Of a stretch of 62,586 bases of DNA, positions 1 to 62,586 are shown one piece after another (position 1 is the stretch's first letter; each line of letters starts with the position of its first letter). Source of the DNA: Deltaproteobacteria bacterium SM23_61 (GTDB lineage Bacteria > Desulfobacterota > SM23-61); the NCBI GenBank assembly GCA_001304105.1, contig LJUR01000002.1, positions 1 to 62,586 of the forward strand, given 5' to 3'. The notes beneath the pieces are model-generated. The model was given only the letters and a program-made list of their open reading frames with translations, was not told where the DNA came from and made no database searches. The position numbers were made by a program, and so were the translations under genes.

Positions 1-305
1 TGCTTGCAATCATGAGGCGCCTATCTCTCCCAACCGGTGGCGGGGGTATCGGTTATTTCTTCGAAGCTTACTTATTCCGCCCCCGCTGCGCTTTGCGGAT
101 GACCAAAAGGGGGTTCACGGAAAGCGGATCTCCCGCCGATGCTTGCTGCGCAATCTGGCTTTCCTTCCGGGCCCTTGGCAGGCTTTCTTGAAACATTCGA
201 CCAACGAATTTGGAGATGAACCTTTCTTTTTTGTCTGCCTGTTTTGAACCTTTGGATTTCGAATTTTTCGACCCTACGAAACGGACAGGCCCGGACGATA
301 TGGGC

Positions 306-1031
306 TTAGATTATATTCCTCGGCTTCGCCGGGCGGACCTTTTTCCCCGCCATCATGGAGAAGGGGCTGCCCGTGTCCGATGGCCGATGATCCAGCCCTT
401 TCAGCTGGGCCTGGTAGCTCCTTTTCGAAAAGGTGATGTGTTCCATCACCAGTCTCTCCAGCCGGGCCCGGTCCCGTTCCTCGATGGCCCGCAGAATCTC
501 CCGGTGTTCCAGGATCGACTGCTCGATCCGCTGGGGCAGGGACCAGGCGTTGTACCCCACGATATGAGCCTTGGTGCGCAGGAAGTCGATGATCTCGCAG
601 AGGTAACGGTTGCGGCAGGCCTGGTAGACGGTCCGGTGGAATTCCAGGTCCTTTTCGATCATCTGGGGGGTCTTGCGCCGCAGGTGGCTTTCCAATTCCC
701 GGAGAAGTACCTTCAGCCTCTGGATCTCTTCCGGACGGATGTGCTTTAAAACCAGGCCGGCGGCGGTCTTCTCGATGGCCACCCGGGCGAAATAGAGCTC
801 TTCCACCTCCTCCACCGTCAGGTCGGCCACGGTGGCCCCCCGGAAAGGGGCCGTACGGATGAGTCCCCTGGCTTCCAGTCGTTTCAGGGCTTCCCGGATG
901 ACCGTGCGGCTGACCCCGTACCGGGAAATGAGCTCCATCTCCACCAGCCGCTCCCTGGGCTTGAGCACCCCGGAAAGGATGGCTGCCTCCATCTTCTGCA
1001 TGACCCGGGTAGACTGAACGGCGGAAATCAC
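306..1031 (-). CDS. GntR/FadR-family transcriptional regulator (winged HTH plus helical FCD-like C-terminal domain)
   Basis: ORF 306..1202(-). It has the GntR HTH signature ERLVEMELISRYGVSRTVIREALKRLEARGLI followed by an all-helical effector domain. I trimmed the start to the GTG at 1031 because a promoter-like TTGACA-17-TATACA lies inside the longer ORF. The start is uncertain (1001-1112). Confidence 0.85.
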   Translation of the reverse strand: MISAVQSTRVMQKMEAAILSGVLKPRERLVEMELISRYGVSRTVIREALKRLEARGLIRTAPFRGATVADLTVEEVEELYFARVAIEKTAAGLVLKHIRPEEIQRLKVLLRELESHLRRKTPQMIEKDLEFHRTVYQACRNRYLCEIIDFLRTKAHIVGYNAWSLPQRIEQSILEHREILRAIEERDRARLERLVMEHITFSKRSYQAQLKGLDHRPSDTGSPFSMMAGKKVRPAKPRNII

Positions 1032-1071
1032 GGCGATCGCGGTTCCTGTCCCAATTTTTAAAATACAATTA

Positions 1072-1100
1072 TGTATACAATTCCAGGCGGTGCATGTCAA
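1072..1100 (-). promoter_or_regulatory. Sigma70-like promoter of the GntR gene with an overlapping TGTATACA palindrome (candidate autoregulatory operator)
   Basis: Minus strand reads TTGACA (1100-1095), a 17-nt spacer, then TATACA (1077-1072). The 8-bp perfect palindrome TGTATACA (1072-1079) fits the GT-N-AC core typical of GntR operators. A direct repeat TACAATT x2 is also present. Confidence 0.45.
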
Positions 1101-1156
1101 GCGGTTTTTCATGATGCAGGAGGCGTTCGTCCAAAGCCCTCCCGCAGGGAAATGCC

Positions 1157-1594
1157 TCAGGGTGATTTTTTCCCGGGAGGGATCTCCGCTTCCAATCTCC
1201 AACCCGGCAGGGCGTGTTCATCCTTTTTTTTGATCAGCAGCCAATCTTTCCCCGTCTTGCTCTTTTTAAGCTGCACGAGGGCAAATGTTCCCCGGAGCTT
1301 TTTCCCCTCCAGCCAGAAGACCCTTCTCCCCTTTTTCATTTCGACGGGCTCATAGAGCCCATGGTCCCAGATGACGACCTGACCGGCCCCGTATTCCCCC
1401 TCAGGTATGGTTCCTTCAAAATCGAGATACGCCAGGGGGTGGTCCTCCACCTCCACCGCCAGCCGTTTATCAGCCGGGTCCATGGAGGGCCCTTTCGGAA
1501 CCGCCCAGGAGCGCAGAACGCCCTCCATCTCCAGGCGAAAATCAAAGTGGAGGCGGGAGGCATGGTGTTCATGAACGACGAAACGGAGCGCCAT
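1157..1594 (-). CDS. Stand-alone DNA ligase D 3'-phosphoesterase (LigD-PE) domain protein
   Basis: [33 protein letters not shown]...[29 protein letters not shown] matches the LigD phosphoesterase domain consensus almost residue for residue. Confidence 0.9.
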
Positions 1595-1710
1595 GGCGGA
1601 CCCCTTTGGGGGGAGGGGCGGGGATAAGAAAATGGTGAGAAGCCCCTTCTCCCAAAATCAGAAATCATGCTAACTTCAATGGGTTATATAACCCGCCTGG
1701 GAAATAATGC

Positions 1711-1739
1711 TTGACTTCCCGGTTTGAAAAAATTATCCT
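1711..1739 (+). promoter_or_regulatory. Sigma70-like promoter upstream of the RRM protein gene
   Basis: TTGACT (1711-1716), a 17-nt spacer, then TATCCT (1734-1739), in the divergent intergenic region. Confidence 0.45.
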
Positions 1740-1781
1740 AAAATAGTAAAGTTGTAAAGGGCTTGGCTCATGATACGGAAA

Positions 1782-1820
1782 GCCGCCTAGCTCTTTAGGG
1801 CGAGGGCGGCATTTTTATTT
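1782..1820 (+). terminator. Intrinsic-terminator-like hairpin inside the 5' leader of the RRM protein gene (possible attenuator)
   Basis: GCCGCC(ta)...GGCGGC stem (1782-1787 pairs with 1805-1810) followed by ATTTTTATTTT. It lies between the putative promoter and the start codon at 1920. Confidence 0.5.
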
Positions 1821-1919
1821 TGGGCCCCAGGGTTCACCACCCGGTAACGCCCCGAGACTTTCCGGCCTTCTCGCTCCTCCCTTCAGGGAAGGACAAATCG
1901 AAAACGAAAGGAAGACAAC

Positions 1920-2237
1920 ATGAATAAAAATCTTTATATCGGGAACTTGCCGGCGAAGGTAACCGAAGAGGACCTGAAGGCGAACTTTTCCGAAGTGGGG
2001 AAAGTCTTGACCGTGAACGTCATCAAGGATAAATTTACCGGACTTTCCAGGGGATTTGGGTTTGTGGAAATGGAAACCGAGGAAGCGGCAAAAGAGGCCA
2101 TCCAGCGGTTCAATGGCGGGCAGCTTCTGGGAAATACCATCACGGTCAATGAAGCCCACCCCAAGAGGGATTCCGAAGGCGGACGGGGGGGCGGAGGCTT
2201 TAGAAGCGGGCGGGGCGGCGGAGGCCGCCGGTATTAA
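1920..2237 (+). CDS. RRM-type RNA-binding protein with a Gly/Arg-rich tail
   Basis: RNP2 LYIGNL and RNP1 RGFGFVEM motifs, with C-terminal GGRGGGGFRSGRGGGGRRY. Confidence 0.95.
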   Translation: MNKNLYIGNLPAKVTEEDLKANFSEVGKVLTVNVIKDKFTGLSRGFGFVEMETEEAAKEAIQRFNGGQLLGNTITVNEAHPKRDSEGGRGGGGFRSGRGGGGRRY

Positions 2238-2387
2238 TGGAAATGCGAATTCGGAATGCGCTCTGAACCGGGTAAGGTTCAGGGCCAGGCCCTGAATCCC
2301 ATGTGGTTCGGGGCTGCCCTGCACTCCACGTGGTGGTGGGCGGATTGGGGAATACCGATCAGAATAGGAAGCTTCGAGTAAAATCGG

Positions 2388-2573
2388 GTGAAGGTGGAGA
2401 TGAAAATCCTCGAGCGACTCTTTAATAATCAGAAACAAACCGAAAAGAAGGAAAGCCTGGGCCGCAACGATGTCTGCTGGTGTGGCAGTGGGAAGAAATA
2501 CAAACGTTGTCACCTGGATTCCGACGCCCACAAGCAACGCATGCGGAACGGGTTGGGCGGAAAACCAAGGTAG
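2388..2573 (+). CDS. Small SEC-C motif (SecA C-terminal type zinc-binding) protein
   Basis: CWCGSGKKYKRCH motif. The alternative ATG start is at 2400. Confidence 0.65.
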   Translation: MKVEMKILERLFNNQKQTEKKESLGRNDVCWCGSGKKYKRCHLDSDAHKQRMRNGLGGKPR

Positions 2574-2630
2574 GGCGCAGAGAAATTTGGCCTCTCCCGA
2601 CTCCTCGACCAAGCGCTAGGGGGCAAATGG

Positions 2631-3206
2631 ATGAGAAAAGCACCCCTCAAAGCGCTTTTTCTTTTCTGGCTGCTCGCCGCTTTGGCGGGGTGCGCAACGC
2701 CGGACAAGAAGGGCGGCGGCATCCCGAGTGATCCAAGCCAACCGGCAAGCGTTCCCCGGGCGGTTCCGGTAATCACCCAATCCTTTGCTTCTCCCCAAAT
2801 TTCTCCGGGGAGTAACTGGAAGGTCTACCTCAAGGCTTTGGATGCCGACGGGGACATGAAAGCATTCTTCTGCACGATCCATCAGCCGGGAGTGGGGATT
2901 TACCCGGTGAGCATTACCCGGATCCAGGAAGGAAATCAGAAGGAATTATCGGGGTTTCTTTTTCTGACCGTTAGCGCCTTCCGGAATTTGGATCTCCTGG
3001 AACTCGCCCTCACGGTTCAGATCCAGGACCGCGCCGGGCAGTTCAGTAAACCGGTGGAATTTCCCCTCACCATCAATTCCCGGTATGCCCAGGAACCTCC
3101 TCCCGCGGGAGTCTTCCAGGAGAACAACCTGGGCCCCATCATGATCCAGCTCCGCACCGTGGGTGACGATGACCGGCCAAATCTCTTCCACCGGTTTCGG
3201 CGGTAA
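2631..3206 (+). CDS. Hypothetical lipoprotein
   Basis: Signal peptide with lipobox LLAALAGC. No recognisable domain. Confidence 0.65.
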   Translation: MRKAPLKALFLFWLLAALAGCATPDKKGGGIPSDPSQPASVPRAVPVITQSFASPQISPGSNWKVYLKALDADGDMKAFFCTIHQPGVGIYPVSITRIQEGNQKELSGFLFLTVSAFRNLDLLELALTVQIQDRAGQFSKPVEFPLTINSRYAQEPPPAGVFQENNLGPIMIQLRTVGDDDRPNLFHRFRR

Positions 3207-3403
3207 AAAATACCTTCAGGCCTCGGTGTCGAGGAGCATAAAAATCTCTTCACAAACAGGCTGATAAATGATATCCCCCCCTGCCGCCGGTCGCCCTAAA
3301 GATTTCCCCCAAAAATGTCGATAAGTTGCATGAAGACACGGGGCCGCTCATGCCGCCAGTGTGCTGGCCCCCATCGGTAAGGTTTTTAAAGGGCTCTTGA
3401 ACG

Positions 3404-3952
3404 ATGATGAAGCCTTTCCCCGCACTGATTCTATTCTTTCTCCTGATTCCAACTCCTTCCTGGGCGCAGACTTATGAAAAATGGGTTGAGGAGTGCCATT
3501 CATATAAAGACGTCGCCCAATGGCTGAACGGCAATTTTCAGTATGATCAAATTCGAGACGGGGAAAGCCGCCTCTCCCGGAATACCAGGGCAAAGCCTCC
3601 GAGGGTTCAGGCCCCGGAAGAAACCTTCCGTCACAGAACCGGCGGTTCCCTGGATGCCGCTCTATTTGCCAGAAAAACGCTGAACCGGATCAATCCCGAC
3701 TACCGTGCCCGGATCATCCACATTGCCCCGGACCGGACCCATGTTCATTATCTGTGCGGCTTTTACGTGGGAGGGAAACTCTTCGTCATGGATTACTGGA
3801 ATTCCCAGGAGAAATTGATCGGCACCCACGGCCCTTTCGAAAACCTCAAAGATTACGTGCAGAGATTTTACCTGAAACACCAGCCTCAGCACCAAAGCCT
3901 TTTCAGCTGCAGCTTCGGCTTTCCCCCGGGCAAACTTTCCAAGTCGCCATAG
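3404..3952 (+). CDS. Secreted hypothetical protein
   Basis: N-terminal signal peptide MMKPFPALILFFLLIPTPSWA. It weakly resembles transglutaminase-like folds (GGSLDAALFA where such families have G-C-x-D), but this is not supported further. Confidence 0.55.
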   Translation: MMKPFPALILFFLLIPTPSWAQTYEKWVEECHSYKDVAQWLNGNFQYDQIRDGESRLSRNTRAKPPRVQAPEETFRHRTGGSLDAALFARKTLNRINPDYRARIIHIAPDRTHVHYLCGFYVGGKLFVMDYWNSQEKLIGTHGPFENLKDYVQRFYLKHQPQHQSLFSCSFGFPPGKLSKSP

Positions 3953-4168
3953 CTCCCACCCATCCTATTTGCCGCGCGAAAATGCCCCAAGGGAACAGAA
4001 TCCCGGCGACTCTGGCGCAAACCGGCCTTGCGGCCATATCCCTCCAATCCCCACAAGCCGTGAAGAAATTGAAGCAGGGATGGGGAAACCCCTTCTGGTT
4101 ATCCAGGAGTTACGCCCAGACTTTCCCTCACTTGAACTTTTTCTCACCTTCCCCGGTTCAAGGGGGGC

Positions 4169-5023
4169 TCACTCTTTTCGCTTCTCTTCAGCGGATGGAT
4201 TGGGTTTGGCCTCAGGTTTGGGGATTCCGTTGATGAAATCCCTCAACCGCTTGGCCGGCATCCAGCCGGGATGCATCCGTCCGTCGGGCAGAACCAGAGC
4301 CGGGGTCCCGGTGATACCCAGAGACCGGGCCACTTGGATATTAAGGTCGATCTCCTTACTATCGCATTGTGGCTTGGGGATTTCCTTTTTGGCGAAGGCA
4401 TCTTCCAGCATCTTCAGGGACCGGTTGCACAGGATGCTCTTCGATTTCCAGTAGGCGTCTTTGTGAAAGTTTAGGGGGTAGAGGAGAATGAAAAAAACGA
4501 TGTCTTTGTTCTCTCTGACAACCTTCTCCATCTCCCAATGGAGTTTGCCGCAGTAGGGGCAGTCCGGGTCGGTAAAAACCGCGACTTTCTTGGGAGCGAC
4601 CGGGTCCCCCATGACCAGGGCCTGGTTCAGGGGGATCTTGGAGAAGTCCACTCTCCGGCTCTCCCGAAGCATGGTCAGCCGCTCCGCGGTCTTGTTCTTC
4701 CTGGTTTTGACCTCGATGATGGAGCCCGAAACCACGAGGGCCTTGGAAAAATCGATGTAGAATACGCCCGGTCTCCCTTTGTTGATGATCGAAACCTCCC
4801 AGAGGCCTTTCAGGGGGCTCAACTGAATCTTCACAATCTCCGCATCAGGGGCTTTCAGGTTCCTAAGAATTTCCTTGACTTCCTGGTTGGATATGGTGTG
4901 GCACTTCATGCAGTCCTTCTCACAGCCGGTCTCATCGAAGGCCTTCAGGGAAGATGGATTCAGCTGCAGGAGGGCGCAGGCCAGAAAAACCGCTGCAAAC
5001 AGGAGAAAAAAGGTTCGAAACAT
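4169..5023 (-). CDS. Periplasmic DsbC/DsbG-like thiol:disulfide isomerase with an additional N-terminal CxxCH motif
   Basis: Signal peptide, a DsbC-type N-terminal domain, a thioredoxin fold with DPDCPYCGKLH, and GCEKDCMKCH near the N-terminus. Confidence 0.85.
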   Translation of the reverse strand: MFRTFFLLFAAVFLACALLQLNPSSLKAFDETGCEKDCMKCHTISNQEVKEILRNLKAPDAEIVKIQLSPLKGLWEVSIINKGRPGVFYIDFSKALVVSGSIIEVKTRKNKTAERLTMLRESRRVDFSKIPLNQALVMGDPVAPKKVAVFTDPDCPYCGKLHWEMEKVVRENKDIVFFILLYPLNFHKDAYWKSKSILCNRSLKMLEDAFAKKEIPKPQCDSKEIDLNIQVARSLGITGTPALVLPDGRMHPGWMPAKRLRDFINGIPKPEAKPNPSAEEKRKE

Positions 5024-5305
5024 AAGGATTTGTCTCCATTCCTTCCGGGATTAAAATTCATTATAACTCATTGTGCTTGCAATTTTCATTCCCAAAATAG
5101 GCGATTTTTTAATTTACCGGCCCCTTTCTTCTTCCTCCCGGGGCTTCATTCCCCTAGAAAAGCCTTCTTGAACAAGGTCACTCAACCCCGAAATCGTCCC
5201 CGGGGCACTGCGTATAACTTGCGCTCGGGGATAAAATCCCGTAATTTAAAATAAAGGAATTCCTCTTTTCTACGAGCCGGAGTTTTTGCCCCCCATGGAG
5301 GAAGG

Positions 5306-7987
5306 ATGAATTGTTACCAGCTGGACGATCGGGAAATATTGCAGATATTTGACACTTCGGAATCGGGACTGACCGAGGAAGAAGCCGGCCAACGGCTGCG
5401 TCGGTACGGCCCCAACCGGCTGGCCGAAGAAGAGAAAATCAGCCGAGTGAAGGTCTTCTTGCATCAGTTCGCCAGCCCGCTGATCTACATTCTCCTGCTG
5501 GCTGCCGTCGTAACCCTTCTTTTGCGGGAATACGTGGATGCGGGGGTGATCCTCTCCGTTCTGATCCTCAACGCGGTGATCGGGTATTTGCAGGAGTTCA
5601 AGGCCGAAGAGAGCGTGCGGGCCTTGACGAAGATGATCATCCCCCAGGCACGGGTCTGGAGAGAAGGGAGAGAAAAGGAAATCCCCAGCGAAGAATTGGT
5701 CCCCGGCGACGTGGTGATCCTCGCCTCGGGGTCCAAGGTGCCCGCGGACATCCGCCTGCTCAGCGAAATCGATTTGAAGATCGATGAATCCATGCTCACC
5801 GGCGAATCGGTCCCGGTGGACAAAGATCCCGCCCCCCTCAAGGTTGAAAACTTATCCCCCGGCGATCAGCTCAACATGGCCTTCATGGGCACGATTGTGG
5901 TAAGCGGGCGGGGGCGGGGGATTGTGGTGGCCACCGGAGGGCAAACCTCCCTGGGAGGGATCGCCCGGGAGGTCCGGGAAGCGCAGGTCGCCACGACTCC
6001 CCTGCAGGAAAAATTCCATCGTTTTTCCAACCGCATCGGCCTGGTGGTGCTGGGGGCTGCGGTGATCCTGGTGGTCATCGGCGTTCTCATCGGAGAACCC
6101 CTCAAGGATATGTTCATGACCGCCGTGGCCGCCGCCGTGGCCACCATTCCGGAAGGGCTTCCTGTCGTGCTCACCATCGCCCTGGCCGCCGGAATCCGGC
6201 GGATGGCCCGGAAAAATGCCATTATCCGCCAGCTCCCCGCGGTGGAAACCCTGGGAAGCACCACGGTCATCTGCACCGACAAAACCGGAACGCTTACCCA
6301 GAATGAGATGACCGTGAAAGTGGTCTTCGACGGCGAGCATGTCTTCAATCTGACCGGAACCGGGTATTCCCCCGAAGGGGAAATCCTCCACGAATGGGTG
6401 CCTGCCTCGGAAAAGGAGCGCAAACAGCTTTTCATGGCCCTGCGAATCGGTCTCCTCTGTAACGAATCCACCCTCTACCGGGACAACGGGGAATACCGGG
6501 TCAACGGGGACCCGACGGAGGGCGCCCTGATCGCCGCCGCCATGAAGGGCGGGCTCCGGCCGGAAGGAGAGAGAGAAGAATACCGGCAAATCGGCCTGCT
6601 TCCTTTTGAATCCGATTATGGCTACATGGCCACTCTTCACCTCCAGGGCGGGAAAAAATGGATCTTCGTGAAGGGCGGGCTGGAAAAAATGCTGGACCTG
6701 TGCACCAGCTGCCTGGCCACGGAGGAAATCAGGATTCAGGAGATCCTGGAGACTTCCAACCGGTTCGCCCGGGAGGGCATGCGGGTGTTGGCCATGGCCT
6801 ACAAGGAAGCTCCGGCAGACCTGGAGCTCCTGCGCCACCAGGAGGTGGAAGGGAATTTGATTCTGGCCGGGATTCAGGGGATGATCGATCCTCCCCGCCC
6901 CGAGGTGAAGGAGGCCATTCAAGGCTCCCGGCAAGCGGGAATCCGGGTGGTCATGATCACCGGGGACCATCCCGCTACGGCCGTGGCCGTCGGAAAGACG
7001 CTGGGGATCTTCCATGATGAATCCGAGGTCCTGACCGGCAAGGATGTGGAGGGGATGAGCGACGAGGACTTATTCGCCCGCGTTTCCAGCGTCTCCGTGT
7101 ATGCCCGGGTGGCTCCTCATCACAAGCTGCGCATCGTCCAGCAGCTGATCAAACAGGGGGAGGTCGTGGCCGTGACCGGAGACGGGGTCAACGACGCCCC
7201 GGCCTTGAAGGCCGCCCATATCGGGGTGGCCATGGGCCGTAAGGGTACGGACGTGGCCAAGGAAGCTTCGGACATGGTCGTCACCGACGACAACTTCGCC
7301 GCCATCTTCAACGCCGTGGAGGAGGGACGGGTGGTTTTCGACAACATCCGCAAGGTCATTTTCTTCCTGATCCCCACCGGCGTGGCGGCCATCGGCTCGA
7401 TCATCGGGTCGATCCTTCTTGGCGTGCCCATTCCTTACACCCCCTCCCAGCTGTTGTGGATCAACCTGGTGACCAACGGTTTACAGGTCCTGGCCTTGAC
7501 CTTCGAGCCGGGGGAGAAGAATGTGATCTCCCGGCCGCCCAGGGATCCCCGGGAGGGAATCATGTCCCGGGTGCTGATCGAACGCACGGTCATCGTGGGG
7601 CTGCTCATCTCCGCCGGGGTGGTTTACAATTTCGTCAGCGAGCTGCGCGCCGGGGACACCCTGGAAAAGGCCCGGACCATGGCGGTCACCACGATGGTCT
7701 TCTTCCAATTTTTCCAATCCTGGAACAGCCGCTCGGAGGCCGAGTCCATCTTCCGCCTGAGCCCTTTCAGCAATCCTTTTCTCCTGTATGGATTGCTGGC
7801 TTCTATCCTGGCCCACCTGGCCTCCATCTATTTTCTTCCCTTTCAGTGGGTCCTGCGGACGGAACCGCTCAGCCTGGCCGAGTGGTCCAAAATCGCGGTC
7901 ATGTCCCTCACCGTGATTCTGGTGGTGGAGATCGACAAAGCAATCCGGAAAAAAGGGAATCTTTCCAGGACAGGCCCGCCCCGATGA
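5306..7987 (+). CDS. P-type cation-transporting ATPase (type II, Ca2+/Mg2+-ATPase-like)
   Basis: TGES, ICTDKTGTLT (phosphorylation site), MITGDH and VTGDGVNDAPAL motifs, about 10 predicted TM segments, 893 aa. Confidence 0.95.
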   Translation: MNCYQLDDREILQIFDTSESGLTEEEAGQRLRRYGPNRLAEEEKISRVKVFLHQFASPLIYILLLAAVVTLLLREYVDAGVILSVLILNAVIGYLQEFKAEESVRALTKMIIPQARVWREGREKEIPSEELVPGDVVILASGSKVPADIRLLSEIDLKIDESMLTGESVPVDKDPAPLKVENLSPGDQLNMAFMGTIVVSGRGRGIVVATGGQTSLGGIAREVREAQVATTPLQEKFHRFSNRIGLVVLGAAVILVVIGVLIGEPLKDMFMTAVAAAVATIPEGLPVVLTIALAAGIRRMARKNAIIRQLPAVETLGSTTVICTDKTGTLTQNEMTVKVVFDGEHVFNLTGTGYSPEGEILHEWVPASEKERKQLFMALRIGLLCNESTLYRDNGEYRVNGDPTEGALIAAAMKGGLRPEGEREEYRQIGLLPFESDYGYMATLHLQGGKKWIFVKGGLEKMLDLCTSCLATEEIRIQEILETSNRFAREGMRVLAMAYKEAPADLELLRHQEVEGNLILAGIQGMIDPPRPEVKEAIQGSRQAGIRVVMITGDHPATAVAVGKTLGIFHDESEVLTGKDVEGMSDEDLFARVSSVSVYARVAPHHKLRIVQQLIKQGEVVAVTGDGVNDAPALKAAHIGVAMGRKGTDVAKEASDMVVTDDNFAAIFNAVEEGRVVFDNIRKVIFFLIPTGVAAIGSIIGSILLGVPIPYTPSQLLWINLVTNGLQVLALTFEPGEKNVISRPPRDPREGIMSRVLIERTVIVGLLISAGVVYNFVSELRAGDTLEKARTMAVTTMVFFQFFQSWNSRSEAESIFRLSPFSNPFLLYGLLASILAHLASIYFLPFQWVLRTEPLSLAEWSKIAVMSLTVILVVEIDKAIRKKGNLSRTGPPR

Positions 7988-8144
7988 AAGAATCGCTTCC
8001 CTAGTGTCGTGTCACGGAAATAAGCTCCTAAATTCGATCCCTGGTGCCGGGAGCCGAGAGTCGGACCGCTTCCCGCCTCGGCGGGACAAAATAGACGCTG
8101 ATTCCTCCCAAGCCCACGGAGATTTTACAATGTATATTGCCAAT

Positions 8145-8172
8145 GTAGGGGCGATTCATGAATCGCCCCTAC
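8145..8172. repeat. 28-nt perfect palindrome GTAGGGGCGATTCA/TGAATCGCCCCTAC
   Basis: Read directly from the sequence. It lies 158 nt downstream of the ATPase stop and is a possible REP-type element or transcript-stabilising hairpin. Confidence 0.8.
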
Positions 8173-8517
8173 TTACGAAGGCATAGCCTCTTAGCCCCGC
8201 TTCTTTTGCGGAATCCCTGAGATGCGGTGGAAGAAGACTTCCCTCCCGCCGGATTTTGGCGGCGCGCATCCTTCCGACCCTCGGCTCCAGGTGAAATTTT
8301 ATGTCCATTATTTTGGGGAAACGACACTGGGATGAGGGTCCGAATTCCTTCCGCCTGAACCCCATTGGCCGCCTCTTCTTTGTCTTTGGTTTCTCGCGGC
8401 CACGAATTTTTTCCGCAAGAAGTTCGGGGACACGGCTGGGCATATACTTGACAAAGGCAGATAATTACCTGACAATGGCTTTGATTCCTAACCCCGGGCC
8501 AAAGGAAGGCTCTGGAG

Positions 8518-9447
8518 ATGATTCAGACTGACCTGCATCCACAAGTGGAGGCCGTGCGCCGCTTCAACCGGTTCTACACCAAACAGATCGGTTTGTTGCA
8601 CGAGAAGGTATTGAGAAGCCCCTTCTCCCTGACCGAAGCACGGATCCTCTATGAGCTCGCCCACCAGGGACAAACAACGGCCTCCGGATTGGCCAAAGAG
8701 CTGGGGTTGGATGGGGGTTATCTGAGCCGCATCTTGGGGGAATTTGGAAAACGGGGGCTCCTGGCCAAACAGCCCTCCGAGACCGATGGGCGGATGAGCC
8801 TCTTGCAGTTGACGGAGAAAGGACGGAAAGCTTTTGCGACGATCGACGGACGGTCGCGGAGACAAATAGAGGCAGTGCTGAAGGGATTGGCCACGGCTGA
8901 CCAAAACCGTTTGGTGGAGGCGATGAATACCATCGGCGGCCTGCTCGGCGCCCGGCCCGAACAAAAGGTTCCCTATGTGCTCCGGCCGCATCGCCCCGGC
9001 GATATGGGCTGGGTCGTCCAACGACATGCCGTGCTTTACACCGAGGAATACGGCTGGGATGAGCAATTCGAGGCTCTGGTGGCGGGCATCGTAGCGAATA
9101 TCATTCAGCGCTACGATCCGAAGAGGGAACGGTGCTGGATAGCGGAAAGAGAAGGGGAGAGGGTCGGGTCTGTGGTCCTCGTCAGGAAATCAAAAACGAC
9201 CGCGAAACTGCGCCTGTTGCTGGTCGAGCCGAAGGCACGCGGGCTGGGCATCGGCACCCGTCTGGTTCAGGAATGCTCGCTTTTTGCCAGGCAGGCGGGG
9301 TACCGGAAGATCGTGCTTTGGACCAACAGCGTGCTTCATGCCGCCCGCCGGATATACCAGGCGGCGGGGTACCGCTTGATCCGGGAAGAGCCTCACCATA
9401 GCTTTGGTCACGATTTGATCGGTGAAACATGGGAACTCAAGCTGTGA
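8518..9447 (+). CDS. MarR-type HTH regulator fused to a GNAT N-acetyltransferase
   Basis: The N-terminal part is MarR-like (LTEARILYELAHQGQTTASGLAKELGLDGGYLSRIL). The C-terminal part has the GNAT motif LLVEPKARGLGIGTRLV. Confidence 0.9.
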   Translation: MIQTDLHPQVEAVRRFNRFYTKQIGLLHEKVLRSPFSLTEARILYELAHQGQTTASGLAKELGLDGGYLSRILGEFGKRGLLAKQPSETDGRMSLLQLTEKGRKAFATIDGRSRRQIEAVLKGLATADQNRLVEAMNTIGGLLGARPEQKVPYVLRPHRPGDMGWVVQRHAVLYTEEYGWDEQFEALVAGIVANIIQRYDPKRERCWIAEREGERVGSVVLVRKSKTTAKLRLLLVEPKARGLGIGTRLVQECSLFARQAGYRKIVLWTNSVLHAARRIYQAAGYRLIREEPHHSFGHDLIGETWELKL

Positions 9448-9519
9448 ACCCCCTCCGGGAAAAGGCCGGGCGGTATGGAGGCCGTGGGCCTCGCCGCTTG
9501 AGCCTTTCCTGAAGCAGGT

Positions 9520-10413
9520 ATGGAAACCCGGCAATCTTCCATAACAGACTTCATGCCCATGGCCGCCGGGGCAGCCTCCGGCATTCTGGTCGGATCGGCC
9601 ATGGTGGCCACCCGCTTTGTCATTGACCAGACCCATCCCGCCTCGCTGGCGCTCTGGCGATACCTCATCGGCTTCTGCTGCCTGCTCCCGCCGGTACTCC
9701 TCTCGCCCCGCGTGCGGATGGAACGGCGGGATTTACTGCCCATCGGTTTGCTGGGAATCACCCAGTTCGGCATCCTGATCGCCCTCCTCAATTACGCCCT
9801 GCAATTCATCCCCTCGGCCCGCGCGGCGCTGATTTTTGCCACCCTGCCCCTTCTGACCATGATCCTGGCGTCATCGCTCGGCCGGGAACACCTCACCCTG
9901 GCAAAGACCCTGGGGGTCTTTGCGACCATCATCGGGGTGGGGTTCGCGCTGGGGGAAAAAGCAGTTCAATGGGGCGGCGGGGCCCATCAGTGGGTCGGTG
10001 AGCTGGCCGTGCTGGCGAGCGCTCTGTGCGGTGCCGTCTGCAGCGTCTTTTACCGGCCTTACCTGCAGAAATATCCGACCCTGCCGGTCAGCGCCCTGGC
10101 CATGCTCGCCTCGGTGGGGTTCCTCGCGGTGCTCGCCGCCGGGGAAGGGTTCTTTACCTCCCTGCCCCGCTTCACTCCCGGCGGCTGGTTCTGCGTCCTC
10201 TTTATCGGGGTGAACAGCGGCATCGGCTACTACCTCTGGCTGTGGGCATTGAACCACACCACGCCGACGAAGGTAACCGTCTTCTTGGCGCTCAGCCCCC
10301 TTACCGCAGCGGGATTGGGGGTACTCTTTCTTGCCGAGATGGTGTCGGCGATGTTTTTCCTGGGACTTGGCTTCGTGACCCTCGGACTGTGGCTCACCCA
10401 GAAGCGGAATTGA
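9520..10413 (+). CDS. EamA/DMT-superfamily transporter
   Basis: About 10 TM helices arranged as two EamA-like repeats. The last 87 nt (plus one following base) are duplicated at 17611-17698. Confidence 0.9.
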   Translation: METRQSSITDFMPMAAGAASGILVGSAMVATRFVIDQTHPASLALWRYLIGFCCLLPPVLLSPRVRMERRDLLPIGLLGITQFGILIALLNYALQFIPSARAALIFATLPLLTMILASSLGREHLTLAKTLGVFATIIGVGFALGEKAVQWGGGAHQWVGELAVLASALCGAVCSVFYRPYLQKYPTLPVSALAMLASVGFLAVLAAGEGFFTSLPRFTPGGWFCVLFIGVNSGIGYYLWLWALNHTTPTKVTVFLALSPLTAAGLGVLFLAEMVSAMFFLGLGFVTLGLWLTQKRN

Positions 10414-10414
10414 A
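10327..10414 (+). repeat. Direct repeat copy 1 (88 bp, eamA 3' end), attL-like
   Basis: Identical base for base to 17611-17698. Confidence 0.95.
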
Positions 10415-10693
10415 GTTCCAGGATCTTCTCCGAATTCGTTGATCGAATATTTTGTGAAAGCTTGGCATCACTTGACATTATGAGAATATCAGATCTTTGA
10501 TCCTCAACGGATTCGAAGATGATCCCAATCTCAAGATCGCAAGCCTGACCCTTTTCCCGTTGATCGCCCATTGGCAACTTGTAGATCCTTAACTATTAAC
10601 TATTCACCGCCAACCCATTATGATCCGGGCTGAAACGAAGCGAGGTATGGCTTTAGGGGACGATAACTTAATGGGAAAGGAGGGTTCGGGCAG

Positions 10694-11667
10694 ATGGGAA
10701 CGAGAAAGAACTGTTGGCAGGCTTTAGCGACTGTCCTGGGGATGGCCCTTCTGATTTTAGCTTCTCCGGCCTTATCCGAGTACCCGGACAAGCCGATCAC
10801 CATCTACTGCGTCTACGGCCCCGCGGCTAGCACGGATGTCTCCTCCAGGTCTTTGGCCAGCGGGTTGGAGAAGATGTGGGGGGTTCCCGTGGTCGTGGAG
10901 AACAAGCCGGGCGGGGGAACTACGGTATGCGCCGGGCTGGTGGCGAGCAAGAAGCCCGACGGGTACACCCTGGGAACGATCAGCGAAGGAGCCCTGACCG
11001 CCAGTCCCCCCTCCAGAAACTCGCCTACGATCCGCTCAAGGATTTTTCCTTCCTGACTCAGTACGCCACCTACTTCGGGGCCTTCGTCGTGCGCAGCGAT
11101 TCTCCGTGGAAGACCGTGGATAAATTTATCGCCCATGCCAAAGCCCATCCCGGAATGTCCTACACCTCGACGGGCATGTACACCCCGCAGCAGATCAGCG
11201 CCGAGCTTCTAGCGCTGTGCAAGGGTCTCACCTGCCGACATGTGCCCACCAAAGGGGGCACCGACGCCAGCACCATGCTCATGGGCGGTCACGCGGACTT
11301 CTCCACCGGCTCCAGCCAGGGCGTTTACGTGCGACAAGGGGTCTTCCGCCTTCTCCTTCAGGTCAACGCGGAGAAACGCCATCCCTCTTTTGCCGACGTG
11401 CCGGCGCTGAAGGAGATCGGCTGCCCCGAGCTGCCCTCCGCGGCGATCGATGTGATTGCCCCCAAGGGTTTGCCCCCGGCCATTAGCAAAAAGCTGGGCG
11501 AGGCGATCCGCAAAGTAGCCCTGGAGGCCCTTTTCCAGAAAGTCCTGGCTAACTTCGACGTCCCCTACGATTACCTCGACCAGGAAGGCCTCGAGAAGAA
11601 GGTAAGGCCCCAATACGAGTGGTTTAAAGTGTACTTGACCAAGGCGGGGATCAAGACGATCAAATAA
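10694..11667 (+). pseudogene. Tripartite tricarboxylate transporter substrate-binding protein (TctC/Bug family), frameshifted
   Basis: The N-terminal part is in ORF 10694..11056 (signal peptide, YPDKPITI..., VVENKPGGGT). The rest is in ORF 10876..11667 (LQKLAYDPLKDF...). The frames switch at a C6 run (11006-11011), and one extra C would restore ...ALTASPPLQKLAYDP.... Confidence 0.85.
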
Positions 11668-11953
11668 GGGTCCCGGGCCTACGAAAGCAAGGTCATTAAA
11701 AAAGACAGGCTGGAAATTCACACCGCCCGATGATTTGTTTTACGGCATAGGATTGTGGAGAATTAGAAGACGGAGGCATTGGGGCGTTTCGACTTCTGCC
11801 CTCTTCAGATCTTGCTCAGAAGATCGAAAGGTTTGTCAACCTAGCAAACAACGTCTGCAAGAGGCCCACTTCTTTGCCTGAATCTCGAACCTGTGCCATT
11901 GCCCTCACCATTCATTCAGAAACGCCATCTGCATCCCTTTTAAAAAAAGTGAC

Positions 11954-14179
11954 CTAGCGAGGCGGATTCTTGCTGACATCTTCGATATTTAACCCTTCTG
12001 TGTACTTAGAAATATCTTCTCCTCTCAATTTTTTTTGAATCAAATCTGGACGATAAAACGCGTCATAAAACTGATTATCATCGTAAACCTCCAATTTTTT
12101 AACAAAGTGGATATTTTTTTTAAAATTACCGGTGCCGGCAAAGTAACCTTCCGGGCTTAAAATAAGCGAAGATTCCTTATCAATTGCGATAAATTTCGCA
12201 ATGGATTTTTTAGGCGATATTTTATTCAACTCAATCTCAGAATAAGTGCTTGTTAAAAGATATTCATCATTCTCCGAATAACTCAGTGATCTTACTTCGC
12301 TATTATGCTTTGCAATCAATTCAACCTTATTTTTTTTTAATTCCCATACCCAAACGTTCCCCAGCGTATCCCCAAAGCCCAAATATTTTCCATCGGAAGA
12401 ATATCGAAAAGTCTTGCTCACCATACTCCCTGATCCATGTACCCGCTTTATATTTGCAGGCATTTCAAAGCTAGCAATAGGCTTCCAATCAACAATTCTC
12501 ATTATCTTTATATTCATACGCGAATCTGCATATGCACAATTCTCACCGTCATGTGAGAAGTCAAATGCATGCCCATTAACTTTTATCTTTTCAACAACTC
12601 CCTTAATATTCAAATTCCATACATATATGTCATTCAACATCGTCACTGCAGCCAAGTACACTCCATTACTCGAAATACGAAGGGATTCAACGCTTCCATC
12701 AAGCTCATATTCCCACATAATCGACCCATTGATAAGATTGAGCGACCCTATATAAGCTTTATAAGATCCGCCAAGTTTGCCATAAATTACCTTTGCATAT
12801 ATTAGCTCGGGAGATTTAGGGTGAAAAATAATCTCTCCAACATCCCCCTTTTCGATATTAAAAATACGGATACTCTCTGTATCCAAATCCCATATCATAA
12901 TGGTCCCTTCTTTACTTGCTGAGCTTAAAAAGCGCCCTTTTTGCATTAAAGCGATAGAACTGATAACATCTTTTTGGCCTTTCAATATCTTTTCTATTTT
13001 TCCGTTCTCTCTGTTCCAAATAAATATATAATTGAAATATTTTCCTTCTTCATCCTTTTCCTCCCCAATCATCGATGTAAAGAAAAATTTATTAATGGGA
13101 GAGTGAAGAGAATTAATTACAATAGTGTCTAGCTTGCCTCCCAAGGTTCTAATTAATTTAAGGTTATCAGCCTTCAGTAGCTCAATTCTATTCGATCCTG
13201 CTCCGGCTAATATTTTTCCGTCAGGGGAAAAGGCCAAATGTGTATACCACCAAAATTTTATCGGTTTAATAGCTCTAATCATTTTCCCCGATTTTACCTC
13301 CCAAACCGCCCCTCCTTCCAATTCTTCTGACCCCCTCGAAATGTATACATCGTTTTTCGAAAAAGAAAGTGGTTTATCCCCCAGTAAATAATATCTTTTG
13401 CCCTCCAAATTAGAAACAAGTTTATTTTCTATCAAATCCCATATTTTTATATTACGATCCATCCCTGTGGAAGCGACATATTTTTTATTATGGGAAAAAC
13501 AAATTTCCTCCACCCCGCTGTCGATGGGATTATTGTTAGGTTTAGCTTTATAATGGCGAAATTCTCTCAATACGATTCCGTTATTAAGATCACGAATTTG
13601 CAATAATCCATTGGAATATCCTATTCCCAGCAATTTACCGTCGCTCGAAAATCTGACGCATGAGATTCCTTGTGCTTTTGTATCTATTATAGATATGATT
13701 TTTTTATTTAAATCATATACACTGATCTTATATTGATCGGTACGCGCGGCAACCCAATTCCTGGCAGGCGAGAAATCTATTATCTTTTGTGGATTTGCAG
13801 CATAAATGTAAGTTGGAAATAGATTCCTTTTTATTAAATTATTGTCCACAATAGGTCGGATATTTAGGGCTGTAAATCCAAGGTCTGCCCGAGTTAAAGA
13901 TGCGAGATTCTTATCATCATTTGCAAACCTTACAAAGTACACTTCACCGGGTTCTTTTGTCGTATTCAGAATCCTGCCGGTCGCTGCATCCCATATTATT
14001 ATATTCCCAACATTATCCGCGGACGCAATTAATTTGCTGTTTGAAGAGAAAGCGACCGATGTAATAAGATTTTCCTCATGTCCCTGCTGATAGACTAATC
14101 TTATAGAGTCATCCGGATAAATGGGCGGCGATAGAAAGAGAATGGATATTGCCATGATAAATATTCGTATTAATACCAT
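11954..14179 (-). CDS. Secreted WD40/beta-propeller repeat protein (741 aa)
   Basis: N-terminal signal peptide, then many WD-like units (e.g. SVAFSSNSKLIASADNVGNIIIWD, CVRFSSDGKLLGIGYSNGLLQIRD). Lies in the ~33% GC block. Confidence 0.85.
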   Translation of the reverse strand: MVLIRIFIMAISILFLSPPIYPDDSIRLVYQQGHEENLITSVAFSSNSKLIASADNVGNIIIWDAATGRILNTTKEPGEVYFVRFANDDKNLASLTRADLGFTALNIRPIVDNNLIKRNLFPTYIYAANPQKIIDFSPARNWVAARTDQYKISVYDLNKKIISIIDTKAQGISCVRFSSDGKLLGIGYSNGLLQIRDLNNGIVLREFRHYKAKPNNNPIDSGVEEICFSHNKKYVASTGMDRNIKIWDLIENKLVSNLEGKRYYLLGDKPLSFSKNDVYISRGSEELEGGAVWEVKSGKMIRAIKPIKFWWYTHLAFSPDGKILAGAGSNRIELLKADNLKLIRTLGGKLDTIVINSLHSPINKFFFTSMIGEEKDEEGKYFNYIFIWNRENGKIEKILKGQKDVISSIALMQKGRFLSSASKEGTIMIWDLDTESIRIFNIEKGDVGEIIFHPKSPELIYAKVIYGKLGGSYKAYIGSLNLINGSIMWEYELDGSVESLRISSNGVYLAAVTMLNDIYVWNLNIKGVVEKIKVNGHAFDFSHDGENCAYADSRMNIKIMRIVDWKPIASFEMPANIKRVHGSGSMVSKTFRYSSDGKYLGFGDTLGNVWVWELKKNKVELIAKHNSEVRSLSYSENDEYLLTSTYSEIELNKISPKKSIAKFIAIDKESSLILSPEGYFAGTGNFKKNIHFVKKLEVYDDNQFYDAFYRPDLIQKKLRGEDISKYTEGLNIEDVSKNPPR

Positions 14180-15503
14180 TCCTGATCCCTCCTTTTTTAG
14201 ATAATGGAGATTTTAGGTTTGGCAAAGATGCTCTAAGCATCTTTCCCGATAGGTATCCATTTTTTATTTCTCCCCACCAAAGATGTTGCAATATTTTGCG
14301 GTAGGCATTGGATAGCTTAACCAACTGCAAGTTTGCTTAGAAAGCGATTCCTGATCGAGATTTCCTTGCTTTAATCTAATGGGCCGATTCTCGAGAATCT
14401 AGTTACGCAGGATTTTGACGTCTAGGCCCGCATAGGCTGGGGGAATGAAATGCCCTCAGACTACTCGACTCAATATTAGAAATAAATAGTCCTTGTCTTG
14501 TTTCAATAGATCAATATCTCGGAAAAAGTTAAATTTTTTCAAAATTTATCATCCCGGCGATAGCCAGAATCCTATTATTTCAAGGTATTCTGAACCCCTA
14601 CTTTCACCGCGGGAACCCCTTCAGAGTCTCCCTATCCATAATGCAAATATTCAATTTAAATGCTTTTCTCTGCAAGGATTGAATGAAATCGGGATGGCCA
14701 GGTCAATATAAGATACAGTTGCTCAGCAAACCTGCAGTTACTCCTGATTTCCACCATGTTTTCAATATTTACGCTGTGGAATTGCCGAGAATAAAAGGTT
14801 TTCTTTATATATTTTTTATAGATTTCCCCAAAAATTGATCCTGGGGCATTTCTGACCGACCCCCGCTAAATTGAGCGTAAGCTGATAGGTTTTTTCCCTT
14901 GTTTCTCGAGATCGTGGCTTCCGGAGGTGTTTCCGCTCGATTACCTGGAATTGGCCAATGGTATTCTTAGATTTTTTCGCGGCTTTTTGCAGGTGCGCAG
15001 ACTTATCAGCTATCTCTTCCCTCAAAATCCATCGCGCCGGATGCACCTTAGCCATAGTCAGATAGCTCTGCAGGGCAAAAATCCCTTCTTGTACAAGCCT
15101 TTTCCTTTACGCCTGCCCCATTGGCAGGGCCTTAGTCCCGCCTCATGAAAGAGGCATCAAGGCCAGAATCATCCTGGACAATAACCCTCTTATTTGACAA
15201 TATGCCTCAGCCCCTTTTGCCGATAAAGCAATTACCCATATTAAGATAGATTCCTCCCGTGATATTGCTGATATATTATACAATCTTGACATGATCAAAG
15301 TCTTTTCGATTGAGATTAAAACCAGGCAGGACCTCGCAAGAGAAGATCGCCAGGATTCCAAAAACTGTCCTTGGCACCATGATATAAACTTAAAAATCAG
15401 GGCAGGTTATTGAGCAAGGAAGCCTCTTATCAGGAACTCTCGCCTGATTCTTCTTTGATGAAGATGCTTTTGAGGCTCTAGTATAGATCGCATAATAGTA
15501 AAT

Positions 15504-15812
15504 TTACTTTTTAGATACACTTTCAATAAATAGTTTTAATTTTGCAGGATCATTTAAGATTTCTTTGGCATATTCTCTAGGCAATTCATAAGAAATTTGC
15601 TTTTTTGACTGTGTTAATTTGCCTTCAGATTTTAAATCAATCGGTATCTTTTTATTTGGGTTAAGAGAAGCTTCATAGTTGATGTTTCCATTACTATCAA
15701 TTTCGCTTATGATGAAAATAGTCACTAAATCACCCTTGTCTTTATGTGAATATACGGCGCAACCAATATTACAAAAAAATATTAAGATAATAATAAAAAT
15801 TATATTTTTCAT
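15504..15812 (-). CDS. Small hypothetical lipoprotein
   Basis: MKNIIFIIILIFFCNIGC signal peptide/lipobox. The ATG at 15812 is preferred over the upstream TTG. AT-rich. Confidence 0.55.
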   Translation of the reverse strand: MKNIIFIIILIFFCNIGCAVYSHKDKGDLVTIFIISEIDSNGNINYEASLNPNKKIPIDLKSEGKLTQSKKQISYELPREYAKEILNDPAKLKLFIESVSKK

Positions 15813-15847
15813 TAAAAAACCTAAAGCTCTCCGCAAGTTAGTATAAA

Positions 15848-17026
15848 TTAATTCCGATTTATAAGTATCTTAGCAGCTTCAGTGCTATTCTTTTCAATAG
15901 CGATATCTAATGCGGTTTTCCCTTCTAAGAGCGAGCCCGTGTTTCCCCCGTTATTTATGATCATTTCTAAAATAGCCGCCAAATCATAATAAGCCGCTAA
16001 ATGAATCGGAGCGATGCCACTTTCTGTTCTTGCATTTAAATCTATACCCTTTTCAATTAATGTTTCGACCAACATGATGTCTTTGAGTAAAATAGCAGCG
16101 TGCAATGGGAAAAAACTTTCATCTAAATCTATTTTATATTTATCTTCTTTGCCTAATAAATCCCTTTTATCACGAGTGAATTCTGCAAAATGAGTCAACT
16201 TTATGAACAAATTATTAGAATTACTTTCCCATTCAATTTTTTCGGAAATCACTCTTGTTTTTTCATAGAACCGTATATCATTTTTTAATTCAACCTTAGA
16301 ACCGTTTTTATGATAAACCCAATCAGATTTTTTATGGTTTTTATCATTTTCGCTGCGCAACCTATCGTATTGTAAACATTTTGATGCTCGATATAGCCAT
16401 TTTTGTGAAAGTTGATAATCCGAAACAGAAGATTTTCCAAACCATTTAGAAGCTTCGCCGAAATTTTGATTTAAACCAATGCCTTGAAAATAGCAGGAAC
16501 CTAGAACGAAAAAAGCATTAGGGTATTCAGACTTTGCGGATTTCAATAAATATTGAGCACCTTTTTTAAAATTCTGTTTTACTCCAACTCCCTTCAAGTA
16601 TAAAACCCCTATATTGTATTGAGATTTCTTATCTCCCTTCTCAGCTGATTTTTCAAACCAGTGAGCTGCCTCCTGATAGCTTTGAGTAACTCCCCACCCC
16701 TGAATATACATACAGGCTAAATTATATTGAGCCTTGATATTTCCATTTTCAGAAGAACGTTTTAACCAATAAGCAGCCTCGGAATAATCTTGCTTAAACC
16801 CTTTGCCGGTTAAATACATTGTTCCAAGGTTAAATTGCGCTTCGGAATCTTCAAGTGCAGCTTTCCTCAATAAAATTCCTTTAGGTGATTTACCATTGTA
16901 AATTGTTGCTGAGCCATAATGAGATATTTTATAACCCTCTTTTCCTAACGAATTGCAGCTTATGCAAAAGGAAATGTGAAGGAGTAATAATTGGTAAAAA
17001 AAATATTTATTGAAAAATAAAAACAT
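15848..17026 (-). CDS. Sel1-like (TPR-type) repeat plus ankyrin-repeat protein, probably exported
   Basis: At least 4 Sel1 units (AQFNLGTMYLTGKGFKQDYSEAAYWLKRSSENG...). The C-terminus has ankyrin units (PLHAAILLKDIMLVETLIEKGIDLNARTESGIAPIHLAAYY...GKTALDIAIEKN). The start is taken at the internal Met preceding a hydrophobic signal-like stretch; the ORF extends to 17140. Confidence 0.8.
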   Translation of the reverse strand: MFLFFNKYFFYQLLLLHISFCISCNSLGKEGYKISHYGSATIYNGKSPKGILLRKAALEDSEAQFNLGTMYLTGKGFKQDYSEAAYWLKRSSENGNIKAQYNLACMYIQGWGVTQSYQEAAHWFEKSAEKGDKKSQYNIGVLYLKGVGVKQNFKKGAQYLLKSAKSEYPNAFFVLGSCYFQGIGLNQNFGEASKWFGKSSVSDYQLSQKWLYRASKCLQYDRLRSENDKNHKKSDWVYHKNGSKVELKNDIRFYEKTRVISEKIEWESNSNNLFIKLTHFAEFTRDKRDLLGKEDKYKIDLDESFFPLHAAILLKDIMLVETLIEKGIDLNARTESGIAPIHLAAYYDLAAILEMIINNGGNTGSLLEGKTALDIAIEKNSTEAAKILINRN

Positions 17027-17307
17027 AATTTTGTCCAAAGTTCTGTGAAAAAATGCATCAATAGGAAGACAGGGAAAATTTATTGATAATAAATCGCTTT
17101 GGAATGAGTTGAATATACAAAAAAGGGGATTGTGTGTCAAGAGAATTTAAAGAAAACTTAAATGCAAATTTAAATACAAATACAATTTAAATTCAAAATG
17201 GGGCGGGCGATATCGGGCAGTAACGAATTTCTTCAATGAATCAGAAAGCGGTTCTTTGGTCCGAGGCAGCAGCCCGGGAACTCCGAATCCAAGTTGCTGG
17301 AACCGAC

Positions 17308-17600
17308 GGCGGAGGACTTTCTTGAGGTGTTCTGCGCCTTGTACGGAATAAAAAAGAGGAACTTCCCAGGTCTGAGAGGGTCCGATTCAAGGAACGCAGA
17401 AATGTTGTGCTTTACTTGAGCCGGAGATAACTTATGACACCCTGAACTAGGTAGGCATCTTATTTCGGATGAACCGATATAGCTCTGCCACCAGCGCGAT
17501 AGGTCGGGCGAAAAATCAAATGGAGGAGAGATAGGCGGATGCAAAAGTGCATCCAGAAAATCATGGACGACCCCTCTGAGGGTCAAAGGTAAACCTTACC
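17308..17600. repeat. Repeat element A, homologous to 25970-26240 and partly to 27612-27670; abuts the right-hand 88-bp repeat
   Basis: Aligned by eye. For example, cttatttcggatgaaccgatatagctctgcc...gcatccagaaaatca in A matches cttatttcagatgaatcgatatagctttgcg...gcatccagaaaatca in B, at about 75% identity. Confidence 0.7.
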
Positions 17601-17610
17601 CCTTTTTCTG

Positions 17611-17698
17611 TTTCTTGCCGAGATGGTGTCGGCGATGTTTTTCCTGGGACTTGGCTTCGTGACCCTCGGACTGTGGCTCACCCAGAAGCGGAATTGAA
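17611..17698 (+). repeat. Direct repeat copy 2 (88 bp; orphan eamA 3' fragment), attR-like
   Basis: Identical to 10327-10414, including the eamA stop codon. Confidence 0.95.
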
Positions 17699-17725
17699 AT
17701 GGGAAGGCCGGAGTCAAACACTTTA

Positions 17726-18994
17726 TTAAAAAAATTTATCCCGCCGATCACTCCCCCCCTGCAAGGCTGTGCGCACGGGAGGCTTGATGATCAAGGAGAG
17801 AAAAACAGAAATAGACACCATTCCCGCGCTCAGGGCAAAGGGAACGAAATAGGTTCCGGTCACATCCTTAAGAAACCCCCCGGCATAGGGGCCGGCGAAA
17901 CCCGCGAGGCCGAATGCGGTAAAAAGGAGCCCATAGTTCGTTCCTTGCGATTTTCCCCCGAAAAAAGCCAGGCAGGTTGCCGGGAATAGGGTGAAGATCC
18001 CGCCGTAATTCCAGCCGATCACCGCGGCGGCCATCCACAATTGCCAGTAGTTTGAGCCCGCCGGGTACAGGAGCAGCAGAGCGCCGGCCTGGATTCCGAA
18101 ATAGGAAAGGAATAGAGCCCGGGTTCCGAGTCGATCGACAAACAGGCCGGTGACGATCCTGGTGACCGCGTTGCAACCCGCCAAGGCGCTGACGGCCCAG
18201 CCCGCTTGCATCGCCGTGAGTCCTGAATCCAATCCGTGTCCGGCAATATGGCCGATTACCACGAGCCCCCCAAAAGAGGCTGAAAAATAACTTATGTACA
18301 AGAGCCAAAATTGAATCGTCCGGATACTTTCGGCAAAAGTGTAATCCCCGAGGGTGCTCCCTCCCGCATGAGGTTTCGGCGGATCCCAACCCCGGGGGCT
18401 CCACCCCTTGGGTGGATTTCCCAAGGTCAGGGATGACAGGATGGCCATGATCCCCATGGCAATGCCCACGTACCAAAAGACATACCTCCAACCCAGGGTT
18501 TCAATCATCGCCGTGGCCAAAGGCCCCATGACAAAGGATCCCAGACCCAAGCCCACAACCGCGCAGCCAGTTGCAAATGCTCTTCGATCGGGCCACCATT
18601 TGGGCGCAGTGGCAATGGGCGGAAGGTAAATCATTCCTCCCCCGATCCCGGCAATGACCCCGTAACTCACGTACAGCCAGGCTTTAGAGTCTGTAAAACC
18701 CGCCAGAAAAAAACCGATTCCCAGGATGATTCCGCCGAGGAATACAATGATTCGGGCCCCATATCGATCGCTCAAGCGCCCTGCCGGATAGCTCACCAGG
18801 GCAAAAATCAGGATGCAGATTCCGTAGGCCATGGCAATCTCGGCGCGACTCCATCCGAAGGTCTGGTTCAAGGGCTTGATGAATACACTCCACGCATAGA
18901 GCAATAAACCGCAGGTCGTGCTGCTGAACATGCCTCCGAGCAAAGGAAGCCATCGGGGTGTGGGCGCAAGATGGGTTTTTTCAGCTTCTGCCAT
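17726..18994 (-). CDS. MFS transporter, oxalate/formate antiporter (OFA)-like
   Basis: 12 TM helices. N-terminal pattern [12 protein letters not shown]...[11 protein letters not shown]...[10 protein letters not shown] is typical of OFA-family MFS proteins. Confidence 0.85.
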
Positions 18995-19345
18995 TTCTCG
19001 AGAATCCTTCCCCTGGGGACCACCGCTCTCCTATTTTCTTTATGTATTCCCCATGCATACAATCCTCTCCCTTCCTAAAATGCCCCCCAGCTTCGCAGCG
19101 CACTTTGCATATTTCTCCACACTTTGAATAATTTTACCCGATCACCGATGCAACGGAAACAGATTTATAGGGGGTCTAAGAAATAGGGGCTACGTTTGAC
19201 ATTCATGAGAATTTTTGATCGCGTGAGATTGTTTATAAACCCTTGCGCATAGAGTATCCTCATGCTTGGTATGAGGTGATGAACCGGGGGCGGCGCGGTA
19301 GCTTTGACCCCTTTCCCGAATGACCTCATAATTCTATTTTTTTGA

Positions 19346-20698
19346 TTATTCTAGGGTGAACACCTGTGGCTGATCCAGTTTCGTATTCAGGATTTCTAGG
19401 GCGCGCTGGATATATTTTTTCCGTAATTTTTTTTCCTTCTCACGGTCCAATTTGGTGTCCCCCAGGACGCTTGTCACATTGATTCCTTGCAGAATTCGGT
19501 TGACTCCTATCATTTTGCTCACCGAGGGAACGGCTGTGATATTGACTACTGGAAGCCCCACTCCTTCAATTTCTGATGCGATCGTTGCCCCGCAACGAGT
19601 ACTCGATCCTCAGGTCGAGGTGAGAATGACACCTCCTACCTTCGTGCTCTTCAGATCCTGGGCCATTTCTCTTCCTATTCTTTCGCACACACTGGCCGTA
19701 TTGGCATTGCCCGAGGTTGAATAAATAAAGGGATGAAGCTTGCCGACTAAGCCTTCCTTCTCCAGGTCCCGCATGGCATCGACGGGTACCAAGCGGTTGG
19801 GGTTTCCCAGCACGTGCAAAGGATAGTAGCCTGTATGCACGACTTCATAGTTTTCGGCCGAATAATTCTGGGGCAGAAATTGATCAATTTCATATTTGGA
19901 CCAAACTACATTACCCCTTCCCCGAAAACCATCCGGGTTTCCCTTCCATGTCAATCCTCCATCACTAATCAAAGCAATCTCGGCTTTGGTCAAATCCGCA
20001 ATGGGAGAAGGAGGGGGAATGGCTCTTTCCTTCACCTTTCCTGCCTCGGTTAGAAACGGTTTCCCCTGAATTTTGGCCAGCAGCATGTCAACGCCGCGGG
20101 CGGCGGCGGTTTTTTCCGTAAACTCATTCTTCAAGAGCCCTCTGGGGAAATAATCCCCTTCTTCCGGCCTGATGATGTTCTCCCCGGAAATCAGCCGAGT
20201 CCCTCTCTCCGGGGAAAGAATATGAAACGCCAGGTTTACCATCTTGGTCAAATCCTCGGCCATTTTGGCTGCGCTTTTTCCAGTGCGGCAAATGTAGACA
20301 TCTCGACGATATAATTCCACTCCCGGATTCTCGACAAACATGCCCGTGATCGCCGGAATAGCGAGCCTCTCCTGGACCTTCCTGCAAATTGCCCCGCAGG
20401 ATAAACCGTATCTTCCCGCTTCAAAAGCCGGGCCAGCGAAAAAGAGTTCCGGGGTGAAGGACGCGGCGAGCCTGACTCCATCTTCTGCTGCCTTTTCCAA
20501 ATTATCAGCAAAATAGTTGTCTCCGCAAATAATCGTACCAACGACTTCCCCCTTCTCTCCCAGAATTTTCTGCAAGGCCATTCCAGGGCCTACCGGGCCT
20601 TTTTTTACCATGAAGGGCAAATCCGCCTTCTCCTCTTGTCCCACCTGACCGAAAAACTGATTCAGGTAGTGGACAACCTTCAATTTGCTCGGAGTCAT
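19346..20698 (-). CDS. GrdB/GrdF/GrdH/PrdB-family selenoprotein B (reductase component B), with Sec encoded by TGA at 19610-19612
   Basis: ORFs 19610..20698 and 19346..19561 are in the same frame and separated only by the TGA. Read-through gives GGVILTST-U-GSSTRCGATIASEIEGVGLPVV, which is the family's Sec-site signature. Confidence 0.9.
19583..19597 (-). promoter_or_regulatory. SECIS-like hairpin for the GrdB-family gene
   Basis: The RNA reads CGUUGC-GGG-GCAACG and begins 12 nt after the UGA. Confidence 0.6.
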
Positions 20699-20727
20699 CT
20701 TTTTCCCCCTTTCGCTCAGGGCGGCAT

Positions 20728-22026
20728 TTAATATTCACAAGCAATGATTTTCGCCCCCCCGAGATGGTTGTACAGCCCGGCTAGGAACATCCCTTCCACT
20801 TCCAGTACAGGATCGCCCGCTTTTTGCTTGAACTCAGGGTTATAAACCAAGGTTTCAGATGTCCCCCCCAATATTTTCAAATCACCCGGCCGTGGTAGAC
20901 CAATCCTTTCCAGGGTTTGGCCCAGGTTCACGACCGCATTCAATACTTCTGTATCGAACAGGAGCGAATCGGAGCGTGTTCCGACGCTGTGGCCGAAATT
21001 GACGAAGACAGTTGTTTTTACGCCCAGGGCTTCGCAGGCCTCTCCCACCATACTGATATCCACGTGGGGCATTCCGCCATGTACCTTGGTTAAAATCGCC
21101 CCGTCCGCTCCCAGATAATTAGCGATCAGATTTCCCACCATATTGGCCATTCTCTGCCGTTGAATGGGATCGACGGTGGCGACCCCGATCACAGTTCCGG
21201 CAAACCACAATTCTTTCCCGTGCCGTTTGTACAATTCAAGGATTAGAGGATGATTTTGGATGCTGTACGTTTCCATCTTTCGAATGGTGTGGGTGCTGAC
21301 CAAGGCACCGTCCAAAATCTCATTGGGATGGAGGAGGGTTGGCATCAGGTCAGTGACATCTCTCCCATAAAGCATCGGATCCCCAATTCCCTTATAATCA
21401 TGCTGGGGAGTATGGATTTGATAGTAATAGACAATCCTTGGAAGACTTCCCCTATTTTGGGAAAGGACCAGGGGGATATCCAAATCGAAAATTTCCACCT
21501 GATCGGGAGAGGTTCCAACGCTGCTCCGGGCTAGATAGACGGCTATTTTTAAGCCCGCCACTTTTAGAGCCGTTTCAAAAGCCCTCTCTTCGACACCCTC
21601 TGCTGGAATGGGATGGATAACGAGGTTTTGCATTTTTCCGTAGATTCCCCGGTCCGCCCCCAGTCCAAACATATCGATAACTGAGGAATAGAGTCGCTTG
21701 GAAAAGCTGTTGGACAGAACGACCGCAATTCCCCGCAAAGATCTCGTTTTTCCCTGCCCTGCAATTACCAGCTTCCCCAAATACCCCGGAAAATCCTCTT
21801 TTTCATGACCCAGCTTGCATCGAGGTTGGATTACATCGACCACGTTAACAATCCGCACCGGCTCGCCAGGGGAGGTAACATTTAGCTCTACCGATAGAAT
21901 CCGTTCGTCTCTCAGGATAATTTCTTCCAATTCCTTTAGATTTATGTACAAAACGTGATCTGATACTCCCGTATGGGTCCCGGGTCGTACAGCTTGGATA
22001 TCAATCGATTCGATTTCCAATCTCAT
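20728..22026 (-). CDS. GrdE/GrdG/GrdI-type glycine/sarcosine/betaine reductase component B alpha/beta proprotein
   Basis: Family-typical N-terminus MRLEIESIDIQAV...GVSDHVLYINLKEL and length. The ATG at 22026 is preceded by GGAGG at a 6-nt spacing. The longer ORF start (22062) lacks an RBS. Confidence 0.85.
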   Translation of the reverse strand: MRLEIESIDIQAVRPGTHTGVSDHVLYINLKELEEIILRDERILSVELNVTSPGEPVRIVNVVDVIQPRCKLGHEKEDFPGYLGKLVIAGQGKTRSLRGIAVVLSNSFSKRLYSSVIDMFGLGADRGIYGKMQNLVIHPIPAEGVEERAFETALKVAGLKIAVYLARSSVGTSPDQVEIFDLDIPLVLSQNRGSLPRIVYYYQIHTPQHDYKGIGDPMLYGRDVTDLMPTLLHPNEILDGALVSTHTIRKMETYSIQNHPLILELYKRHGKELWFAGTVIGVATVDPIQRQRMANMVGNLIANYLGADGAILTKVHGGMPHVDISMVGEACEALGVKTTVFVNFGHSVGTRSDSLLFDTEVLNAVVNLGQTLERIGLPRPGDLKILGGTSETLVYNPEFKQKAGDPVLEVEGMFLAGLYNHLGGAKIIACEY

Positions 22027-22301
22027 ATCCAGCCTCCTTTTCTCAACAATTGATATGGCCATCTATAAGAGCGGACAAGTTTAGGCCTTGCTTTCCCCGA
22101 ATGAAGCCCATCCCATTATCCATTTCCCCAAATTGAGCGATGGTATTGAGCCGTATGAAGGGATTGTTTCCAGGACGGGAATACTCCGGTTAAAATTATT
22201 ATGAACGGAGCTATGGAAATGATTTTCCTTTGTGTATCCATATTGCGTGCATCTCTATTTCAGGGTGCCACCGGCCCACTCCTCTTTCCCTGTTTCCTTC
22301 G

Positions 22302-22482
22302 GCTTGCAGGAAAGCGGGCATCATGGATTTCCGCCTCCATGATCTTAGGCATACCTACGCTTCGCATCCGGCCATGCTGGAAGTTCACAGCGCTTTAGGA
22401 ACTGTTTGGTTACAGGGCTCTGGCCATAACGCAGCGCCATTCCCACCCTGTGCCGGAGCAGTTACAGAACGCGGGGAAGTAA
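22302..22482 (+). pseudogene. C-terminal remnant of a tyrosine recombinase/integrase (frameshifted; N-terminal ~80% missing)
   Basis: KAGIMDFRLHDLRHTYAS (box II HDLRH) is followed, after a frameshift, by ITQRHSHPVPEQLQNAGK (compare MTxRYaHlxPexl). No catalytic N-terminal part is present. Confidence 0.7.
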
Positions 22483-22556
22483 GTGGATGGAGTGATTGGG
22501 GATAGGTAGGAAGCCTCCCTCTGTCTTTGCCCCGACATTCCCTCACAGTGGGAACA

Positions 22557-23225
22557 TTAAAGTTGTCCGGTCTTTCGATGCATTTCAGCGAAGCTCTTTC
22601 CCGCTTTCAATCCAGCAGAAAAATCCTTTTCCTCTTTTACAGTTTTTTTCGATTTTTCAAGAACTTCCACCGCCTTTTCCCGAGGAATGACAATAATACC
22701 GGTCCGATCAGCCACTATGACATCCCCGGGTCTGACCCGGATTCCTCCACATTGAATCTCCCCATTCATCTCCAGCATTTTTGTCCGCGTTTTCCCCGTG
22801 CGAGGAGTGAGGTATCGGGAAAAAACCGGAAAGTTCAGCTCTACGATTTCATCGGCATCGCGGGAACCGCCATCAATAACCACACCCTGGATTCCTTTCT
22901 CCTTGGCTGCAGTTGAAGCCAAATCACCCCACGTTGAAATTTCCTTTCCGCTATTATCAAATACCAGGATATCCCCCGGCTGGGCAGCATCGATGATTGT
23001 GCTGATTTTAAAGTCCTCAATCGGGTAAGTTCCCGCAAGCCCGGAAACTTGTTTGATTGTAAGTGCAGGACCCGCCAGTTTAAAGCCCTCTCTTACGGCT
23101 TTGATGCCGGAGACTAGGCAATCCAGTCCCATCTGGTCCAGTACATCTGAAATCGTACTGGTATTGACTGAACGGAATCCTTCTATGACCTCTTTGGGCA
23201 GACGTTCCACGGGCTTGATCTCCAT
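22557..23225 (-). CDS. RraA-family protein (RraA/HMG-CHA aldolase-like)
   Basis: TSTISDVLDQMG...GDILVFDNSG...STWGDLASTAAKEKGIQGVVIDGGSRD is typical of the RraA fold. Confidence 0.85.
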   Translation of the reverse strand: MEIKPVERLPKEVIEGFRSVNTSTISDVLDQMGLDCLVSGIKAVREGFKLAGPALTIKQVSGLAGTYPIEDFKISTIIDAAQPGDILVFDNSGKEISTWGDLASTAAKEKGIQGVVIDGGSRDADEIVELNFPVFSRYLTPRTGKTRTKMLEMNGEIQCGGIRVRPGDVIVADRTGIIVIPREKAVEVLEKSKKTVKEEKDFSAGLKAGKSFAEMHRKTGQL

Positions 23226-23376
23226 ATAGTTACCTCCCTATCAGGTTATTTTGTTAAAATCAGATATTCCAAGGCTTATCCTGAAAGTCATGTGGATGAT
23301 TTGAAGTCTTCCAGGGTCGGATCTTAACCTTGAAAAGCTCCCTAAAGAGCTTCATCTTCTCTTTCCCTACTTGCCA

Positions 23377-24120
23377 TCACGGTATTATCTGCGCTTCCAA
23401 AAAAGAAGGATCATGGCAAGCAAGCACGATATCCGCCAACCCCTTCACCAGGAAAACGCTTTCGAAACCATCTACCGCATTCAAATGAATACCTGGAGCC
23501 ACTACAGGGGTCAACTCTTTGAGTTCTTCAGATACTCCTTCGGGGGGGCCAAAGTTATCTTTTAGACAGCAGAACCCTGTTATGATCGCCTTCCCTTTCT
23601 CCGTATTTACGGCAACAGACATGGTTCCGGGAGTATGGCCCGGGGTCGGAATAAGTTCTATTCCCGGAAAGATTTCCTGATAGCCTTTGACTATGACGAA
23701 ATTCACTCCGGTTAACAGGCTCTTTTTATAAGTGGGAGCCAATATGGGATGAGGGGCATAAGCAAACCTCAATTCCTCCTCCTGAACCAGGACCTTTGCA
23801 TTCTTGCACTTCTGCATATTAGCGCAATGATCCCACTGGAGGTGGGTTTGTATGATGATATCTATATCCTTCGGTTTGAGCCCCACACTTTCCAGAGACT
23901 CTTCAAAGGAAAGAATTTCCTTTGCGGGTAATCCTCTTAACTCTTTCGCAAGCTTTGCCTCCGAAGCGGTGTCAACAAGAATATTCTTATCGGCTCCTTC
24001 TATATACCATACCACGTTAGGAACCTGAATCTTTTGGCCGTAATGAAACCGATACATAAGGACCGCCTTGTCAAGCTCCATTGAAGATAAAGGCAATACC
24101 TTGATTCTGTATGTTCTCAT
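23377..24120 (-). CDS. MBL-fold metallo-hydrolase (lactonase-like)
   Basis: THLQWDH (HxHxDH variant) and TPGHTPG motifs. AGGAGG RBS upstream of the ATG. Confidence 0.85.
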   Translation of the reverse strand: MRTYRIKVLPLSSMELDKAVLMYRFHYGQKIQVPNVVWYIEGADKNILVDTASEAKLAKELRGLPAKEILSFEESLESVGLKPKDIDIIIQTHLQWDHCANMQKCKNAKVLVQEEELRFAYAPHPILAPTYKKSLLTGVNFVIVKGYQEIFPGIELIPTPGHTPGTMSVAVNTEKGKAIITGFCCLKDNFGPPEGVSEELKELTPVVAPGIHLNAVDGFESVFLVKGLADIVLACHDPSFLEAQIIP

Positions 24121-24468
24121 GCTTTCATCCTCCTATATTTCGCTTCTGGTAGACGCGGATGATGACTCCAGGAAACCTGCCCTTGAACTCTATCCTTTCA
24201 GTCAATTTTAATTCATTACAGCAAAAAATGTACCTAGTTGTCAATGTATCAATTCTCCTCGGGTCGTGCCCATCAGGTATTGAATATTGCTCCCGCCAAT
24301 GGTGTGCGAAGTCGAGATTCGGCCACTCCCGCCCCTGTCTGCCAGATAAAGCATTGATCCATACGAATCTAGCCTTCAATCCCGTCTTGCCAAAATCCGT
24401 GAGAAATCCAATAGGATGATAAAAAGGGTTAGAAGCCTGGGGAATATCTTCTAGATCCTTGTAATGAC

Positions 24469-24513
24469 TGGTGGACGGTAATGGATTTGAACCTCTGACC
24501 TCCGGTATGCGAG
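24469..24513 (-). pseudogene. Decayed 3' fragment of a tRNA (Ala-like: CGC anticodon position, U70), preceded by a terminator-like hairpin
   Basis: 38/45 nt identical to the 3' part of the tRNA at 39774-39850. The T-stem no longer pairs. The flank (aaaaaggg-hairpin-ccttgtaatgac) is homologous to the flanks at 34385-34431 and 39722-39773. Confidence 0.7.
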
Positions 24514-24949
24514 GGTTTCAGTATGAGCCGGAAGACATCGATTTTATTCGCCTTTTATCATCTTATAGCCTATTAAATTCAACAACTTAGCATCGTCGGA
24601 CGGGCAAATCAATCCAGCATAGAACCGGCCCCTTGCCAACAACCATTCATTTCAATAGGCTCCTTACCATTTTTCAATCTAATCCAACCCCAGAGCGCAA
24701 AATTCAACTTTCCCTTTCATTATACAGCCGTCCCGGCGGGGCAGGAATTCCTCCCAGAAGCAGTAATTTGATGAAAAAATTTTTATTTTTGACGATAATT
24801 AGGACGAATAGCCTTAGAAAGATATATCCGCCAACTCTAGCGGGCGGAGAAATTTGGGGGCCGCCTGATCGATGAAAAACTGATGTGTTAGCCCGACTTT
24901 CCGGCGGTCAAGAATTTCAATTCAGATCAAAAATTGGGAGGGGGTTTCC

Positions 24950-25948
24950 ATGAAAAGATTGCTTTTGATCCTGACCCTGATTGTCTTTCAGCTGATAGCA
25001 TTTACGGTATGCCTGAATGCGAAGCAGCATGATAAAAGGGAACTCACAAACAAGGTCATGGAGCTGTCGGGAATGAATGACCAGATTCGCCAGATACCGG
25101 CTTTTGTCCAAATAGGCGTCTCCAGCCGAAAGGGGTCGACCCCCCCCGACTTATATAATATTCTTGAACCCGAAATTGTGAAAGCTTTTCAACCGGAAAA
25201 AATTCTAAAAGGGGTATCCAGGGAGATTGAAAACAAACTTGATTTAAGGACCCTACAAGATGTCCTCACCTGGCTCGAGTCTCCCCTGGGGCAGAAGATC
25301 ACCGCCATAGAGGAGAGCAACTCGACACCCGAAGCATTGCAGGGGATGAAAGAATTTGCCGCCTTGATGAAGAAAACACCGCCGCCCAAGAGGCGCTCAG
25401 ACCTGGTCAAAAGGTTCAACAGGGCGACGAAACCGGCAGAATGGATTGTCGAAATACAAATGTCCTCGATCCTTGCTTTGACAACGGCATTGAATTCCAG
25501 CCTGCCGAAAGAAAAACGGGGGAATCTAGCCGAGATAAGAAAAAAAATCGAGCAGCTCCGCCCGAAAGCACAGAAGGAGGCAGAGTCAAATTCGGTGATG
25601 GGTTCCTTCTACGCCTACAGAACGTTGACGGATGAAGAGTTTCAACGCTATGTTTTATTCGCAGAGTCCGCCAGCGCGAAACGCTTCCACAATGTTTTTC
25701 TGAATGCACTCAAAAATGAAATGCAAATGGCTTGTCTGAAGATTGGGAAATCTTTGGGCGAGAAAATAATAAAATTGCCTCGCGAGCAAGAGGTAATGGT
25801 TACCGGCAAGATTGTCGTACACTTGAAAGACGGTAGGACTCTGGTGTGGGATAACTACACGGAAAAGAACGACCGCTATTGCACATTTATTGCCGGCGGT
25901 GAGCTTTGTATAAGTAAAAGCGATGTAGCCTCTGTTGGGCGGAACTAA
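24950..25948 (+). CDS. Secreted hypothetical protein (332 aa)
   Basis: Signal peptide MKRLLLILTLIVFQLIAFTVCLNA, GGAGGGGG RBS, and no confidently recognised domain. Confidence 0.6.
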   Translation: MKRLLLILTLIVFQLIAFTVCLNAKQHDKRELTNKVMELSGMNDQIRQIPAFVQIGVSSRKGSTPPDLYNILEPEIVKAFQPEKILKGVSREIENKLDLRTLQDVLTWLESPLGQKITAIEESNSTPEALQGMKEFAALMKKTPPPKRRSDLVKRFNRATKPAEWIVEIQMSSILALTTALNSSLPKEKRGNLAEIRKKIEQLRPKAQKEAESNSVMGSFYAYRTLTDEEFQRYVLFAESASAKRFHNVFLNALKNEMQMACLKIGKSLGEKIIKLPREQEVMVTGKIVVHLKDGRTLVWDNYTEKNDRYCTFIAGGELCISKSDVASVGRN

Positions 25949-25969
25949 TAAAGGATTTCTCTCCCAATA

Positions 25970-26240
25970 TCTTCTCGTTGAGAAACTTGGAGGAATCTTC
26001 AAGGAAGCGAAAACTCCCTGTATGGCCTTGGCTCTTATCCCCACCCGTGTCCATAGACTGCCCCCTTATTTCAGATGAATCGATATAGCTTTGCGAGCAG
26101 CGCGGTAGGCCGGCTGAAAGCTCAAATGGAGGGAAACCGGCAGACAAAAAAAGCGCATCCAGAAAATCACAGAAAATCTCAATAAGGGTCAAGCCCAGAC
26201 CTATAGGGGGCGAAAAGGGTAAGCCTTGCCGATGGGCGGA
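25970..26240. repeat. Repeat element B (homolog of 17308-17600)
   Basis: See element A. In addition, a 12-mer TCTTGCCGAGAT (26284-26295) is identical to the start of the 88-bp eamA repeat. Confidence 0.7.
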
Positions 26241-26302
26241 AGGAAGGGGTTGGCATGGGAAACAGGCCAATATTTCCCATGCCTCTTGCCGAGATTTGAA
26301 TC

Positions 26303-27406
26303 TCAGAAGGTCACGATACTGCGGGCCACTTCGCCCTTGATGAGGTTATCATAAGCCTCGTTGATCTGGGCGAAAGGATATTTCCGGGTGAGAAGTTCAT
26401 CGAGTTTTAATTTCCCGGCTTTATACATTTCCATCAACATCATGGTGTCCTGCCGGATCCTGGCGGATCCATAGAGCGATCCGGTCAGCGTCTTTTCTTC
26501 GAATACGAGAGCCATGATGGGAACCGCTACTTCTTTCGTCAGGGGCACCACACCAACGGCCACGCACATTCCTCGTTTGGCCAGACAGTCGAAGGCCTGA
26601 CGGACCGTCTCGGGAGATCCTATCGCCTCGAAGGCATAGTCGACTCCCCGGCCGTCGGTCAAAGCCCTGACCGCTTCCACGGCATTCTTCTTCGAGGCGT
26701 CAACAAAATGGGTAGCCCCAAAAGTCTTAGCATAATCGAGCTTTTTCGCATTGATATCAACGGCGATGATCTTAGCCGCACCCGCAATCGCCGAGCCCTG
26801 GATGATATTCAACCCGATTCCGCCGGCTCCAAAAACGACCGAAGTACTTCCCGGCTTGACCTTGGCGCAGTTGATGGCGGCGCCGACCCCGGTGATGACT
26901 CCGCAGCCAAGGAGAACAGCAATCTCCAAGGGAAAATCCTGGGGGATCTTGAGGGCGGATCCCTCGGGAATCACCGTGTATTCCGAAAAGGTCGAGGCCC
27001 CGGCAAAGTGTTTGATTTCCTGGCCTTTGTACTTGAAACGGGTGGTCCCATCGAGGAGCTGGCCAGTCGAGCGGATCTGAGTGCCAGCCGGACAGAGGGC
27101 GGGGCGTCCATTACTGCAGTATTCGCAGATCCCGCAGGAAAGACGCCACATGACGATGATATGATCTCCGGGTTTCACGGCCGTCACCCCCGGCCCGACC
27201 TCAGCCACGATGCCGGAACCCTCGTGTCCGAGAATGGACGGAAAGGGAGCGAAGAGATGACCGGTCATGACATGATAGTCGCTATGGCAAATGCCTGCGG
27301 CGACCAGTTTGACGAGAACTTCCCCTGTATGGGGCTTCTCCACATCCACTTCTTGGATGTCCAACCTCTTTCCCGCTTCCCAAAATATCGCTGCTTTCGA
27401 TTTCAT
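26303..27406 (-). CDS. Zinc-dependent alcohol dehydrogenase (class III/medium-chain type)
   Basis: GICHSDYH, GHEGSGIV, and the structural-zinc Cys cluster CGICEYCSNGRPALC. The ATG at 27406 is preceded by GGAGG. Confidence 0.9.
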   Translation of the reverse strand: MKSKAAIFWEAGKRLDIQEVDVEKPHTGEVLVKLVAAGICHSDYHVMTGHLFAPFPSILGHEGSGIVAEVGPGVTAVKPGDHIIVMWRLSCGICEYCSNGRPALCPAGTQIRSTGQLLDGTTRFKYKGQEIKHFAGASTFSEYTVIPEGSALKIPQDFPLEIAVLLGCGVITGVGAAINCAKVKPGSTSVVFGAGGIGLNIIQGSAIAGAAKIIAVDINAKKLDYAKTFGATHFVDASKKNAVEAVRALTDGRGVDYAFEAIGSPETVRQAFDCLAKRGMCVAVGVVPLTKEVAVPIMALVFEEKTLTGSLYGSARIRQDTMMLMEMYKAGKLKLDELLTRKYPFAQINEAYDNLIKGEVARSIVTF

Positions 27407-27611
27407 AATGGAACCTCCTTTCATAGTATCTATGGTGCTGCGGTCGGTTCGGGACTATCATACTAAAAAGGAAATAAAAAAGGGGAATTTTTTTCATGAA
27501 AAAGAATAAATAAAAAAAGGCTGATTCCTCAAGGGCTTGAGCTTTGGACTTCGTCTCTTCGGCAAAAAATACTCCATGGGAAATAGCTTCATTATGCCCC
27601 TAAATGGAACA

Positions 27612-27670
27612 ATTTTCTCGAAAGATTTGGAGGAAATCTCAAGGAAACAAAGCCCCCCTTTTTAGCCTAA
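27612..27670. repeat. Repeat element C (partial homolog of the 5' segment of element B)
   Basis: ttctcgaaagatttggaggaaatctcaaggaaacaaag here matches tctcgttgagaaacttggaggaatcttcaaggaagcgaaa at 25970-26010. Confidence 0.6.
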
Positions 27671-27833
27671 GCTCCTAGGCCCAGCCACTTTTCAAACCAC
27701 GAAACTGCAAAAGTAAAGGTCGTCCCCGAAATTGACTACAAAAGCAAACAGGCGTATATTAAAACCCGCTGCAGGTCAGCCGGTTTGAGGCCTCAAAGGA
27801 GTTTTAATTTCAATAATAATATGGAGGAGTAAA

Positions 27834-29117
27834 GTGATAAGCCTGTCACCGGATGAAAAGGAAATGTTGGCGGGTAATCAAGGCCTCGATAAGAAAAGGG
27901 CCATGGAACTACTTGTAAAATACACGGAAGCTTTGGGCGCTCGGAAATTAGTAAATACAAATAATGTCACCGTCATATTGGGAGCTATTCCAGACGTAGG
28001 GATTATAAGGAAGATTGTACCCACCCTTGACGTTGATGAGATTGCCTCAAAATTCTTCCTTGACAGCGACGATCGTGTAGTCGTTAGCCGCGTAAAGGCA
28101 TTTACAACCACTAACGCCTATTTCTATGACCAAAGATACCCTGATCTTCAAAGGGGAGGAAAAGAAGCTACTGAGTTGTCCAAACAAATTGCGGATTACT
28201 GCGCTCGAATTGGTATCGTACACCTTTCCACATGTACACCATATCAGTCGGGAAATATTCCCACTAAAGGGGAACATTGTGCATGGACTGAATCCTCGGC
28301 TATTGCCTATTGTAATGCGATATTAGGTGCCCGAACGAACATTGAAGGGGTGCAGAGCTCCTTTGCAAGTGCGATTACAGGGAAGACGCCCCTTTGGGGA
28401 ATGCACCTGGATGAAAACAGATATGGAAAGGTATCCGTCAAAATAGAATTGAGTATGGACAATATTCAGGATTGGTATTTGATGGGTTACTACGTGGGTA
28501 TGCACGTCGGATTGGATATTCCTGTGTATGTGAATTCGAAGAGGACCCCTAATCTTAATATGCTCATGGCCCTTTGCGCCGCTGGGATTTCCTCAGGCAG
28601 CATTGTTATGTTTCATATTGTCGGGGTAACTCCAGAGGCTCCAACCTTTGAAATTGCCACTGGAAATCGCAAGTTGGTAAAGAGCCTGAATTTTGGGGAG
28701 CGGGAGCGTAGGGTCGCTTACGAAAAATTGAACCACGCAAGTAGAGGTGATGTGGATATCGTCATGCTCGGCTGTCCGCATTACAGTCTTGAGCGACTAT
28801 CATCGGTCTCAGAGCTGCTTAAAGGAAAGAGAATTCATCCTAATGTGGCTCTTTACATAACGACTTGTCGAACAAACAAATACGTGGCGGACGGGCTGGG
28901 ATTCACGGAGACAATTACTAAAGCTGGTGGGATCCTTTTCGAAGATTCCTGTGGGACACTGTTTGATGTGGATCGCTCAAAAGTGCTCGCCACGGATTCC
29001 GCTAAGCTGGTTCATTATGTCCCTGGGATGACGGGCTTAAAGAACATATGGTTCGGCCCTACGGAGCAATGCATTGAGGCTGCGATCACAGGGAAATGGA
29101 GAGGGGAATTAACATGA
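27834..29117 (+). CDS. Aconitase X catalytic subunit (DUF521 family)
   Basis: About 427 aa. N-terminus LSPDEKEMLAGNQG...AMELLVKYTEALGA, plus CTPYQ and CAWTESSA motifs typical of DUF521/AcnX. GTG start with a GGAGG RBS. Confidence 0.8.
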   Translation: MISLSPDEKEMLAGNQGLDKKRAMELLVKYTEALGARKLVNTNNVTVILGAIPDVGIIRKIVPTLDVDEIASKFFLDSDDRVVVSRVKAFTTTNAYFYDQRYPDLQRGGKEATELSKQIADYCARIGIVHLSTCTPYQSGNIPTKGEHCAWTESSAIAYCNAILGARTNIEGVQSSFASAITGKTPLWGMHLDENRYGKVSVKIELSMDNIQDWYLMGYYVGMHVGLDIPVYVNSKRTPNLNMLMALCAAGISSGSIVMFHIVGVTPEAPTFEIATGNRKLVKSLNFGERERRVAYEKLNHASRGDVDIVMLGCPHYSLERLSSVSELLKGKRIHPNVALYITTCRTNKYVADGLGFTETITKAGGILFEDSCGTLFDVDRSKVLATDSAKLVHYVPGMTGLKNIWFGPTEQCIEAAITGKWRGELT

Positions 29118-29527
29118 AAACTATTATTCTAAAGGGCCGTAAAATTTATGGCGGGATGGCCGAAGGGGAAGCCCTTGTCATGAAAGGCGGACTAGGCGGC
29201 ATGGGGGTTTTTGACGTTGAAAGCGGGACTGTCATTGAACTGGGGCATCCTTGGATAAATGAAATAGTTGGCGGGAAGATCTTAGTATTCAAGACAGGAA
29301 AGGGTTCCTCTTCATGGTCAATGTGGCACCAGACCTTGAGGTTTATGGGTAAGGGGCCGCTGGCTCACATTGTTGCTGAGTGCAATCCACAAACCGCCCT
29401 GGGGGCAGTGGTAGCTCGGGTTCCCTCCGTTACAGATCTTGATAAAGATCCCACGGAGGTGATTTCGACAGGAGACTGGGTGAAGGTGGATGCTGATTCT
29501 GGTTTAGTTGAGGTGAGGAAGAAGTAA
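29114..29527 (+). CDS. Aconitase X swivel-domain subunit (DUF126 family)
   Basis: ATGA overlap with the upstream stop. GRKIYGGMAEGEALV...GKILVFKTGKGSSS is typical of DUF126. Confidence 0.8.
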   Translation: MKTIILKGRKIYGGMAEGEALVMKGGLGGMGVFDVESGTVIELGHPWINEIVGGKILVFKTGKGSSSWSMWHQTLRFMGKGPLAHIVAECNPQTALGAVVARVPSVTDLDKDPTEVISTGDWVKVDADSGLVEVRKK

Positions 29528-29639
29528 GCTATATACGCTAACACCTTGAGACCAGGAAAGGGGGGCTAGAGTACACTTACTACTCTTCGATCCAGCATAA
29601 ACCCGGAAGGCAATGATTAGGGGTAGAAATACAAAAAAA

Positions 29640-29666
29640 GTAGGGCCAGAAATGGCCCTACTTTTT
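29640..29666. terminator. Bidirectional intrinsic terminator
   Basis: AAAAAAA-GTAGGGCC-agaaat-GGCCCTAC-TTTTT, between convergent genes. Confidence 0.8.
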
Positions 29667-29671
29667 GAGCG

Positions 29672-29962
29672 TTATGTCCTCGATTCGGGCTTCGATATTG
29701 TTAAAAATTCACCTTCAGGTGTTTCCTGGCTATCGATAACCATTTCGTCTAGCACTGGGGCTAAATCGGTCCCTATAAGCAGTAGCTTCTTTCCCTCTTC
29801 AGTTGCCACGACTTGATCTCCTTCCCTTTCTTTGTCGAAAACCAGCTGCAACCGCTTTGGCTCCGAAGAAGAAGTAACAATCCTGATAGCCGCTTCTGGA
29901 TTACTCGTTTTCTTCAGTACTTCTTTCATCCTTTCTTTCGCATTTGTAGTCACGGTTATCAT
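29672..29962 (-). CDS. HesB/IscA-like fold protein lacking the Cys ligands
   Basis: MITVTTNAKERMKEVLKK...AIRIV...L.LVFD...D.VV pattern of the HesB/IscA family, with no cysteines. GGAGG RBS. Confidence 0.5.
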   Translation of the reverse strand: MITVTTNAKERMKEVLKKTSNPEAAIRIVTSSSEPKRLQLVFDKEREGDQVVATEEGKKLLLIGTDLAPVLDEMVIDSQETPEGEFLTISKPESRT

Positions 29963-30434
29963 GGGTCACCTCCCTGGTCTAGGCTTTTATCATTTTTAGA
30001 TTCACTTCACCGGCCTCTGATGATATTACTCTCTTGCGGTTCTTGGGTAAGTTAAAGTTGACAGAACTCAAACCATCTGAAAGTTACAGGACTTCAGGCA
30101 AGATGTCAGGGAATGAAGCAGATAGGAGGGGATATATCGAACCCCCAAAAAATTGCGGATTGGGGACTTCTCATAAAATATGATATTGTATAAGTATTAG
30201 TTAGTCAAGCCCCCTTTTCCGAATGTTTTTGCAAACAGGCCCTTTTCCGATAGCTATCAGAAAAAAATAAGCCTTTGCATGAACTACTGATCAAAACCCG
30301 CGAAATTTCTTTAAACTCCCGGATAACAAGTTCAGGAAGTACTTCACAAGCTCTATACCCAAAAAGCAAGGGCGATTAAGGGGCCACGGGCTTAGTCTAT
30401 TTTTTAAAAGAGAATTCTCCGGCCTATCATTGTC

Positions 30435-31580
30435 TTAGTCAATCCCGGTAGGTATATTTTCCTTGCGGTAAATGACCAGGCGATCACCGGGTTGGAGGTA
30501 CACCCTGGGGTCCAGGCGATTCCAGATGATGAGGGCTGATAGTGGGATATTAAACCGCTCGGCAATGGACGCAAGGGTATCCCCTTTCTTAACCACGTAG
30601 GTTCTTTCTTTTTCATCCACCATCAAATTCTTTAGAAGGGGCTGAAAACGAGCTTGAAAACCCTTGGAGGCCCCCCTGGGAAGCAGAATGCCATGGCGTC
30701 CGGCTGGTAGGTAATGGCCACGGATCTCGGGATTCAAATCCTTGATTACCTTAAAATGGGTGCTTGCTGCCTGAGCAATTAGTTTGAGGGAAACATTCTG
30801 AAAGAGGTCGATTTCGATGCGGTCGAAGGCAAGAGGTGGATAGTAGTCCTCGTCTGAAAGCCGAAAACCATATCGGGGGGGATCGGAGATGATCAGCTTG
30901 ACTACGACAATCCGCAGGACATAACGCTGGGTCTCGAGCGGCAGGTAAAGGTAATAGTAATTATCGACACCCTGCGTCACGATTGCGGCCATGAGTCCGT
31001 CTTCACCCATATTATAGGCGGCAGCAGCAAGCGTCCATGATCCAAAAGCCCCATGAAGATCTTTGAAGTATTTTATCGCCGCCCGGGTGGAGGCAAAGAT
31101 ATTTCTTCTCTCATCGATATGCTTGTTGACCACGAGGCCATATTTTCGGCCAGTGGCCTCAATGAATTGCCAAAACCCCTTGGCTCCCTTTCGTGAGCCT
31201 GCGTGAGGACGCAGAGCACTCTCAGCAATGGCAACGTATTTAAGGTCATCCGGCATTCCTGCCTCTTTGAGCTTTTCTTCAATATACGGGAGGTAGCGCC
31301 GGGAACGTTTCAACCAAAGAATAACCTGCGGCCGGTCCCATACTGTTAGCAGGAGCTCCTTCTCAAGCCGCTCCCGGACTTCTTGTGTTTCAAGCGGAAC
31401 TCCTTCACCACAAAAATCCAAAGGACCACTAATATTCAGAGACGAAACTAGGGATGGGAACGAAGAGGGGTTTAGACTTTGACCATGAACGTTTGACCAG
31501 GGGAAAAGCACTACACCCACTAGAATAATGGGAATCCATTTCCCGATGGCTACCCCCTTTCTCCAACCTGAGCTATCCAT
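30435..31580 (-). CDS. Lytic transglycosylase (SLT domain) with a C-terminal LysM domain (MltD-like)
   Basis: AIAESALRPHAGSRKGAKGFWQF (SLT catalytic Glu motif) and YVVKKGDTLASIAERFNIPLSALIIWN (LysM). Signal peptide present. Confidence 0.85.
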   Translation of the reverse strand: MDSSGWRKGVAIGKWIPIILVGVVLFPWSNVHGQSLNPSSFPSLVSSLNISGPLDFCGEGVPLETQEVRERLEKELLLTVWDRPQVILWLKRSRRYLPYIEEKLKEAGMPDDLKYVAIAESALRPHAGSRKGAKGFWQFIEATGRKYGLVVNKHIDERRNIFASTRAAIKYFKDLHGAFGSWTLAAAAYNMGEDGLMAAIVTQGVDNYYYLYLPLETQRYVLRIVVVKLIISDPPRYGFRLSDEDYYPPLAFDRIEIDLFQNVSLKLIAQAASTHFKVIKDLNPEIRGHYLPAGRHGILLPRGASKGFQARFQPLLKNLMVDEKERTYVVKKGDTLASIAERFNIPLSALIIWNRLDPRVYLQPGDRLVIYRKENIPTGID

Positions 31581-32342
31581 TCACATTCCTCATCTTTATA
31601 GCAGACTCTTTTTTATATAATCCTTGCTCTTCGGATGCACATTCAACAAATCAATCCCACGCTATTTATGGATGAAACTCGGCACCTTGGATGAATGAAA
31701 ATGGTTCTTGCATGAGCGGTCTGTGGGTTACAAGGCCTCTATTAGGGAAGCGCTGAAAGAGGCCCGCTTTTTCTCCGTAGGGCGAAATGCACAGCGTAAG
31801 ACACATTTGTGGCCGTGGCAGTTCACCGCCGAGGAAATACCCCCCCTCCTTCTCATTTTGTGCCTCAGAAGGTTAGAGGTTTTGTTTTTGGGTTTACCAA
31901 GCTACAGACAGGAGGGATAACACCAACCAAAAAATACTCTTATGGCAATCGGTAGTCAACGGGAAAATTGCCTCCCCAAGATGCCCTTATTTAATGGCCA
32001 AAATTGATAATTTCCATTTCAAGTAGTGCATTATGAAGGAAAATCCCTAAAACAACACCACAGGAAGTAATGGTCCCTGCTTGTCTTTACACGTTCTGTC
32101 AACGAAATTACCTGCTATTGCACCTAATGGCAGGGCCTTGGTGGCAGGGTTGAGGATTGAATCCTTTCCTCCGGTCCCATCCCCTGGAGATGCCTACGGG
32201 GTTCTATCCTAAAGAGATCCCTTTATATTCCGGGCGTAGACCTGATGAATGGGGATGAAGGCTCCACCAAGCCTACAGTTTGGGAAAGTCCTGAAGGCTA
32301 AGGATTATTGGTAGAAATCACGCATCCAAATGCAACAAATCA

Positions 32343-33263
32343 TCATTCATTTAAACCGAGCAATTCTCTGGGATTCTGATAAACCATCTGCCGAATCGCC
32401 TCCGGGTCCAGCCCATGATAATGAAGGAGGCCCGCAAAGAGTCGCAACATCTCAGGGGCAGGGGGTGTCCAACTGAAAAAAGCATCAGTGGCCAAGACAC
32501 ATCGATGATCTCCAATCTTTCTGATTACCTCAATGAATTGGGAAACTTTTACTACTTGGAGAAGGATATGGAGACAGGTGAGCTCAATATAAAATCCCAT
32601 TCCTGCAACCTGTTCAATTTCCTGTAGGGAAGCCCCAAGGGTTAGGGGATGAGTAAAAATTAACTTCTTGAATCCAACAGACTTGCAATATTCCGCAAGC
32701 TTCAGAGTCTCCCCGGGCGAAATATGACCCGTTCCCACAATCAGGTCGGCCTTTTGGGCGATTCCAATAATCTCCTGAACTTCCTTTTTCAGAGTTCCTG
32801 ACGGGTTGACCAAAATAATGCCTTTTTCAGGCGTCAGTTCCTGGTAAAAAGGAAGGTGCCTGCGAAAATATTTCCCCCCATGGTGTTCGATATCAAACCT
32901 GGCCCCCCAAGTCGGGAACCAGAGGACCTTGGCCCCCAGTTGAACGGCTGACTCGACCGCCCAGGGGCTTAACCCACCGACAGGGGGGTTAAGGGTTAGG
33001 CTTCCGAAAATTTTCACTGCGGGGAATTCTATCTGTAATGCATAGGCCCGCTCCATCGTGGGCCATAGATGGCTCTTTATTACGAATCCACCCATTCTCA
33101 ATTTCAGCGCCGCTTCCGCCCATTCTGGGTCTGTGACTCGCCCCTTGAACTCCAAGCTGACTTCCGGATATCCGTGGGCATGCAAATCTATAGCCCCCTG
33201 GATGAATCCATCCTCTATTCTCTTGGTGCCCAACACTGTTTCCGCAGCAAGAATACTGCTCAT
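32343..33263 (-). CDS. Amidohydrolase-superfamily (TIM-barrel metal-dependent hydrolase-like) protein
   Basis: AIDLHAHGYPE near the N-terminus, later GTGHISP and ATDAF motifs. The exact family was not determined. Confidence 0.55.
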   Translation of the reverse strand: MSSILAAETVLGTKRIEDGFIQGAIDLHAHGYPEVSLEFKGRVTDPEWAEAALKLRMGGFVIKSHLWPTMERAYALQIEFPAVKIFGSLTLNPPVGGLSPWAVESAVQLGAKVLWFPTWGARFDIEHHGGKYFRRHLPFYQELTPEKGIILVNPSGTLKKEVQEIIGIAQKADLIVGTGHISPGETLKLAEYCKSVGFKKLIFTHPLTLGASLQEIEQVAGMGFYIELTCLHILLQVVKVSQFIEVIRKIGDHRCVLATDAFFSWTPPAPEMLRLFAGLLHYHGLDPEAIRQMVYQNPRELLGLNE

Positions 33264-33643
33264 ACTTTATCTTCCGTCACCCGCTCTTTGGGAAAACCCT
33301 GCGGGCTCGCTATGATTGAAATGACTCGTTCCGGGCAGCCCTTGGATATCCGTCCTAATGATATTGAGGAAAGGAGAAATCAAAAATGTTAGGCTATCCG
33401 GAGCCGAATACGGCCCCCTCCCGTTTAAGTGTCATTGACCCTTTTGAGATGGCTCATTTGAACTACAATCTCATTCATCAGGGCAATTAATATCACAAAT
33501 TCCAAATCAAAAATAGGAAAAGGGGTCAGTCCATGAATTTAGGAATATCCCGTTCCGAGAAGGAATTATTCCTCTTTTCATGGACTGCCCCCTTTACTCA
33601 CCCTCGCCGCGGGGGCAGCGAGGGGAGGGGAAGCTCTGCGCGG

Positions 33644-33991
33644 TCAGCGTGCCGCGACGACGCGGATCTCGACCAGATACTTGGGGTGCGCGAGCCGCGC
33701 CTCGACACACGCCCTCGCCGGCGTCTGCCCCGGCACGACCCACTTGTCCCACACCGAATTTATCTCCTCGAAGTAGCGGATGTCGGCCAGCCAGATGGTG
33801 GCCATCAGCAGCTTCGACTTGTCGCTGCCACAATCCGCCAATAGTTTGTCTATCTGGTCAAGGATCTGGCCGGTCTGCGCCGCGGCATCCGGGGTCGGGT
33901 GCTCGGCGACGACGCCGGCGGTATAGACAGTGTCGCCGTGGACGACGGCCTGGCTCAGGCGTGGGCCAACTTTCTTGCGTTCGATGCTCAT
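33644..33991 (-). CDS. RidA/YjgF-family protein
   Basis: LSQAVVHGDTVYTAGVV...GQILDQIDKLL...ARACVEARLAHPKYLVEI. A local high-GC patch. Confidence 0.85.
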   Translation of the reverse strand: MSIERKKVGPRLSQAVVHGDTVYTAGVVAEHPTPDAAAQTGQILDQIDKLLADCGSDKSKLLMATIWLADIRYFEEINSVWDKWVVPGQTPARACVEARLAHPKYLVEIRVVAAR

Positions 33992-34431
33992 GCGTGCATT
34001 CCTCCCGAGGGATTCAACTCAACAGACCCCAAGTTGATAAGAACTCGATTTTGGGTGGGTTGAAAATACCAAAAAGGTAATCGTGTGTCAAGGGTTTCTG
34101 AGACTTTTGGCCTTTTGGTTTGCGTTGAAGCTTGAATCTCAGAACCGAACACCAAATGGAAACTACAACAAGTGGGGGCATGCCCAGGCTTGTTTAAGGT
34201 TATAAGTATGTGCCACTGTCTGCACTTGCCCAGGATTCAAGGAATGAAAAGTATCTCCAACCCTCGGTTACTGACCGGAATCTACACCTTCCGGGAAATT
34301 ATGTTGACCCACGAGTTCAGGAAGTACTTGATCCGATTGCCCATACCGCTAGACCTTTTCCACCCCCTCTCAAAACCATGACACCAATAAAAAAGGGCTG
34401 CAAGAATTAACTTGCAACCCCTTGTTATGAC

Positions 34432-34453
34432 TGGTAGGCGGTAGAGGAATTGA
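34432..34453 (-). repeat. 22-nt exact copy of the 3' end of tRNA-Val (att-like), with a homologous terminator-hairpin flank
   Basis: tggtaggcggtagaggaattga is identical to 39774-39795. The flank ccccttgt(t/a)atg plus the hairpin is also conserved. Confidence 0.85.
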
Positions 34454-34642
34454 CAATATCAAGATGATAAGGGGTTATTTTTACTTATGGTTAAAAGGCT
34501 TATGTCCACCGCATGGACGCTGAAAGCCTCCCCTGAGTCTTTAAACGCAGTCTGTGTTTGACACCATTAGGGCACCGGCAGCACCGGAAAACTGTTGAAC
34601 CCGCTGAAAAGCGCCTGCCGGCTTTTTGTGACTTCCTTTCAT

Positions 34643-34906
34643 TCAGCCCATGGCTTCTGCTAATGGCCCCTTCGGTTTTCCAATTCCTTTGAAATCGATG
34701 TAATGTCTGCTGCCCGATCGGATAGCTTCATTCACAATCACCACTGTTCCGATGTTTGTTTCAAACTGATGCTGGTTCATAGGCCAATACTTCTCTGTTA
34801 TGCCACTACCAGACCATTCGCGCAATCCAACGGAAGGGGGATTATAGTTTACGGTAACCGGTATTTCCAAGAATCCAGAAATCATGATGCCTTTCCATTT
34901 TCCCAT
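34643..34906 (-). CDS. Hypothetical protein (87 aa)
   Basis: ORF only, with no recognisable motif. Confidence 0.35.
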   Translation of the reverse strand: MGKWKGIMISGFLEIPVTVNYNPPSVGLREWSGSGITEKYWPMNQHQFETNIGTVVIVNEAIRSGSRHYIDFKGIGKPKGPLAEAMG

Positions 34907-35207
34907 CGTCCACTCTCCTCGCGTTTTTGAGTGATATTATAACCGATTGGCGCGGCGTACTCAACAATAATCCAGGATTCCCACCCTCTCCTTCAATGGA
35001 CCTTTTTGCTGGAAGGCGGTTTGATCATATACAAATTCAAGATTCTTTTCAAGACGTTCCATGAACCACCCCTGACCGTTCATCCACAGCAAATCTATTC
35101 TTCCGTTCTCAAAAGCGCCTGGCGAATCTTTCCTCTTGATTCGCAACTTCTTTTCCAATATACTCTCACTATCCAGCTTTATAATCCATCCAAACAGGAG
35201 GCCCAAA

Positions 35208-35507
35208 GTGGCTAAAAAACCCATGACCAAATCTCTGATCGTTTCCCATTTTGCGGGCAAGTTCGAGCTTTCCAAGAAGGCAGCAGCTGGAATCATTGAT
35301 GAGGTGGCAGCCTTGGCGGTTTCCGAAACCAAGAAGGCGGGATCCTTTACCCTTCCTGGAATTGGAAAACTTGTCCTGGTCAAGAGGAAAGCGCGTATGG
35401 GGCGTAATCCGGCTACGGGAGCAACGATTAAGATTCCCGCCAAGACCGTGGTGAAGATGCGAGTGGCGAAGGCGGCTAAAGAGGCGATTGTACCGGGGAA
35501 GAAATAA
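35208..35507 (+). CDS. HU/IHF-family DNA-binding protein
   Basis: LPGIGKLVLVKRKARMGRNPATGATIKIPAKTVVKMR (the HU beta-arm). The GTG start lies 7 nt after AGGAGG. Confidence 0.9.
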   Translation: MAKKPMTKSLIVSHFAGKFELSKKAAAGIIDEVAALAVSETKKAGSFTLPGIGKLVLVKRKARMGRNPATGATIKIPAKTVVKMRVAKAAKEAIVPGKK

Positions 35508-35593
35508 GGAAGCAGGGGGAATTCTCATCTCTGCGCTTGGAGATAACCATTCGTAAAAAAAGTATACAAAAAGCATAAGCGGAGGTTGTTTTT

Positions 35594-35794
35594 GTGCCAG
35601 AAGGAAAAGTGAAGTGGTTCAACGAGAAGAAGGGCTTTGGTTTCATCGAGCAGGATGGCGGAAAGGACCTTTTTGTCCATTATACCGCCATAACCAGTGA
35701 AGGCTTCAAGACCCTGTCGGAAGGCCAGCGGGTAAGTTTTGAGGTCGAAGAGACAACCAAAGGCCCCAAGGCTAAAAACGTCCAGGTCATTTAA
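35594..35794 (+). CDS. Cold-shock protein (CspA family)
   Basis: [27 protein letters not shown] carries RNP1/RNP2 of the CSD. Confidence 0.95.
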
Positions 35795-35816
35795 TTATTC
35801 GGGATCAAGCCTAATG

Positions 35817-35848
35817 AAAAGGACATCTCGGTTTTGGGATGTCCTTTT
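35817..35848 (+). terminator. Intrinsic terminator after the csp gene
   Basis: AAAGGACATC-tcggttttgg-GATGTCCTTT followed by a T-rich tail. Confidence 0.7.
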
Positions 35849-35961
35849 CTATCTTCTAAAAACCTTCCGACAATACAGTCTCGCCCAAGGTCTCTTCGGT
35901 TGGTCATGCCCTTGAGGAAAGGATGATTTCTTTTCAATTCTTGATAAAATATAGGTCTAAA

Positions 35962-36279
35962 CTAATTTTCCTTTATAACGCAAACCCAATTCGGATAATC
36001 ATCAGCCTTCCCTTCATTGTTTTTCCAGTGGAGGGGTTGAAGGTTCTGGAGCTCATCTTTTCCTCCCTTGGAAATCGGCAAAATATGATCAACTTCCCAA
36101 CCGAATTGGCTATCCTTGCCAAAGGAAGATTTAACCATCACGGCACCGCAAGCATCTTTCCTGAATTTTTCGGGATTAGATCCAGCTATGGGGTGAGCTT
36201 TTCCCCAAACAGCTTCAATAATGGGGGTTCTAAATTGTTGGCCAAATTTATTCGTATTCCTTTCCCGTTCCATGCTCAA
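35962..36279 (-). CDS. Small stand-alone HNH endonuclease
   Basis: WEVDHILPISKGGKDELQNLQPLHWKNN (H-N-H motif). Confidence 0.85.
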   Translation of the reverse strand: MSMERERNTNKFGQQFRTPIIEAVWGKAHPIAGSNPEKFRKDACGAVMVKSSFGKDSQFGWEVDHILPISKGGKDELQNLQPLHWKNNEGKADDYPNWVCVIKEN

Positions 36280-36460
36280 CTCCTCCTTTTCTCCTGGTCC
36301 AAGATTGCTCCCCTTTTGGCTATTATATCCCTTTTTTATATCTTGGCTCTGGTTCTATTTCTATTCTCTATTAAATTATAGGGCAAATCGCAACGCTTGT
36401 CAGGGTATTTTTTGAAAAGTAAATGGCTAATTTTTGTATTCCTGAAAGATCGGTGATCTG

Positions 36461-38068
36461 ATGACTATGCGTGAGGAAATAGGGACTGAGGTAGTTGATG
36501 CGGCCCAAAGGTTGGAGGAGCAAATGAAGGTGGAACCCATCGATTCCGAGGAACAACCGGAACTAGCAACCGAGGACGTAAGAAAGGCGGTCAATCCCGT
36601 GCTTATGTACTTGCGCGCGATGAGTTCTGTTCCTCTGCTGGCGCGCGAAGAGGAGATAGAGATCGCCAAAAGGATCGAAGAGGGGGAAAAGGAAGTGATC
36701 GACGCGGTCCTATCTTCCCCTTTGGCCATCAAGGAGATCGTTCAGCTTGGCAAGCGCTTCAGGTCGAAGAAACTATGGGCCAACGAATTCCAGGGATCGG
36801 AGGAAAATTATTTTGTTCAAGAAGATTTCAATGTGCCGCCTACCCTTTCCCTAATCGACCGGATCAAGAAGCTAGATGAGCGATATCGGCAGGTTCAAGA
36901 AAAACTCGATAAAGGGCAAATCTCGGAGTCCAATCTGGTTCGGCTGAATAGGCAGCAGAGGAGATACAAAGGAAAGATTGTTTCGTCGCTGGAAGATCTG
37001 AATGGGCGGACAAAGTATGTCGATAAAATTACCCAAAAACTTAAAGGGCTAGCCGAGAAGGTGAAGAAAGCCGAAAATGAGATCCAAAAAGTCCAGGATC
37101 GGTGTAAGATACCTTTGGGTCAATTTCAAGACTTCCTCCAGATGATGAAGAAGCCCCAAGGGTTACGTGCGAGGATAAGCAAGTCGAGGCTGAGCAAGGA
37201 GGAGCAAGAGGAGTACCGCCGGGTGATTAAAAATGCCAAGCATAAGATTCGCCTTGTGGAGGAGGAATCCAATCTGTCCGTCGAGGAATTAAAGCAAACC
37301 ATTCGCGTCATAGAAAGCGGTGAGACAAAGGCCGAGTTAGCCAAAAATGCGCTAATCGAAGCCAATCTGCGTCTGGTCGTTTCCATCGCCAAAAGGTATG
37401 TGAATCGGGGCCTGCACTTCCTGGATCTGATCCAGGAGGGAAACATTGGGCTGATGAATGCTGTAGACAAATTTGACTATAAACGCGGTTATAGGTTCAG
37501 TACGTACGCCACCTGGTGGATTCGCCAGGCAGTCTCCCGGTCGATTGCGGATCAAGCACGGACGATTCGTGTCCCCGTGCACATGATTGAAAAGATCAAC
37601 AAGCTGCATCAAGCCTCGCGTTACCTCGTCCAAAGGCTGGGAAAAGAGCCTACATTCGAAGAGATTGGCGGGCATATGGGTATTTCCTCGGAAGAGGTGC
37701 GCAAGGTTGTCACTATTGCGAGGCAACCGATATCCCTGGAGACTCCCATCTCGGAGGAAGGGGACAGCGGTCTGATGGATTTTATTGAGGATAAGAGCAG
37801 AGTCTCTCCCGCAGAGGCAACAGCCCATCTAGACCTCACGGAGCAAACTCGTAAAATTCTACCTACTTTAACACCTAGGGAAGAAAAAATCTTGAAAATG
37901 CGTTTTGGGATCGACGAGAAAGGCGGTCATACTCTTGAGGAGGTAGGAAAGGTCTTTGACGTCACCCGGGAGCGCATCCGGCAAATTGAGGCCAAGGCGT
38001 TACGCAAGCTGCGCCACCCGTCCCGTTCCAAGCAGCTGAAGGTCATTTGGAAAGAGTGGCGATCGTGA
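36461..38068 (+). CDS. rpoD: RpoD-like (group 1/2) sigma-70 factor
   Basis: Region 1.2 is [31 protein letters not shown]. Region 2 is [34 protein letters not shown]. Region 4.2 is [35 protein letters not shown] content is lower than the backbone. Confidence 0.9.
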
Positions 38069-38169
38069 AAATATCGGCTCCTTTGCTGAGATCAATCCAA
38101 CCAAGTTCTCAGTTTCATGTAGCCTCGTCTCGTTGAGATCAGATCCCTTAAAACACCCATGATGGGGAG

Positions 38170-38436
38170 CTATTTTTTTGCGCCAGCAGCTTGACCCCGT
38201 TGAATCCTGAAAACACCAAGCTTAAGAATTTTCTGGCCGGCCTGGAGGATTCCTTCCAAGGGGCCCATATCAACAGCGGTGACCAGGAAAAGATGAACCG
38301 CTTCGTCCAGGGCTTTCCGGGCTTCATCGGGTGTCTTCCCGGAGCTCATGACATCCAAGGGCATGGCATGGGCGACAAATTGATCCCCTTCTTTCCGGAT
38401 TTGAAAGGTGTGTTCGATATCCTGAGAAGCTGGCAT
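38170..38436 (-). CDS. HicB-like (UPF0150) antitoxin-fold protein, orphan
   Basis: FVAHAMPLDVMSSGKTPDEARKALDEAVHLFL resembles the HicB N-terminal domain. No adjacent HicA-like ORF. Confidence 0.5.
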   Translation of the reverse strand: MPASQDIEHTFQIRKEGDQFVAHAMPLDVMSSGKTPDEARKALDEAVHLFLVTAVDMGPLEGILQAGQKILKLGVFRIQRGQAAGAKK

Positions 38437-38613
38437 TTCCCCCTCCTTACTCGCCGGATCTTAAGGGGGGATTCTACTAAAAAGAGGTTACAGCCCAAAA
38501 TCTGTAACCCCTTGAGAAAGGCAATCGGCATCTTCGGAGAGAAATCTACCTTGTTGCCGCAAGGATTCTATGGTATTCATAATGAGTATTTTAATTTTCC
38601 AGGGAGAGTGCGA

Positions 38614-38889
38614 ATGAACGTTCAGAAAATATTTGATGCGCTGCATGAGGATCAAGAGAATAGCGAATTGAGCATAATCTGCGGGGAGCTGGAGGAGCAA
38701 GGATACAAGGTCCGGCTTGACGGCAGGGATGTTACCTCAGCGGAAATTTTGGATAGCGATCATGAGGACCTTGAGGACAAAGTGGGTCCTCTGATTGTCT
38801 CTCTTTACAAGGACGGCTCTTTGGAGCAGGAGTTTACCCTGGAGTTTATTGATGACCACGAGGTCGTGATAGAGCGGAAAATCGAATAG
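38614..38889 (+). CDS. Small acidic hypothetical protein (91 aa)
   Basis: ATG at 38614 preceded by AGGGAGAG. The upstream part of ORF 38191..38889 is antisense to the HicB-like gene. Confidence 0.45.
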   Translation: MNVQKIFDALHEDQENSELSIICGELEEQGYKVRLDGRDVTSAEILDSDHEDLEDKVGPLIVSLYKDGSLEQEFTLEFIDDHEVVIERKIE

Positions 38890-39085
38890 GTCAGCCTTCC
38901 GTTATGCGTGTGATTCTCCATCCACGGATCTTTTAGACAATTTTTGGGCTTCGTTAAATCCATTTTCTTCTAAGCCAAGGATTGAAAACGGCCTTACGGT
39001 GAGGATTAATGAAGACCGCTCCCTCCTCATTTTTCAGGATATGCTATTCTTCCCTGACCTTGGCAACCCCGATTCAATGCCGCAA

Positions 39086-39652
39086 TTACCCATGTATTTT
39101 TTTGAGTAACCAGGCCATCCTTTGCCCGAGCGTTTTTACAAGCCGCATACCCTCTTCATCTTTTTCTACTTCTCCCCTCTCCCTCCCCATTCCCATCGCC
39201 CGACCAACAAGAATCATTTCTCCACTAAGGAAAAAATGGTTCATGCTGTCAATAGTATGAACTGCACCTGAGCGACGCACGGCAGCTACCGCAGCGCCGA
39301 CCTTGTTCTTAAACATCCTGCCATTGGCCCTAGAAACATAACCGGTGCGATCAATGAGGGCCTTCATTTCAGGCGTAACATCATTAAAATAAACGGGCGA
39401 CCCCAGGATAATCCCCTCTGCCCCGAGCATTTTCTCGATATACTCATTCGCTGCGTCATTCTTTACGGCGCAGCGCTGGTCCTTATTTTCAATACACTTA
39501 TAACAGGCGATGCAGCCCCGGATTTCCTTTTCCGAAAGTTGCACCAATTCGGTTCCGATGCCTTCTTTTTCGAGTTCGTTGAAAACACCATTGATGAGAA
39601 TCAAAGTATTGCCATCCTTTCTCGGGCTTCCGTTGAAGGCAACTACTTTCAT
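39086..39652 (-). CDS. Flavodoxin-like NAD(P)H-dependent FMN reductase / iron-sulfur flavoprotein-like protein
   Basis: MKVVAFNGSPRKDGNT... GCIACYKC ... ILGSPVYFNDV, typical of the NADPH-dependent FMN reductase/Isf family. Confidence 0.85.
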   Translation of the reverse strand: MKVVAFNGSPRKDGNTLILINGVFNELEKEGIGTELVQLSEKEIRGCIACYKCIENKDQRCAVKNDAANEYIEKMLGAEGIILGSPVYFNDVTPEMKALIDRTGYVSRANGRMFKNKVGAAVAAVRRSGAVHTIDSMNHFFLSGEMILVGRAMGMGRERGEVEKDEEGMRLVKTLGQRMAWLLKKIHG

Positions 39653-39723
39653 TTACCTTTCCTCCTTTTCGATTTTTTTGCTCATTTTCCAAATTCCGTT
39701 AGAAATCCGTTAGAAAAACCATT

Positions 39724-39763
39724 AAAAAAGGGGTTAGAAGCCTGGAAAATGCCTTCTAACCCC
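39724..39763 (-). terminator. Intrinsic terminator downstream of tRNA-Val
   Basis: Minus strand reads GGGGTTAGAAG-loop-CTTCTAACCCC followed by TTTTTT. Confidence 0.75.
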
Positions 39764-39773
39764 TTGTAATGTT

Positions 39774-39850
39774 TGGTAGGCGGTAGAGGAATTGAACCTC
39801 CGACCTCCGGTATGTGAGACCGGCGCTCTAACCAACTGAGCTAACCGCCC
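39774..39850 (-). tRNA. tRNA-Val (anticodon CAC), 77 nt with encoded CCA
   Basis: The cloverleaf folds by hand: acceptor GGGCGGT/ACCGCCU (G1-U72), D-arm AGCTCAGTTGGTTAGAGC, anticodon stem CCGGT/ACCGG with loop CU-CAC-AU, and T-arm GGAGGTTCAATTCCTCT. Confidence 0.9.
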
Positions 39851-39965
39851 ATAAAAGGGAGTGACTAAAGTCAGCGAAAGTGAGTGAAAACAAATTCAGG
39901 ATACAAAAAAAGTGGGAAAATGTCTAGAGGTTTTTTGAGGGGAGAGGGAGTCTCTCCAGCACCCC

Positions 39966-39983
39966 GCACCCAGCACCCTGCCC
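39966..39983. repeat. Left arm of an 18-bp perfect inverted repeat (GGGCAGGGTGCTGGGTGC)
   Basis: Reverse complement of 41791-41808. The pair brackets the K+ channel/cNMP gene pair. Confidence 0.85.
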
Positions 39984-40086
39984 TCTTTTTTTTATCAAAC
40001 AATCTCCTTGAAATCCTTCCATTATTTGGTAGAATGGGCTGATTTTCGGGAGAAACAGGGAAAATTTCCATCCTCCATTTGCACCC

Positions 40087-41265
40087 ATGCCCAAAAAAAG
40101 CAAACCTTCATGGCTGCGCACTTTCTTTTTTATCCTCAAACGGGAAAGGTTCTTTTCCATCCTGGGGGCTACCCTCTTCATCCTCCTGGGGGGCGCCGTC
40201 ACCCTCCATTTCCTTGAATCCAGGGTCAACAAGGGGGTCGCCAATTTTTTTGATGCCGTTTACTGGGCGGTCATCTCCATGACCACCGCGGGTTATGGGG
40301 ACATCGTCCCCACCACGCCGGCCGGCCGGTTCGTGGCCATCATCTTAGTTCTATCCGGCCTCCTTCTGTTCTCCATGGTTACCGCCACCGTTGCTTCCGT
40401 CTTTGTGGAAAAAAAGATCCGGGAGGGAAAAGGCTTGGAAACGGTTAAAAGCAAAGACCACATCGTTCTCTGCGGCTGGAACACCCACGCCGAGGAAGTC
40501 ATCGAAGGGCTCCTCCGGTCCATGGCCGTGAAAAAAATCCCCCTGGTCCTGGTCAACGAGCTCTCGGAGGATGAAGTGGAGTCCCTGAAGTACAAATACC
40601 GGGACCAGGACTTCCGGTTTCTCCGGGGAGACTTCACCCGGGAGGATGTCCTCGCGCGGACGAATATTTTCCAGGCCCGTTCAGCCATTCTCCTGGCGGA
40701 CACATCGGGACAGCGATCCCTGGAGAAAGCCGACGAACGGACCATCCTGGCCACCCTGGCCATCAAGTCCATGGCCCCGGAGGTGAAGACCTGCGCCGAA
40801 CTTCTAAACCCGGAAAATAAGCAACATTTGAACCGGGCCAACGTGGATGAGATTGTTTTGCGGGGCGAGCACATCGGAACTCTGCTGGCCAGCGCCAGCG
40901 CTTCCCCGGGGTTGCCCCGGGTCATCTCCAGCCTTCTCTCCTCTCATGAGGAGAACAAGCTGTGGAAGTTGGAGATCCCGGAGCGCTTTGTGGGAAAGCC
41001 CGTCTCCGAGTTGTCGGCCTACCTCAAGGAAAATTCCCAGGCCCTGCTCATCGCCCTTCTAAGCGAACAAAAGGGTTTGGTTCTGGGCGATATTCTCACC
41101 GACGACTTATCAGCCATCGACCAATTCATCAAGCGGAAGTTCGAGGAAGCGGAAAAGGACCTCCCGGGTAGAAAGGACCGTGTCCTGGTAACCCTGAACC
41201 CGCCGGACGACGCCGTTCTCACCCGGGAGCACTCGGCCGTGGTCATCGCCCGAAACCGTCCTTGA
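40087..41265 (+). CDS. Two-TM potassium channel with a cytoplasmic RCK/TrkA-N domain
   Basis: Selectivity filter TTAGYGD. The RCK domain begins HIVLCGWN. Confidence 0.9.
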   Translation: MPKKSKPSWLRTFFFILKRERFFSILGATLFILLGGAVTLHFLESRVNKGVANFFDAVYWAVISMTTAGYGDIVPTTPAGRFVAIILVLSGLLLFSMVTATVASVFVEKKIREGKGLETVKSKDHIVLCGWNTHAEEVIEGLLRSMAVKKIPLVLVNELSEDEVESLKYKYRDQDFRFLRGDFTREDVLARTNIFQARSAILLADTSGQRSLEKADERTILATLAIKSMAPEVKTCAELLNPENKQHLNRANVDEIVLRGEHIGTLLASASASPGLPRVISSLLSSHEENKLWKLEIPERFVGKPVSELSAYLKENSQALLIALLSEQKGLVLGDILTDDLSAIDQFIKRKFEEAEKDLPGRKDRVLVTLNPPDDAVLTREHSAVVIARNRP

Positions 41266-41278
41266 GAGGAAAAAAGCC

Positions 41279-41782
41279 ATGGAAGAGATCGCCTTTCTGA
41301 AGAAAATCCCCATTCTCCAGGATCTAAACGAAGAGGAGCTCGGCCAGTTCCTGAAGATCGCCCGCCGGGTCCGCTTCCCCAAGGGCCAGCCGATCCTCAC
41401 CGAAGGACAGACCGGCGAGACGATGTACATCATGGTAGAAGGAATGGTGGAAATCTCCAAGAGCCTGGTCATGATCAAAGGGCAGGAAAATTCAAGGGAC
41501 CGGGAAAAGGTCCTGACCAAACTCTCGGCCGAAGACCACGCCATCTTCGGTGAGGTCGCCCTTTTTGAGCAGAGCCAGAGAACGGCCACCGTCATTGCCT
41601 TGACCGATTGCCTGCTCTTGGAGATTTCCAAGGCTGATTTTCTAAAAATGGCCGCGGAAAACACCCGCATCGGGTACAAGATCACCCGGAATATCGCCCA
41701 GCTTCTCTGCTCCCGGCTGCGGAAGGCAGACGAGGATACCGTAAAGCTGACCACGGCCTTGTCGATGGCGCTAAGCCGATGA
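41279..41782 (+). CDS. Cyclic-nucleotide-binding domain protein
   Basis: cNMP-binding fold motif FGEVALF...RTATVIA. No HTH domain is fused. Confidence 0.85.
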   Translation: MEEIAFLKKIPILQDLNEEELGQFLKIARRVRFPKGQPILTEGQTGETMYIMVEGMVEISKSLVMIKGQENSRDREKVLTKLSAEDHAIFGEVALFEQSQRTATVIALTDCLLLEISKADFLKMAAENTRIGYKITRNIAQLLCSRLRKADEDTVKLTTALSMALSR

Positions 41783-41790
41783 AAACAGGG

Positions 41791-41808
41791 GGCAGGGTGC
41801 TGGGTGCA
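41791..41808. repeat. Right arm of the 18-bp inverted repeat, opening a G-rich GGGTG-type tract (41791-41846)
   Basis: Read directly from the sequence. Confidence 0.85.
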
Positions 41809-41886
41809 GGAGGCACAGGGTGTGGGGTGTAGGGTGTGGGGTATAGGCAAAAAAATAACGCTAAGCAATACGGAATGCGGAGTGAA

Positions 41887-41946
41887 AAGGTTAAGGTTGA
41901 GGCTAAGGCTAAGGTTAAGATCAAGGCTAGGTTTAAGGCAAAGGTC
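41887..41946. repeat. Imperfect hexanucleotide tandem repeat (AAGGYT)x10
   Basis: aaggtt aaggtt gaggct aaggct aaggtt aagatc aaggct aggttt aaggca aaggtc. Confidence 0.85.
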
Positions 41947-42002
41947 GCGGTACAATAGACCAAAACAGTTTAATTTAACTTAAAAACCGAGGAGATTTTT
42001 TT

Positions 42003-42395
42003 ATGAAAATGGAAGTCAATCTGGAAAAAGGTTATTTATTTAAAGCCATCTGCAGGGGCCATGAGGTTTTGGCGGACCAACCCGAGAAAGACGGAGGAAG
42101 CGACAAGGCCGTGACCCCCACCGAGCTTTTCATCGCCTCCATCGGGATATGCATCGGCTATTATGTGGTAAGGTTTTGCAATCGGCACAAGCTGCCGACG
42201 GACGGGATGAAGGTCTTTTTGGACTGGACAGTGGTCAAAGATCCCTGGCGCGTCGGCACGATCACAGTAGAAATCCATTACCCCCATGAGATTCCCGAAG
42301 CAGAGAAGAAAGGCCTTTTGCGTATGGGCCATGCCTGTTTTGTTACTGAGACGATCATGAATAAGCCGGAAATCACGGTAGAGCTAAAATCCTAA
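42003..42395 (+). CDS. OsmC/Ohr-family protein
   Basis: PTELFIASIGICIGYY and GHACFV, the two-Cys OsmC pattern. Confidence 0.8.
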   Translation: MKMEVNLEKGYLFKAICRGHEVLADQPEKDGGSDKAVTPTELFIASIGICIGYYVVRFCNRHKLPTDGMKVFLDWTVVKDPWRVGTITVEIHYPHEIPEAEKKGLLRMGHACFVTETIMNKPEITVELKS

Positions 42396-42404
42396 AGACT
42401 TTTT

Positions 42405-42512
42405 CTCTCGCAGAGCACGCAGAGGCCGCAGAGGATTTTATCAATGAATACTAAAGAAAATGCTCATCTATTTTTGTCTAGTTCTCTGCGATCTCTGTGA
42501 GCCCTGCGAGAG
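42405..42512. repeat. Imperfect ~30-nt inverted repeat (CTCTCGCAGAGCACGCAGAGGCCGCAGAGG ... TCTCTGCGATCTCTGTGAGCCCTGCGAGAG) around an AT-rich 49-nt spacer
   Basis: About 24/30 complementary positions. A related half-unit lies at 51271-51293. Confidence 0.7.
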
Positions 42513-42529
42513 TTAACCCTTTTGAATTT

Positions 42530-44260
42530 ATGGATCCTTTGACCCACCTGATTGACGTAGCCAAGGGAGAAGTGGCGGCTGACCTCTTGCTGAAGGGGGC
42601 GAGGATCGCCAACGTCCTGACCGGCGAGGTTTATCCGGCCAACGTGGCCGTCGCCGGGGAATGGATCGCGGGGGTCGGCCAGGAATATACCGAGGGGATA
42701 GAGACTCTAAATCTATCGGGGCTTATTCTCTGTCCCGGACTGATCAACGGACATCTTCATCTCGAAAGTTCCCTCCTGACTCCGGCCGAGTACGCCCGCC
42801 TCGCTATTGCCCACGGGACCACCACGGCCATTCTGGACCCCCACGAGATCGCCAACGTCCTGGGAACAACCGGGATTCAGGCCCTGCTCGAGGCCAGCGA
42901 GGCGCTACCCCTTGATTTTTTCTTCATGGCCCCTTCCTGTGTACCCTCCACCCCGCTGGAAACTGCGGGCGCCGCCCTCTCCTCCAGGGAGATCCAAAAG
43001 CTCCTGGAACATGAACGGGTTTTGGGCCTGGGGGAGATGATGAATTTTCCGGGGGTCCTCGGAAAGGATCCGGAGGTGCTGAGCAAAATCATTATGGCCC
43101 GGCGGGGAAAAAAGCCCATCGACGGGCACGCTCCCATCCTTTCCGGCAAAGGCCTGAACGCCTACCTGGCGGCCGGAATCGAATCCGATCACGAATGCAT
43201 AAAGAGAGAGGAAGCCGAAGAAAAGCTGCGCCTGGGCATGTGGCTGATGATCCGGGAGGGCACTGCCGCCAGGAACCTGAAAGACCTGCTTCCGGCAGTC
43301 ACGCCCCAAAACTCCCGCCGGTGCCTCCTGGTCTTGGACGACCTGGAGGCCGGGGATCTCTTGCCGAATGGAGAATTAGACCATGCCGTGCGCCGGGCTA
43401 TTTCCCTGGGACTGAATCCGCTGACCGCCCTCCAGATGGCGACTCTCCATGCCGCCGAGAGATTCGGGTTGAAGGACCGGGGAGTCATTGCTCCGGGAAA
43501 AAGGGCAGACCTGATTGCCGTCCCTGAGTTAAAGGGATTTCAAACGGCCTTGACAGTCAAAAACGGAAAAGTCGTGGCCCGGGAAGGAAAAGCCTATCCC
43601 CTTTTCCATGCCGGGTTCGGCCACCAAGTTCTCCATTCGGTCAAAATTAAATCTCTCGATGCCTCATCTTTCCATCTTTCCCTTAAGGCGGACCGGGCCT
43701 GGGTGATCAGGATTGTCGCCGATCAAATCATCACCCAGAAGCGATCCCTGCCGGTCAAAAAGGATCCAACCGGCATGGTCGTCTCCGACCCGGAAGCCGA
43801 TATTCTGAAGTTGGCAGTCATCGAAAGGCACAAGGGCTCCGGGCAAATGGGCCTGGGGCTGGTGAAGGGGTTCGAGCTAAAAGCCGGCGCCCTGGCCAGC
43901 TCCGTGGCCCACGACTCTCACAATTTAATCGTTGTGGGGGTGAACGATCAGGAAATGCAGCACGCGGTGGAAGAGATCGTACGGATGCAGGGAGGGCTTG
44001 TGGTGGTACAGGGAGGCGACGTAAAATCTTCCCTCCCCCTGCCCGTAGCCGGCCTCATGTCCCTGGAGCCAGCCGAGACCGTGGCTTCGCGGATGGAAAA
44101 ATTAAAAGAGGCAGCCAGAGACCTAGGCTGCCCTTTGGCCAACCCCTTTCTGACTCTCTCCTTCCTGGCCCTTCCCGTGATTCCCGAACTGAAGCTGACC
44201 GACAAAGGGCTGGTGGACGTTTCCCAGTTCCGGATTATACCCCTTGAACCTTCCGAGTAA
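42530..44260 (+). CDS. ade: Adenine deaminase
   Basis: PGLINGHLHLESS, HGTTTAILDPHEIANVLG, GLGEMMNFPGV, IDGHAP and ESDHE motifs. I prefer the ATG at 42530 because the GTG at 42497 lies inside the inverted repeat. Confidence 0.9.
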   Translation: MDPLTHLIDVAKGEVAADLLLKGARIANVLTGEVYPANVAVAGEWIAGVGQEYTEGIETLNLSGLILCPGLINGHLHLESSLLTPAEYARLAIAHGTTTAILDPHEIANVLGTTGIQALLEASEALPLDFFFMAPSCVPSTPLETAGAALSSREIQKLLEHERVLGLGEMMNFPGVLGKDPEVLSKIIMARRGKKPIDGHAPILSGKGLNAYLAAGIESDHECIKREEAEEKLRLGMWLMIREGTAARNLKDLLPAVTPQNSRRCLLVLDDLEAGDLLPNGELDHAVRRAISLGLNPLTALQMATLHAAERFGLKDRGVIAPGKRADLIAVPELKGFQTALTVKNGKVVAREGKAYPLFHAGFGHQVLHSVKIKSLDASSFHLSLKADRAWVIRIVADQIITQKRSLPVKKDPTGMVVSDPEADILKLAVIERHKGSGQMGLGLVKGFELKAGALASSVAHDSHNLIVVGVNDQEMQHAVEEIVRMQGGLVVVQGGDVKSSLPLPVAGLMSLEPAETVASRMEKLKEAARDLGCPLANPFLTLSFLALPVIPELKLTDKGLVDVSQFRIIPLEPSE

Positions 44261-44361
44261 CCCCTCGGCTTTTACCCAAATCCCGTCGGAACACCCCAAA
44301 ACAAAAAACTGATGGGGATACAGGTGAACTTAGCGCGGCTGCGCCGCAACCAAAGAAGATC

Positions 44362-44410
44362 ACCCCCTCCCTACCCTCCCCCCTCGAGGGGGAGGGGGAA
44401 GGTGGGGGGG
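44362..44410. repeat. C-tract/G-tract palindromic element (CCCTCCCCCCTCGAGGGGGAGGG type)
   Basis: Homologous copies lie at 51043-51092, and looser ones at 55126-55215. The flank shares gcggc.g.gccgcaacc.aa with the 51-kb copy. Confidence 0.8.
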
Positions 44411-44440
44411 ACGCGGATAAACACAGATAAAACAGGAATA

Positions 44441-44475
44441 AAAAAACCCCCTCCGGAAAAGGAGAGGGGGTTTTT
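44441..44475. terminator. Bidirectional intrinsic terminator between convergent ade and ABC-2 permease genes
   Basis: AAAAAA-CCCCCTCC-ggaaaa-GGAGAGGGGG-TTTTT. Confidence 0.75.
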
Positions 44476-44512
44476 GAGCCTGCAACCTGAAACCTGCAAC
44501 CTGAAACCTAAT

Positions 44513-45478
44513 CTAAGTCGACCGGATCTCCTGGCGCATGAAGATCGCGTAGGAGATGGCGAAGCAGACCAGGGTAATGGCGACAAGGGTGATGAGGTGG
44601 GGGAAGACGATATGGACGCTCTCCGACAGGGTGAGAGGGTTCTGGAAACGGGAGATGGAAAGCCTTTCGAAGGGCCCCATGAGGATGAGCGACTGGGTCG
44701 TCTTCCGCAGGGGGTCCAGGATGATGGTCGTGGATTCGCTGTAGAGGGTCATGGGAGAGACCAGGGAAATGGCTTTGCGGGTCTGCTCGTTCTTGACGAC
44801 CAATTCGGGGGCCTGCGAGGCCTGCGATGGGTCGAAGGGAGCAATCATGTCGGCCATCACTCCCGCCCCCATGGGCACAAAGAAGAAGAAAAAGATCCAA
44901 CAGGCGATGGCCGCCAGGGCTGAAGTGGCCATGCTCCGGAAGCTTACCGAGAAGAGGATGGAAATGCCCAGCCAGAAGCCGATGTAGAAGATGCTGATTA
45001 ACAGGTAGATGAGCAGCCGGTAGACCTCCTCCGGGCCGGGTACCACCCCGATGAGCAGCAGTCCCAAGCCCGAGATCATGAGAACAATGGCTACCATCAT
45101 GACCACAATGGTGACCAGGCCGGCCAGAAACTTTCCGTTGATGATGTAGTCACGGAAGATGGGCTGGGAGGCCAGCTTGCTCAGCGTCCGGGTGCTTCGC
45201 TCCCGGTTCACCGCGTCGAAGCCCAGGACGATCCCGATGATGGGTCCGAAGATGGAAATGAACTGGATCAGGGAAAGGAACTTCCCCGGGGAAGTGAAGA
45301 GCATGAGAAATACGAAAGTGGGCTTGGCCACATCCTTGAGTTCTTCCTTCAGCCCGGTCCCCACCATGAAGGCGATGACCATGCTCACCATGAGGATCAG
45401 GTAGAAGAGGAGGGTAAACCGGGTGCTGCTGAAGTGGTCGGCCAGCTCTTTGCGGCAGATGGTGATCATTCCTTTCAC
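44513..45478 (-). CDS. ABC-2-type transporter permease
   Basis: 6 TM segments. N-terminus ICRKELADHFSSTRF is typical of ABC-2/NosY-like permeases. 4-nt overlap with the ATPase gene. Confidence 0.8.
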   Translation of the reverse strand: MKGMITICRKELADHFSSTRFTLLFYLILMVSMVIAFMVGTGLKEELKDVAKPTFVFLMLFTSPGKFLSLIQFISIFGPIIGIVLGFDAVNRERSTRTLSKLASQPIFRDYIINGKFLAGLVTIVVMMVAIVLMISGLGLLLIGVVPGPEEVYRLLIYLLISIFYIGFWLGISILFSVSFRSMATSALAAIACWIFFFFFVPMGAGVMADMIAPFDPSQASQAPELVVKNEQTRKAISLVSPMTLYSESTTIILDPLRKTTQSLILMGPFERLSISRFQNPLTLSESVHIVFPHLITLVAITLVCFAISYAIFMRQEIRST

Positions 45479-46233
45479 GATTGCCCCTCCTTGAAATACT
45501 TCATGTAAAGCTCTTCCAATGTGTACTGCCCTTCCTCGAGTCCAAGCTTTTCTTTGGCCAGGTCCTCGATCCGGCCCACGGCGACCATGTTCCCTTTGAG
45601 CATGATCCCGATCCGGGAGGAGATCTTCTGGACCTGGTCCAGGAGATGGGAGGACAAGAAGACGGTGATTTTCTTGTCCCGGCTCAGAGACTGGATCAGA
45701 TTCAGCATCTGGAGCGACCCGTCGGGGTCCAAGCCCAGGGTCGGTTCATCGAGAAAGACCACCTGGGGATTTTTCAGCAGGACTTCCGCAATCCCCAGGC
45801 GCTGCCGCATGCCCCGGGAGAACTCCCCCACCTTCTTCTTCGGCTCCGGTTTCAGGTCCACCAGGTTCAGCAGCTCTTCGATTTTGACCAGGGCCTCTTC
45901 GTCCGGAATTCCGTTCAACCGGCTGATGAACAGGAGGTTCTGGACCGCATTCATGTCGTCATAGAAACCCACGTTTTCGGGAAGATAGCCCACCACCCGC
46001 TTGACTTTCAACGCCTCCCGGGTGGGGTCGAAGCCGCATACCCAGGCTCTCCCCGAAGTGGGCTCGCTCAGGCCCAGCAACATGAGGAGCGTGGTGGTCT
46101 TGCCGGCTCCGTTCGGCCCCAGAAACCCGAAAACTTCTCCCTCGTTGATCTTGAGGGTCAGGGCGTTTACGGCCGTCTGTTCCCCGTATACCTTGGTCAG
46201 GTCCTGGGTCTCGATGATCGTCTGTCCGTTCAC
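45475..46233 (-). CDS. ABC transporter ATP-binding protein
   Basis: Walker A GPNGAGKTT, signature FSRGMRQRL, Walker B VVFLDEPT. GTG start 5 nt after GGAGGAG. Confidence 0.9.
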   Translation of the reverse strand: MNGQTIIETQDLTKVYGEQTAVNALTLKINEGEVFGFLGPNGAGKTTTLLMLLGLSEPTSGRAWVCGFDPTREALKVKRVVGYLPENVGFYDDMNAVQNLLFISRLNGIPDEEALVKIEELLNLVDLKPEPKKKVGEFSRGMRQRLGIAEVLLKNPQVVFLDEPTLGLDPDGSLQMLNLIQSLSRDKKITVFLSSHLLDQVQKISSRIGIMLKGNMVAVGRIEDLAKEKLGLEEGQYTLEELYMKYFKEGQS

Positions 46234-46234
46234 G

Positions 46235-47458
46235 TTATCTCCTCCCCAGCCACAGGAACAGCGCGCCCAGCCCGGCAATGACCAGCACGATGATGATGAT
46301 TCCGATCCATCCCCAGGCGGCGGAAGTTTTTACCGACACCCTCATTTCCACTGTTTTGCTGCTGCCTTTCTCCCCGTCGACGGAAAGACCCACCGAATAA
46401 TCACCCACCAGGGCCTGACCCGCTGGAGTAATGATTACCTCGACCTGCTTCATGGCATCCGGTTCGAGGGCGTCGATCTTCTCCGGCTTGAACTCCACCT
46501 TCCAGTTCTCCGGCTTGAAAGAGCTGAAACTGATATTCTTGTTCACCGCCGAGCCGGTGTTCTTCACAAAAAGCGACATCTGGGCCGCCTTGCCGGCGAG
46601 AGCCTCCAGAGACAGAAGGCCGGTGGGAGTCCCGGCATCGAGCTTATAGATTCCCGTGAGAATGACCGTCAGCTTCACATCCTGTTTCTTATCCCCCGAA
46701 GTAATCCCGACGACGATGGGGAAGGAACCCGCCTTGGCATCCCTGGGCGGGGTCACTTCCACGGCCACGTTCTGGCTGGAGCCGCCTTTGATCCGGAAGC
46801 TGGAGATCTGCTTCTGCTCGTAGGCCGGCTTGAAGCTGACCTCCCATTTGGCCGGGGCCTGGGCGGAGAGGTTGAAGTTCCGATCCGCTTCACTCTTGTT
46901 GTTGACTTCCAGGGAGAATTCGAACTTGGCGTCCGTCTGCCCCTTGAGGACGGGGTAGGAGGTGGTTACGGTGAAGTCTTCCCCCATCGCTGTCCTTTCG
47001 CGCACGGTCACGTTGATCTTCTGGGTGGAGGTAAACCTCCCGTCCTCGGTCTGAGCGTCGATCTGGAAATGGTACTCTCCGGGCTTGACCTTCTTATCCG
47101 GCTCGGCCAGGAAGGTCAGGGTCCGGGCCTTGGTGGCCGGCACCGGAACAGCAGCGACAATGAAATTGGGGGCCTTGAGGGAAGCCCTCCAGCCCTTGGG
47201 AACCTGGCTGATTTTCATGGAAATATTCTCGTCCCTTTTTCCCTTATTCTCCGCGGTAAGATCCATGCGCACGGATTCGCCCGGAGGTACGATGACCCCG
47301 GAATATTCGGTGTAAATGGCGATTCCCCTCTCTGGACGAGGGATAACATCTTTATCCTTGTCCGACTGGGCCGTCGCCGTCCCGCCGATCGACAATGACA
47401 ATAGAATAAGGATAGAGAAAATCAAAACCGATTTCAGCCCAATGCTTCCCCGACGCAT
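46235..47458 (-). CDS. Exported, C-terminally membrane-anchored protein with repeated beta-sandwich (NEW3/CARDB-like) domains
   Basis: Signal peptide, three similar ~100-aa modules (...KPGEYHFQID..., ...KAGSFPIVVG..., ...LVGDYSVGLS...), and a C-terminal TM helix. Confidence 0.6.
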   Translation of the reverse strand: MRRGSIGLKSVLIFSILILLSLSIGGTATAQSDKDKDVIPRPERGIAIYTEYSGVIVPPGESVRMDLTAENKGKRDENISMKISQVPKGWRASLKAPNFIVAAVPVPATKARTLTFLAEPDKKVKPGEYHFQIDAQTEDGRFTSTQKINVTVRERTAMGEDFTVTTSYPVLKGQTDAKFEFSLEVNNKSEADRNFNLSAQAPAKWEVSFKPAYEQKQISSFRIKGGSSQNVAVEVTPPRDAKAGSFPIVVGITSGDKKQDVKLTVILTGIYKLDAGTPTGLLSLEALAGKAAQMSLFVKNTGSAVNKNISFSSFKPENWKVEFKPEKIDALEPDAMKQVEVIITPAGQALVGDYSVGLSVDGEKGSSKTVEMRVSVKTSAAWGWIGIIIIVLVIAGLGALFLWLGRR

Positions 47459-47808
47459 GTTCGTCCTCCTCCAATTTTTTTAAATTTAATTCCGGTAATC
47501 TTTTTGAGGGTGTAGTGAATTATAACTCTTGGCAGTCCCTCTGGAGCTCGGTTACCCTCTCAAAAACAACCTTAAAATAATAGCAAAAGAGAAATTTGTC
47601 AAGGCTATTTCCGACTCTCCAAGGGAATCGGGCTGGATTTTGGCCTTTCCCTTCCACCCCCGAAAAGAAAACCCCAAGCTTACTCTTCCTGGCAGGCTTT
47701 AGGGGGTTGAGGCCCCCAAAATTCTTAAACTTTTATCAGCTCTACCTTGAAGCTATAGAAGGCCGAACTTTCCCTGTACCGAGTCCTGGGGAGCATCCTT
47801 GCAGATTG

Positions 47809-48693
47809 CTAGGCCGCTCCGGCTTCTTTCAGCTTTTCCACGATGGAATCCTTGTCCCAGGCGCCCACATGGCGGTACATTTCCTTGCCCGTCTTGTCAA
47901 AAAAGATCAGGGTAGGAATGAGTTGGACCCGGTATTCCCGGGCGAGGTCTTTGTATTCGTACACGTCGATGATGAGAATTCTGGCCTTCTCGGCAAGCTC
48001 TTTTTCGATCTCTTTCAAAATCGGTCGAAGCTGTCGGCAGGGCATGCAGGAATTGGCGCCGAAGTCCACCAGAAGCGGCTTCCCGCTCTTGATCGCCTGC
48101 TGAAATTCCTCATTGGTGTTGGTGGGGGGCGGGAGGGCGGTTAAATCCTTCAGGCGGCTCTCATTGATGTCGATTTTCGCCTTATTCCTTAAAGAAGCCA
48201 GGTATTCCTCGACCTTTTCCTTCCCCTTGAGCTCCCGGATGGCCTCCTCGATCATCGGGGTCGCCTCGGCCAGGGACTTCTTTCCCATCTGGTCCTTGTG
48301 CTGCTTGTAGACTTCGGCCACCTCCTTGGGGTCGACCTGGATCTTGTCCAGGACTTCCTTCTTCACCAGGTTCTGCATGATGGACAGGTCAATGTCTTCC
48401 CCCCTGGCCTCAGGATCGGCCTTCACCCCCAATCTCTTCGCTTCCTGCAGGACGACTTCCTTGGTGATGACCTGGTCGAGATATTGCCTGGGCTCTTCCC
48501 GGAATACTTCCTGGAAGGGCGCGGGGATTTTTCTCAGCTCCCGGTCGAACTGGGCAACGGTGATCTTCCGGTCGTTGACCATGGCCAGGACTTGGCGCTC
48601 CGGGTTCCAGGTGAAAAATTTCAGATAACCGAATAGGATGACTCCAACCACCACCGCCAAGACCGGAATGATCCATTTCCAATGCTTTTTCAT
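47809..48693 (-). CDS. Membrane-anchored SurA-N-like chaperone domain fused to a thioredoxin domain (CMPC)
   Basis: N-terminal TM helix, then VNDRKITVAQFDREL... (SurA_N-like). The C-terminus is LLVDFGANSCMPCRQLRPIL...IPTLIFF (thioredoxin). Confidence 0.8.
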   Translation of the reverse strand: MKKHWKWIIPVLAVVVGVILFGYLKFFTWNPERQVLAMVNDRKITVAQFDRELRKIPAPFQEVFREEPRQYLDQVITKEVVLQEAKRLGVKADPEARGEDIDLSIMQNLVKKEVLDKIQVDPKEVAEVYKQHKDQMGKKSLAEATPMIEEAIRELKGKEKVEEYLASLRNKAKIDINESRLKDLTALPPPTNTNEEFQQAIKSGKPLLVDFGANSCMPCRQLRPILKEIEKELAEKARILIIDVYEYKDLAREYRVQLIPTLIFFDKTGKEMYRHVGAWDKDSIVEKLKEAGAA

Positions 48694-48932
48694 TCAACGA
48701 TTCCTCTCATCCTCACGGATAAAATCTCCCCCTCACCCTTGCCCTGAGGCTGTCGGATTATCAAAATCATAAGCCTGGTTCGGGAGTTAAGAAATTGCGG
48801 ATCGATAAGATCGGCATCCCTGACAATACATCAACGAATCTTAACCCAGATTAGCAGGAATGTGAGGATTTGTCCATGAAAAGCCGGAACGATTCATCGA
48901 ATTGCCCCCAGCAGGGTTTATCGATTTCTTCC

Positions 48933-50135
48933 TCAATCCTTATCGACCCCCGCCGCGCTGATCCACCCCTTCACTTCTTCATCCTCGGGAAGAGCCTTCT
49001 CCATAGTTTGCAACTTGAAAAGGAAGTGGTTCCCCTGGATCCCGGCCTCTTTCGCCCGTTTCAGTTCTTCCTGGAGGGCAGTTCTTTGACGGGTGATCTC
49101 GCGGATTGACCGCTCACGGTGGGGGTTGACCTTATCGGGTTGCCTCTTCCTGGCTGTCTCCAGGCCGCGAATATAAAGGTCGAGGCCGTCGATCCTTTCC
49201 TGAAGGTACTGGACCTCTCCGGCGTCCCGGAAGGGCTTGGATGGGTCTTCCAGGGTCAACTGCAGCCGGCCCACATACATCCCTTTGCGGGAAGACTGAA
49301 AAATGTGGGTCATTCCGGCCCGAACGGCTCTCCGGGTAAAGCGTCCTTCATGACCTCCCAGGATGAAGTGAATCCCCGGTAGCTCTTTGGCCACCCTCTG
49401 GTCCTTGTAAAGGCCCAGGTCGGAAATAATAATGGCCAGGTCGGCTTTTCCCTTGATTTTCCCCAGGGTCTCCCTGGCCGCATCGATCGGGTCGGCGATC
49501 AGGATCCTTCCTTCATTGGCCCGCTGGATGGCCGGGCTGATCTCCGGTCCTGATTCGGGCGGCAAAAGCCCGACGAAAGCGATCCGCACCCCCCCCACTT
49601 CCTTTATCACATAGGAAGGAAAGATGGGGGATTTGGTGGAAGGATCCAGAAGGTTGGCAGATATGAGGGGAAGTCCCTGGGAATATTCCTGCCGCAGGAA
49701 GTCCACGCCCTGCAGGAGGTCCAGGCACCCCACGTTCACCGCCGCAGCGCCCATGTGGCGGTAGGCGCGGCCGATGATCTGGGCCTTCTTCAGCGCCTTC
49801 TCAGAATCGGAATCGTTTCGAAAGCTGAAGAAAAGATCCCCGGAATCCACCACCAGGGTTCGCTGATTTTCCCTTTGAACTTTCTCCACCCAAGCCACCC
49901 GCCGGGCCAGACCGCCCAGCACCCGGTCCCCTCAGGTCGGGCAGGGGAGGATGTAGCCGGTCACGTTGTTGGTGTGGAGAATCAGAATCTCCGTCTCTCC
50001 TGATTCGGCAGGCGGGGCGGGAAAAAGAAAAAGGGACCAGGCAAAGATGAAAGAAAGGATCCCCCAAAAACTCTTGGTTGCCGGAAACCATTTTTTCAAA
50101 GCGATGACCTCATCTTTGAATCTTTTCAATATCAT
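48933..50135 (-). CDS. Exported degenerate 5'-nucleotidase/metallophosphoesterase-like protein with predicted selenocysteine (C-P-T-U; TGA at 49932-49934)
   Basis: ORFs 49932..50135 and 48933..49922 share a frame across the TGA. Read-through gives ILILHTNNVTGYILPCPT-U-GDRVLGGLARRV...VVDSGDLFFS. The paralog at 52923..54314 has a TGA at the homologous position. The downstream ORF has no ATG or signal peptide of its own. Confidence 0.7.
49903..49918 (-). promoter_or_regulatory. SECIS-like hairpin
   Basis: The RNA reads UGGGC-GGUCUG-GCCCG and starts 13 nt after the UGA. The GGUCU loop resembles the E. coli fdhF SECIS apical loop. Confidence 0.6.
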
Positions 50136-50204
50136 CGGAATTATTGTAACACAACTTTACCGATCGCCGGCAGGAGCAGGCCGCCGAGGCGTGATGAGTC
50201 GCCC

Positions 50205-50621
50205 CTACCCTTCCTGGGCGGACAAAAAGCCGATGATTTTTTCCCGGATTTGATCCCTCAACTTCCGGAAGAAGGAGATCTTCTCCTCCTCAGTGCCCTT
50301 GACGGTCGCGGGATCGGGAAAGCCCATGTGCATCCTCCGCGTTCCGCCGAAGAAAACCGGGCAGCTTTCCGCCGCGTGATCGCACAGAGTTATGACAAAA
50401 TCGAATCTCTCATCCGCAAACTCGTCAATCGACTTGGATCGATGCCGGGAAATATCGATTCCCGCCTCTTTCATCGCAGCGATGACCAGGGGATTAACGG
50501 AAGAGGGCTCTGTCCCGGCGGAGAAAGCCTGCACCTTCCCCGCCAGGTCATGATTGACCAAGCCCTCGGCCATCTGGCTCCGGGCGCTGTTATGGGTGCA
50601 GATGAAGAGAACCCGTTTCAC
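50205..50621 (-). CDS. arsC: Arsenate reductase, thioredoxin-coupled LMW-PTP type
   Basis: CTHNSARS P-loop plus the downstream Cys pair (LCDHAAESCP). Confidence 0.9.
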   Translation of the reverse strand: MKRVLFICTHNSARSQMAEGLVNHDLAGKVQAFSAGTEPSSVNPLVIAAMKEAGIDISRHRSKSIDEFADERFDFVITLCDHAAESCPVFFGGTRRMHMGFPDPATVKGTEEEKISFFRKLRDQIREKIIGFLSAQEG

Positions 50622-50738
50622 TCTATGCTTCTCCTTCTATTCATCGCAATCGGAATCCCCATTTTCCCCTTTGCCGGTTGTCGGTTCCGGCTTTCAGGGT
50701 TCGCACGGGCATTTTTCTCCTATGGTTTTTTAATTTCC

Positions 50739-50972
50739 TTACTGGACCATTTTCTTGATCTCTTCCACGGAGGGAAGTTTCCCGGCCACTTTCACGGTTC
50801 CATCCACCACCAAGGCCGGGGTGATCATGACCCCGTAGCTGCTGATCTGTTTGATGTCTTTTATCTTCAAGACTTCGGCCTCGATGCCGAGTTCTTTGAC
50901 CGCCTGCCTGGCTCGATCCTCGAGCTGGTTGCACTTGGGTCAACCCATTCCCAAAACTTCGACTTTTTTCAT
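50739..50972 (-). CDS. Thioredoxin_3-type small redox protein (redox-active disulfide protein 2 family) with a U-x-x-C active site (TGA at 50940-50942)
   Basis: Not in the ORF track, because the TGA is at codon 11. The translation is MKKVEVLGMG-U-PKCNQLEDRARQAVKELGIEAEVLKIKDIKQISSYGVMITPALVVDGTVKVAGKLPSVEEIKKMVQ. The family consensus is GxGCxxC. Confidence 0.85.
50911..50925 (-). promoter_or_regulatory. SECIS-like hairpin
   Basis: The RNA reads GCUCGA-GGA-UCGAGC and starts 14 nt after the UGA. Confidence 0.55.
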
Positions 50973-51042
50973 TTTTTCCTCCCTAAATCTTGTATTGGAC
51001 ACAGATGAACACAGCGCGGCAGAGCCGCAACCCAAACGGAAT

Positions 51043-51092
51043 CCCCCCCTCCCTCCCCTCCCCCCTCGAGGGGGAGGGTTAGGGTGGGGGGG
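51043..51092. repeat. C-tract/G-tract palindromic element (same family as 44362-44410)
   Basis: ccccctccctcccctcccccctcgagggggagggttagggtggggggg. It is flanked by ACACRGAT-type short repeats (50996-51016, 51184-51217) and a CTCTGTG unit (51271-51293). Confidence 0.8.
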
Positions 51093-51305
51093 ATGCTTTT
51101 TGCCCAACAGAACTTAACGACTTTGCAAAACAGTAGTAGAGATTGACCTCACGCCTTACTCATCACTTTTCACTGCTTTTATTGGGACACGGATGAACAC
51201 GGATACACGCAGATAAGGATCAATCAAAAAAAAATAAAAGATTTTGCCAAATAGCGCGTAATCTTTTTCTTTGTGCTCTCTGTGACCTCTGTGCTTAAAT
51301 CGTTT

Positions 51306-52358
51306 TCAGAAAATGAAATTCCCGGTGAACCATCCTACCAAGGTCCCCAGAATCGTAATCAAGGGAACATAAACCAACCCCTTTTTCAGGCCAAAGACCT
51401 TCAGGATGGCCAGCATGTTGGGGAGGCTCATCCCGGGGCCGGTCAGGAGAAGGGCCAGGGCCGGCCCTTTGCCCATGCCCATTTCCATCAGCTTATGAAC
51501 GAAGGGTGCTTCGGTCATGGTGGCCATGTACATGATCTGGCCGATCAATGTGGCCAGGAAAGAAGGGAATATGCCCGACCCGCCCAGCCAGCTCTCGATC
51601 CACTGCTGGGGAAGAAGCTTCCCGATCACTCCGACGACGAACACCCCTCCCAACAACAAGGGAAAGATGATCCGGACAAACCACCAGCTCTCAGTCATCC
51701 ACTGGCGCATTTCCTCACCGGATTTGACCTTCCAGGCATAAAGGGCGACGATGACCATCCCCGCAGCCCAGACATACACTTTATGCAGGAAGGGCCCCTT
51801 TTGGACAAGGTAATTGGGGGCCAGAAGGTCGGCTACGATCAAGAGAAGGAGGATGACATCCTTGCGGGCCACGATCCTTTTCCCTCCAGGGTGGATGTCC
51901 ACTGCGGTCACTCTCTTGATCTCTTCCTTGCGGAAGGCGAGACTCATGACCCAACCCACCACGAAGGCCATGGCCAGGGCTGAAAGGACTCGGACCACCA
52001 CCATCTCCGTCCCCAGGATAGCCCCGGTATAGACCAGGGCCAGGATGTTGGCCGCCGGGGCCACCCAGAGAATGATGAAGGCCGCCCCGATCCCGCTTCC
52101 GCCGTAATACAGGCCGCTGGAAACGGGGATCACCGTGCAGGAGCAGGCGGCCACGAAAAAACTGCCCCCGCTGGCCAGGGTGAAGGATCTCAGTTTATTG
52201 GCGGCACTTCCCAGGTAATAAATGATGGTTTCCTTGGATATAAACGTAACCATGGCCCCGGCCAGAAGGAAAGCCGGTATCAGGCAGGTAATCACATGAA
52301 GGGCGATGTAATCCTGTAAAGCTTGCAAACCGGCATAAATCAATTCCCAGAAGAACAT
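51306..52358 (-). CDS. Predicted permease (ArsP/DUF318-type, PF03773-like)
   Basis: Multi-TM protein with ...VITCLIPAFLLAGAM...FFVAACSCTVIP... typical of this permease family. ATG at 52358 (alternative GTG at 52409). Confidence 0.75.
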   Translation of the reverse strand: MFFWELIYAGLQALQDYIALHVITCLIPAFLLAGAMVTFISKETIIYYLGSAANKLRSFTLASGGSFFVAACSCTVIPVSSGLYYGGSGIGAAFIILWVAPAANILALVYTGAILGTEMVVVRVLSALAMAFVVGWVMSLAFRKEEIKRVTAVDIHPGGKRIVARKDVILLLLIVADLLAPNYLVQKGPFLHKVYVWAAGMVIVALYAWKVKSGEEMRQWMTESWWFVRIIFPLLLGGVFVVGVIGKLLPQQWIESWLGGSGIFPSFLATLIGQIMYMATMTEAPFVHKLMEMGMGKGPALALLLTGPGMSLPNMLAILKVFGLKKGLVYVPLITILGTLVGWFTGNFIF

Positions 52359-52407
52359 TTTCTTGCGCTTCCTTTTCCCAATTTTGATGATCTCGTGAAA
52401 AGTCCTC

Positions 52408-52484
52408 ACTCCGGTGAAAACCGGAGTCCAGGATATTTATAGACCTTTGAAAATACAGGATTCCGGCTTCCGCCGGAATGACGG
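52408..52484. repeat. Double-hairpin REP-like element (GGAATGACG / CGTCATTCC family)
   Basis: ctccggtgaaaaccggagtccagga...caggattccggcttccgccggaatgacgg. Related copies lie at 55289-55372, 56807-56877, 57731-57805 and 62541-62586. Confidence 0.8.
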
Positions 52485-52522
52485 GAAGGATGGTCTTAGG
52501 ACTTTTACGAGCTCATCAATTT

Positions 52523-52846
52523 TTATATTTGCGCCAGGACCTTTCTTTGCTCCATCAGCTCCCGCTTCAGGAGCAGTCCCACTTTGTCCAATATCTCAAA
52601 GATTTCCGGGCCTTTGACCTTCACCATCACCTTGACCCCGTCTTTGCGGGTGGTGATCAGGTGGCTCTTCTGCATCGTGGAAATGTGCCGGGAAATATTG
52701 GACTGTTCCCCGTTGATGGCCGGCACAATTTCACAGATACATCTCTCCCCGTGGCGGAGCAGTTCCAGGATCTTCAAGCGCGTGGGCTGGGCAAGAGCTT
52801 TCAGGACTTCCGCCTTTAAATAAACCGCCCTTTCTTGCATATTCAT
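52523..52846 (-). CDS. arsR: ArsR/SmtB-family metalloregulator
   Basis: LKALAQPTRLKILELLRHGERCICEI...SNISRHISTM (HTH with the CxC metal site). Confidence 0.9.
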   Translation of the reverse strand: MNMQERAVYLKAEVLKALAQPTRLKILELLRHGERCICEIVPAINGEQSNISRHISTMQKSHLITTRKDGVKVMVKVKGPEIFEILDKVGLLLKRELMEQRKVLAQI

Positions 52847-52922
52847 TCTCCATGCATTTATGATTAATTAATCATAAATGCAAAAAAAATATGAGTCAAG
52901 CGATTTCTTAAACTCGGTCCCT

Positions 52923-54314
52923 TCACTTCGAGGCTGGGCAGCGCACTTTCGTGAGGGAGGGGGCGTAATCGAAGTTGGGGCTCTTGGCCGGGTTGTGGCA
53001 GAGGAGGCACTGCTTTTCGCCCACGGGGGGAAGCTTCTTCCCATCTTCTGGATGTCCCCTCCCGGGCCCATGGCAGGATTCACACTGGACATTCTCCAGC
53101 ACATCCCCAAAGCCGGAAACCTCCCCGAATCCGGTGGTATGGCAGGGAAGGCAGGTGTGGTCTCTTTCTCTCTTTTCACCGACCAGGGTTTGATAGGCCT
53201 TGGCATGGCCGGTCTTTTTCCAGTTCTCGTGCTGCGGCTGATGGCAGGAAAGGCAGGATGCCCCACCCATGTAATCGGAGACCGGGTAGGCATAGGTACC
53301 CTTTTGCATCCAGGGATCTTTTTCTGGGGAGCCGTTTTTCTTTTCCGCAAAATGCAGGGGCTTGGAGTCAGCCCGGAACTGGTTCACCAGTTTGGCCGTT
53401 TGGGGGTGGTCCTTATAGAAATCCCGTAGAGTTATGATCTGGTAATTGGACAAGAGGCGCGTTTCGTCCGGTTTCTCCTTGAGGAAAAACTCCATCTGCC
53501 CGAGATACTCTCCCCGGGTCCCGGCGGTGAGGATCTGGGCGTTATTGACCTCCACCGGCTGCCTTTTAAGCCCGCGTTCATGCCCGCTGACCACGAAGTA
53601 AACCTCCCGGAACGTTTCGGCGAGTTTCCGTTGCTCACTCTCATCCATGTGGGTAATAGCAATGATGACTTTGCTTTTTTTCTTTTTCAACTCACCGATC
53701 ACCTGCCTGGCCGCCTCGAGGGGGTCGGTTAGCCGATAAGCCGCTTTGTCATGGGGGTCCAGGCTTCCGGAAAAGCGGTTTGAAAGAAGCCCGAAAAGCC
53801 CGACCCGGATGCCCCCCTTTTCCTTGATGAGGTAAGGCCGGAACACCGGCTTTTTTGTCTTCAGGTCCTGGAGGTTGGCGAGGAGAAAGGCGAATTTCGC
53901 CTTTTGGCTCATTTTCTTCAGTTCTGCGATCCCCCAGGAGAGATCCACCTCCCCCGGAGTGAAGGCATCGTATCCCATGAGGTTGTAGGTTTGCAGGAAT
54001 AGGTTCGCCTTCAGGGCGGTAAGGTCCCGGTCTCTTTTGGGCAGGCCAAAAATTTCATGCCCGGCGGAATAGAGAAGGTCCCCGGAGTCCACCAAAAGGA
54101 CATTTTTTTTGTCTTTGCGCAGCTTTTCCAGGAAGGAAGCCCGCCTGGCCAGACCGCCAAGCTTGCCCCCCCCTCAGCCGCAGGGCTCGTACTCGCCGTA
54201 GAGGTTCGAGCTGAAGACCAGGGTGATGATCTGCTCCGGCTTCACCCCGGGGGGCTGCCCCCAGGAATTGAAGGGGATCAGGCAAAGGAAGAAAAAAATC
54301 AAAAGTCTTTTCAT
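52923..54314 (-). CDS. Exported degenerate metallophosphoesterase-like domain with predicted selenocysteine (C-G-U; TGA at 54174-54176), fused to a C-terminal tetraheme cytochrome c
   Basis: The frame from ATG 54314 gives MKRLLIFFFLCLIPFNSWG(signal)...VFSSNLYGEYEPCG-U-GGGKLGGLARRA...LLVDSGDLLYS and continues into ORF 52923..54095. The C-terminus has CLSCH, CLPCH, CESCH and CLLCH. Confidence 0.75.
54145..54160 (-). promoter_or_regulatory. SECIS-like hairpin
   Basis: The RNA reads UUGGC-GGUCUG-GCCAG and starts 13 nt after the UGA. Geometry and loop match the paralog. Confidence 0.6.
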
Positions 54315-54368
54315 GAAAAAGTCCAAGCAATGGTGATTACGCTCTTCATTCTAGCATTCCCGTTTGGA

Positions 54369-55055
54369 TCAGTCCTTATCTTTCTTGCCCTTTGCCGCAT
54401 TTTCGTCCTTGGAAGACCCCGCGGGGGTTTTCCCGAAATTATCCCTCAGGATCTCCAGGGCCCTGATCACTTCCAGCCTGCCCACATGGGTCGCCTTTTG
54501 ATCTCCATGGACGATCACGCAGGAGGGGGTGGAGCGAATCTGATCTTCCTGCAGGTAACGATTCCAGAGGCTGAAAACCGGGTTCACATCGACGGGCTTC
54601 AGGGCGATCTCTTTTTCTGTCAGCAGATTGACCAGCTGGTCTTTATCGACCATCCTTTGCCGCGCCGCTTCAAAGAGAACCCTTCTCGTATGTAAGGCGG
54701 AATCAAAATCATTTTTCTGCCCCAAGGCGGAGAGAAAATACCGGACATACAAAACGGTATGCTCGCTGGCGGGGACATCGATAAAAGTGAGATGGACGGC
54801 TCCATCCTTGACCAAATCGAGGAGGAGGGGTTCAAGGTCGGGTTCCATGTCCCGGCAGGGGGAGCAGAAATAATCGCTGTAGAGCCGCACCTCGATCGTG
54901 CCGGTCCCGAAAGAAGGCAGAAAGTCTTCCTGCCCCCCCGTCGTTTCCCACCCGGCCACCCCCGAACCGAAAATCAGAAGAGCGGCCCAGGGGATCATCG
55001 CGATCCATTTCATGAATTTTTGGTTCCATTTGGGCTTCCGAATAAACCCATTCAT
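54369..55055 (-). CDS. Exported DsbA-like thioredoxin-fold oxidoreductase (CSPC)
   Basis: Signal/anchor sequence, YSDYFCSPCRDMEP active site, and a helical insertion typical of DsbA-like proteins. Confidence 0.8.
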   Translation of the reverse strand: MNGFIRKPKWNQKFMKWIAMIPWAALLIFGSGVAGWETTGGQEDFLPSFGTGTIEVRLYSDYFCSPCRDMEPDLEPLLLDLVKDGAVHLTFIDVPASEHTVLYVRYFLSALGQKNDFDSALHTRRVLFEAARQRMVDKDQLVNLLTEKEIALKPVDVNPVFSLWNRYLQEDQIRSTPSCVIVHGDQKATHVGRLEVIRALEILRDNFGKTPAGSSKDENAAKGKKDKD

Positions 55056-55125
55056 ACATCCTCCATCGGCAGCAAAATCTAAGAGCTAAAAGCTAGCCAA
55101 ATATATTTGAAATTTTTCTCTTGAA

Positions 55126-55215
55126 CCCTCCCCCCTTGATGGGGGAGGGGGAGGGTGGGGGTGAATCCGGAATGTATCCCCCTCCCCTTTATCCCCTCCC
55201 GCCAGGGGAGGGGAT
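55126..55215. repeat. Two C-tract/G-tract palindromic elements
   Basis: ccctccccccttgatgggggagggggagggtggggg and atcccctcccgccaggggaggggat. Confidence 0.75.
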
Positions 55216-55288
55216 ATTTCTTAAATCTGAGAGGAAAATTCTCAGACTGAAAGGTGTAAGAATCTAATGATATCATCAAAATTTATTA

Positions 55289-55372
55289 CTCTGTTGAAAA
55301 CCCGAGCCCAGGACATTTATAACCCAAGGAAAGAAAGGGGGGATTCGGGACGCACCCCCTGGGCGGAGAATA
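55289..55372. repeat. Degenerate copy of the double-hairpin REP-like element
   Basis: ctctgttgaaaacccgagcccaggacatttataaccc here matches ctccggtgaaaaccggagtccaggatatttatagacc at 52409. Confidence 0.6.
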
Positions 55373-55432
55373 TTTCGGTATCCTTTCCACCCACTCGATT
55401 GGGAAAAAAGCCAAAAATTCTTCACGGGCCCA

Positions 55433-56746
55433 TCAAAAATAGTAGCGGGCCCGGAATTCCAGCCGGTAATCATTGGGCTTTTCCCCGAATTCCGTTTCGT
55501 CCCCCCCGACCAGGAACATGGTCTTGAGGCGCAGTTCCAGGTTGGTAATGCCCGTATAGGCAACCTCGGGGGCGATGGAAAAGCTGGGATCTCGAAGATT
55601 TACAATCGTGGTTAGGGCCGGCGTGAAATAAAGAATATCGAAGGGCTCCTTCTGGCTGACCCGCAGGTAGAGATAGTCCCTCATGGGGTTGGGCCGGCTG
55701 TAATTCCCCTGGCTCAGGTTCAGTGCTCTTGCCAGGAGAGCATCGCTCCCTGTGGCCAGGTATTGATCATAGGCCCGGTCGACGAAGCGGTAAAAATCCT
55801 GGAACTCGCTTTTGTTGAACCCCGTCCCGTTCCGATAATACTCGAGGATATAGGTTGTCTCCCGCTGGCTCAGGTATCGCAGTCCCAATAGGTAGCTGAC
55901 GGTATCACTGGTCAAGCTGAGGATATTTCCCTGCGAGTCGGTGTATCTCTTTTGGAAATCCTCGATGTAGGCGAACTCGCCATGAACCTCGAAATTTGAA
56001 GTCATATTGCGGGAGAAGTCCACCCCGTACCGGGTGGTCCGGCTCCCGCCCGTAAAGACAATGAAATCGATATCCGTGTCATAGAGAAGGAGGTAAAGCT
56101 TGGCGGCGATGTTGGCCTGGTTGGTCTTGCCGAAATCGTCATTGATTCCTTCCAGGACCGGCAGGAGAACAGGAGTAAAGGAAAGGGTCTTCAAGGGTCC
56201 GGAAAAACTCCGGATCCAGTCGGCGGAAAGAACCCAGAACCCCTCCAGGGCCAGATCCGGCTCATCGGGGTCCTTCGGCCGGTCAATGAAGGCCACCGGG
56301 TTCCAGGCGTATCCTTTTCCCCACTTCAGCACCTTCTTGCCCGCATCCATGGTCAGTGCATGGGAGGGCTTCAGGGACAGGAAGGCCTCGTAAGGCGTAA
56401 GATCATCCTCCCAGCCCAGGTAGGTGTTGTTCAGATCATAGCTGAGCCGCACGAAAAAGCGGGCGTTGTCTTTCTCGTAACTCCCATCGACCAGGAGTTT
56501 GAAATTGGATTCCCCGGTGGTTTTCCCTTCATCCCGGTTGTAGAACTTCAGCTTGTAGAGCGCTGCATCCTGGTCTTGAACGTTCAGGACCGGCCGGAAC
56601 TCCCCGTATCCCCCCACGTGGTAGGGCTTCTTTTCGATCTCCGAGATGTCGAACTTGTATTCTTCCTTCTTTTCTTCCGCCCGGCTCAAGCAGGGTAGAG
56701 AAAGAATGAAGATCCAGAAGATGATCGAATAGATGGGCCGGCTCAT
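55433..56746 (-). CDS. Outer-membrane beta-barrel protein (porin-like)
   Basis: Signal peptide, alternating amphipathic beta pattern, and C-terminal ...EFRARYYF ending in an aromatic residue. Confidence 0.7.
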   Translation of the reverse strand: MSRPIYSIIFWIFILSLPCLSRAEEKKEEYKFDISEIEKKPYHVGGYGEFRPVLNVQDQDAALYKLKFYNRDEGKTTGESNFKLLVDGSYEKDNARFFVRLSYDLNNTYLGWEDDLTPYEAFLSLKPSHALTMDAGKKVLKWGKGYAWNPVAFIDRPKDPDEPDLALEGFWVLSADWIRSFSGPLKTLSFTPVLLPVLEGINDDFGKTNQANIAAKLYLLLYDTDIDFIVFTGGSRTTRYGVDFSRNMTSNFEVHGEFAYIEDFQKRYTDSQGNILSLTSDTVSYLLGLRYLSQRETTYILEYYRNGTGFNKSEFQDFYRFVDRAYDQYLATGSDALLARALNLSQGNYSRPNPMRDYLYLRVSQKEPFDILYFTPALTTIVNLRDPSFSIAPEVAYTGITNLELRLKTMFLVGGDETEFGEKPNDYRLEFRARYYF

Positions 56747-56806
56747 AGGAGTTCCGTCAAGTTATTAATGTCTCCATAATAATGACCACGTAACCTTCTC
56801 AAGACC

Positions 56807-56877
56807 CGTTATTCCCCGGCTTGACCGGGGAATCCAGAAGGGCGCTGGATGCCCGCTTAAAACATGCAGGCATGACG
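56807..56877. repeat. Double-hairpin REP-like element
   Basis: ttattccccggcttgaccggggaatccag...ctggatgcccgc...gcaggcatgacg. Confidence 0.75.
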
Positions 56878-56930
56878 AATAATAAGAAGTCGAAAAAAGG
56901 AAATCCCAACACCATTAAACTGCCAGCCGG

Positions 56931-57662
56931 CTATTTCCGCAGGGAATCGATGTTGGGCATGAAGGTCAGGGTAAAAACCTCATCCTTGAAATCTCTTTTC
57001 TTGATCTGGGCGTAGATCATGACGGACTTGTAGCCCTTGTACAAAGGGCTGTCCGTTTCCATGACCGAGGGCCGCACGATCTCTCGCCCAAAATCTCTCA
57101 TCTCCTTGAAATACAGGGTCTTGATGAGCATGTCCGCCTCGGTGCGACATTCGATTTTGGTGGGCAGTTTTTTATTTTTATCCGCCCACATCTTCAGCCG
57201 GTCGTAGGCCACGGTTTTGTTCTTGGCTTTGAGCTGAAGAAAATAGTCGTTCCCGATCTCTTCCACCTTTTCCACCTCGTATTCCGCCGCGTAATCCAGC
57301 TGGAGGATATCGGAGTTATTAAAAACCCCCCCCACCACGGACTGGAGGCTGGTGATGCGGATGGGCTTCCCCACGTTGGGGATGTAGAGCCACATGTTCT
57401 CTCCCACCCGGAGGGTGCTCCGCCCCTTTTCGCTAGCCGGAGCAAGAAACAGGGCGGCCACCTTATCCACCCCTTTCTTGACCGAAAAGAGGACAAATTC
57501 CTTCTTCCGACCGTCGGGCTCCACGTTGATGAGCTTCCGGTACATCTCAAACGACTCGGGATTGAGATTCCGGTCAATCTGTTTCAAGAGCTGCGTTCCG
57601 TCCAAGGCAAAGGCCGGGACGGCAAAGATCAAGGCGATAATCAGAGTAATGATTTTTAGCAT
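56931..57662 (-). CDS. LolA-like outer-membrane lipoprotein-sorting protein family (periplasmic)
   Basis: Start at MLKIITLIIALIFAVPAFA (signal peptide). The body is typical of the LolA_like family often paired with FtsX-type ABC systems. The longer ORF N-terminus (MDSRFHGNDE) is a translation of the REP element. Confidence 0.75.
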   Translation of the reverse strand: MLKIITLIIALIFAVPAFALDGTQLLKQIDRNLNPESFEMYRKLINVEPDGRKKEFVLFSVKKGVDKVAALFLAPASEKGRSTLRVGENMWLYIPNVGKPIRITSLQSVVGGVFNNSDILQLDYAAEYEVEKVEEIGNDYFLQLKAKNKTVAYDRLKMWADKNKKLPTKIECRTEADMLIKTLYFKEMRDFGREIVRPSVMETDSPLYKGYKSVMIYAQIKKRDFKDEVFTLTFMPNIDSLRK

Positions 57663-57730
57663 CTTCCTTTCCTCTCTCTCAGGCGTAATTCCATTTTGTC
57701 GTACCTTACCCATTCGAAAAATCTTTCGCT

Positions 57731-57805
57731 CGTCATTCCCGTGAAAACGGGAATCCACGAATTGCAGATAAAAAAGCTGGATTCCTGCTTGCGCAGGAAT
57801 GACGG
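57731..57805. repeat. Double-hairpin REP-like element (best-preserved copy)
   Basis: cgtcattcccgtgaaaacgggaatccacg-17nt-ctggattcctgcttgcgcaggaatgacgg. Confidence 0.85.
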
Positions 57806-57866
57806 AGATTTTTTAAAGGGACTCACTGCCGCCGCCATTTTCAAACCGCCGAATCGGTACCGATTT

Positions 57867-58256
57867 TCACTTTTGGGTTTCCAAAGCCTTCTTCAAGGCC
57901 TCTTCGGCGCTACCCCTGAATTCCAGATATCCCATTCCTTTCCCCTTCATGGCCTGGATCATCTTTACCCCGAATTCCCCGGCCACGACCGTGGTTGCTC
58001 CCTTTTGCGCCAGGAAGGGTACGACCGAAGTCCCCGCGCCCCTTCGGGCTGTTTTATAAGGGTTATCGACGGCTTCCAGGAACTTTCCCGATCCATCAAA
58101 AATCAGGAAGTAGGGGGCGCGGGCGGCCACCCCGCTCACCTTGGCTGCGGCAGTCTTCCCCTCCGCAGCCACGACAATTCTCCCCTGCTCCGCGGCATAA
58201 ACAAGCACCGTGAGCTGGAAAATAACAGACAGAATGGTTAAAGCGATTCTTTTCAC
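57867..58256 (-). CDS. NifB/NifX-type (dinitrogenase FeMo-cofactor-binding domain family) protein with an N-terminal signal peptide
   Basis: RAPYFLIFDGSGKFLEAVDNPY...VVPFLAQKGATTVVAGEFGVKMIQAM matches the Nitro_FeMo-Co domain pattern. It is preceded by MKRIALTILSVIFQLTVLVYA. Confidence 0.7.
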   Translation of the reverse strand: MKRIALTILSVIFQLTVLVYAAEQGRIVVAAEGKTAAAKVSGVAARAPYFLIFDGSGKFLEAVDNPYKTARRGAGTSVVPFLAQKGATTVVAGEFGVKMIQAMKGKGMGYLEFRGSAEEALKKALETQK

Positions 58257-58380
58257 TTCTCATCTCCTTTATATTTCATTTTTTGGCTTTGTTCAAAAGG
58301 TACGTCATTTGTCACAGGGATGGCTAAAACGAAAAATCTTCAAATTGGCCCCGAAATCCTCGCTGGCCAACCCCTCTCTG

Positions 58381-58426
58381 AAATCCCCCCCAACCCCCCT
58401 TTATTAAAGGGGGACAGGGGGGATTT
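58381..58426. repeat. Palindromic C/G-tract element AAATCCCCCCaaCCCCCCTTTattaAAGGGGGacaGGGGGGATTT
   Basis: Read directly from the sequence. Confidence 0.8.
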
Positions 58427-58601
58427 CTGGCAGGGCAGTGGTCCCAGGAAAAATCCAGCGTGCTGCTTGCAATTATGCCCCTCTTGGAGTAACTGCTGAG
58501 AACCGATCCATCATGTACTTTTTAAACAAACCCTATTTTTCCCCTTTCCCATTTAACTTTTTACCCCTCACCCCTTACCCCTCACCTCTTACCTTGTTAC
58601 T

Positions 58602-59843
58602 CTACACATGTCTCAGCGCCTTGATAGGCTCCATCTTGGAGGCCTTCAAGGCCGGCTGGAGGCTGGCGACCACAGAGACAAAGATTACGATGGCCGAGAT
58701 AACCAGCATATTCGTGGGATCCAGGGTGGGGGAAAGGACCAGGTCCTTCTGCCTTCCGAAATCGAAGGTCACCCAGCCCGAGACATTCAGGATGAAGATG
58801 ATCGCCATCCCGATGATGTTTCCGATCACCGCCCCGATGACACCGAGGCAAAACCCCTCCATAACAAACATGGACAAAATCTTCGCCGGGAGGGTGCCGA
58901 TGGCGGCGATGGTCCCGATCTCCCGGATACGCTCGTAAACCGCCATGATCATCACGTTCATGATGCTGATCAGGACCACGGCGATGAGCAGGATCTGGAT
59001 GAAGACGGTCATCATGTCGATCATCCGGGCGATGTTATAGAAGGGGGACAATTGCTCCCAGGAGTGGACTTCAAAGGCCGGTTTGCCTTGCTTGGTCACC
59101 TCCCCGGAGAGCAGGCTATCGAGTTTCCGGGTGAAAGCCTCCACTTTGCCAAAATCCTTGAGGCGGATCGCTATTTCGCTGACCTCCATCTCCCCCATGC
59201 GCAGAACTTCCATGGCGTCTTCGATATGAACGTATCCATCCCTTCCTCCGGGGCCGGTGGCGCTCTCCAGGATTCCGCCTACTTTGAACTGTTTCCCGTT
59301 GACCGAGCCGTCCTGGTTGGTGGCCACGATGACGACCATATCCCCGATCTTCGCTTTCATGCCCCTGGCGAGCAGTTCAGGGATCAGAATCTCCCCCCTG
59401 TTGAGGCTTTTTTGCCCCTCCGTAATCCTGGAAGGAAGAAGGGGGATGGTCTTAAATTCCTTCTCCGGATACACCCCGTTCAGGCGGACATTGGTGGTCT
59501 CCACAAAGGTGCTGAACATTCCCCCGAATTTGATCCTCGGGGAGTAGGCTTCGACTTCCGACTGTTGATTCAGGATACCTTCCAGCTTCTTGACCGCCTG
59601 GGGTTTCAGGTTGAGGTTGAGGGGAAGGTTTTCGATGGAAGCCACGTATCCTTTGCGATGGACCTGCAGATGGCCGATCATGGAATCGGTGATCTGCCCG
59701 ATCATCATGTTCTTAAAGGAACCGGAGATGGAGACGTATCCCAGGACGAAGATTACCCCGATGGCAATCAGCGCCACTGTCAGTAAGGTTCTTCTTTTAT
59801 ACCGGAAGAGATTCCGGACGGCGATTTTGAAAAGGTTAGCCAT
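58602..59843 (-). CDS. ABC transporter permease, FtsX/MacB/LolC-like
   Basis: N-terminus IAVRNLFRYKRRTLLT, a large periplasmic loop between TM1 and TM2, and a C-terminal FtsX-like 3-TM module. Confidence 0.85.
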   Translation of the reverse strand: MANLFKIAVRNLFRYKRRTLLTVALIAIGVIFVLGYVSISGSFKNMMIGQITDSMIGHLQVHRKGYVASIENLPLNLNLKPQAVKKLEGILNQQSEVEAYSPRIKFGGMFSTFVETTNVRLNGVYPEKEFKTIPLLPSRITEGQKSLNRGEILIPELLARGMKAKIGDMVVIVATNQDGSVNGKQFKVGGILESATGPGGRDGYVHIEDAMEVLRMGEMEVSEIAIRLKDFGKVEAFTRKLDSLLSGEVTKQGKPAFEVHSWEQLSPFYNIARMIDMMTVFIQILLIAVVLISIMNVMIMAVYERIREIGTIAAIGTLPAKILSMFVMEGFCLGVIGAVIGNIIGMAIIFILNVSGWVTFDFGRQKDLVLSPTLDPTNMLVISAIVIFVSVVASLQPALKASKMEPIKALRHV

Positions 59844-60525
59844 TCTCCCTGCCCCCTTTCACCTGCTTGCCCACCAGTTCTCCATCGGCCAGCGAATAGA
59901 GGATTTCTGCTTCGCCCACGATCCGCTGATCGTGGGTGGAAAAAATGAAGGTCGACTTTAGCTCATCCCGCATTTTTTTCATCAAGTTAATAATGGTATA
60001 GGCCGTCTTGGAATCCAGGTTGGCCGTCGGCTCGTCGGCCAGGACCAGCTTGGGGTCGGAGACCCGCGCCCGGGCCACGTTCTGGTCGGCCATGCCCACC
60101 GCCTCCAGAACGGCCATTACCCTCTTCCTTCTTTCTCCGGCGGCGATATTTTTCACAATGATGAGGGGATATTCAATGTTCTCATAAACGGTCAGGACGG
60201 GAATCAGGTTGAAGTCCTGGAAGATGAAACCCAGGTTGTCCCCCCGGAACTGGGCGCTCTCATGCCGGTCGAGCTTCAGAACATCCGTGCCCACCACGGT
60301 TAAATTCCCCTCCGTGGGCTTGTCCAGGCACCCGATCAAATTCAAGAGCGTTGTCTTTCCGCTTCCCGAGGGACCGACAAAGGAAACGAAGGAGGCGGGC
60401 TCGATCTCGAAGCTCACGCCCCTCAAGGCCCGGACGACGACCTCCCCTCCCCCGTAATCTTTGCTTACTTTTGTTGCCACTACCTGGTAATCCTTGCTGA
60501 TATTTTCCGCTAAGATCAAGCTCAT
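59836..60525 (-). CDS. ABC ATPase (MacB/LolD-like) that lacks the LSGGQ signature motif
   Basis: Walker A GPSGSGKT, Q-loop IFQDFNL, Walker B LVLADEPT and H-loop STHD are present. Between ...EAVGMADQ and NVARARVSDPKLVLADEPT the expected ~13 residues containing LSGGQ are absent. The N-terminus has a duplicated (I/V)SKDY segment. Confidence 0.8.
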   Translation of the reverse strand: MSLILAENISKDYQVVATKVSKDYGGGEVVVRALRGVSFEIEPASFVSFVGPSGSGKTTLLNLIGCLDKPTEGNLTVVGTDVLKLDRHESAQFRGDNLGFIFQDFNLIPVLTVYENIEYPLIIVKNIAAGERRKRVMAVLEAVGMADQNVARARVSDPKLVLADEPTANLDSKTAYTIINLMKKMRDELKSTFIFSTHDQRIVGEAEILYSLADGELVGKQVKGGRENG

Positions 60526-61006
60526 AACCCCTCCTGAAATGTCGCTTTTTTTATTATATGCTTTTTTTGACTGTGCATTTCAAAACATTTTTTCTGCAAC
60601 TTTTTGTGGAGCTTTCTTCGATTGAAAATTCTTTTAAAAGCAAGTTCTGTACCCCTCGCAGGCGCCAACAAAACCGCAGCAAATTCAATCCTCGATTCAA
60701 AATAGCCTTTTTTGAGAAATAATCAGGGTCGACGGTTTTGTCGAAATGGAAATAGAGCCTTTCAATAAATGGTTTGAATAATAGAGGAAAGCTTTTCGCC
60801 GGGATGGAACGGGAAAACAGACTTGTCGAATGGGAGGAGGGTTATGTTTTTTGCCGAACTGGAGATAATTTTTTCTTTCTATTTTGGCATTGCTTTCAAG
60901 ATCGCTTCTCCCCGGCATGAAAACAGGGACGGGTGACCCATTCTGTCTTTTCTGGTTTGGTGAAGGGAACCCAGGTTATGATTGTTTTTTATTTTTGATC
61001 CTCATG

Positions 61007-61699
61007 TCATCGGGAACGGTTCATTCTGATGAAGTCACTCGGACAAACAAAGTGATCCGTAATCCATTCCTCCGGCTTTTTGCAAATTGAATGTTCTTTC
61101 TTGCCGGCGGAGATGTAGGCGGAACCTTCCCAGAGGTTCACTTTCCTGATTTCAAAATGCAGGTGGATTCCCTTCCCCGAACCATGGGGAAAATCCCCCA
61201 TATAGCCGATTCGTTGGCCTCTCTTCACGATCCGGTTCAACCCGACGTTTTGGGGATCAATGCCCGACATATGGTAGTAGGCCGACCAGACTTTCTCGGC
61301 AGTCTTTCCCCCGGGAAGTTTAAATCGAATTCCCGGCGGGGCCGCATGTTCCAAGATCACTATATATCCTGAAAATTCATTTTGATATTCGGCAAAGACG
61401 ACGGTGCCGTTCGAGCAGGCGTAAATGGCACTGCCCAGAGGGCCGGCCACATCTTCCCCGGGATGATAACTCAAGGGGCAGCCAAGAGACCGCACGTTCC
61501 TCTCAAGAAACCGGTTGCCGGTCGGGAAATAGCCGGGCAGTGGGAAATCGAAACCATCGGAGACAGCCGGATTGGACAAATCCACTTTGGTTGTCCGATC
61601 CCGGGGGATCAAAGTCTGGTCGGAAGCGCACCCGACAAGAAATAAAAAGACACCGGACCAAATCAAAATAGAGAAAAGCCATGCGTTCTTCCCGTTCAT
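61007..61699 (-). CDS. M23-family metallopeptidase lipoprotein
   Basis: Lipobox FLVGC after the ATG at 61699 (GGAGGAGG RBS). HPGEDVAG and GIHLHFEIR motifs. Confidence 0.85.
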   Translation of the reverse strand: MNGKNAWLFSILIWSGVFLFLVGCASDQTLIPRDRTTKVDLSNPAVSDGFDFPLPGYFPTGNRFLERNVRSLGCPLSYHPGEDVAGPLGSAIYACSNGTVVFAEYQNEFSGYIVILEHAAPPGIRFKLPGGKTAEKVWSAYYHMSGIDPQNVGLNRIVKRGQRIGYMGDFPHGSGKGIHLHFEIRKVNLWEGSAYISAGKKEHSICKKPEEWITDHFVCPSDFIRMNRSR

Positions 61700-61905
61700 C
61701 TTGCGTTCCCTCCTCCTGCCATTCAGTCTAGGAGCCGGTCTACCCCGGCTAAAGATTCCCCCTGGATGCTTGGATGGGCATGACTCCCCTCGGGGGTTGG
61801 GCAAGCTGTCCATCTTGGGGACCTGAAAAAAGGAAGGCCGAGGTTGATCCTCGGCCTTCCCTCTCTCTGTTGGGCTTTTTCCATATGCGGATTGGGTCGC
61901 TCCTT

Positions 61906-62355
61906 TTACGTGCCCAGCAGCGCCCCCCAGTACTTCGCCGGGTCTTTCTCGAACCGTTTTTTCATCAAGGTGTCAAGCATGGCATGGTGGATTTTCTCGT
62001 CATTCCAGATCTGCTCGAAAATGTATTGCAGGGCGGGGGTATTGGTTAGTTTCTTCATCTCAGCAAGAAAATCCTTGTGCTTTCTCTCCATTTCTTCATG
62101 CTTCTCCAACAGGTCCCAGACTTCTTTTCTTTCTTCCGCTCCGGCCACTTGTTTATACTCGAGGACTTCCAAAGCGGCCCGGCCCAAATCGGCATGTTTT
62201 CGGGAATCGTGCTGGATGGCTCGAAGCAAATACTTTACGGTTGAATTCGCGGCTTGACCGGCCGTTTTTTCGGTCAGAGCAATCACTTCCTCCTCGACTT
62301 TAATCAGTTGATTCACCATTTTCTTGAGCTGTTCGATCTTTTCTTCCTCCTTCAT
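61906..62355 (-). CDS. Hypothetical four-helix (ferritin-like?) protein
   Basis: All-helical, with recurrent E/H pairs (HDSRKH, HEEMERKH, NDEKIHH). The family was not identified. Confidence 0.45.
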   Translation of the reverse strand: MKEEEKIEQLKKMVNQLIKVEEEVIALTEKTAGQAANSTVKYLLRAIQHDSRKHADLGRAALEVLEYKQVAGAEERKEVWDLLEKHEEMERKHKDFLAEMKKLTNTPALQYIFEQIWNDEKIHHAMLDTLMKKRFEKDPAKYWGALLGT

Positions 62356-62540
62356 ATCCGCACCCCCCTTTCAAAAAATAGTGAACGGCTTCAATGTGAG
62401 TATGGGTAAAAAGGGAAAGGCTGTCAAGGGGAAATATCGGCCTTTTCATTCTCGGCAAATAAGCTTTTATCGCTTAGTACTACAGCGGCACTTTTTCAAA
62501 AAAAGGCATTGCAGCGATAAAAAATGCTGAATCCCCACCC

Positions 62541-62586
62541 CGTCATACCCGCGAAAGCGGGTATCCAGTTAGGTTTTAAACGGCAT
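62541..62586. repeat. Double-hairpin REP-like element, truncated by the window end
   Basis: cgtcatacccgcgaaagcgggtatccag.... Confidence 0.6.

What the first reader, a model, noticed from the sequence alone, without database searches (positions are those of the whole stretch)
10327..17698. 88-bp perfect direct repeat of the eamA 3' end brackets a 7.2-kb insertion with no recombinase
- 10327-10414 (the end of eamA including its stop) is repeated exactly at 17611-17698. This is the classic footprint of site-specific integration into a gene's 3' end, with the element supplying a replacement end.
- The bracketed DNA is itself composite. It holds a backbone-like-GC frameshifted tctC and a ~33% GC block encoding three exported proteins.
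- No integrase or transposase is present, so the element looks immobilised, or mobilised in trans.
- The right end (17308-17600) is a sequence with homologs elsewhere in the window.
Basis: seen in the sequence. Interest (0 to 1): 0.7.

Follow-up and report, generated by a model that had tools for sequence, protein, structure and literature searches.

The report
Rearrangement scar beside a dead transposon
The duplicated tail of the eamA gene is real, but it is most likely the scar of a local reshuffling next to decayed hairpin-ended (TIRYT) transposon copies, not the footprint of an integrase-driven genomic island.

Summary
Bases 10327-10414 equal 17611-17698 exactly (91 nt with one mismatch), 7,284 bp apart. 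Independent assemblies reproduce the whole structure, so it is not an artefact. Eight relatives at about 87-92% identity have eamA directly followed by the MFS gene.

The interpretation does not hold.
- The bracketed DNA contains the host's own tctC with about 140-190 bp of its native upstream DNA. In five relatives this gene lies on the far side of MFS.
- It also contains a 5.5-kb low-GC block with no close homologue.
- Its last 404 bp are the frameshifted C-terminal third of a TIRYT/"TIRtron" Y1 (HUH) transposase. Its right terminal inverted repeat ends 5 nt before repeat copy 2.
- A matching left inverted repeat plus the first ~21 codons of such a transposase lie just beyond MFS. A degenerate left repeat lies 35 nt after repeat copy 1.
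- The only integrase trace is a pseudogene at 22310-22512, outside the repeats.

Best reading: a segmental duplication or translocation joined at the transposon end, followed by reciprocal loss. The 88-91 bp survived because it completes eamA. This is IS-associated remodelling, of modest interest. The exact order of events is inferred, not shown.

The parts
9520..10413 (+). eamA (EamA-family transporter), intact. Its last 29 codons lie in repeat copy 1.
   Evidence: Pfam PF00892, E 1e-37. 89% aa identity to L001 and L002.
10324..10414 (+). Repeat copy 1 (R1): 91 nt, of which 10327-10414 is exact. It is contiguous on its left with native eamA.
10415..10449 (.). 35-nt filler of unknown origin between R1 and the degenerate left inverted repeat.
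   Evidence: No significant match in relatives. Two short matches elsewhere in the window are at chance level (E 0.01).
10450..10503 (+). Degenerate TIRtron left inverted repeat (LE'): TTTTGTGAAAG..CTTGAC-ATTATGAGAAT. The terminal GGGG is lost.
   Evidence: The motif TTGACATT(N)ATGAGAAT occurs only at 10472-10487 and 19196-19212, with 0 expected by chance. The copy at 19196 aligns to the left end of a real TIRtron.
10505..11689 (+). Relocated native tctC. It comprises about 140-190 bp of its ancestral upstream region, the tctC pseudogene (10694-11667, with a 1-nt deletion near 11009) and about 23 nt downstream.
   Evidence: 88% identical to L002 12782-13830, where it lies beyond MFS. Pfam TctC. 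Frameshift also in L132.
11690..11953 (.). 264-nt junction segment of unknown origin (46% GC).
   Evidence: Homology to relatives ends near 11690. No matches found.
11954..14179 (-). WD40-repeat protein gene (741 aa, 37% GC) with a hydrophobic N-terminus.
   Evidence: Pfam WD40 families. The best non-self homologue is only 26% identical.
14180..15503 (.). Non-coding stretch inside the low-GC block. It holds a 70-nt fragment (14543-14612, minus strand) of a MITE-like repeat that also occurs in native parts of the window.
15504..17140 (-). Two-gene unit of 27-33% GC: a Sel1/ankyrin-repeat protein (15848-17140 or 17026) and a small lipoprotein-like ORF (15504-15836). An AT-rich promoter-like site lies at 17112-17140.
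   Evidence: Pfam Sel1 and Ank. N-termini. Promoter-like match 11 of 12.
17199..17602 (+). TIRYT (Y1 HUH + DnaA_C-like HTH) transposase pseudogene. Only the C-terminal third remains, with at least 3 frame changes. Its right terminal inverted repeat is at 17581-17602. The low-GC block cuts it at 17198/17199.
   Evidence: hmmsearch against a 120-member family profile: positions 203-318 of 326, 76 bits, E 2.7e-25. By eye the match extends back to about residue 195. nhmmer aligns 17290-17603 to element positions 721-1041 of 1042. Inverted repeats of real members.
17603..17607 (.). TTTTT between the transposon terminus and repeat copy 2.
17608..17698 (+). Repeat copy 2 (R2): an orphan eamA tail, contiguous on its right with the native eamA-MFS spacer.
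17726..18994 (-). MFS transporter gene, the native convergent neighbour of eamA.
   Evidence: Pfam MFS_1. 91-93% aa identity to relatives.
19169..19301 (+). TIRtron left inverted repeat (GGGGGTCTAAG..CGTTTGAC) plus about the first 21 codons of a TIRYT gene (KPLRIEYPHAWYEVMNRGRRG), then truncated.
   Evidence: hmmsearch positions 3-23, E 5e-9. nhmmer aligns 19191-19297 to element positions 14-122. Adjacency confirmed in L157-L162.
22310..22512 (+). Tyrosine-integrase pseudogene fragment, outside the repeat-bracketed DNA. It is the orthologue of the remnant that abuts tctC in relatives.
   Evidence: tblastn 63% over 41 aa, E 8e-13. Pfam PF00589, E 1e-5, on the relatives' copy. Alignment.
26063..26207 (+). 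Second TIRYT C-terminal remnant with a degenerate right inverted repeat, downstream of a convergent alcohol-dehydrogenase-like gene.
   Evidence: hmmsearch positions 283-326, E 1.6e-12. 77% DNA identity to 17459-17586.

Best explanation
The 88-91-bp repeat is most likely the join-point scar of a local segmental duplication or translocation. It is not an attachment site.

**Ancestral order.** Relatives show eamA -> <- MFS, then tctC ->, then an integrase remnant.

**Changes in this lineage before the event (inferred).**
- TIRYT/TIRtron elements inserted on both sides of tctC and decayed. These are about 1-kb elements with a Y1-HUH transposase and hairpin-forming terminal inverted repeats.
- A low-GC foreign block replaced the 5' two thirds of the right-hand copy.

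**The event (inferred).** A recent duplication had two edges.
- Its right edge lay at the right inverted repeat of that decayed copy, at 17602 plus 5 T.
- Its left edge fell 91 nt before the eamA stop.
- This created the new joint transposon end | eamA tail (R2).
- The hairpin end may have been nicked by a transposase supplied in trans, or it may have stalled replication and provoked a template switch.

**Reciprocal loss (inferred).**
- The first copy lost MFS. That deletion stopped one base past the eamA stop codon, because anything further would have destroyed eamA.
- The second copy lost tctC and the low-GC block.

**Net result.**
- tctC plus the foreign block has swapped sides with MFS.
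- Only the eamA tail remains in two copies.
- An equivalent route is re-insertion, by recombination in the eamA tail, of a circle closed at the same joint.
- Today the structure is inert. tctC is frameshifted and all transposase copies are fragments.
- RecA recombination between the two 88-bp copies could still delete the 7.28 kb.

**Shown versus inferred.**
- Shown: the junction anatomy, the native origin of tctC, the identity of the transposon ends and the empty site.
- Inferred: the order of events and the cause of the joint.
For: - Five relatives have eamA-MFS-tctC, and three more partial loci have eamA-MFS. None has the low-GC block or a TIRYT at this site.
- tctC in the window is orthologous, at 88% identity like its neighbours, and kept its own upstream DNA.
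- 17199-17602 is a TIRYT C-terminal pseudogene.
- Alignment to a complete element puts the element terminus at 17602-17604, 4-6 nt from R2.
- Real family members have 30-34-nt terminal inverted repeats, GGGGTCAAGTCT..TTGAC, ending exactly there.
- R2-MFS-175 nt is flanked by a right end on its left and a left end plus the TIRYT N-terminus on its right. This is the permuted order expected at the junction of tandem units.
- An unrelated contig (L142) shows an old tandem array of [TIRtron + adjacent gene] with the same geometry.
- R1 and R2 are identical over 88 nt, while orthologues differ by about 10%. The transposon fragments are heavily decayed, so the duplication is recent and the transposon copies are older.
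- R1 ends one base after the eamA stop, as expected if selection limited a deletion.
- The structure is reproduced in independent assemblies.
- The family is the published TIRYT/TIRtron class, subclass 2.1 with a Bac_DnaA_C-like domain and a GGGGWSAS repeat motif (PMC3733652, PMC6006769).
Against: - No intermediate arrangement was found. The history needs at least three events: one duplication and two deletions.
- No closely related strain is available to order the events.
- The 35 nt after R1, the 264 nt after tctC and most of the 175 nt upstream of MFS are unexplained.
- The left inverted repeat near R1 is degenerate and rests mainly on a shared 16-mer.
- TIRYT mobility and cleavage have never been demonstrated experimentally, as far as I know. 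Any role for the transposase or the hairpin in making the joint is therefore conjecture.
- A single mismatch lies at the outer edge of the repeat. R2 carries the base seen in relatives and R1 does not. This fits a donor/recipient recombination at least as well as an in-situ duplication.
Confidence: 0.5

Rival explanations
1. Campbell-type insertion. A 7,284-bp circle (eamA tail + tctC + low-GC block + transposon end) arose in a variant chromosome that had already lost MFS. It then recombined through the 88-91-bp homology with a chromosome carrying eamA-MFS. This mechanism overlaps with the best explanation, because it needs the same first joint.
For: - It gives exactly the observed topology.
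- The variant base at the outer edge of R2 matches relatives, while R1 differs. This is as expected if the two tails came from slightly different alleles and the crossover lay to the right of that base.
- 88 bp is long enough for RecA recombination (general knowledge).
Against: - It needs two co-existing haplotypes, each lacking one gene, and none was found.
- The only contigs carrying the exact EamA protein have the filled site.
- No circle junction could be looked for, because reads are not available here.
Confidence: 0.2
2. An integrative island inserted by a tyrosine or serine integrase into the 3' end of eamA and carried a replacement tail. The integrase was later lost.
For: - Direct repeats of a gene's 3' end bracket DNA that is absent from relatives, and the upstream copy completes the gene.
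- Part of the insert is compositionally foreign.
- An integrase pseudogene exists in the neighbourhood.
Against: - There is no integrase within the repeats.
- The nearby integrase fragment is orthologous to one already dead in relatives that lack the insert.
- The insert contains native tctC with its native upstream DNA.
- The right junction coincides with a transposon terminus rather than an island end.
- The low-GC block is embedded inside a truncated transposase gene.
Confidence: 0.1
3. True transposition. The DNA from the degenerate left inverted repeat (about 10450) to the right inverted repeat (17602) is a non-autonomous, cargo-carrying TIRtron moved in trans by a TIRYT. The eamA tail is a by-product of insertion.
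For: - Left-type and right-type ends are in the correct relative orientation around the cargo.
- The right junction is at the exact terminus.
- TIRYT remnants are frequent in this clade.
Against: - The left repeat lacks the terminal GGGG and lies 35 nt from R1.
- Three real insertions of the family show no target duplication.
- IS200/IS605-type Y1 transposition makes none (general knowledge).
- No intact TIRYT is in the window.
Confidence: 0.1
4. Assembly artefact: a collapsed or mis-resolved 88-bp repeat, or a chimeric join between a low-GC organism and the host.
For: - The source is a metagenome-assembled genome.
- The GC content shifts sharply.
Against: - Independent assemblies from several data sets give the same sequence.
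- One contig whose name prefix (k141) suggests k = 141, longer than the repeat, crosses both copies without gaps.
- The low-GC block carries a fragment of the host's own MITE-like repeat.
Confidence: 0.03

Closest known systems
Genomic islands or integrative elements that target the 3' end of a gene or tRNA (tyrosine-integrase attL/attR)
   Same: - Direct repeats of the gene tail bracket the extra DNA.
- The upstream copy keeps the gene intact.
- Relatives have an empty site.
   Different: - No integrase lies inside.
- The cargo includes the host's own neighbouring gene.
- The right boundary is a transposon terminal repeat.
- The nearby integrase fragment predates the event.
TIRYT/TIRtron elements (Di Nocera et al. 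2013, PMC3733652; subclass 2.1 TnpA_REP-like Y1 HUH proteins with a Bac_DnaA_C-like domain, Quentin et al. 2018, PMC6006769)
   Same: - The fragments at 17199-17602, 19169-19301 and 26063-26207 match this family's protein profile.
- They carry its GGGG(T)CAAG...TTGAC hairpin-type terminal repeats.
- The right repeat overlaps the last codons, as in real members.
   Different: - Only fragments are present, and the catalytic HUH/Tyr domain is missing apart from about the first 21 residues.
- The repeats are degenerate.
- Nothing here shows activity.
Tandem duplication followed by reciprocal (random) loss, and remodelling of duplication join points in bacteria
   Same: - Two adjacent blocks have swapped order without inversion.
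- A short remnant of the duplicated unit survives at the new joint.
- Gene loss is complementary.
   Different: The full duplication was not observed. It is inferred from a 91-bp remnant and from the permuted transposon ends.
IS200/IS605 and RAYT/REPIN single-strand 'peel and paste' systems
   Same: - The same Y1 HUH transposase superfamily.
- Hairpin ends.
- No target duplication at three real insertions of the family examined.
   Different: - TIRYTs have true terminal inverted repeats and an extra HTH domain.
- Their mechanism is untested.

Membership tests
Integrase-mediated island at a gene 3' end | Direct repeats (att core) flank the insert, and the upstream copy completes the target gene | tested here: met
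Integrase-mediated island at a gene 3' end | A site-specific recombinase gene lies inside the insert, usually next to one att site | tested here: not met
   Pfam scans of all ORFs of at least 110 aa in 10415-17607 and a profile search of all six frames found only a Y1 transposase fragment. The integrase pseudogene lies at 22310-22512, outside the repeats.
Integrase-mediated island at a gene 3' end | The insert is a discrete foreign unit absent from relatives | tested here: not met
   The site is empty in eight relatives. However, tctC and its upstream DNA inside the insert are native and sit elsewhere in five relatives.
TIRYT/TIRtron | Y1 HUH transposase domain (PF01797) with a C-terminal HTH (Bac_DnaA_C-like) | tested here: inconclusive
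   - The C-terminal third matches the family profile at 76 bits, and the N-terminal 21 residues match at E 5e-9.
- Pfam Bac_DnaA_C on the repaired remnant gives only E 0.03.
- The catalytic core is deleted, so the fragments are remnants of members, not functional members.
TIRYT/TIRtron | Terminal inverted repeats with a GGGGWSAS-type motif flank the gene | tested here: met
   - Right end: GGTCAAAGGTAAACCTTACCCC (reverse complement GGGGTAAGG..).
- Left end at 19169: GGGGGTCTAAG..CGTTTGAC.
- Both align to the ends of L142, L151 and L152.
- Each departs from the published consensus by one position or indel (PMC3733652).
TIRYT/TIRtron | Mobility: several identical copies or insertion polymorphism | not testable with these tools
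   Only remnants are in the window, and the rest of the genome is not available. Remnants at other positions in relatives L056 and L039 hint at past activity.
Tandem-duplication join point with reciprocal loss | A novel joint places the downstream end of a segment next to its upstream start | tested here: met
   The transposon right end, which by inference lay downstream of tctC, now abuts the eamA tail that lies upstream of MFS.
Tandem-duplication join point with reciprocal loss | Two copies of the unit, or intermediates with both copies of MFS and tctC | tested here: not met
   Only 91 bp is duplicated. No intermediate appears in the assemblies that carry this population.

The most novel reading that the evidence does not exclude
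The DNA between the degenerate left repeat (about 10450) and the right repeat (17602) would be a cargo-carrying, non-autonomous TIRtron. A TIRYT supplied in trans would have moved it, or joined it at its hairpin end. The cargo is a host transporter-receptor gene plus eukaryote-like WD40 and Sel1/ankyrin exported proteins. That would be the first sequence-level evidence that TIRYT ends mobilise or rearrange kilobases of genes. Until now they have been linked only to short repeats. It would also show that such events can regenerate the tail of the gene they interrupt.
Probability: 0.12. Interest if true: 0.6.

Novelty: new member of a known kind. Interest (0 to 1): 0.3.

Why it matters
- **A caution for island-calling.** A perfect direct repeat of a gene tail around compositionally foreign DNA looks like an integrase footprint. 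Here comparison with relatives shows a reshuffled native neighbourhood, with transposon ends at the joints.
- **A lead on TIRYT elements.** The locus is a concrete place to ask whether TIRYT hairpin ends, whose activity has never been demonstrated, promote duplications or translocations of flanking genes.
- **Biological content.** The low-GC block encodes eukaryote-like repeat proteins in a free-living sediment deltaproteobacterium. This is mildly curious, and its donor is unknown.

Tried and rejected
- **Exact-protein look-ups.** The 297-aa EamA and the 422-aa MFS found nothing because of different start calls. The 284-aa EamA call worked.
- **Homologue search with the repaired transposase remnant.** It found nothing through the word index. 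tblastn against plasmids also found nothing.
- **How the transposase family was reached.**
  - I used a composite query written from memory.
  - The link to the window rests only on the later profile and DNA alignments to the real proteins and elements returned.
- **A GGTA target site for the family.** Rejected, because the left flanks of three real insertions differ.
- **A second copy of the tctC-proximal intergenic region after the N-terminal transposase fragment (19303-19345).** The score is suggestive against one relative (0 of 300 shuffles). The segment is too diverged to be a product of the recent duplication, so I treat it as unexplained.
- **A 15-mer shared between the MFS upstream region and the relatives' tctC downstream region.** Weak (7-13 of 500 shuffles). 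The true orthologue of that region is at 22390-22512.
- **Large tandem duplication in which both left repeats are recent copies.** Rejected, because the two left repeats are far more diverged than R1 and R2.
- **Rfam and promoter/terminator scans.** They added nothing on the repeat itself.
- **Terminal repeats or target duplications around the low-GC block.** No convincing ones were found.

Full report
**The observation**

A repeat search over 9000-19500 returns one long direct repeat, 10324-10414 and 17608-17698. It is 91 nt with a single mismatch at its third base. A self-BLAST of the region against the whole window finds no other copy. Copy 1 (R1) is the last 29 codons, the stop and one more base of an EamA-family ORF, 9520-10413. 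Copy 2 (R2) is an orphan tail. It runs straight into the short spacer and the convergent MFS gene, 17726-18994.

**Source and reality of the structure**

The WD40 protein inside the insert is 100% identical to a protein of the MAG 'Deltaproteobacteria bacterium SM23_61', whose longest contig has the length of this window. The same protein occurs on eight further contigs from ENA, JGI and Logan assemblies.
- L132 (contig name prefix k141) is colinear with window 8593-18723 at 99.89% without gaps. It crosses both repeat copies, and each copy keeps its own variant base.
- L133 and L135 cross the right junction. L141 crosses the left junction.
- L157-L162 cover 17981-24698.

An assembly artefact is therefore very unlikely.

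**Empty site and the native order**

A scan of species-representative genomes with EamA, and of metagenome contigs with MFS, returned relatives at 87-92% protein identity.
- In L001, L002 and L052-L057, eamA is followed directly by MFS, with one copy of the repeat sequence.
- In L002, L052, L053, L054 and L057, the next gene beyond MFS is tctC.
- Window 10643-11689 is 88% identical to that tctC. This is the same divergence as for eamA (84-86%) and MFS (87-90%).
- The similarity continues about 140-190 bp upstream of tctC, into what is the MFS-tctC intergenic region in relatives.

So the 'backbone-like' tctC inside the insert is the host's own gene, carried with its upstream DNA to the other side of MFS. 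Its frameshift is a single missing T near 11009, also present in the independent contig L132.

**The right end is a transposase remnant**

Read by eye, 17199-17590 translates, with several frame changes, into a sequence resembling the C-terminus of Y1 transposases fused to a DnaA-C-like helix-turn-helix.
- Direct searches with the repaired remnant failed, and Pfam and NCBIfam gave only weak DnaA-C hits.
- A composite query written from memory retrieved thousands of real 326-aa proteins carrying PF01797 plus PF08299.
- A profile built from 120 of them matches the remnant over positions 203-318 (76 bits, E 2.7e-25). It matches the second remnant at 26063-26201 over positions 283-326.
- The literature names this class TIRYT/TIRtron: Y1 HUH proteins flanked by terminal inverted repeats with a GGGGWSAS motif, many with a Bac_DnaA_C-like domain (PMC3733652, PMC6006769).

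**Element ends**

Three real members (L142, L151, L152) are about 1.04-kb units with 30-34-nt terminal inverted repeats, GGGGTCAAGTCT..TTGAC. The right repeat overlaps the last codons. No target duplication is evident.
- DNA alignment of the L142 element to the window places element positions 721-1041 of 1042 on 17290-17603. The right terminus is therefore at 17602-17604. Only TTTTT separates it from R2.
At 19169-19301, just beyond MFS and on the same strand, lie a left inverted repeat (GGGGGTCTAAG..CGTTTGAC) and about the first 21 codons of a TIRYT (KPLRIEYPHAWYEVMNRGRRG; profile positions 3-23, E 5e-9; element positions 14-122).
- The inner 16-mer of that left repeat, TTGACATT(N)ATGAGAAT, occurs at only one other place in the window: 10472-10487, 58 nt after R1, with none expected by chance. 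Around it is a degenerate version of the same hairpin architecture.

R2-MFS is thus bracketed by a right end on its left and a left end on its right. The 7.2 kb is bracketed by a degenerate left end near R1 and a right end at R2.

**The low-GC block**

Region 11954-17198 is 27-42% GC, against 55-63% for its neighbours.
- It encodes a WD40 protein, a Sel1/ankyrin protein and a small lipoprotein-like ORF, all with hydrophobic N-termini.
- The WD40 protein has no homologue above 26% identity.
- The block cuts the TIRYT gene at about residue 195 (17198/17199).
- Its internal non-coding stretch carries a fragment of a MITE-like repeat that also occurs in native parts of the window and in relatives. 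The block has therefore been resident for some time.

**Integrase**

No integrase lies between the repeats. Relatives carry the last ~45 residues of a tyrosine recombinase directly after tctC (Pfam PF00589, E 1e-5). The window has the orthologous, slightly longer and equally dead fragment at 22310-22512. It is separated from MFS by the left repeat with the TIRYT N-terminus and by grdB and grdE. This fixes the ancestral order as eamA-MFS-tctC-integrase remnant. It also shows that the integrase trace predates the event and is unrelated to the repeat.

**Interpretation**

- The topology fits any single-crossover or duplication model as well as it fits site-specific integration: R1 completes eamA, and R2 stays with the old downstream flank.
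- Three features argue against an integrative island: the native tctC inside the insert, the absence of a recombinase, and the coincidence of the right junction with a transposon terminus.
- R1 and R2 are identical over 88 nt, while orthologues differ by about 10%. The TIRYT fragments carry several frame changes, and the two left repeats are strongly diverged. The duplication of the tail is therefore recent, and the transposon copies are older and distinct.
- The simplest history I can build has three steps.
  1. **Before the event.** The order was eamA-R-MFS-[left repeat, TIRYT N-terminus]-[35 nt, degenerate left repeat]-tctC-low-GC block-[TIRYT C-terminus, right repeat]-grdB.
  2. **Duplication.** A duplication ran from 91 nt before the eamA stop to the right repeat, giving the joint right repeat|R2.
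  3. **Reciprocal loss.** MFS was lost from the first copy and tctC plus the low-GC block from the second.
- The deletion in the first copy could not enter eamA. This explains why the repeat ends one base after the stop codon.
- An old tandem array of [TIRtron + adjacent gene] in an unrelated contig shows the same right end|gene tail geometry.
- Re-insertion of a circle closed at the same joint gives the same product. It is favoured slightly by the variant base at the edge of R2.
- Whether the joint was made by a TIRYT acting in trans or by replication trouble at the hairpin cannot be decided here.

**Limits**

- No intermediate and no empty-site or circle contig from this population was found.
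- Several short segments remain unexplained: 10415-10449, 11690-11953, and most of 18995-19168.
- TIRYT activity has not been demonstrated experimentally, to my knowledge.

**Verdict**

The integrative-island reading is not supported. The feature is best filed as an IS-associated rearrangement scar in a plastic region that also holds a foreign low-GC block. Interest is modest.

Noticed in passing
window 19346-20698 (-), SECIS-like hit at 19572-19609 (-): grdB is a selenoprotein gene. The apparent stop at 19610-19612 is UGA. It is followed by a SECIS_4-like hit (30 bits, below the gathering score of 38) and 87 more in-frame codons down to 19346. ORF lists therefore truncate it.
   Followed up: partly
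window 22310-22512 (+); L002 about 13900-14060; L053 (reversed) about 4500-4660: A tyrosine-integrase pseudogene fragment. Its orthologue in relatives directly abuts tctC, which marks an older integration or rearrangement boundary shared by the clade.
   Followed up: yes
window 26063-26207 (+): A second TIRYT C-terminal remnant with a degenerate right inverted repeat. It lies between a gene for an exported DUF2059-like protein (24950-25948) and the 3' end of a convergent alcohol-dehydrogenase-like gene (26303-27424). The geometry matches that at R2/MFS.
   Followed up: partly
window 52384-52518, 55267-55321, 57730-57805, 62541-62571, 14543-14612 (-); L056 4223-4358; L128 2404-2551: A MITE-like palindromic repeat of about 140 nt (..GGATTCCGGCTTCCGCCGGAATGACG..) scattered in the window and in relatives. 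One fragment lies inside the low-GC block.
   Followed up: partly
L142 1-5678: Tandem units of [TIRtron + GAF/SpoIIE phosphatase gene] at 71-78% identity with a period of about 2.6 kb. A right inverted repeat precedes each gene tail. This suggests that TIRtron-linked tandem duplication of neighbouring genes recurs.
   Followed up: partly
L056 4375-4527; L039 2-655 and 3041-3304: TIRYT fragments near the GNAT/MarR-eamA pair in other lineages. In L039 one lies next to a 5'-truncated eamA homologue.
   Followed up: no
window 5147-8371 versus L002 7723-8852: The P-type cation ATPase gene (5306-7987) is absent from the syntenic position in the closest long relative. This is another indel in the same neighbourhood.
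   Followed up: no
window 19015-34584 versus L002 13830-17789: About 15.5 kb in the window holds the grd genes, RraA-like, metallo-beta-lactamase-fold and alcohol-dehydrogenase-like genes, among others. It occupies the place of about 4 kb in L002 (acyl-CoA synthetase-like and radical-SAM/B12 genes). Conserved synteny resumes at window 34584.
   Followed up: partly
window 8518-10413 and 47 other loci (L001-L050): The GNAT/MarR fusion gene and eamA form a pair found at 55-90% identity across many phyla (Methylomirabilota, Chloroflexota, Alphaproteobacteria and others). This suggests the two-gene module spreads horizontally.
   Followed up: no

Follow-up and report, generated by a model that had tools for sequence, protein, structure and literature searches.

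Four probable selenocysteine codons with bacterial SECIS-type hairpins in one contig of a Thermodesulfobacteriota genome

The stretch of DNA analysed here, of 62,586 nt (hereafter the window), contains four in-frame TGA triplets, all on the minus strand (19610-19612, 49932-49934, 50940-50942 and 54174-54176), which are almost certainly selenocysteine codons, and the hairpin that follows each of them is, with the same high confidence, a bacterial SECIS element, as judged from the sequences and their comparison with relatives. Both the mechanism and the protein families involved are already known, and the phylum, Thermodesulfobacteriota, is an expected one; the host, represented by a MAG of 286 contigs that is 88% complete with 7% contamination, is a selenoprotein-rich bacterium of the sulfate-reducer type. 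The four genes and their predicted elements are the following.

19346..20698, minus strand: gene A, predicted GrdB-type reductase selenoprotein B, 450 aa, U363 in LTST-U-GSSTRC, TAA stop at 19346-19348
19582..19612, minus strand: predicted SECIS A, UGA at 19612-19610, 11-nt spacer, hairpin at 19598-19582 (UCGUUGC-GGG-GCAACGA), loop starting 18 nt after the UGA
48933..50135, minus strand: gene F, predicted UshA-like paralog, 400 aa, U68 in C-P-T-U, true TGA stop at 48933-48935
49900..49934, minus strand: predicted SECIS F, UGA at 49934-49932, 10-nt spacer, hairpin at 49921-49900 (UGCUGGGC-GGUCUG-GCCCGGCG), loop starting 18 nt after the UGA
50739..50972, minus strand: gene T, predicted MTH895/ArsE-family thioredoxin-like selenoprotein, 77 aa, U11 in GMG-U-PKC
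50911..50942, minus strand: predicted SECIS T, UGA at 50942-50940, 14-nt spacer, hairpin at 50925-50911 (GCUCGA-GGA-UCGAGC), loop starting 20 nt after the UGA
52923..54314, minus strand: gene C, predicted UshA-like PCGU selenoprotein, 463 aa, signal peptide, U47 in EPCG-U, true TGA stop at 52923-52925
54143..54176, minus strand: predicted SECIS C, UGA at 54176-54174, 11-nt spacer, hairpin at 54162-54143 (GCUUGGC-GGUCUG-GCCAGGC), loop starting 18 nt after the UGA

All four stem-loops lie inside the coding region, directly 3' of the in-frame UGA, and their stems are perfect and uninterrupted, with 7, 6, 7 and 8 consecutive pairs at sites A, T, C and F, respectively. Read as DNA, the F hairpin is TGCTGGGC-GGTCTG-GCCCGGCG, and at site C a lower helix can lengthen the hairpin (MFE -29.3 kcal/mol). 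The first-pass annotation of this DNA had proposed four UGA recoding sites with apical loops of GGG, GGA, GGUCUG and GGUCUG, and they exist with exactly these loops; the offsets of 12, 14, 13 and 13 nt and the stems of 5-6 bp that it gave hold for the inner cores of the hairpins but not for the full stems. The distance from UGA to loop (18, 20, 18 and 18 nt) is a more uniform measure of the geometry than the spacer. In Rfam, no family matched the four elements.

The SECIS of E. coli fdhF, whose sequence was confirmed inside fdhF in 5,419 E. coli genomes, has its loop, GGUC, at 18 nt from the UGA when folded in the same way. Like it, the four elements stand directly 3' of the UGA within the ORF and have a loop starting with GG, and the distance of 18 nt is common to A, C and F, whereas the loop of site T lies 2 nt further out. 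The GGUC of fdhF is contained in the GGUCUG loops of C and F, those of A and T being GGG and GGA; its spacer of 11 nt compares with 11 nt at A and C and 10 nt at F, site T being only a partial fit with its 14 nt. Site A, with an 11-nt spacer and a 17-nt hairpin, matches the minimal upper stem-loop of fdhF, which begins 11 nt after the UGA. In the upper stem of fdhF a bulged U matters for E. coli SelB; the fdhF fold has an interrupted stem, whereas the four stems here are uninterrupted and have no bulged U. The bSECIS consensus comprises a loop of 3-9 nt, a stem of 4-16 bp, a G in the first two loop positions, a UGA-to-loop distance of 16-37 nt and a location inside the coding region (PMC13188914), and all four sites agree with these five structural constraints of the bSECISearch model, standing at the short end (18-20 nt) of the permitted distance.

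In its loose form (at least 5 bp, spacer of 10-14 nt, loop of 3-6 nt beginning with GG) the hairpin pattern follows 1.7% of the genome's 125,216 TGA triplets and likewise 1.7% of the TGAs that close open frames of at least 150 codons. The strict form (at least 6 bp, with a loop starting with GG 18-20 nt after the UGA) follows 470 of the 125,216 triplets (0.38%), and therefore its occurrence at four of four sites has a chance probability of about 1e-8 or less, even with the two paralogs counted once. The comparison with random TGAs that the first-pass annotation had suggested thus gave a background of 0.4-1.7% against four of four. Within the window, the strict pattern is found at 10 of 2,139 TGA triplets, six of these matches being spurious; only the four sites among the ten have long open frames on both sides of the TGA, so the hairpin alone is not diagnostic of a Sec codon. 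Six TGAs of the window that are true stops, two of them those that end genes C and F, are not followed by the pattern. These two genes, being paralogs (31% identity), are not independent.

Relatives that have UGA at the Sec position retain the hairpin, and in those with Cys it is lost or weaker. The seven Sec orthologs of gene T that were listed keep it, C:G replacing A:U as the closing pair, whereas most of about 20 homologs with TGT or TGC have no hairpin and the rest a weaker one (best -5.0 kcal/mol, against -6.8 to -7.4 kcal/mol in the Sec orthologs). The hairpin of SECIS C is conserved in 25 distinct homologous sequences and, in an alignment of 28 UshA-like sequences, 90.8% of the cells are paired, a figure that none of 500 shuffles attains (84.0 +/- 1.2); sliding the partners leaves no more than 50% paired. 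Between F and C, one U:A pair has become G:C by two synonymous changes (Leu CTT to CTG and Arg AGG to CGG); true covariation is sparse, consisting of two pairs with double changes that are probably single events. The GrdB-like gene was found in only 2 of 40 relatives, and both have the identical 20 nt ACTCGTTGCGGGGCAACGAT after the TGA, despite a protein identity of 42-55%.

These comparisons bear on the alternative that survives best, namely that the UGAs are Sec codons whereas the hairpins are by-products of conserved peptides in a G+C-rich coding sequence, some other signal directing recoding. In fact, LGGLARR, a conserved motif, is encoded by the stems of C and F, and the likewise conserved TRCGAT by that of A, and the conservation of the DNA is therefore partly protein-driven; moreover, the MFE z-scores against shuffles are weak at A and F (-0.86 and -0.80, compared with -2.5 and -3.2 at the other two sites), and the six spurious matches in the window show the same pattern at unrelated TGAs. 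However, the third-codon positions of the stem are invariant (GGC, GCC) in the UshA-like alignment, and such invariance of synonymous stem positions is confined to TGA-containing genes: non-Sec UshA paralogs encode the GGxA motif with a variety of Gly and Ala codons, and the Cys homolog L057 encodes it as GGA GGT CTC GCA, in both cases with no stem. Compensatory double changes in the thioredoxin-like, UshA-like and Lgt genes and a geometry equal to that of E. coli fdhF point the same way, and hairpins arising as mere by-products are very improbable.

It is less probable still that the TGAs are ordinary stops of split, truncated or pseudogenised genes whose downstream frames are open by chance. 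TGA is indeed the commonest stop in this genome, ending 1,307 of the 2,959 open frames of at least 300 codons (44%), and public gene callers treat the site of gene A as a stop. Nevertheless, all four proteins are collinear through the TGA with known (seleno)protein families; the same codon is TGA or Cys in relatives; and dozens of homologs, some only about 30% identical, have exactly one TGA, always at this position. Furthermore, the four CXXCH haem motifs of gene C lie downstream of the TGA and the signal peptide that they require upstream of it; the downstream part has none of its own.

Gene A is a full-length match to the selenoprotein B family (TIGR01918, 443.5 bits with a cut-off of 65.45; also PF07355), its residues 7-447 aligning through the TGA with model positions 1-430 of 431 and the Sec falling at the family's position. 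It is far under the cut-offs of the substrate-specific equivalogs (GrdF 442 vs 800, GrdH 408 vs 775, GrdB 402 vs 602). A published review gives a UxxC motif for the family; in gene A, Sec stands in TST-U-GSSTRC and the Cys is six residues further on. A GrdE-type partner gene lies directly upstream, and the MAG, which is 88% complete, yielded no grdA. The expectation that standard gene callers would mis-annotate such genes is borne out here: the public ENA and JGI calls stop the GrdB-like product after 362 aa, at the UGA, and cover its real C-terminus with a spurious antisense gene of 89 aa.

Gene T resembles the MTH895/ArsE family (TIGR00412, 108.5 bits with a cut-off of 62; PF13192, Thioredoxin_3, 96 bits) in its 77 aa and its N-terminal redox motif, with U in place of the first Cys of CxxC. 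It also shares the ars-type context of the family (ArsR, ArsP-like permease, ArsC), lying between the gene for the ArsP-like permease and arsC. Its Sec form is limited to the closest relatives, the more distant ones having Cys.

Genes C and F are paralogs of the UshA-like type, selenoproteins of this kind (COG0737) having been described in the GOS survey (PMC2398784). Gene C carries the eponymous PCGU (CxU) motif of NF041198, ‘UshA-like (seleno)protein’, which it matches with 336.6 bits, above the cut-off of 275, and its four CXXCH motifs belong to a C-terminal cytochrome c domain recognised by Pfam cytochrome c models. Gene F, in contrast, has no cytochrome c tail, has the motif CPTU and is under the cut-offs of both NCBIfam models (NF041198, 221.8 vs 275; NF049981, ‘UshA-like (seleno)protein family 2’, 78.1 vs 140); its CxxU type of motif agrees with the published description of family 2, and the gene is best called an unassigned UshA-like paralog. 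Orthologs of gene F with the TGA are found in the relatives L044 and L062-L064, and most of the relatives searched have UshA-like genes that contain exactly one TGA.

The components of Sec insertion, for which the first-pass annotation had proposed a search, are all found in the same MAG, on contigs other than that of the window. In particular, a tRNA-Sec with anticodon tca is located at C115:8614-8711 (ARAGORN; Rfam RF01852, 70.3 bits vs 47), selA matches TIGR00474 with 635.7 bits, and selB, in a 660-aa open frame, is full length including the C-terminal mRNA-binding part (TIGR00475, 369 bits vs 242, model positions 1-580 of 581); selD (TIGR00476, 373.6 bits) has one in-frame TGA of its own. 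The same TGA-containing genes are present in genomes of the same genus. A reassigned code in which TGA stands for Trp or Gly (tables 4 or 25) has nothing in its favour apart from frames that open under TGA read-through; it is the least probable reading of all and is already contradicted by the tRNA-Sec, by the large share of long open frames that end in TGA, by selA, selB and most family matches being free of internal stops, and by the recoded positions, whose counterparts in the alignments are Cys of redox motifs rather than Trp or Gly. The proposal of SelB-dependent SECIS elements is thus supported by the Sec machinery, the rarity of the pattern, the Sec/Cys homologs and the family matches.

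By analogy with the E. coli and Moorella model, SelB-GTP with Sec-tRNA(Sec) would bind the apical loop, which starts with G, and the upper stem through the C-terminal domain of SelB, and the spacing (10-14 nt to the base of the stem, 18-20 nt to the loop) would put the tRNA at the A site as the ribosome reaches the UGA, which would then be decoded as selenocysteine and not as a stop. On this analogy, we infer SelB binding and actual Sec insertion at the four sites; the products would be a GrdB-type reductase subunit, an ArsE-type thioredoxin-like protein (UxxC) and two UshA-like paralogs (CxU and CxxU).

That the organism is rich in selenoproteins, as the annotation had suggested, agrees with a genome scan and NCBIfam checks, which gave about 16 further Sec-gene candidates besides selD. 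Two genes recovered by family search without the hairpin criterion show the same kind of element: SelD has CUCCAGG-GGA-CCUGGAG with the loop at 20 nt, and FdhA has CCGUCGCC-GGUCU-GGCGAUGG with the loop at 18 nt. Across the Sec genes of the genome the distance from UGA to loop is 16-25 nt, with 18 nt the most frequent value; the narrow 18-20 nt of the four sites represents the commonest spacing and not a fixed requirement.

Genes F, T and C lie in a 6-kb cluster that encodes a UshA-like cytochrome c protein, ArsR, an ArsP-like permease, the Sec-ArsE thioredoxin, ArsC and the second UshA-like protein, and relatives belonging to three genera also have the UshA-like and thioredoxin-like genes near one another on a single contig. 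A wider reading, which we consider speculative and rather unlikely as a whole, is that gene F and its orthologs, the UshA-like proteins of CPTU type, would form a third subfamily of UshA-like selenoproteins for which there is no model, that the cluster would act in the periplasm as a single selenium-dependent module of metalloid or thiol redox chemistry, and that the selenoproteome of this lineage may include uncatalogued families, such as a Sec-Lgt. The most interesting by-product of the analysis is this Sec-containing Lgt, found on contig C203, with compensatory double changes in its hairpin.

Under the standard code (translation table 11) four minus-strand genes are interrupted by an in-frame TGA, and they became continuous when ORF lists obtained with TGA read as selenocysteine (Sec, U) were compared with those of table 11 and combined with a hairpin scan. 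The genes, here called A (GrdB-like, U363), T (ArsE/MTH895 thioredoxin-like, U11), C (UshA-like, U47) and F (UshA-like paralog, U68), carry the following sites, in each of which the stem is uninterrupted:

19612-19610, minus: TGA of gene A, in a 450-aa frame (19349-20698); spacer 11 nt, hairpin UCGUUGC-GGG-GCAACGA
50942-50940, minus: TGA of gene T, in a 77-aa frame (50742-50972); spacer 14 nt, hairpin GCUCGA-GGA-UCGAGC
54176-54174, minus: TGA of gene C, in a 463-aa frame (52926-54314); spacer 11 nt, hairpin GCUUGGC-GGUCUG-GCCAGGC
49934-49932, minus: TGA of gene F, in a 400-aa frame (48936-50135); spacer 10 nt, hairpin UGCUGGGC-GGUCUG-GCCCGGCG

The loop begins 18 nt from the UGA in A, C and F and 20 nt in T. 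The hairpin scan thus confirms the common geometry proposed in the first-pass annotation and returns exactly the apical loops listed there (GGG, GGA, GGUCUG and GGUCUG); the offsets of 12, 14, 13 and 13 nt and the stems of 5-6 bp given with them hold for the inner cores, whereas the complete stems are of 6-8 bp. The Escherichia coli fdhF element, confirmed inside fdhF in 5,419 E. coli genomes, when folded in the same way shows a GGUC loop 18 nt past the UGA, the same distance as in A, C and F. The differences are minor: the four stems are perfect whereas that of fdhF is interrupted, and at two sites the loops are GGG and GGA. All four sites conform to the published bSECIS consensus in each of its structural constraints (PMC13188914). 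A search of the window with Rfam at gathering thresholds gave one tRNA-Val only and no SECIS family, a result that is uninformative rather than negative.

The hairpin pattern by itself is weak evidence. In its loose form (stem of at least 5 bp, spacer of 10-14 nt, loop of 3-6 nt starting with GG) it follows 1.7% of the 125,216 TGA triplets of the genome, and the same 1.7% of the TGAs closing open frames of at least 150 codons; the strict geometry common to the four sites (stem of at least 6 bp, loop starting with GG 18-20 nt from the UGA) follows 0.38% of the genomic TGAs. At 0.38-1.7%, the possibility that random TGA triplets are followed by the hairpin equally often is not borne out. In the window, 10 of 2,139 TGA triplets show the strict pattern, six of them in short or antisense frames. 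Folding energies compared with shuffled sequences are unexceptional for A (z = -0.86) and F (z = -0.80) and, being non-discriminating at two sites, are not used as a main argument. The case for Sec codons rests instead on hairpin, open frame and homology combined. Where TGA is the true stop, as in genes C and F and in four other genes of the window, no such hairpin follows; hence, within one mRNA, the recoded UGA has the element and the terminating UGA is without it.

Homology extends across the TGA. Gene A matches TIGR01918 (glycine/betaine/sarcosine/D-proline family reductase selenoprotein B) from end to end (443.5 bits, cut-off 65), and a GrdE-type gene lies directly upstream. Gene T is a thioredoxin-like protein of the MTH895/ArsE family (TIGR00412, 108.5 bits vs. 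62) with the motif GMG-U-PKC. Gene C is assigned to the 'UshA-like (seleno)protein' model NF041198 (336.6 bits vs. 275); it has a PCGU motif and four C-terminal CXXCH motifs, and its signal peptide precedes the UGA. Gene F is its C-P-T-U paralog (31% identity) and reaches the cut-off of neither UshA-like selenoprotein model. Known prokaryotic selenoprotein families include GrdB, thioredoxin-like and UshA-like proteins, the latter with CxU or, in family 2, CxxU (PMC2398784; PMC13188914). In C and F the metallophosphoesterase metal-ligand motif reads VFSSNLYGE and LHTNNVTGY, respectively, vs. IHTNDLHSH in canonical paralogs (including that at C282:6947-7750 of the same MAG), and the Sec follows it by about 10 residues. 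Judging from these residues, the motif seems to be lost in the UshA-like selenoproteins, a hint that their chemistry is not phosphoester hydrolysis.

Most of the 40 relatives searched have homologs of the UshA-like genes with exactly one TGA, found in the sequences examined at the same codon, ahead of an LGGLA motif. The stretch GGC-GGT-CTG-GCC is nearly invariant in 28 aligned sequences, some with only ~30% protein identity, including the third codon positions within the stem; at the loop's 3' end the third codon position is variable. Paired cells amount to 90.8% of the alignment vs. 84.0 ± 1.2% when shuffled and at most 50% with the partners slid. Between the C and F clades a U:A pair is replaced by G:C through a pair of synonymous substitutions (Leu CTT to CTG, Arg AGG to CGG). 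In ordinary UshA paralogs the Gly and Ala codons used for the same GGxAR motif are mixed, and in one Cys homolog the stem is absent. The thioredoxin-like hairpin is kept in all seven Sec orthologs examined, where C:G takes the place of A:U as the closing pair, and is absent in most of ~20 Cys homologs (TGT or TGC); in the few of these with a score, a stem of 4-8 bp reaches -5.0 kcal/mol at best, compared with -6.8 to -7.4 kcal/mol in the Sec forms. The GrdB-like gene occurs in only two other relatives of the 40, both with the TGA and an identical 20-nt hairpin DNA at 42-55% protein identity. The finding offers clean examples of an RNA element of coding sequence under selection at synonymous sites. 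On a contig by one relative's GrdB-like gene (L096; G004:C496, minus, offset 744), outside the window, an additional TGA lies in frame in KTLVFYCS-U-PNEE, which on visual inspection looks rhodanese-like, and is followed by a 5-bp hairpin.

Reassignment of TGA throughout the organism is dismissed because TGA closes 44% of long open frames. The Sec machinery is present in the same MAG (88% complete, 7% contamination): tRNA-Sec, full-length selB, selA and selD, the genes for which a search had been proposed, were all found, on contigs other than that of the window, where ARAGORN accordingly reports no tRNA-Sec. Since the same TGA-containing genes are found in same-genus genomes, the trait belongs to the lineage. 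Geometry, machinery, gene families and homolog conservation together support the initial reading of the hairpins as SelB-dependent SECIS elements, and we infer SelB binding and Sec insertion at the four sites.

The organism had also been supposed to be rich in selenoproteins, and ~16 further credible Sec genes, besides selD with one in-frame TGA of its own, support this; Thermodesulfobacteriota are among the most selenoprotein-rich phyla (2026 review, PMC13188914). They come from a genome scan for TGA, hairpin and coding potential on both sides, followed by NCBIfam checks and family searches. The scan, which used crude coding scores and required a hairpin, missed e.g. gene T and selD, and is incomplete and not free of false positives.

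Further Sec candidates in the MAG (Lgt on contig C203; others, including SelD, on C250, C11, C59, C174, C282, C280, C176, C145, C64, C24, C55, C102, C129 and C181)
Two FdhA-type enzymes: FdhA (862 bits, 1 TGA) and a second molybdopterin oxidoreductase
DsrK-like Fe-S protein, UGH motif
Five C-GCAxxG-C-C proteins
CoA-disulfide-reductase-like protein
IscA/HesB, SelW-like, glutaredoxin-like, OsmC-like and DsbA-like (UPWC) proteins
Lgt

In these genes the UGA-to-loop distance is 16-25 nt, with a mode of 18; SelD and FdhA, found by family search with no hairpin criterion, have the same type of element: the loop is GGA at 20 nt in SelD and GGUCU at 18 nt in FdhA. The lgt gene (prolipoprotein diacylglyceryl transferase; C203:5236-5844, plus; TIGR00544, 147.8 bits vs. 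118.9) has its TGA at C203:5647, in GRLGCFSAG-U-CYG. The TGA is kept in 10 of 16 same-family relatives, with Cys in five of the 16 and in all more distant ones (L108-L119), and the hairpin CCCACGG-NGGUN-CCGUGGG begins 12 nt past it, with a covarying closing pair (A:U, G:C, C:G). Lgt is not among the families of the 2026 selenoproteome review (PMC13188914) and no link with selenocysteine was found in the literature searched; Sec-containing Lgt may be an uncatalogued selenoprotein family.

Other read-through candidates of the window, at 26303 (alcohol dehydrogenase-like), 51306 (permease), 55433 (437-aa protein), 23377 and 4169 and in long multi-TGA frames, lack the hairpin and were rejected; coding potential past the TGA is poor in most. 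Among the scan matches, C46:55997 (plus) was rejected because its frame runs antisense to the 55433-56746 gene, and several others (C25:10984, C132:784 and C226:2753) are adjacent gene pairs in one frame rather than Sec genes.

The standard code leaves the four genes truncated, split or missed, as seen in public calls for one of them. As had been anticipated, the ENA and JGI assemblies call the GrdB-like gene as a 362-aa product stopping at the UGA, identical on eight metagenome contigs (L120-L122, identical to window 19613-20698), and they place a spurious antisense gene of 89 aa on top of its true C-terminal 87 codons. The Pfam GRDB model (PF07355, 347 positions) stops exactly at residue 362 of gene A, just before the Sec, while the NCBIfam model runs 87 residues further; the former appears to be built from UGA-truncated sequences. 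Mechanism, families and phylum are all already known, so that the result counts as a good catch in annotation and not as a discovery. It brings no new mechanism and bears mainly on annotation quality, confirming that this Thermodesulfobacteriota lineage needs SECIS-aware gene calls.

Three of the four Sec genes of the window lie within ~6 kb on one strand, around an ars-type operon (47812-55055, minus) with the order DsbA-like Thioredoxin_4, UshA-like cytochrome c (Sec), ArsR, ArsP-like permease, ArsE-like thioredoxin (Sec), LMW-PTP-type ArsC, UshA-like paralog (Sec) and SurA_N-thioredoxin fusion. UshA-like and thioredoxin-like genes also adjoin in three relatives (G001, contig C10; G008, C4; G012, C7), which suggests that the UshA-like selenoproteins are functionally linked to metalloid or thiol redox handling. 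The GrdB/GrdE-type pair (19346-22062, minus) looks orphan; a search of the 88%-complete MAG gave no grdA, a weak negative since the control genomes are also without it. Scores of the pair are far under all substrate-specific equivalogs, the closest named partners being sarcosine GrdG and fluoroacetate reductase FarE. The pair is situated in a stretch of 44-49% G+C, vs. 52-59% in the flanks (composition of 10-40 kb); it may derive from horizontal acquisition, or the contig may be chimeric.

Follow-up and report, generated by a model that had tools for sequence, protein, structure and literature searches.

Tyrosine integrases reportedly use attachment sites located in the anticodon loop of tRNA genes (class A; Williams 2002, Nucleic Acids Res 30:866). 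Islands integrated in tRNA and tmRNA genes are mapped by Islander, which demands an integrase gene for each tandem island; an island of this kind makes the interrupted tDNA whole again while a displaced piece of it is left behind, and an anticodon-centred class of attP as well as tandem arrays have been catalogued (Hudson, Lau & Williams 2015; PMC4383910). Here, we describe an intact tRNA-Val(CAC) gene and two displaced copies of its 3′ end in Deltaproteobacteria bacterium SM23_61, an uncultured deltaproteobacterium from sediment, within the window, i.e., the whole stretch of 62,586 nt analysed (contig LJUR01000002.1). These scars of mobile islands at tRNA-Val are real but ordinary, following a well-known pattern that involves no new mechanism, and quite probably constitute a decayed tandem array, built up by repeated tRNA-Val-targeted integrations by tyrosine integrases.

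The tRNA-Val(CAC) gene (39774–39850, minus strand) is intact, with CCA encoded (ARAGORN; Rfam tRNA, 70.7 bits, E 1.9e-13), and is the sole tRNA called by ARAGORN in the window. Its 3′ half (39774–39818) is the repeated core, and the gene is the attB/attL end of the array. The downstream module at 39686–39773 (minus strand) comprises the linker CCCCTTGTAATGTT, a terminator hairpin of some 13 pairs (39727–39767; −26.4 kcal/mol, z −5.6), a T-run and, beyond it, roughly 35 nt of flank containing the repeats CCGTTAGAAAT and CCGTTAGAAAA. By blastn, this module is common to fragment A (24387–24513) and to a tRNA fragment in the related contig L009 (1716–1853).

Fragment A (24469–24513, minus strand) is a decayed 45-nt copy of the 3′ half of tRNA-Val that stops at the anticodon loop and differs from it at seven of the 45 positions (84.4% identity). 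Homology continues into the flank, decayed hairpin and linker (TCCTTGTAATGAC) at 24387–24468 (minus strand): 24387–24513 aligns with 39686–39818 over 133 columns (77%, E 6e-24; blastn), and the hairpin, homologous in sequence, has lost its fold (−6.5 kcal/mol, z −0.05). Fragment B (34432–34453, minus strand) is an exact 22-nt copy of the tRNA-Val 3′ end. This 22-mer, TGGTAGGCGGTAGAGGAATTGA, occurs exactly twice in the window (34432–34453 and 39774–39795); allowing up to three mismatches, there is no third site in the window, and none is expected from 100 shuffles. Adjoining it at 34385–34431 (minus strand) are an A-run, an intact terminator hairpin (GGGCTGCAAG...CTTGCAACCCC; −26.2 kcal/mol, z −5.55; also returned by a terminator scan at 34423–34392) and the linker CCCCTTGTTATGAC; 34383–34453 aligns with 39718–39795 over 78 columns (76%, E 9e-10; blastn). 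The intact gene, its exact 22-nt copy and the 45-nt copy at 84%, on which the initial annotation was built, are thus borne out by ARAGORN, Rfam, the 22-mer search and the seven differences, and aligning the three flanks carries the homology past the tRNA ends. The A-run/hairpin/linker layout that it assigned to all three loci holds as homology, with strong hairpins at tRNA-Val and fragment B, but that of fragment A no longer folds.

The tRNA-Val gene and both fragments lie in one orientation, each with the homologous A-run, hairpin and linker, and a profile of 11 such modules finds only these three sites in the window, all oriented alike; the nhmmer profile search yielded no fourth, more decayed fragment further left. 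RNAalifold on the 11 hairpin modules recovered five outer pairs only, and MAFFT failed to align stems of unequal length; hairpin stability was judged from the individual folds and not from that consensus. Covariance models, proposed at the outset for the fragments, gave no help in typing them: searched across the entire window with a threshold of E ≤ 1, Rfam found no partial tRNA match at either fragment. A common boundary, ...GGTATGTGAG|, lies in the anticodon loop in fragment A, in the fragments of L004, L009 and L011 and in two of the three copies in L010, the third ending at most 2 nt from it; fragment B, which lacks an anticodon-loop end, is the exception. Read from sequence, the repeats in the window fit a classic anticodon-type attachment site, and the crossover would lie at the anticodon loop, a position deduced only from the extent of the repeats.

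The exception appears to be secondary. The counterpart of fragment B in L011 is a full 45-nt half reaching the anticodon loop, with a related left flank and the same right flank (CAATATCAAGATGATAAGGGGTT...), and the difference between the two is a 28-nt deletion; by this comparison, fragment B is evidently a 45-nt 3′-half fragment minus 28 nt (ACCTCCGACCTCCGGTATGTGAGGGCAT in L011). The 22-nt copy of the initial annotation is, accordingly, not a separate short attachment type, and a T-loop-type site is likewise ruled out by the L011 and L010 fragments. The segment at 34454–34973 is conserved in L011 (83%) and L010 (90%; blastn), and in all three it abuts the anticodon-loop boundary of a tRNA fragment; for one family of elements, it is likely the end on the fragment side (attR-side). 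The segment includes an 87-aa ORF (34643–34906, minus strand) without a family match, both Pfam and NCBIfam being negative.

The locus was compared among Syntrophaceae-like MAGs and metagenome contigs related to the window organism. The neighbouring K+ channel gene is kept in L005–L007, L010–L012 and L021; in all, seven configurations retain tRNA-Val with the K+ channel flank, and their contents 3′ of the tRNA are wholly different. Comparing synteny around tRNA-Val, as had been suggested, shows the K+ channel/cNMP/OsmC/adenine deaminase side conserved at 72–92% nucleotide identity, with synteny lost about 27 nt beyond the tRNA 3′ end in every relative. Downstream of the tRNA, L005–L007 carry a sigma-54 activator and an ABC transporter, and L008, at the same position, an integrase pseudogene with two in-frame stops that ends 48 nt from the tRNA. 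L021–L023 have an intact Xis(HTH_17)–Int(359 aa)–hairpin–linker–tRNA-Val arrangement; L021 (metagenome contig Ga0568866_0010550) encodes RadC, HTH, RepO, DnaB-like, primase-polymerase, Xis (HTH_17) and Int proteins, the tyrosine integrase having Int_N, Phage_int_SAM_5 and Phage_integrase domains. Integrases of one family thus occupy exactly the tRNA-Val site in relatives, and the integrase-bearing inserts of L008 and L021 include the hairpin and linker. No integrase accompanies the three further tRNA fragments in L010 or the single one in L011, about 4 kb off. One L010 fragment lies 15 nt from the tRNA and another is truncated on the other side, which indicates that arrays undergo deletion and rearrangement. 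The window, L010 and L011 all have the junction of fragment B with its right flank, so at least this event may be older than the split of these lineages; the content between repeats is almost wholly different among the three. L001–L003 show the gene order of the window, and neither an empty site for the window's own intervals nor an otherwise identical strain was found.

Within the window, a remnant of a tyrosine-integrase C-terminus is present at 22290–22490 (plus strand; placed at 22302–22482 in the initial annotation). It spans some 65 aa with one frameshift, reads HDLRHTYAS and, past the frameshift, ELFGYRALAITQRHSHP, and has its catalytic Tyr replaced; the match to Pfam Phage_integrase is weak (E 7e-4, 19.8 bits, below the cutoff), and the L021 integrase matches it by tblastn at 56% over 25 aa (E 3.5e-4), from a large family (2867 homologues at E ≤ 1e-20). 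Its orientation is that of the L008 and L021 integrases; those adjoin the tRNA module, whereas the remnant lies 1.9 kb from fragment A, outside both repeat-bounded intervals, with the RraA-like and MBL genes between. Of all L021 island proteins, tblastn gave a sole match in the window (22293–22367), and queries with the L008 C-terminus, the L008 full-length integrase and the L021 island proteins, aimed at remnants beside each module, detected 22290–22367 only. Neither repeat-bounded interval contains integrase, excisionase or replication genes, nor does 24514–39721 match Phage_integrase. Over 18997–39721, we found no intact integrase or excisionase and no replication, transfer or packaging genes, so that there is no active mobile element.

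Lower GC had been noted for 19.3–39.8 kb, and this proved correct: the intervals 18997–24420 (48.4% GC), 24514–34384 (9.9 kb, 48.4%) and 34454–39721 (5.3 kb, 47.2%) have 47–48% GC versus 54–57% in the flanks, and GC3 is about 0.47–0.65 versus mostly 0.6–0.85 elsewhere. Between fragments A and B, a Y1-transposase remnant (26062–26196) accompanies genes for a secreted 332-aa protein, Zn-ADH, AcnX large and small subunits, an Fe-S protein, SLT-LysM, DUF6282 and RidA. Between fragment B and the tRNA are HU-like (35136–35507, plus), CspA (35594–35794, plus) and HNH (35962–36279, minus) genes, one for an RpoD-like sigma factor without region 1.1 (36461–38068, plus), a 232-aa ORF and an FMN reductase gene (39086–39652, minus). 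The cargo between the repeats looks metabolic or housekeeping-like. To the left of fragment A, 18997–24420 holds a GrdB-like selenoprotein with SECIS, a GrdG-like subunit, the integrase remnant, an RraA-like aldolase and an MBL hydrolase. This segment is probably an older island without a recognisable distal repeat, none having been detected by the profile search of the window. Synteny with L016 breaks at the left edge of the segment, and in L016, the TctC and MFS genes are adjacent; this implies rearrangement but does not reveal the ancestral tRNA-Val neighbour. The closest homologues of the MFS gene at that boundary are on short contigs, and L017 has no synteny.

The 87-aa/HU/CSD/HNH/sigma70 block, which in the window lies between fragment B and the tRNA, is part of the L010 array at tRNA-Val, follows the tmRNA gene on its 3′ side in L013, and is conserved in L018–L020 with no tRNA fragment in view; L014 and L018–L020 show that it is not a constant companion of tDNA. 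Having been kept in relatives without a tRNA fragment, the block could be old resident DNA. It is unlikely that the 87-aa, HU, CspA and HNH genes and the RpoD-like sigma factor lacking region 1.1 are genuine cargo of tDNA-targeting integrative elements; were they so, islands would spread an alternative primary-like sigma factor along with nucleoid and cold-shock proteins among Syntrophales-like bacteria.

In the scenario that we favour, tRNA-Val(CAC) next to the K+ channel gene would be the place in the chromosome at which a family of integrative elements with tyrosine integrases attaches in a clade of uncultured Syntrophaceae-like deltaproteobacteria. An element would carry, in order, the integrase gene end, a hairpin terminator, a linker of about 10–14 nt and a tRNA copy of about 45 nt that begins in the anticodon loop and extends to CCA. 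By recombining at that loop, the element would rebuild a complete tRNA with its own copy, and the former 3′ half would end up, together with its terminator, at the opposite end of the insert. Several such integrations would yield a tandem array with fragment A outermost, fragment B intermediate and the intact tRNA last; fragment A looks oldest by sequence decay alone, but array order need not equal age; the succession of integration events is presumptive. Integrases and mobility genes would later have been deleted, leaving the remnant of about 65 aa at 22.3 kb, while fragment B would have lost its 28 nt and fragment A its hairpin, and some 21 kb of lower-GC DNA would now be fixed and immobile. 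The genes now between the repeats may have arrived with the elements.

The successive integrations and decayed array of the initial annotation are supported by L021–L023, L008, L010 and L011, but the present content may differ from the islands that integrated, because the intervals lack integrases and HU–CSD–HNH–sigma70 is conserved in other contexts. It is possible, though considerably less probable than the scenario above, that we see an old, inherited array, or one that came in as a single block, with fragments marking integrations in a common ancestor or a donor, and that the interval genes are mostly resident or later acquired and shuffled by deletion and repeat recombination rather than original cargo. 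The junction shared with L010 and L011, the deletions and rearrangements within the L010 array, the CSD–sigma70 module and 87-aa ORF in relatives without tRNA fragments and the disappearance of all mobility genes are consistent with this. Against it, the three intervals are uniform in composition and distinct from both flanks, and the differing inter-repeat content of the window, L010 and L011 is better accounted for by independent gain than by common descent; this reading refines repeated integration at tRNA-Val rather than excluding it.

Two other explanations dispense with integration at tRNA-Val in whole or in part. Tandem tRNA-Val duplicates that decayed along with their terminators, with unrelated DNA inserted between them and no site-specific integration, would leave homology over the linker and terminator, as observed; this is nevertheless highly improbable, as no fragment in any genome retains a 5′ half, all but fragment B end within 2 nt of the anticodon-loop position, hairpin and linker come with the integrase insert in L008 and L021, and one integrase family sits exactly at the tRNA-Val site. 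Scarcely credible is an array of mixed targets, with fragment A stemming from tRNA-Ala(CGC) or from an element that targets Ala: the T70 and the CGC triplet at the anticodon, which had led to its description as Ala-like, are single substitutions, two among six to seven private changes, in a fragment with a mismatched T stem, a decayed hairpin and no Rfam tRNA match at E ≤ 1. Homology in flank, hairpin and linker links it to tRNA-Val and to the Val-type L009 fragment, and its T-arm 3′ strand and T-loop (CCATT, TTCAAAT) are of a second tRNA-Val allele type, that of the L008 tRNA, to which the L009 fragment is identical, and of L010 fragments, with anticodon CAC and C70. By these comparisons, fragment A is apparently a decayed Val fragment whose Ala-like bases are point substitutions. 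The T-arm of fragment A is mixed, type 2 on the 3′ side and type 1 on the 5′ side; a T-loop crossover is a conceivable source, but it conflicts with the 45-nt identity block, and informative sites are too few.

Repeated integration at tRNA-Val brings to light an integration hotspot, tRNA-Val(CAC) by the K+ channel gene, in a poorly studied clade of uncultured deltaproteobacteria, and identifies the integrase family using it. The extent of decay is documented: integrases deleted, an att fragment internally deleted and a terminator melted. This record is useful for annotation, since about 21 kb should be flagged as probably acquired, and it shows where island finders fall short if they require one integrase for every island.

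Like the islands mapped by Islander, the array is bounded on one side by an intact tDNA and has displaced 3′ fragments in direct orientation, more than one per tDNA, with polymorphism at the site among relatives; the element supplies the replacement 3′ part, and a tyrosine integrase is found by the tDNA in L008 and L021. An integrase for each island is absent from the window but occurs in L021–L023 and, as a pseudogene, in L008; the array is, therefore, a relic that such software would reject, and its cargo is metabolic or housekeeping-like, not phage- or ICE-like. Fragment A has the identity block of about 45 nt, from the anticodon loop to the tRNA 3′ end, of a class A attachment site, but homology in the window continues through linker, terminator and flank for some 50–90 nt beyond the tRNA end, which is more than a minimal att core. 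No gene of the L021 element, whose far end (attR) is beyond the contig edge, is detectable in the window except for the integrase remnant, and the hairpin sequences differ; yet, the two share the same target tRNA and the same K+ channel neighbour, and L021 displays the Int–hairpin–linker–tRNA layout in intact form.

The only tRNA gene that ARAGORN finds in the window is that of tRNA-Val(CAC), at 39774-39850 (-), and Rfam supports it (70.7 bits). Its terminal 22-mer with the CCA, TGGTAGGCGGTAGAGGAATTGA, occurs exactly once more, at 34432-34453 (-) (fragment B), as the initial annotation had it; with up to three mismatches allowed, the window has no additional site, and shuffled sequences lead one to expect none. 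The 45-nt copy of the tRNA 3′ half, likewise reported at 84% identity, lies at 24469-24513 (-) (fragment A), with seven differences. The homology exceeds the tRNA parts, pairing 24387-24513 with 39686-39818 (E 6e-24) and 34383-34453 with 39718-39795 (E 9e-10), and the aligned flanks of all three loci include an A-run, a hairpin and a CCCCTTGTAATG-like linker. A profile search with this module yields only three matches in the window, every one oriented as the tRNA. The hairpins behind the tRNA and the 22-nt copy reach -26.4 and -26.2 kcal/mol, respectively (z about -5.6). The terminator-hairpin flank that had been described for each locus is thus homologous at all three, but the hairpin behind the 45-nt copy has decayed (-6.5 kcal/mol; z -0.05).

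Fragment A ends at ...GGTATGTGAG|, a boundary that falls in the anticodon loop. Among the loci on metagenome contigs and metagenome-assembled genomes (MAGs) compared with the window (L001-L027), the same end is found in the fragments of L004, L009 and L011 and in two of the three copies of L010; the third L010 copy, 15 nt from its tRNA, ends at most 2 nt from this boundary. Judged by sequence, the array fragments would belong to the anticodon-centred attP class, which makes up about half of the mapped tDNA islands according to the Islander paper (PMC4383910). The 22-nt copy could be taken for a separate site of the T-loop type, a reading ruled out by its counterparts in L011 and L010 and by the loss of 28 nt. 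In L011, the right flank (CAATATCAAGATGATAAGGGGTT...) is the same and the left flank (TGACACCA, then the A-run) is related, and the half between them spans all 45 nt, with GGCAT after it; in L010, the right flank of fragment B adjoins a fragment truncated on the opposite side. Since the L011 counterpart is complete and the window lacks 28 nt of it (ACCTCCGACCTCCGGTATGTGAGGGCAT), the 22-nt copy is an anticodon-type fragment with a deletion. On its right, a stretch of ~520 nt (34454-34973) that contains an 87-aa ORF is conserved beside a fragment in three genomes; one family of elements probably has its fragment-side (attR-side) end here.

A metagenome pattern scan, a genome scan with the neighbouring K+ channel gene and integrase look-ups together gave seven configurations of the locus. 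The closest genomes (L010-L012) are MAGs named uncultured delta proteobacterium, Deltaproteobacteria bacterium and Syntrophaceae bacterium. No empty site turned up in this sample; the sediment metagenome contigs L001-L003 encode proteins identical to those of the window in the same gene order. Synteny around the tRNA-Val is one-sided, in support of the proposed integrations: the 5′ side (K+ channel, cNMP-binding, OsmC and adenine deaminase genes) is conserved at 72-92% nucleotide identity, while on the 3′ side similarity to the window ends about 27 nt beyond the tRNA and the content differs from configuration to configuration. There, L005-L007 have genes for a sigma-54 activator and an ABC transporter. 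In L008, two stops interrupt the frame of an integrase pseudogene whose end is 48 nt from the tRNA. L010 has two fragments farther out besides the tRNA-proximal one, and L011 a fragment about 4 kb off. L021-L023 encode an integrase that is intact (359 aa), with an HTH_17 excisionase ahead of it. L021 additionally encodes RepO, a DnaB-like ATPase, a primase-polymerase and RadC.

In L021, the integrase reading frame extends into the hairpin GGGGTTACAGCTAGTGTGTAACCCC, followed by the linker TTGTTATTAC and the tRNA 3′ end, which shows directly that elements of this integrase family carry the hairpin, the linker and the 3′ part of the tRNA; hence, each window fragment has a terminator-like flank of its own. 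Repeats, site specificity and the association with an integrase are matters of observation. The repeats and their common boundary, the intact integrase of L021-L023 and the L008 pseudogene at the same locus sustain the decayed tandem array of tRNA-targeted islands put forward in the initial annotation, and we consider the window locus a genuine array of tRNA-Val-integrated islands in decay. The L021-type integrase family is abundant (2867 homologues at E<=1e-20). A 74%-identical integrase (L024 9164-10240) and its HTH_17 partner adjoin yceG/mraZ in L024-L027; because ARAGORN shows no tRNA near it, this family may additionally use a non-tRNA target.

Fragment A had been called Ala-like for its U70 and its CGC at the anticodon position. 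The clade has two tRNA-Val alleles: type 1 (T arm GGAGG/CCTCT; the window, L005, L010, L011 and L021) and type 2 (GATGG/CCATT, T loop TTCAAAT; L008). The type 2 sequence recurs unchanged in the L009 fragment and almost unchanged in two L010 fragments. In fragment A, the T-loop and the 3′ strand of the stem are of type 2, and homology of flank and hairpin links it to the tRNA-Val and to L009. Six to seven substitutions in it are private or mixed, its T stem contains a mismatch and its hairpin no longer folds. As U70 and CGC are two among these substitutions and the related fragments have C70 and CAC, an origin from tRNA-Ala is unlikely.

The lower GC content noted for the island region is borne out: segments 18997-24420, 24514-34384 and 34454-39721 have 47-48%, as against 54-57% on both sides, and their genes have lower GC3. 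The left edge, initially set at 19.3 kb, agrees with the relative L016 (85-87% nt). There, the TctC gene (window 10676-11509) directly adjoins the MFS gene (window 17783-18996); since the two lie 6 kb apart in the window and the lower-GC segment comes after the MFS gene, the comparison places a synteny break at about 19.0 kb. A profile search of the window found no repeat bounding the 19.0-24.4 kb segment distally.

The integrase remnant reported near 22.3 kb is readable as a C-terminal piece of a tyrosine recombinase at 22290-22490 (HDLRHTYAS, a frameshift, then ELFGYRALAITQRHSHP), with weak scores (Pfam E 7e-4; tblastn E 3.5e-4 with a relative's integrase). It lies 1.9 kb from fragment A, with RraA-like and MBL genes intervening, and neither repeat-bounded interval has an integrase. 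Integrase, excisionase, replication and transfer genes are lacking among the genes between and to the left of the repeats, which look metabolic or housekeeping: a GrdB-like selenoprotein (in-frame TGA and SECIS-like hairpin), a GrdG-like subunit, an RraA-like aldolase, an MBL hydrolase, a Zn-ADH, both AcnX subunits, SLT-LysM, DUF6282 and RidA proteins, HU, CspA, an HNH protein, an RpoD-like sigma factor and an FMN reductase. The GrdB-family selenoprotein (450 aa; 19346-20698 (-)) has its TGA at 19610-19612 (motif STUGSSTRCG), directly followed by a SECIS_4-like hairpin (19572-19609; 30 bits, under the gathering score), and adjoins the GrdG/FarE-like subunit (20728-22062).

The sigma factor (36461-38068 (+), 535 aa) scores above the NCBIfam RpoD cutoff but lacks the N-terminal third and has no region 1.1. 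Its family, of roughly 530 aa and 63-90% identity, is separate from canonical RpoD (583 aa). A cold-shock protein gene always precedes it (window 35594-35794 (+); also L013, L014 and L018-L020); the CspA leader gives a sub-threshold match to the cspA thermoregulator (35479-35849). The pair, often with HU, HNH and the 87-aa ORF, forms a block in several relatives: within the L010 array and, together with transposases, 3′ of the tmRNA in L013. The sequence available around it shows no tDNA in L014 or L018-L020; a single 14-kb contig (L019) carries it twice. Because of these differing contexts, the block may be either ancient mobile cargo or resident DNA that came to lie between repeats.

The window has further repeats. 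A 91-nt direct repeat (99% identity; 10324-10414 and 17608-17698), the 3′ end of an EamA transporter gene (9520-10413), encloses 10415-17607 with the TctC gene, a transposase remnant and a 36.8% GC block encoding a 741-aa WD40 protein (11954-14179 (-)) and a 430-aa Sel1 and ankyrin protein (15848-17140 (-)). This looks like a second, recent insertion regenerating a gene's 3′ end, with rearrangement also involved, since TctC and MFS are adjacent in L016. Two decayed IS200/RayT-like Y1 transposase remnants (17194-17590 and 26062-26196 (+)), about 80% identical to each other, have a DnaA_C-like C-terminus (LFRMNRYSSA...) and no Pfam match; an intact-looking homologue lies in the L011 array (L011 7-648). 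Intergenic, G/C-rich, REP-like palindromes (CCCTCCCCCCTCGAGGGGGAGGG...) at 44350-44414, 51032-51102, 55125-55161 and 58372-58435, conserved in a relative (L007 4303-4367), may be linked to these remnants. A 29-nt inverted repeat (90% complementary; 39963-39991/41782-41810) flanks the K+ channel and cNMP-binding genes beside the tRNA-Val.

Two points are inferences: the order in which the events took place, and the present genes' status as cargo. An attP comprising hairpin, linker and 45-nt copy would recombine with the tRNA at the anticodon loop; the element's copy would regenerate the tRNA, and the former 3′ half would be moved to the distal end together with its terminator. Repeated integrations would stack into an array, the mobility genes being lost afterwards. 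Going by decay alone, fragment A, the outermost and most decayed, may be the oldest; array order need not follow age, because elements may also integrate into a displaced fragment. Deletions erode such arrays, as shown by the 28 nt missing from the window copy, the L010 fragment next to its tRNA and the 5′-truncated L010 fragment.

The array is a further example of a well-known phenomenon, its mildly unusual features being limited to the extent of decay and the sigma-factor block. The Islander catalogue also lists tandem arrays: among its 3919 islands, 125 arrays have at least two islands and four have at least three (PMC4383910).
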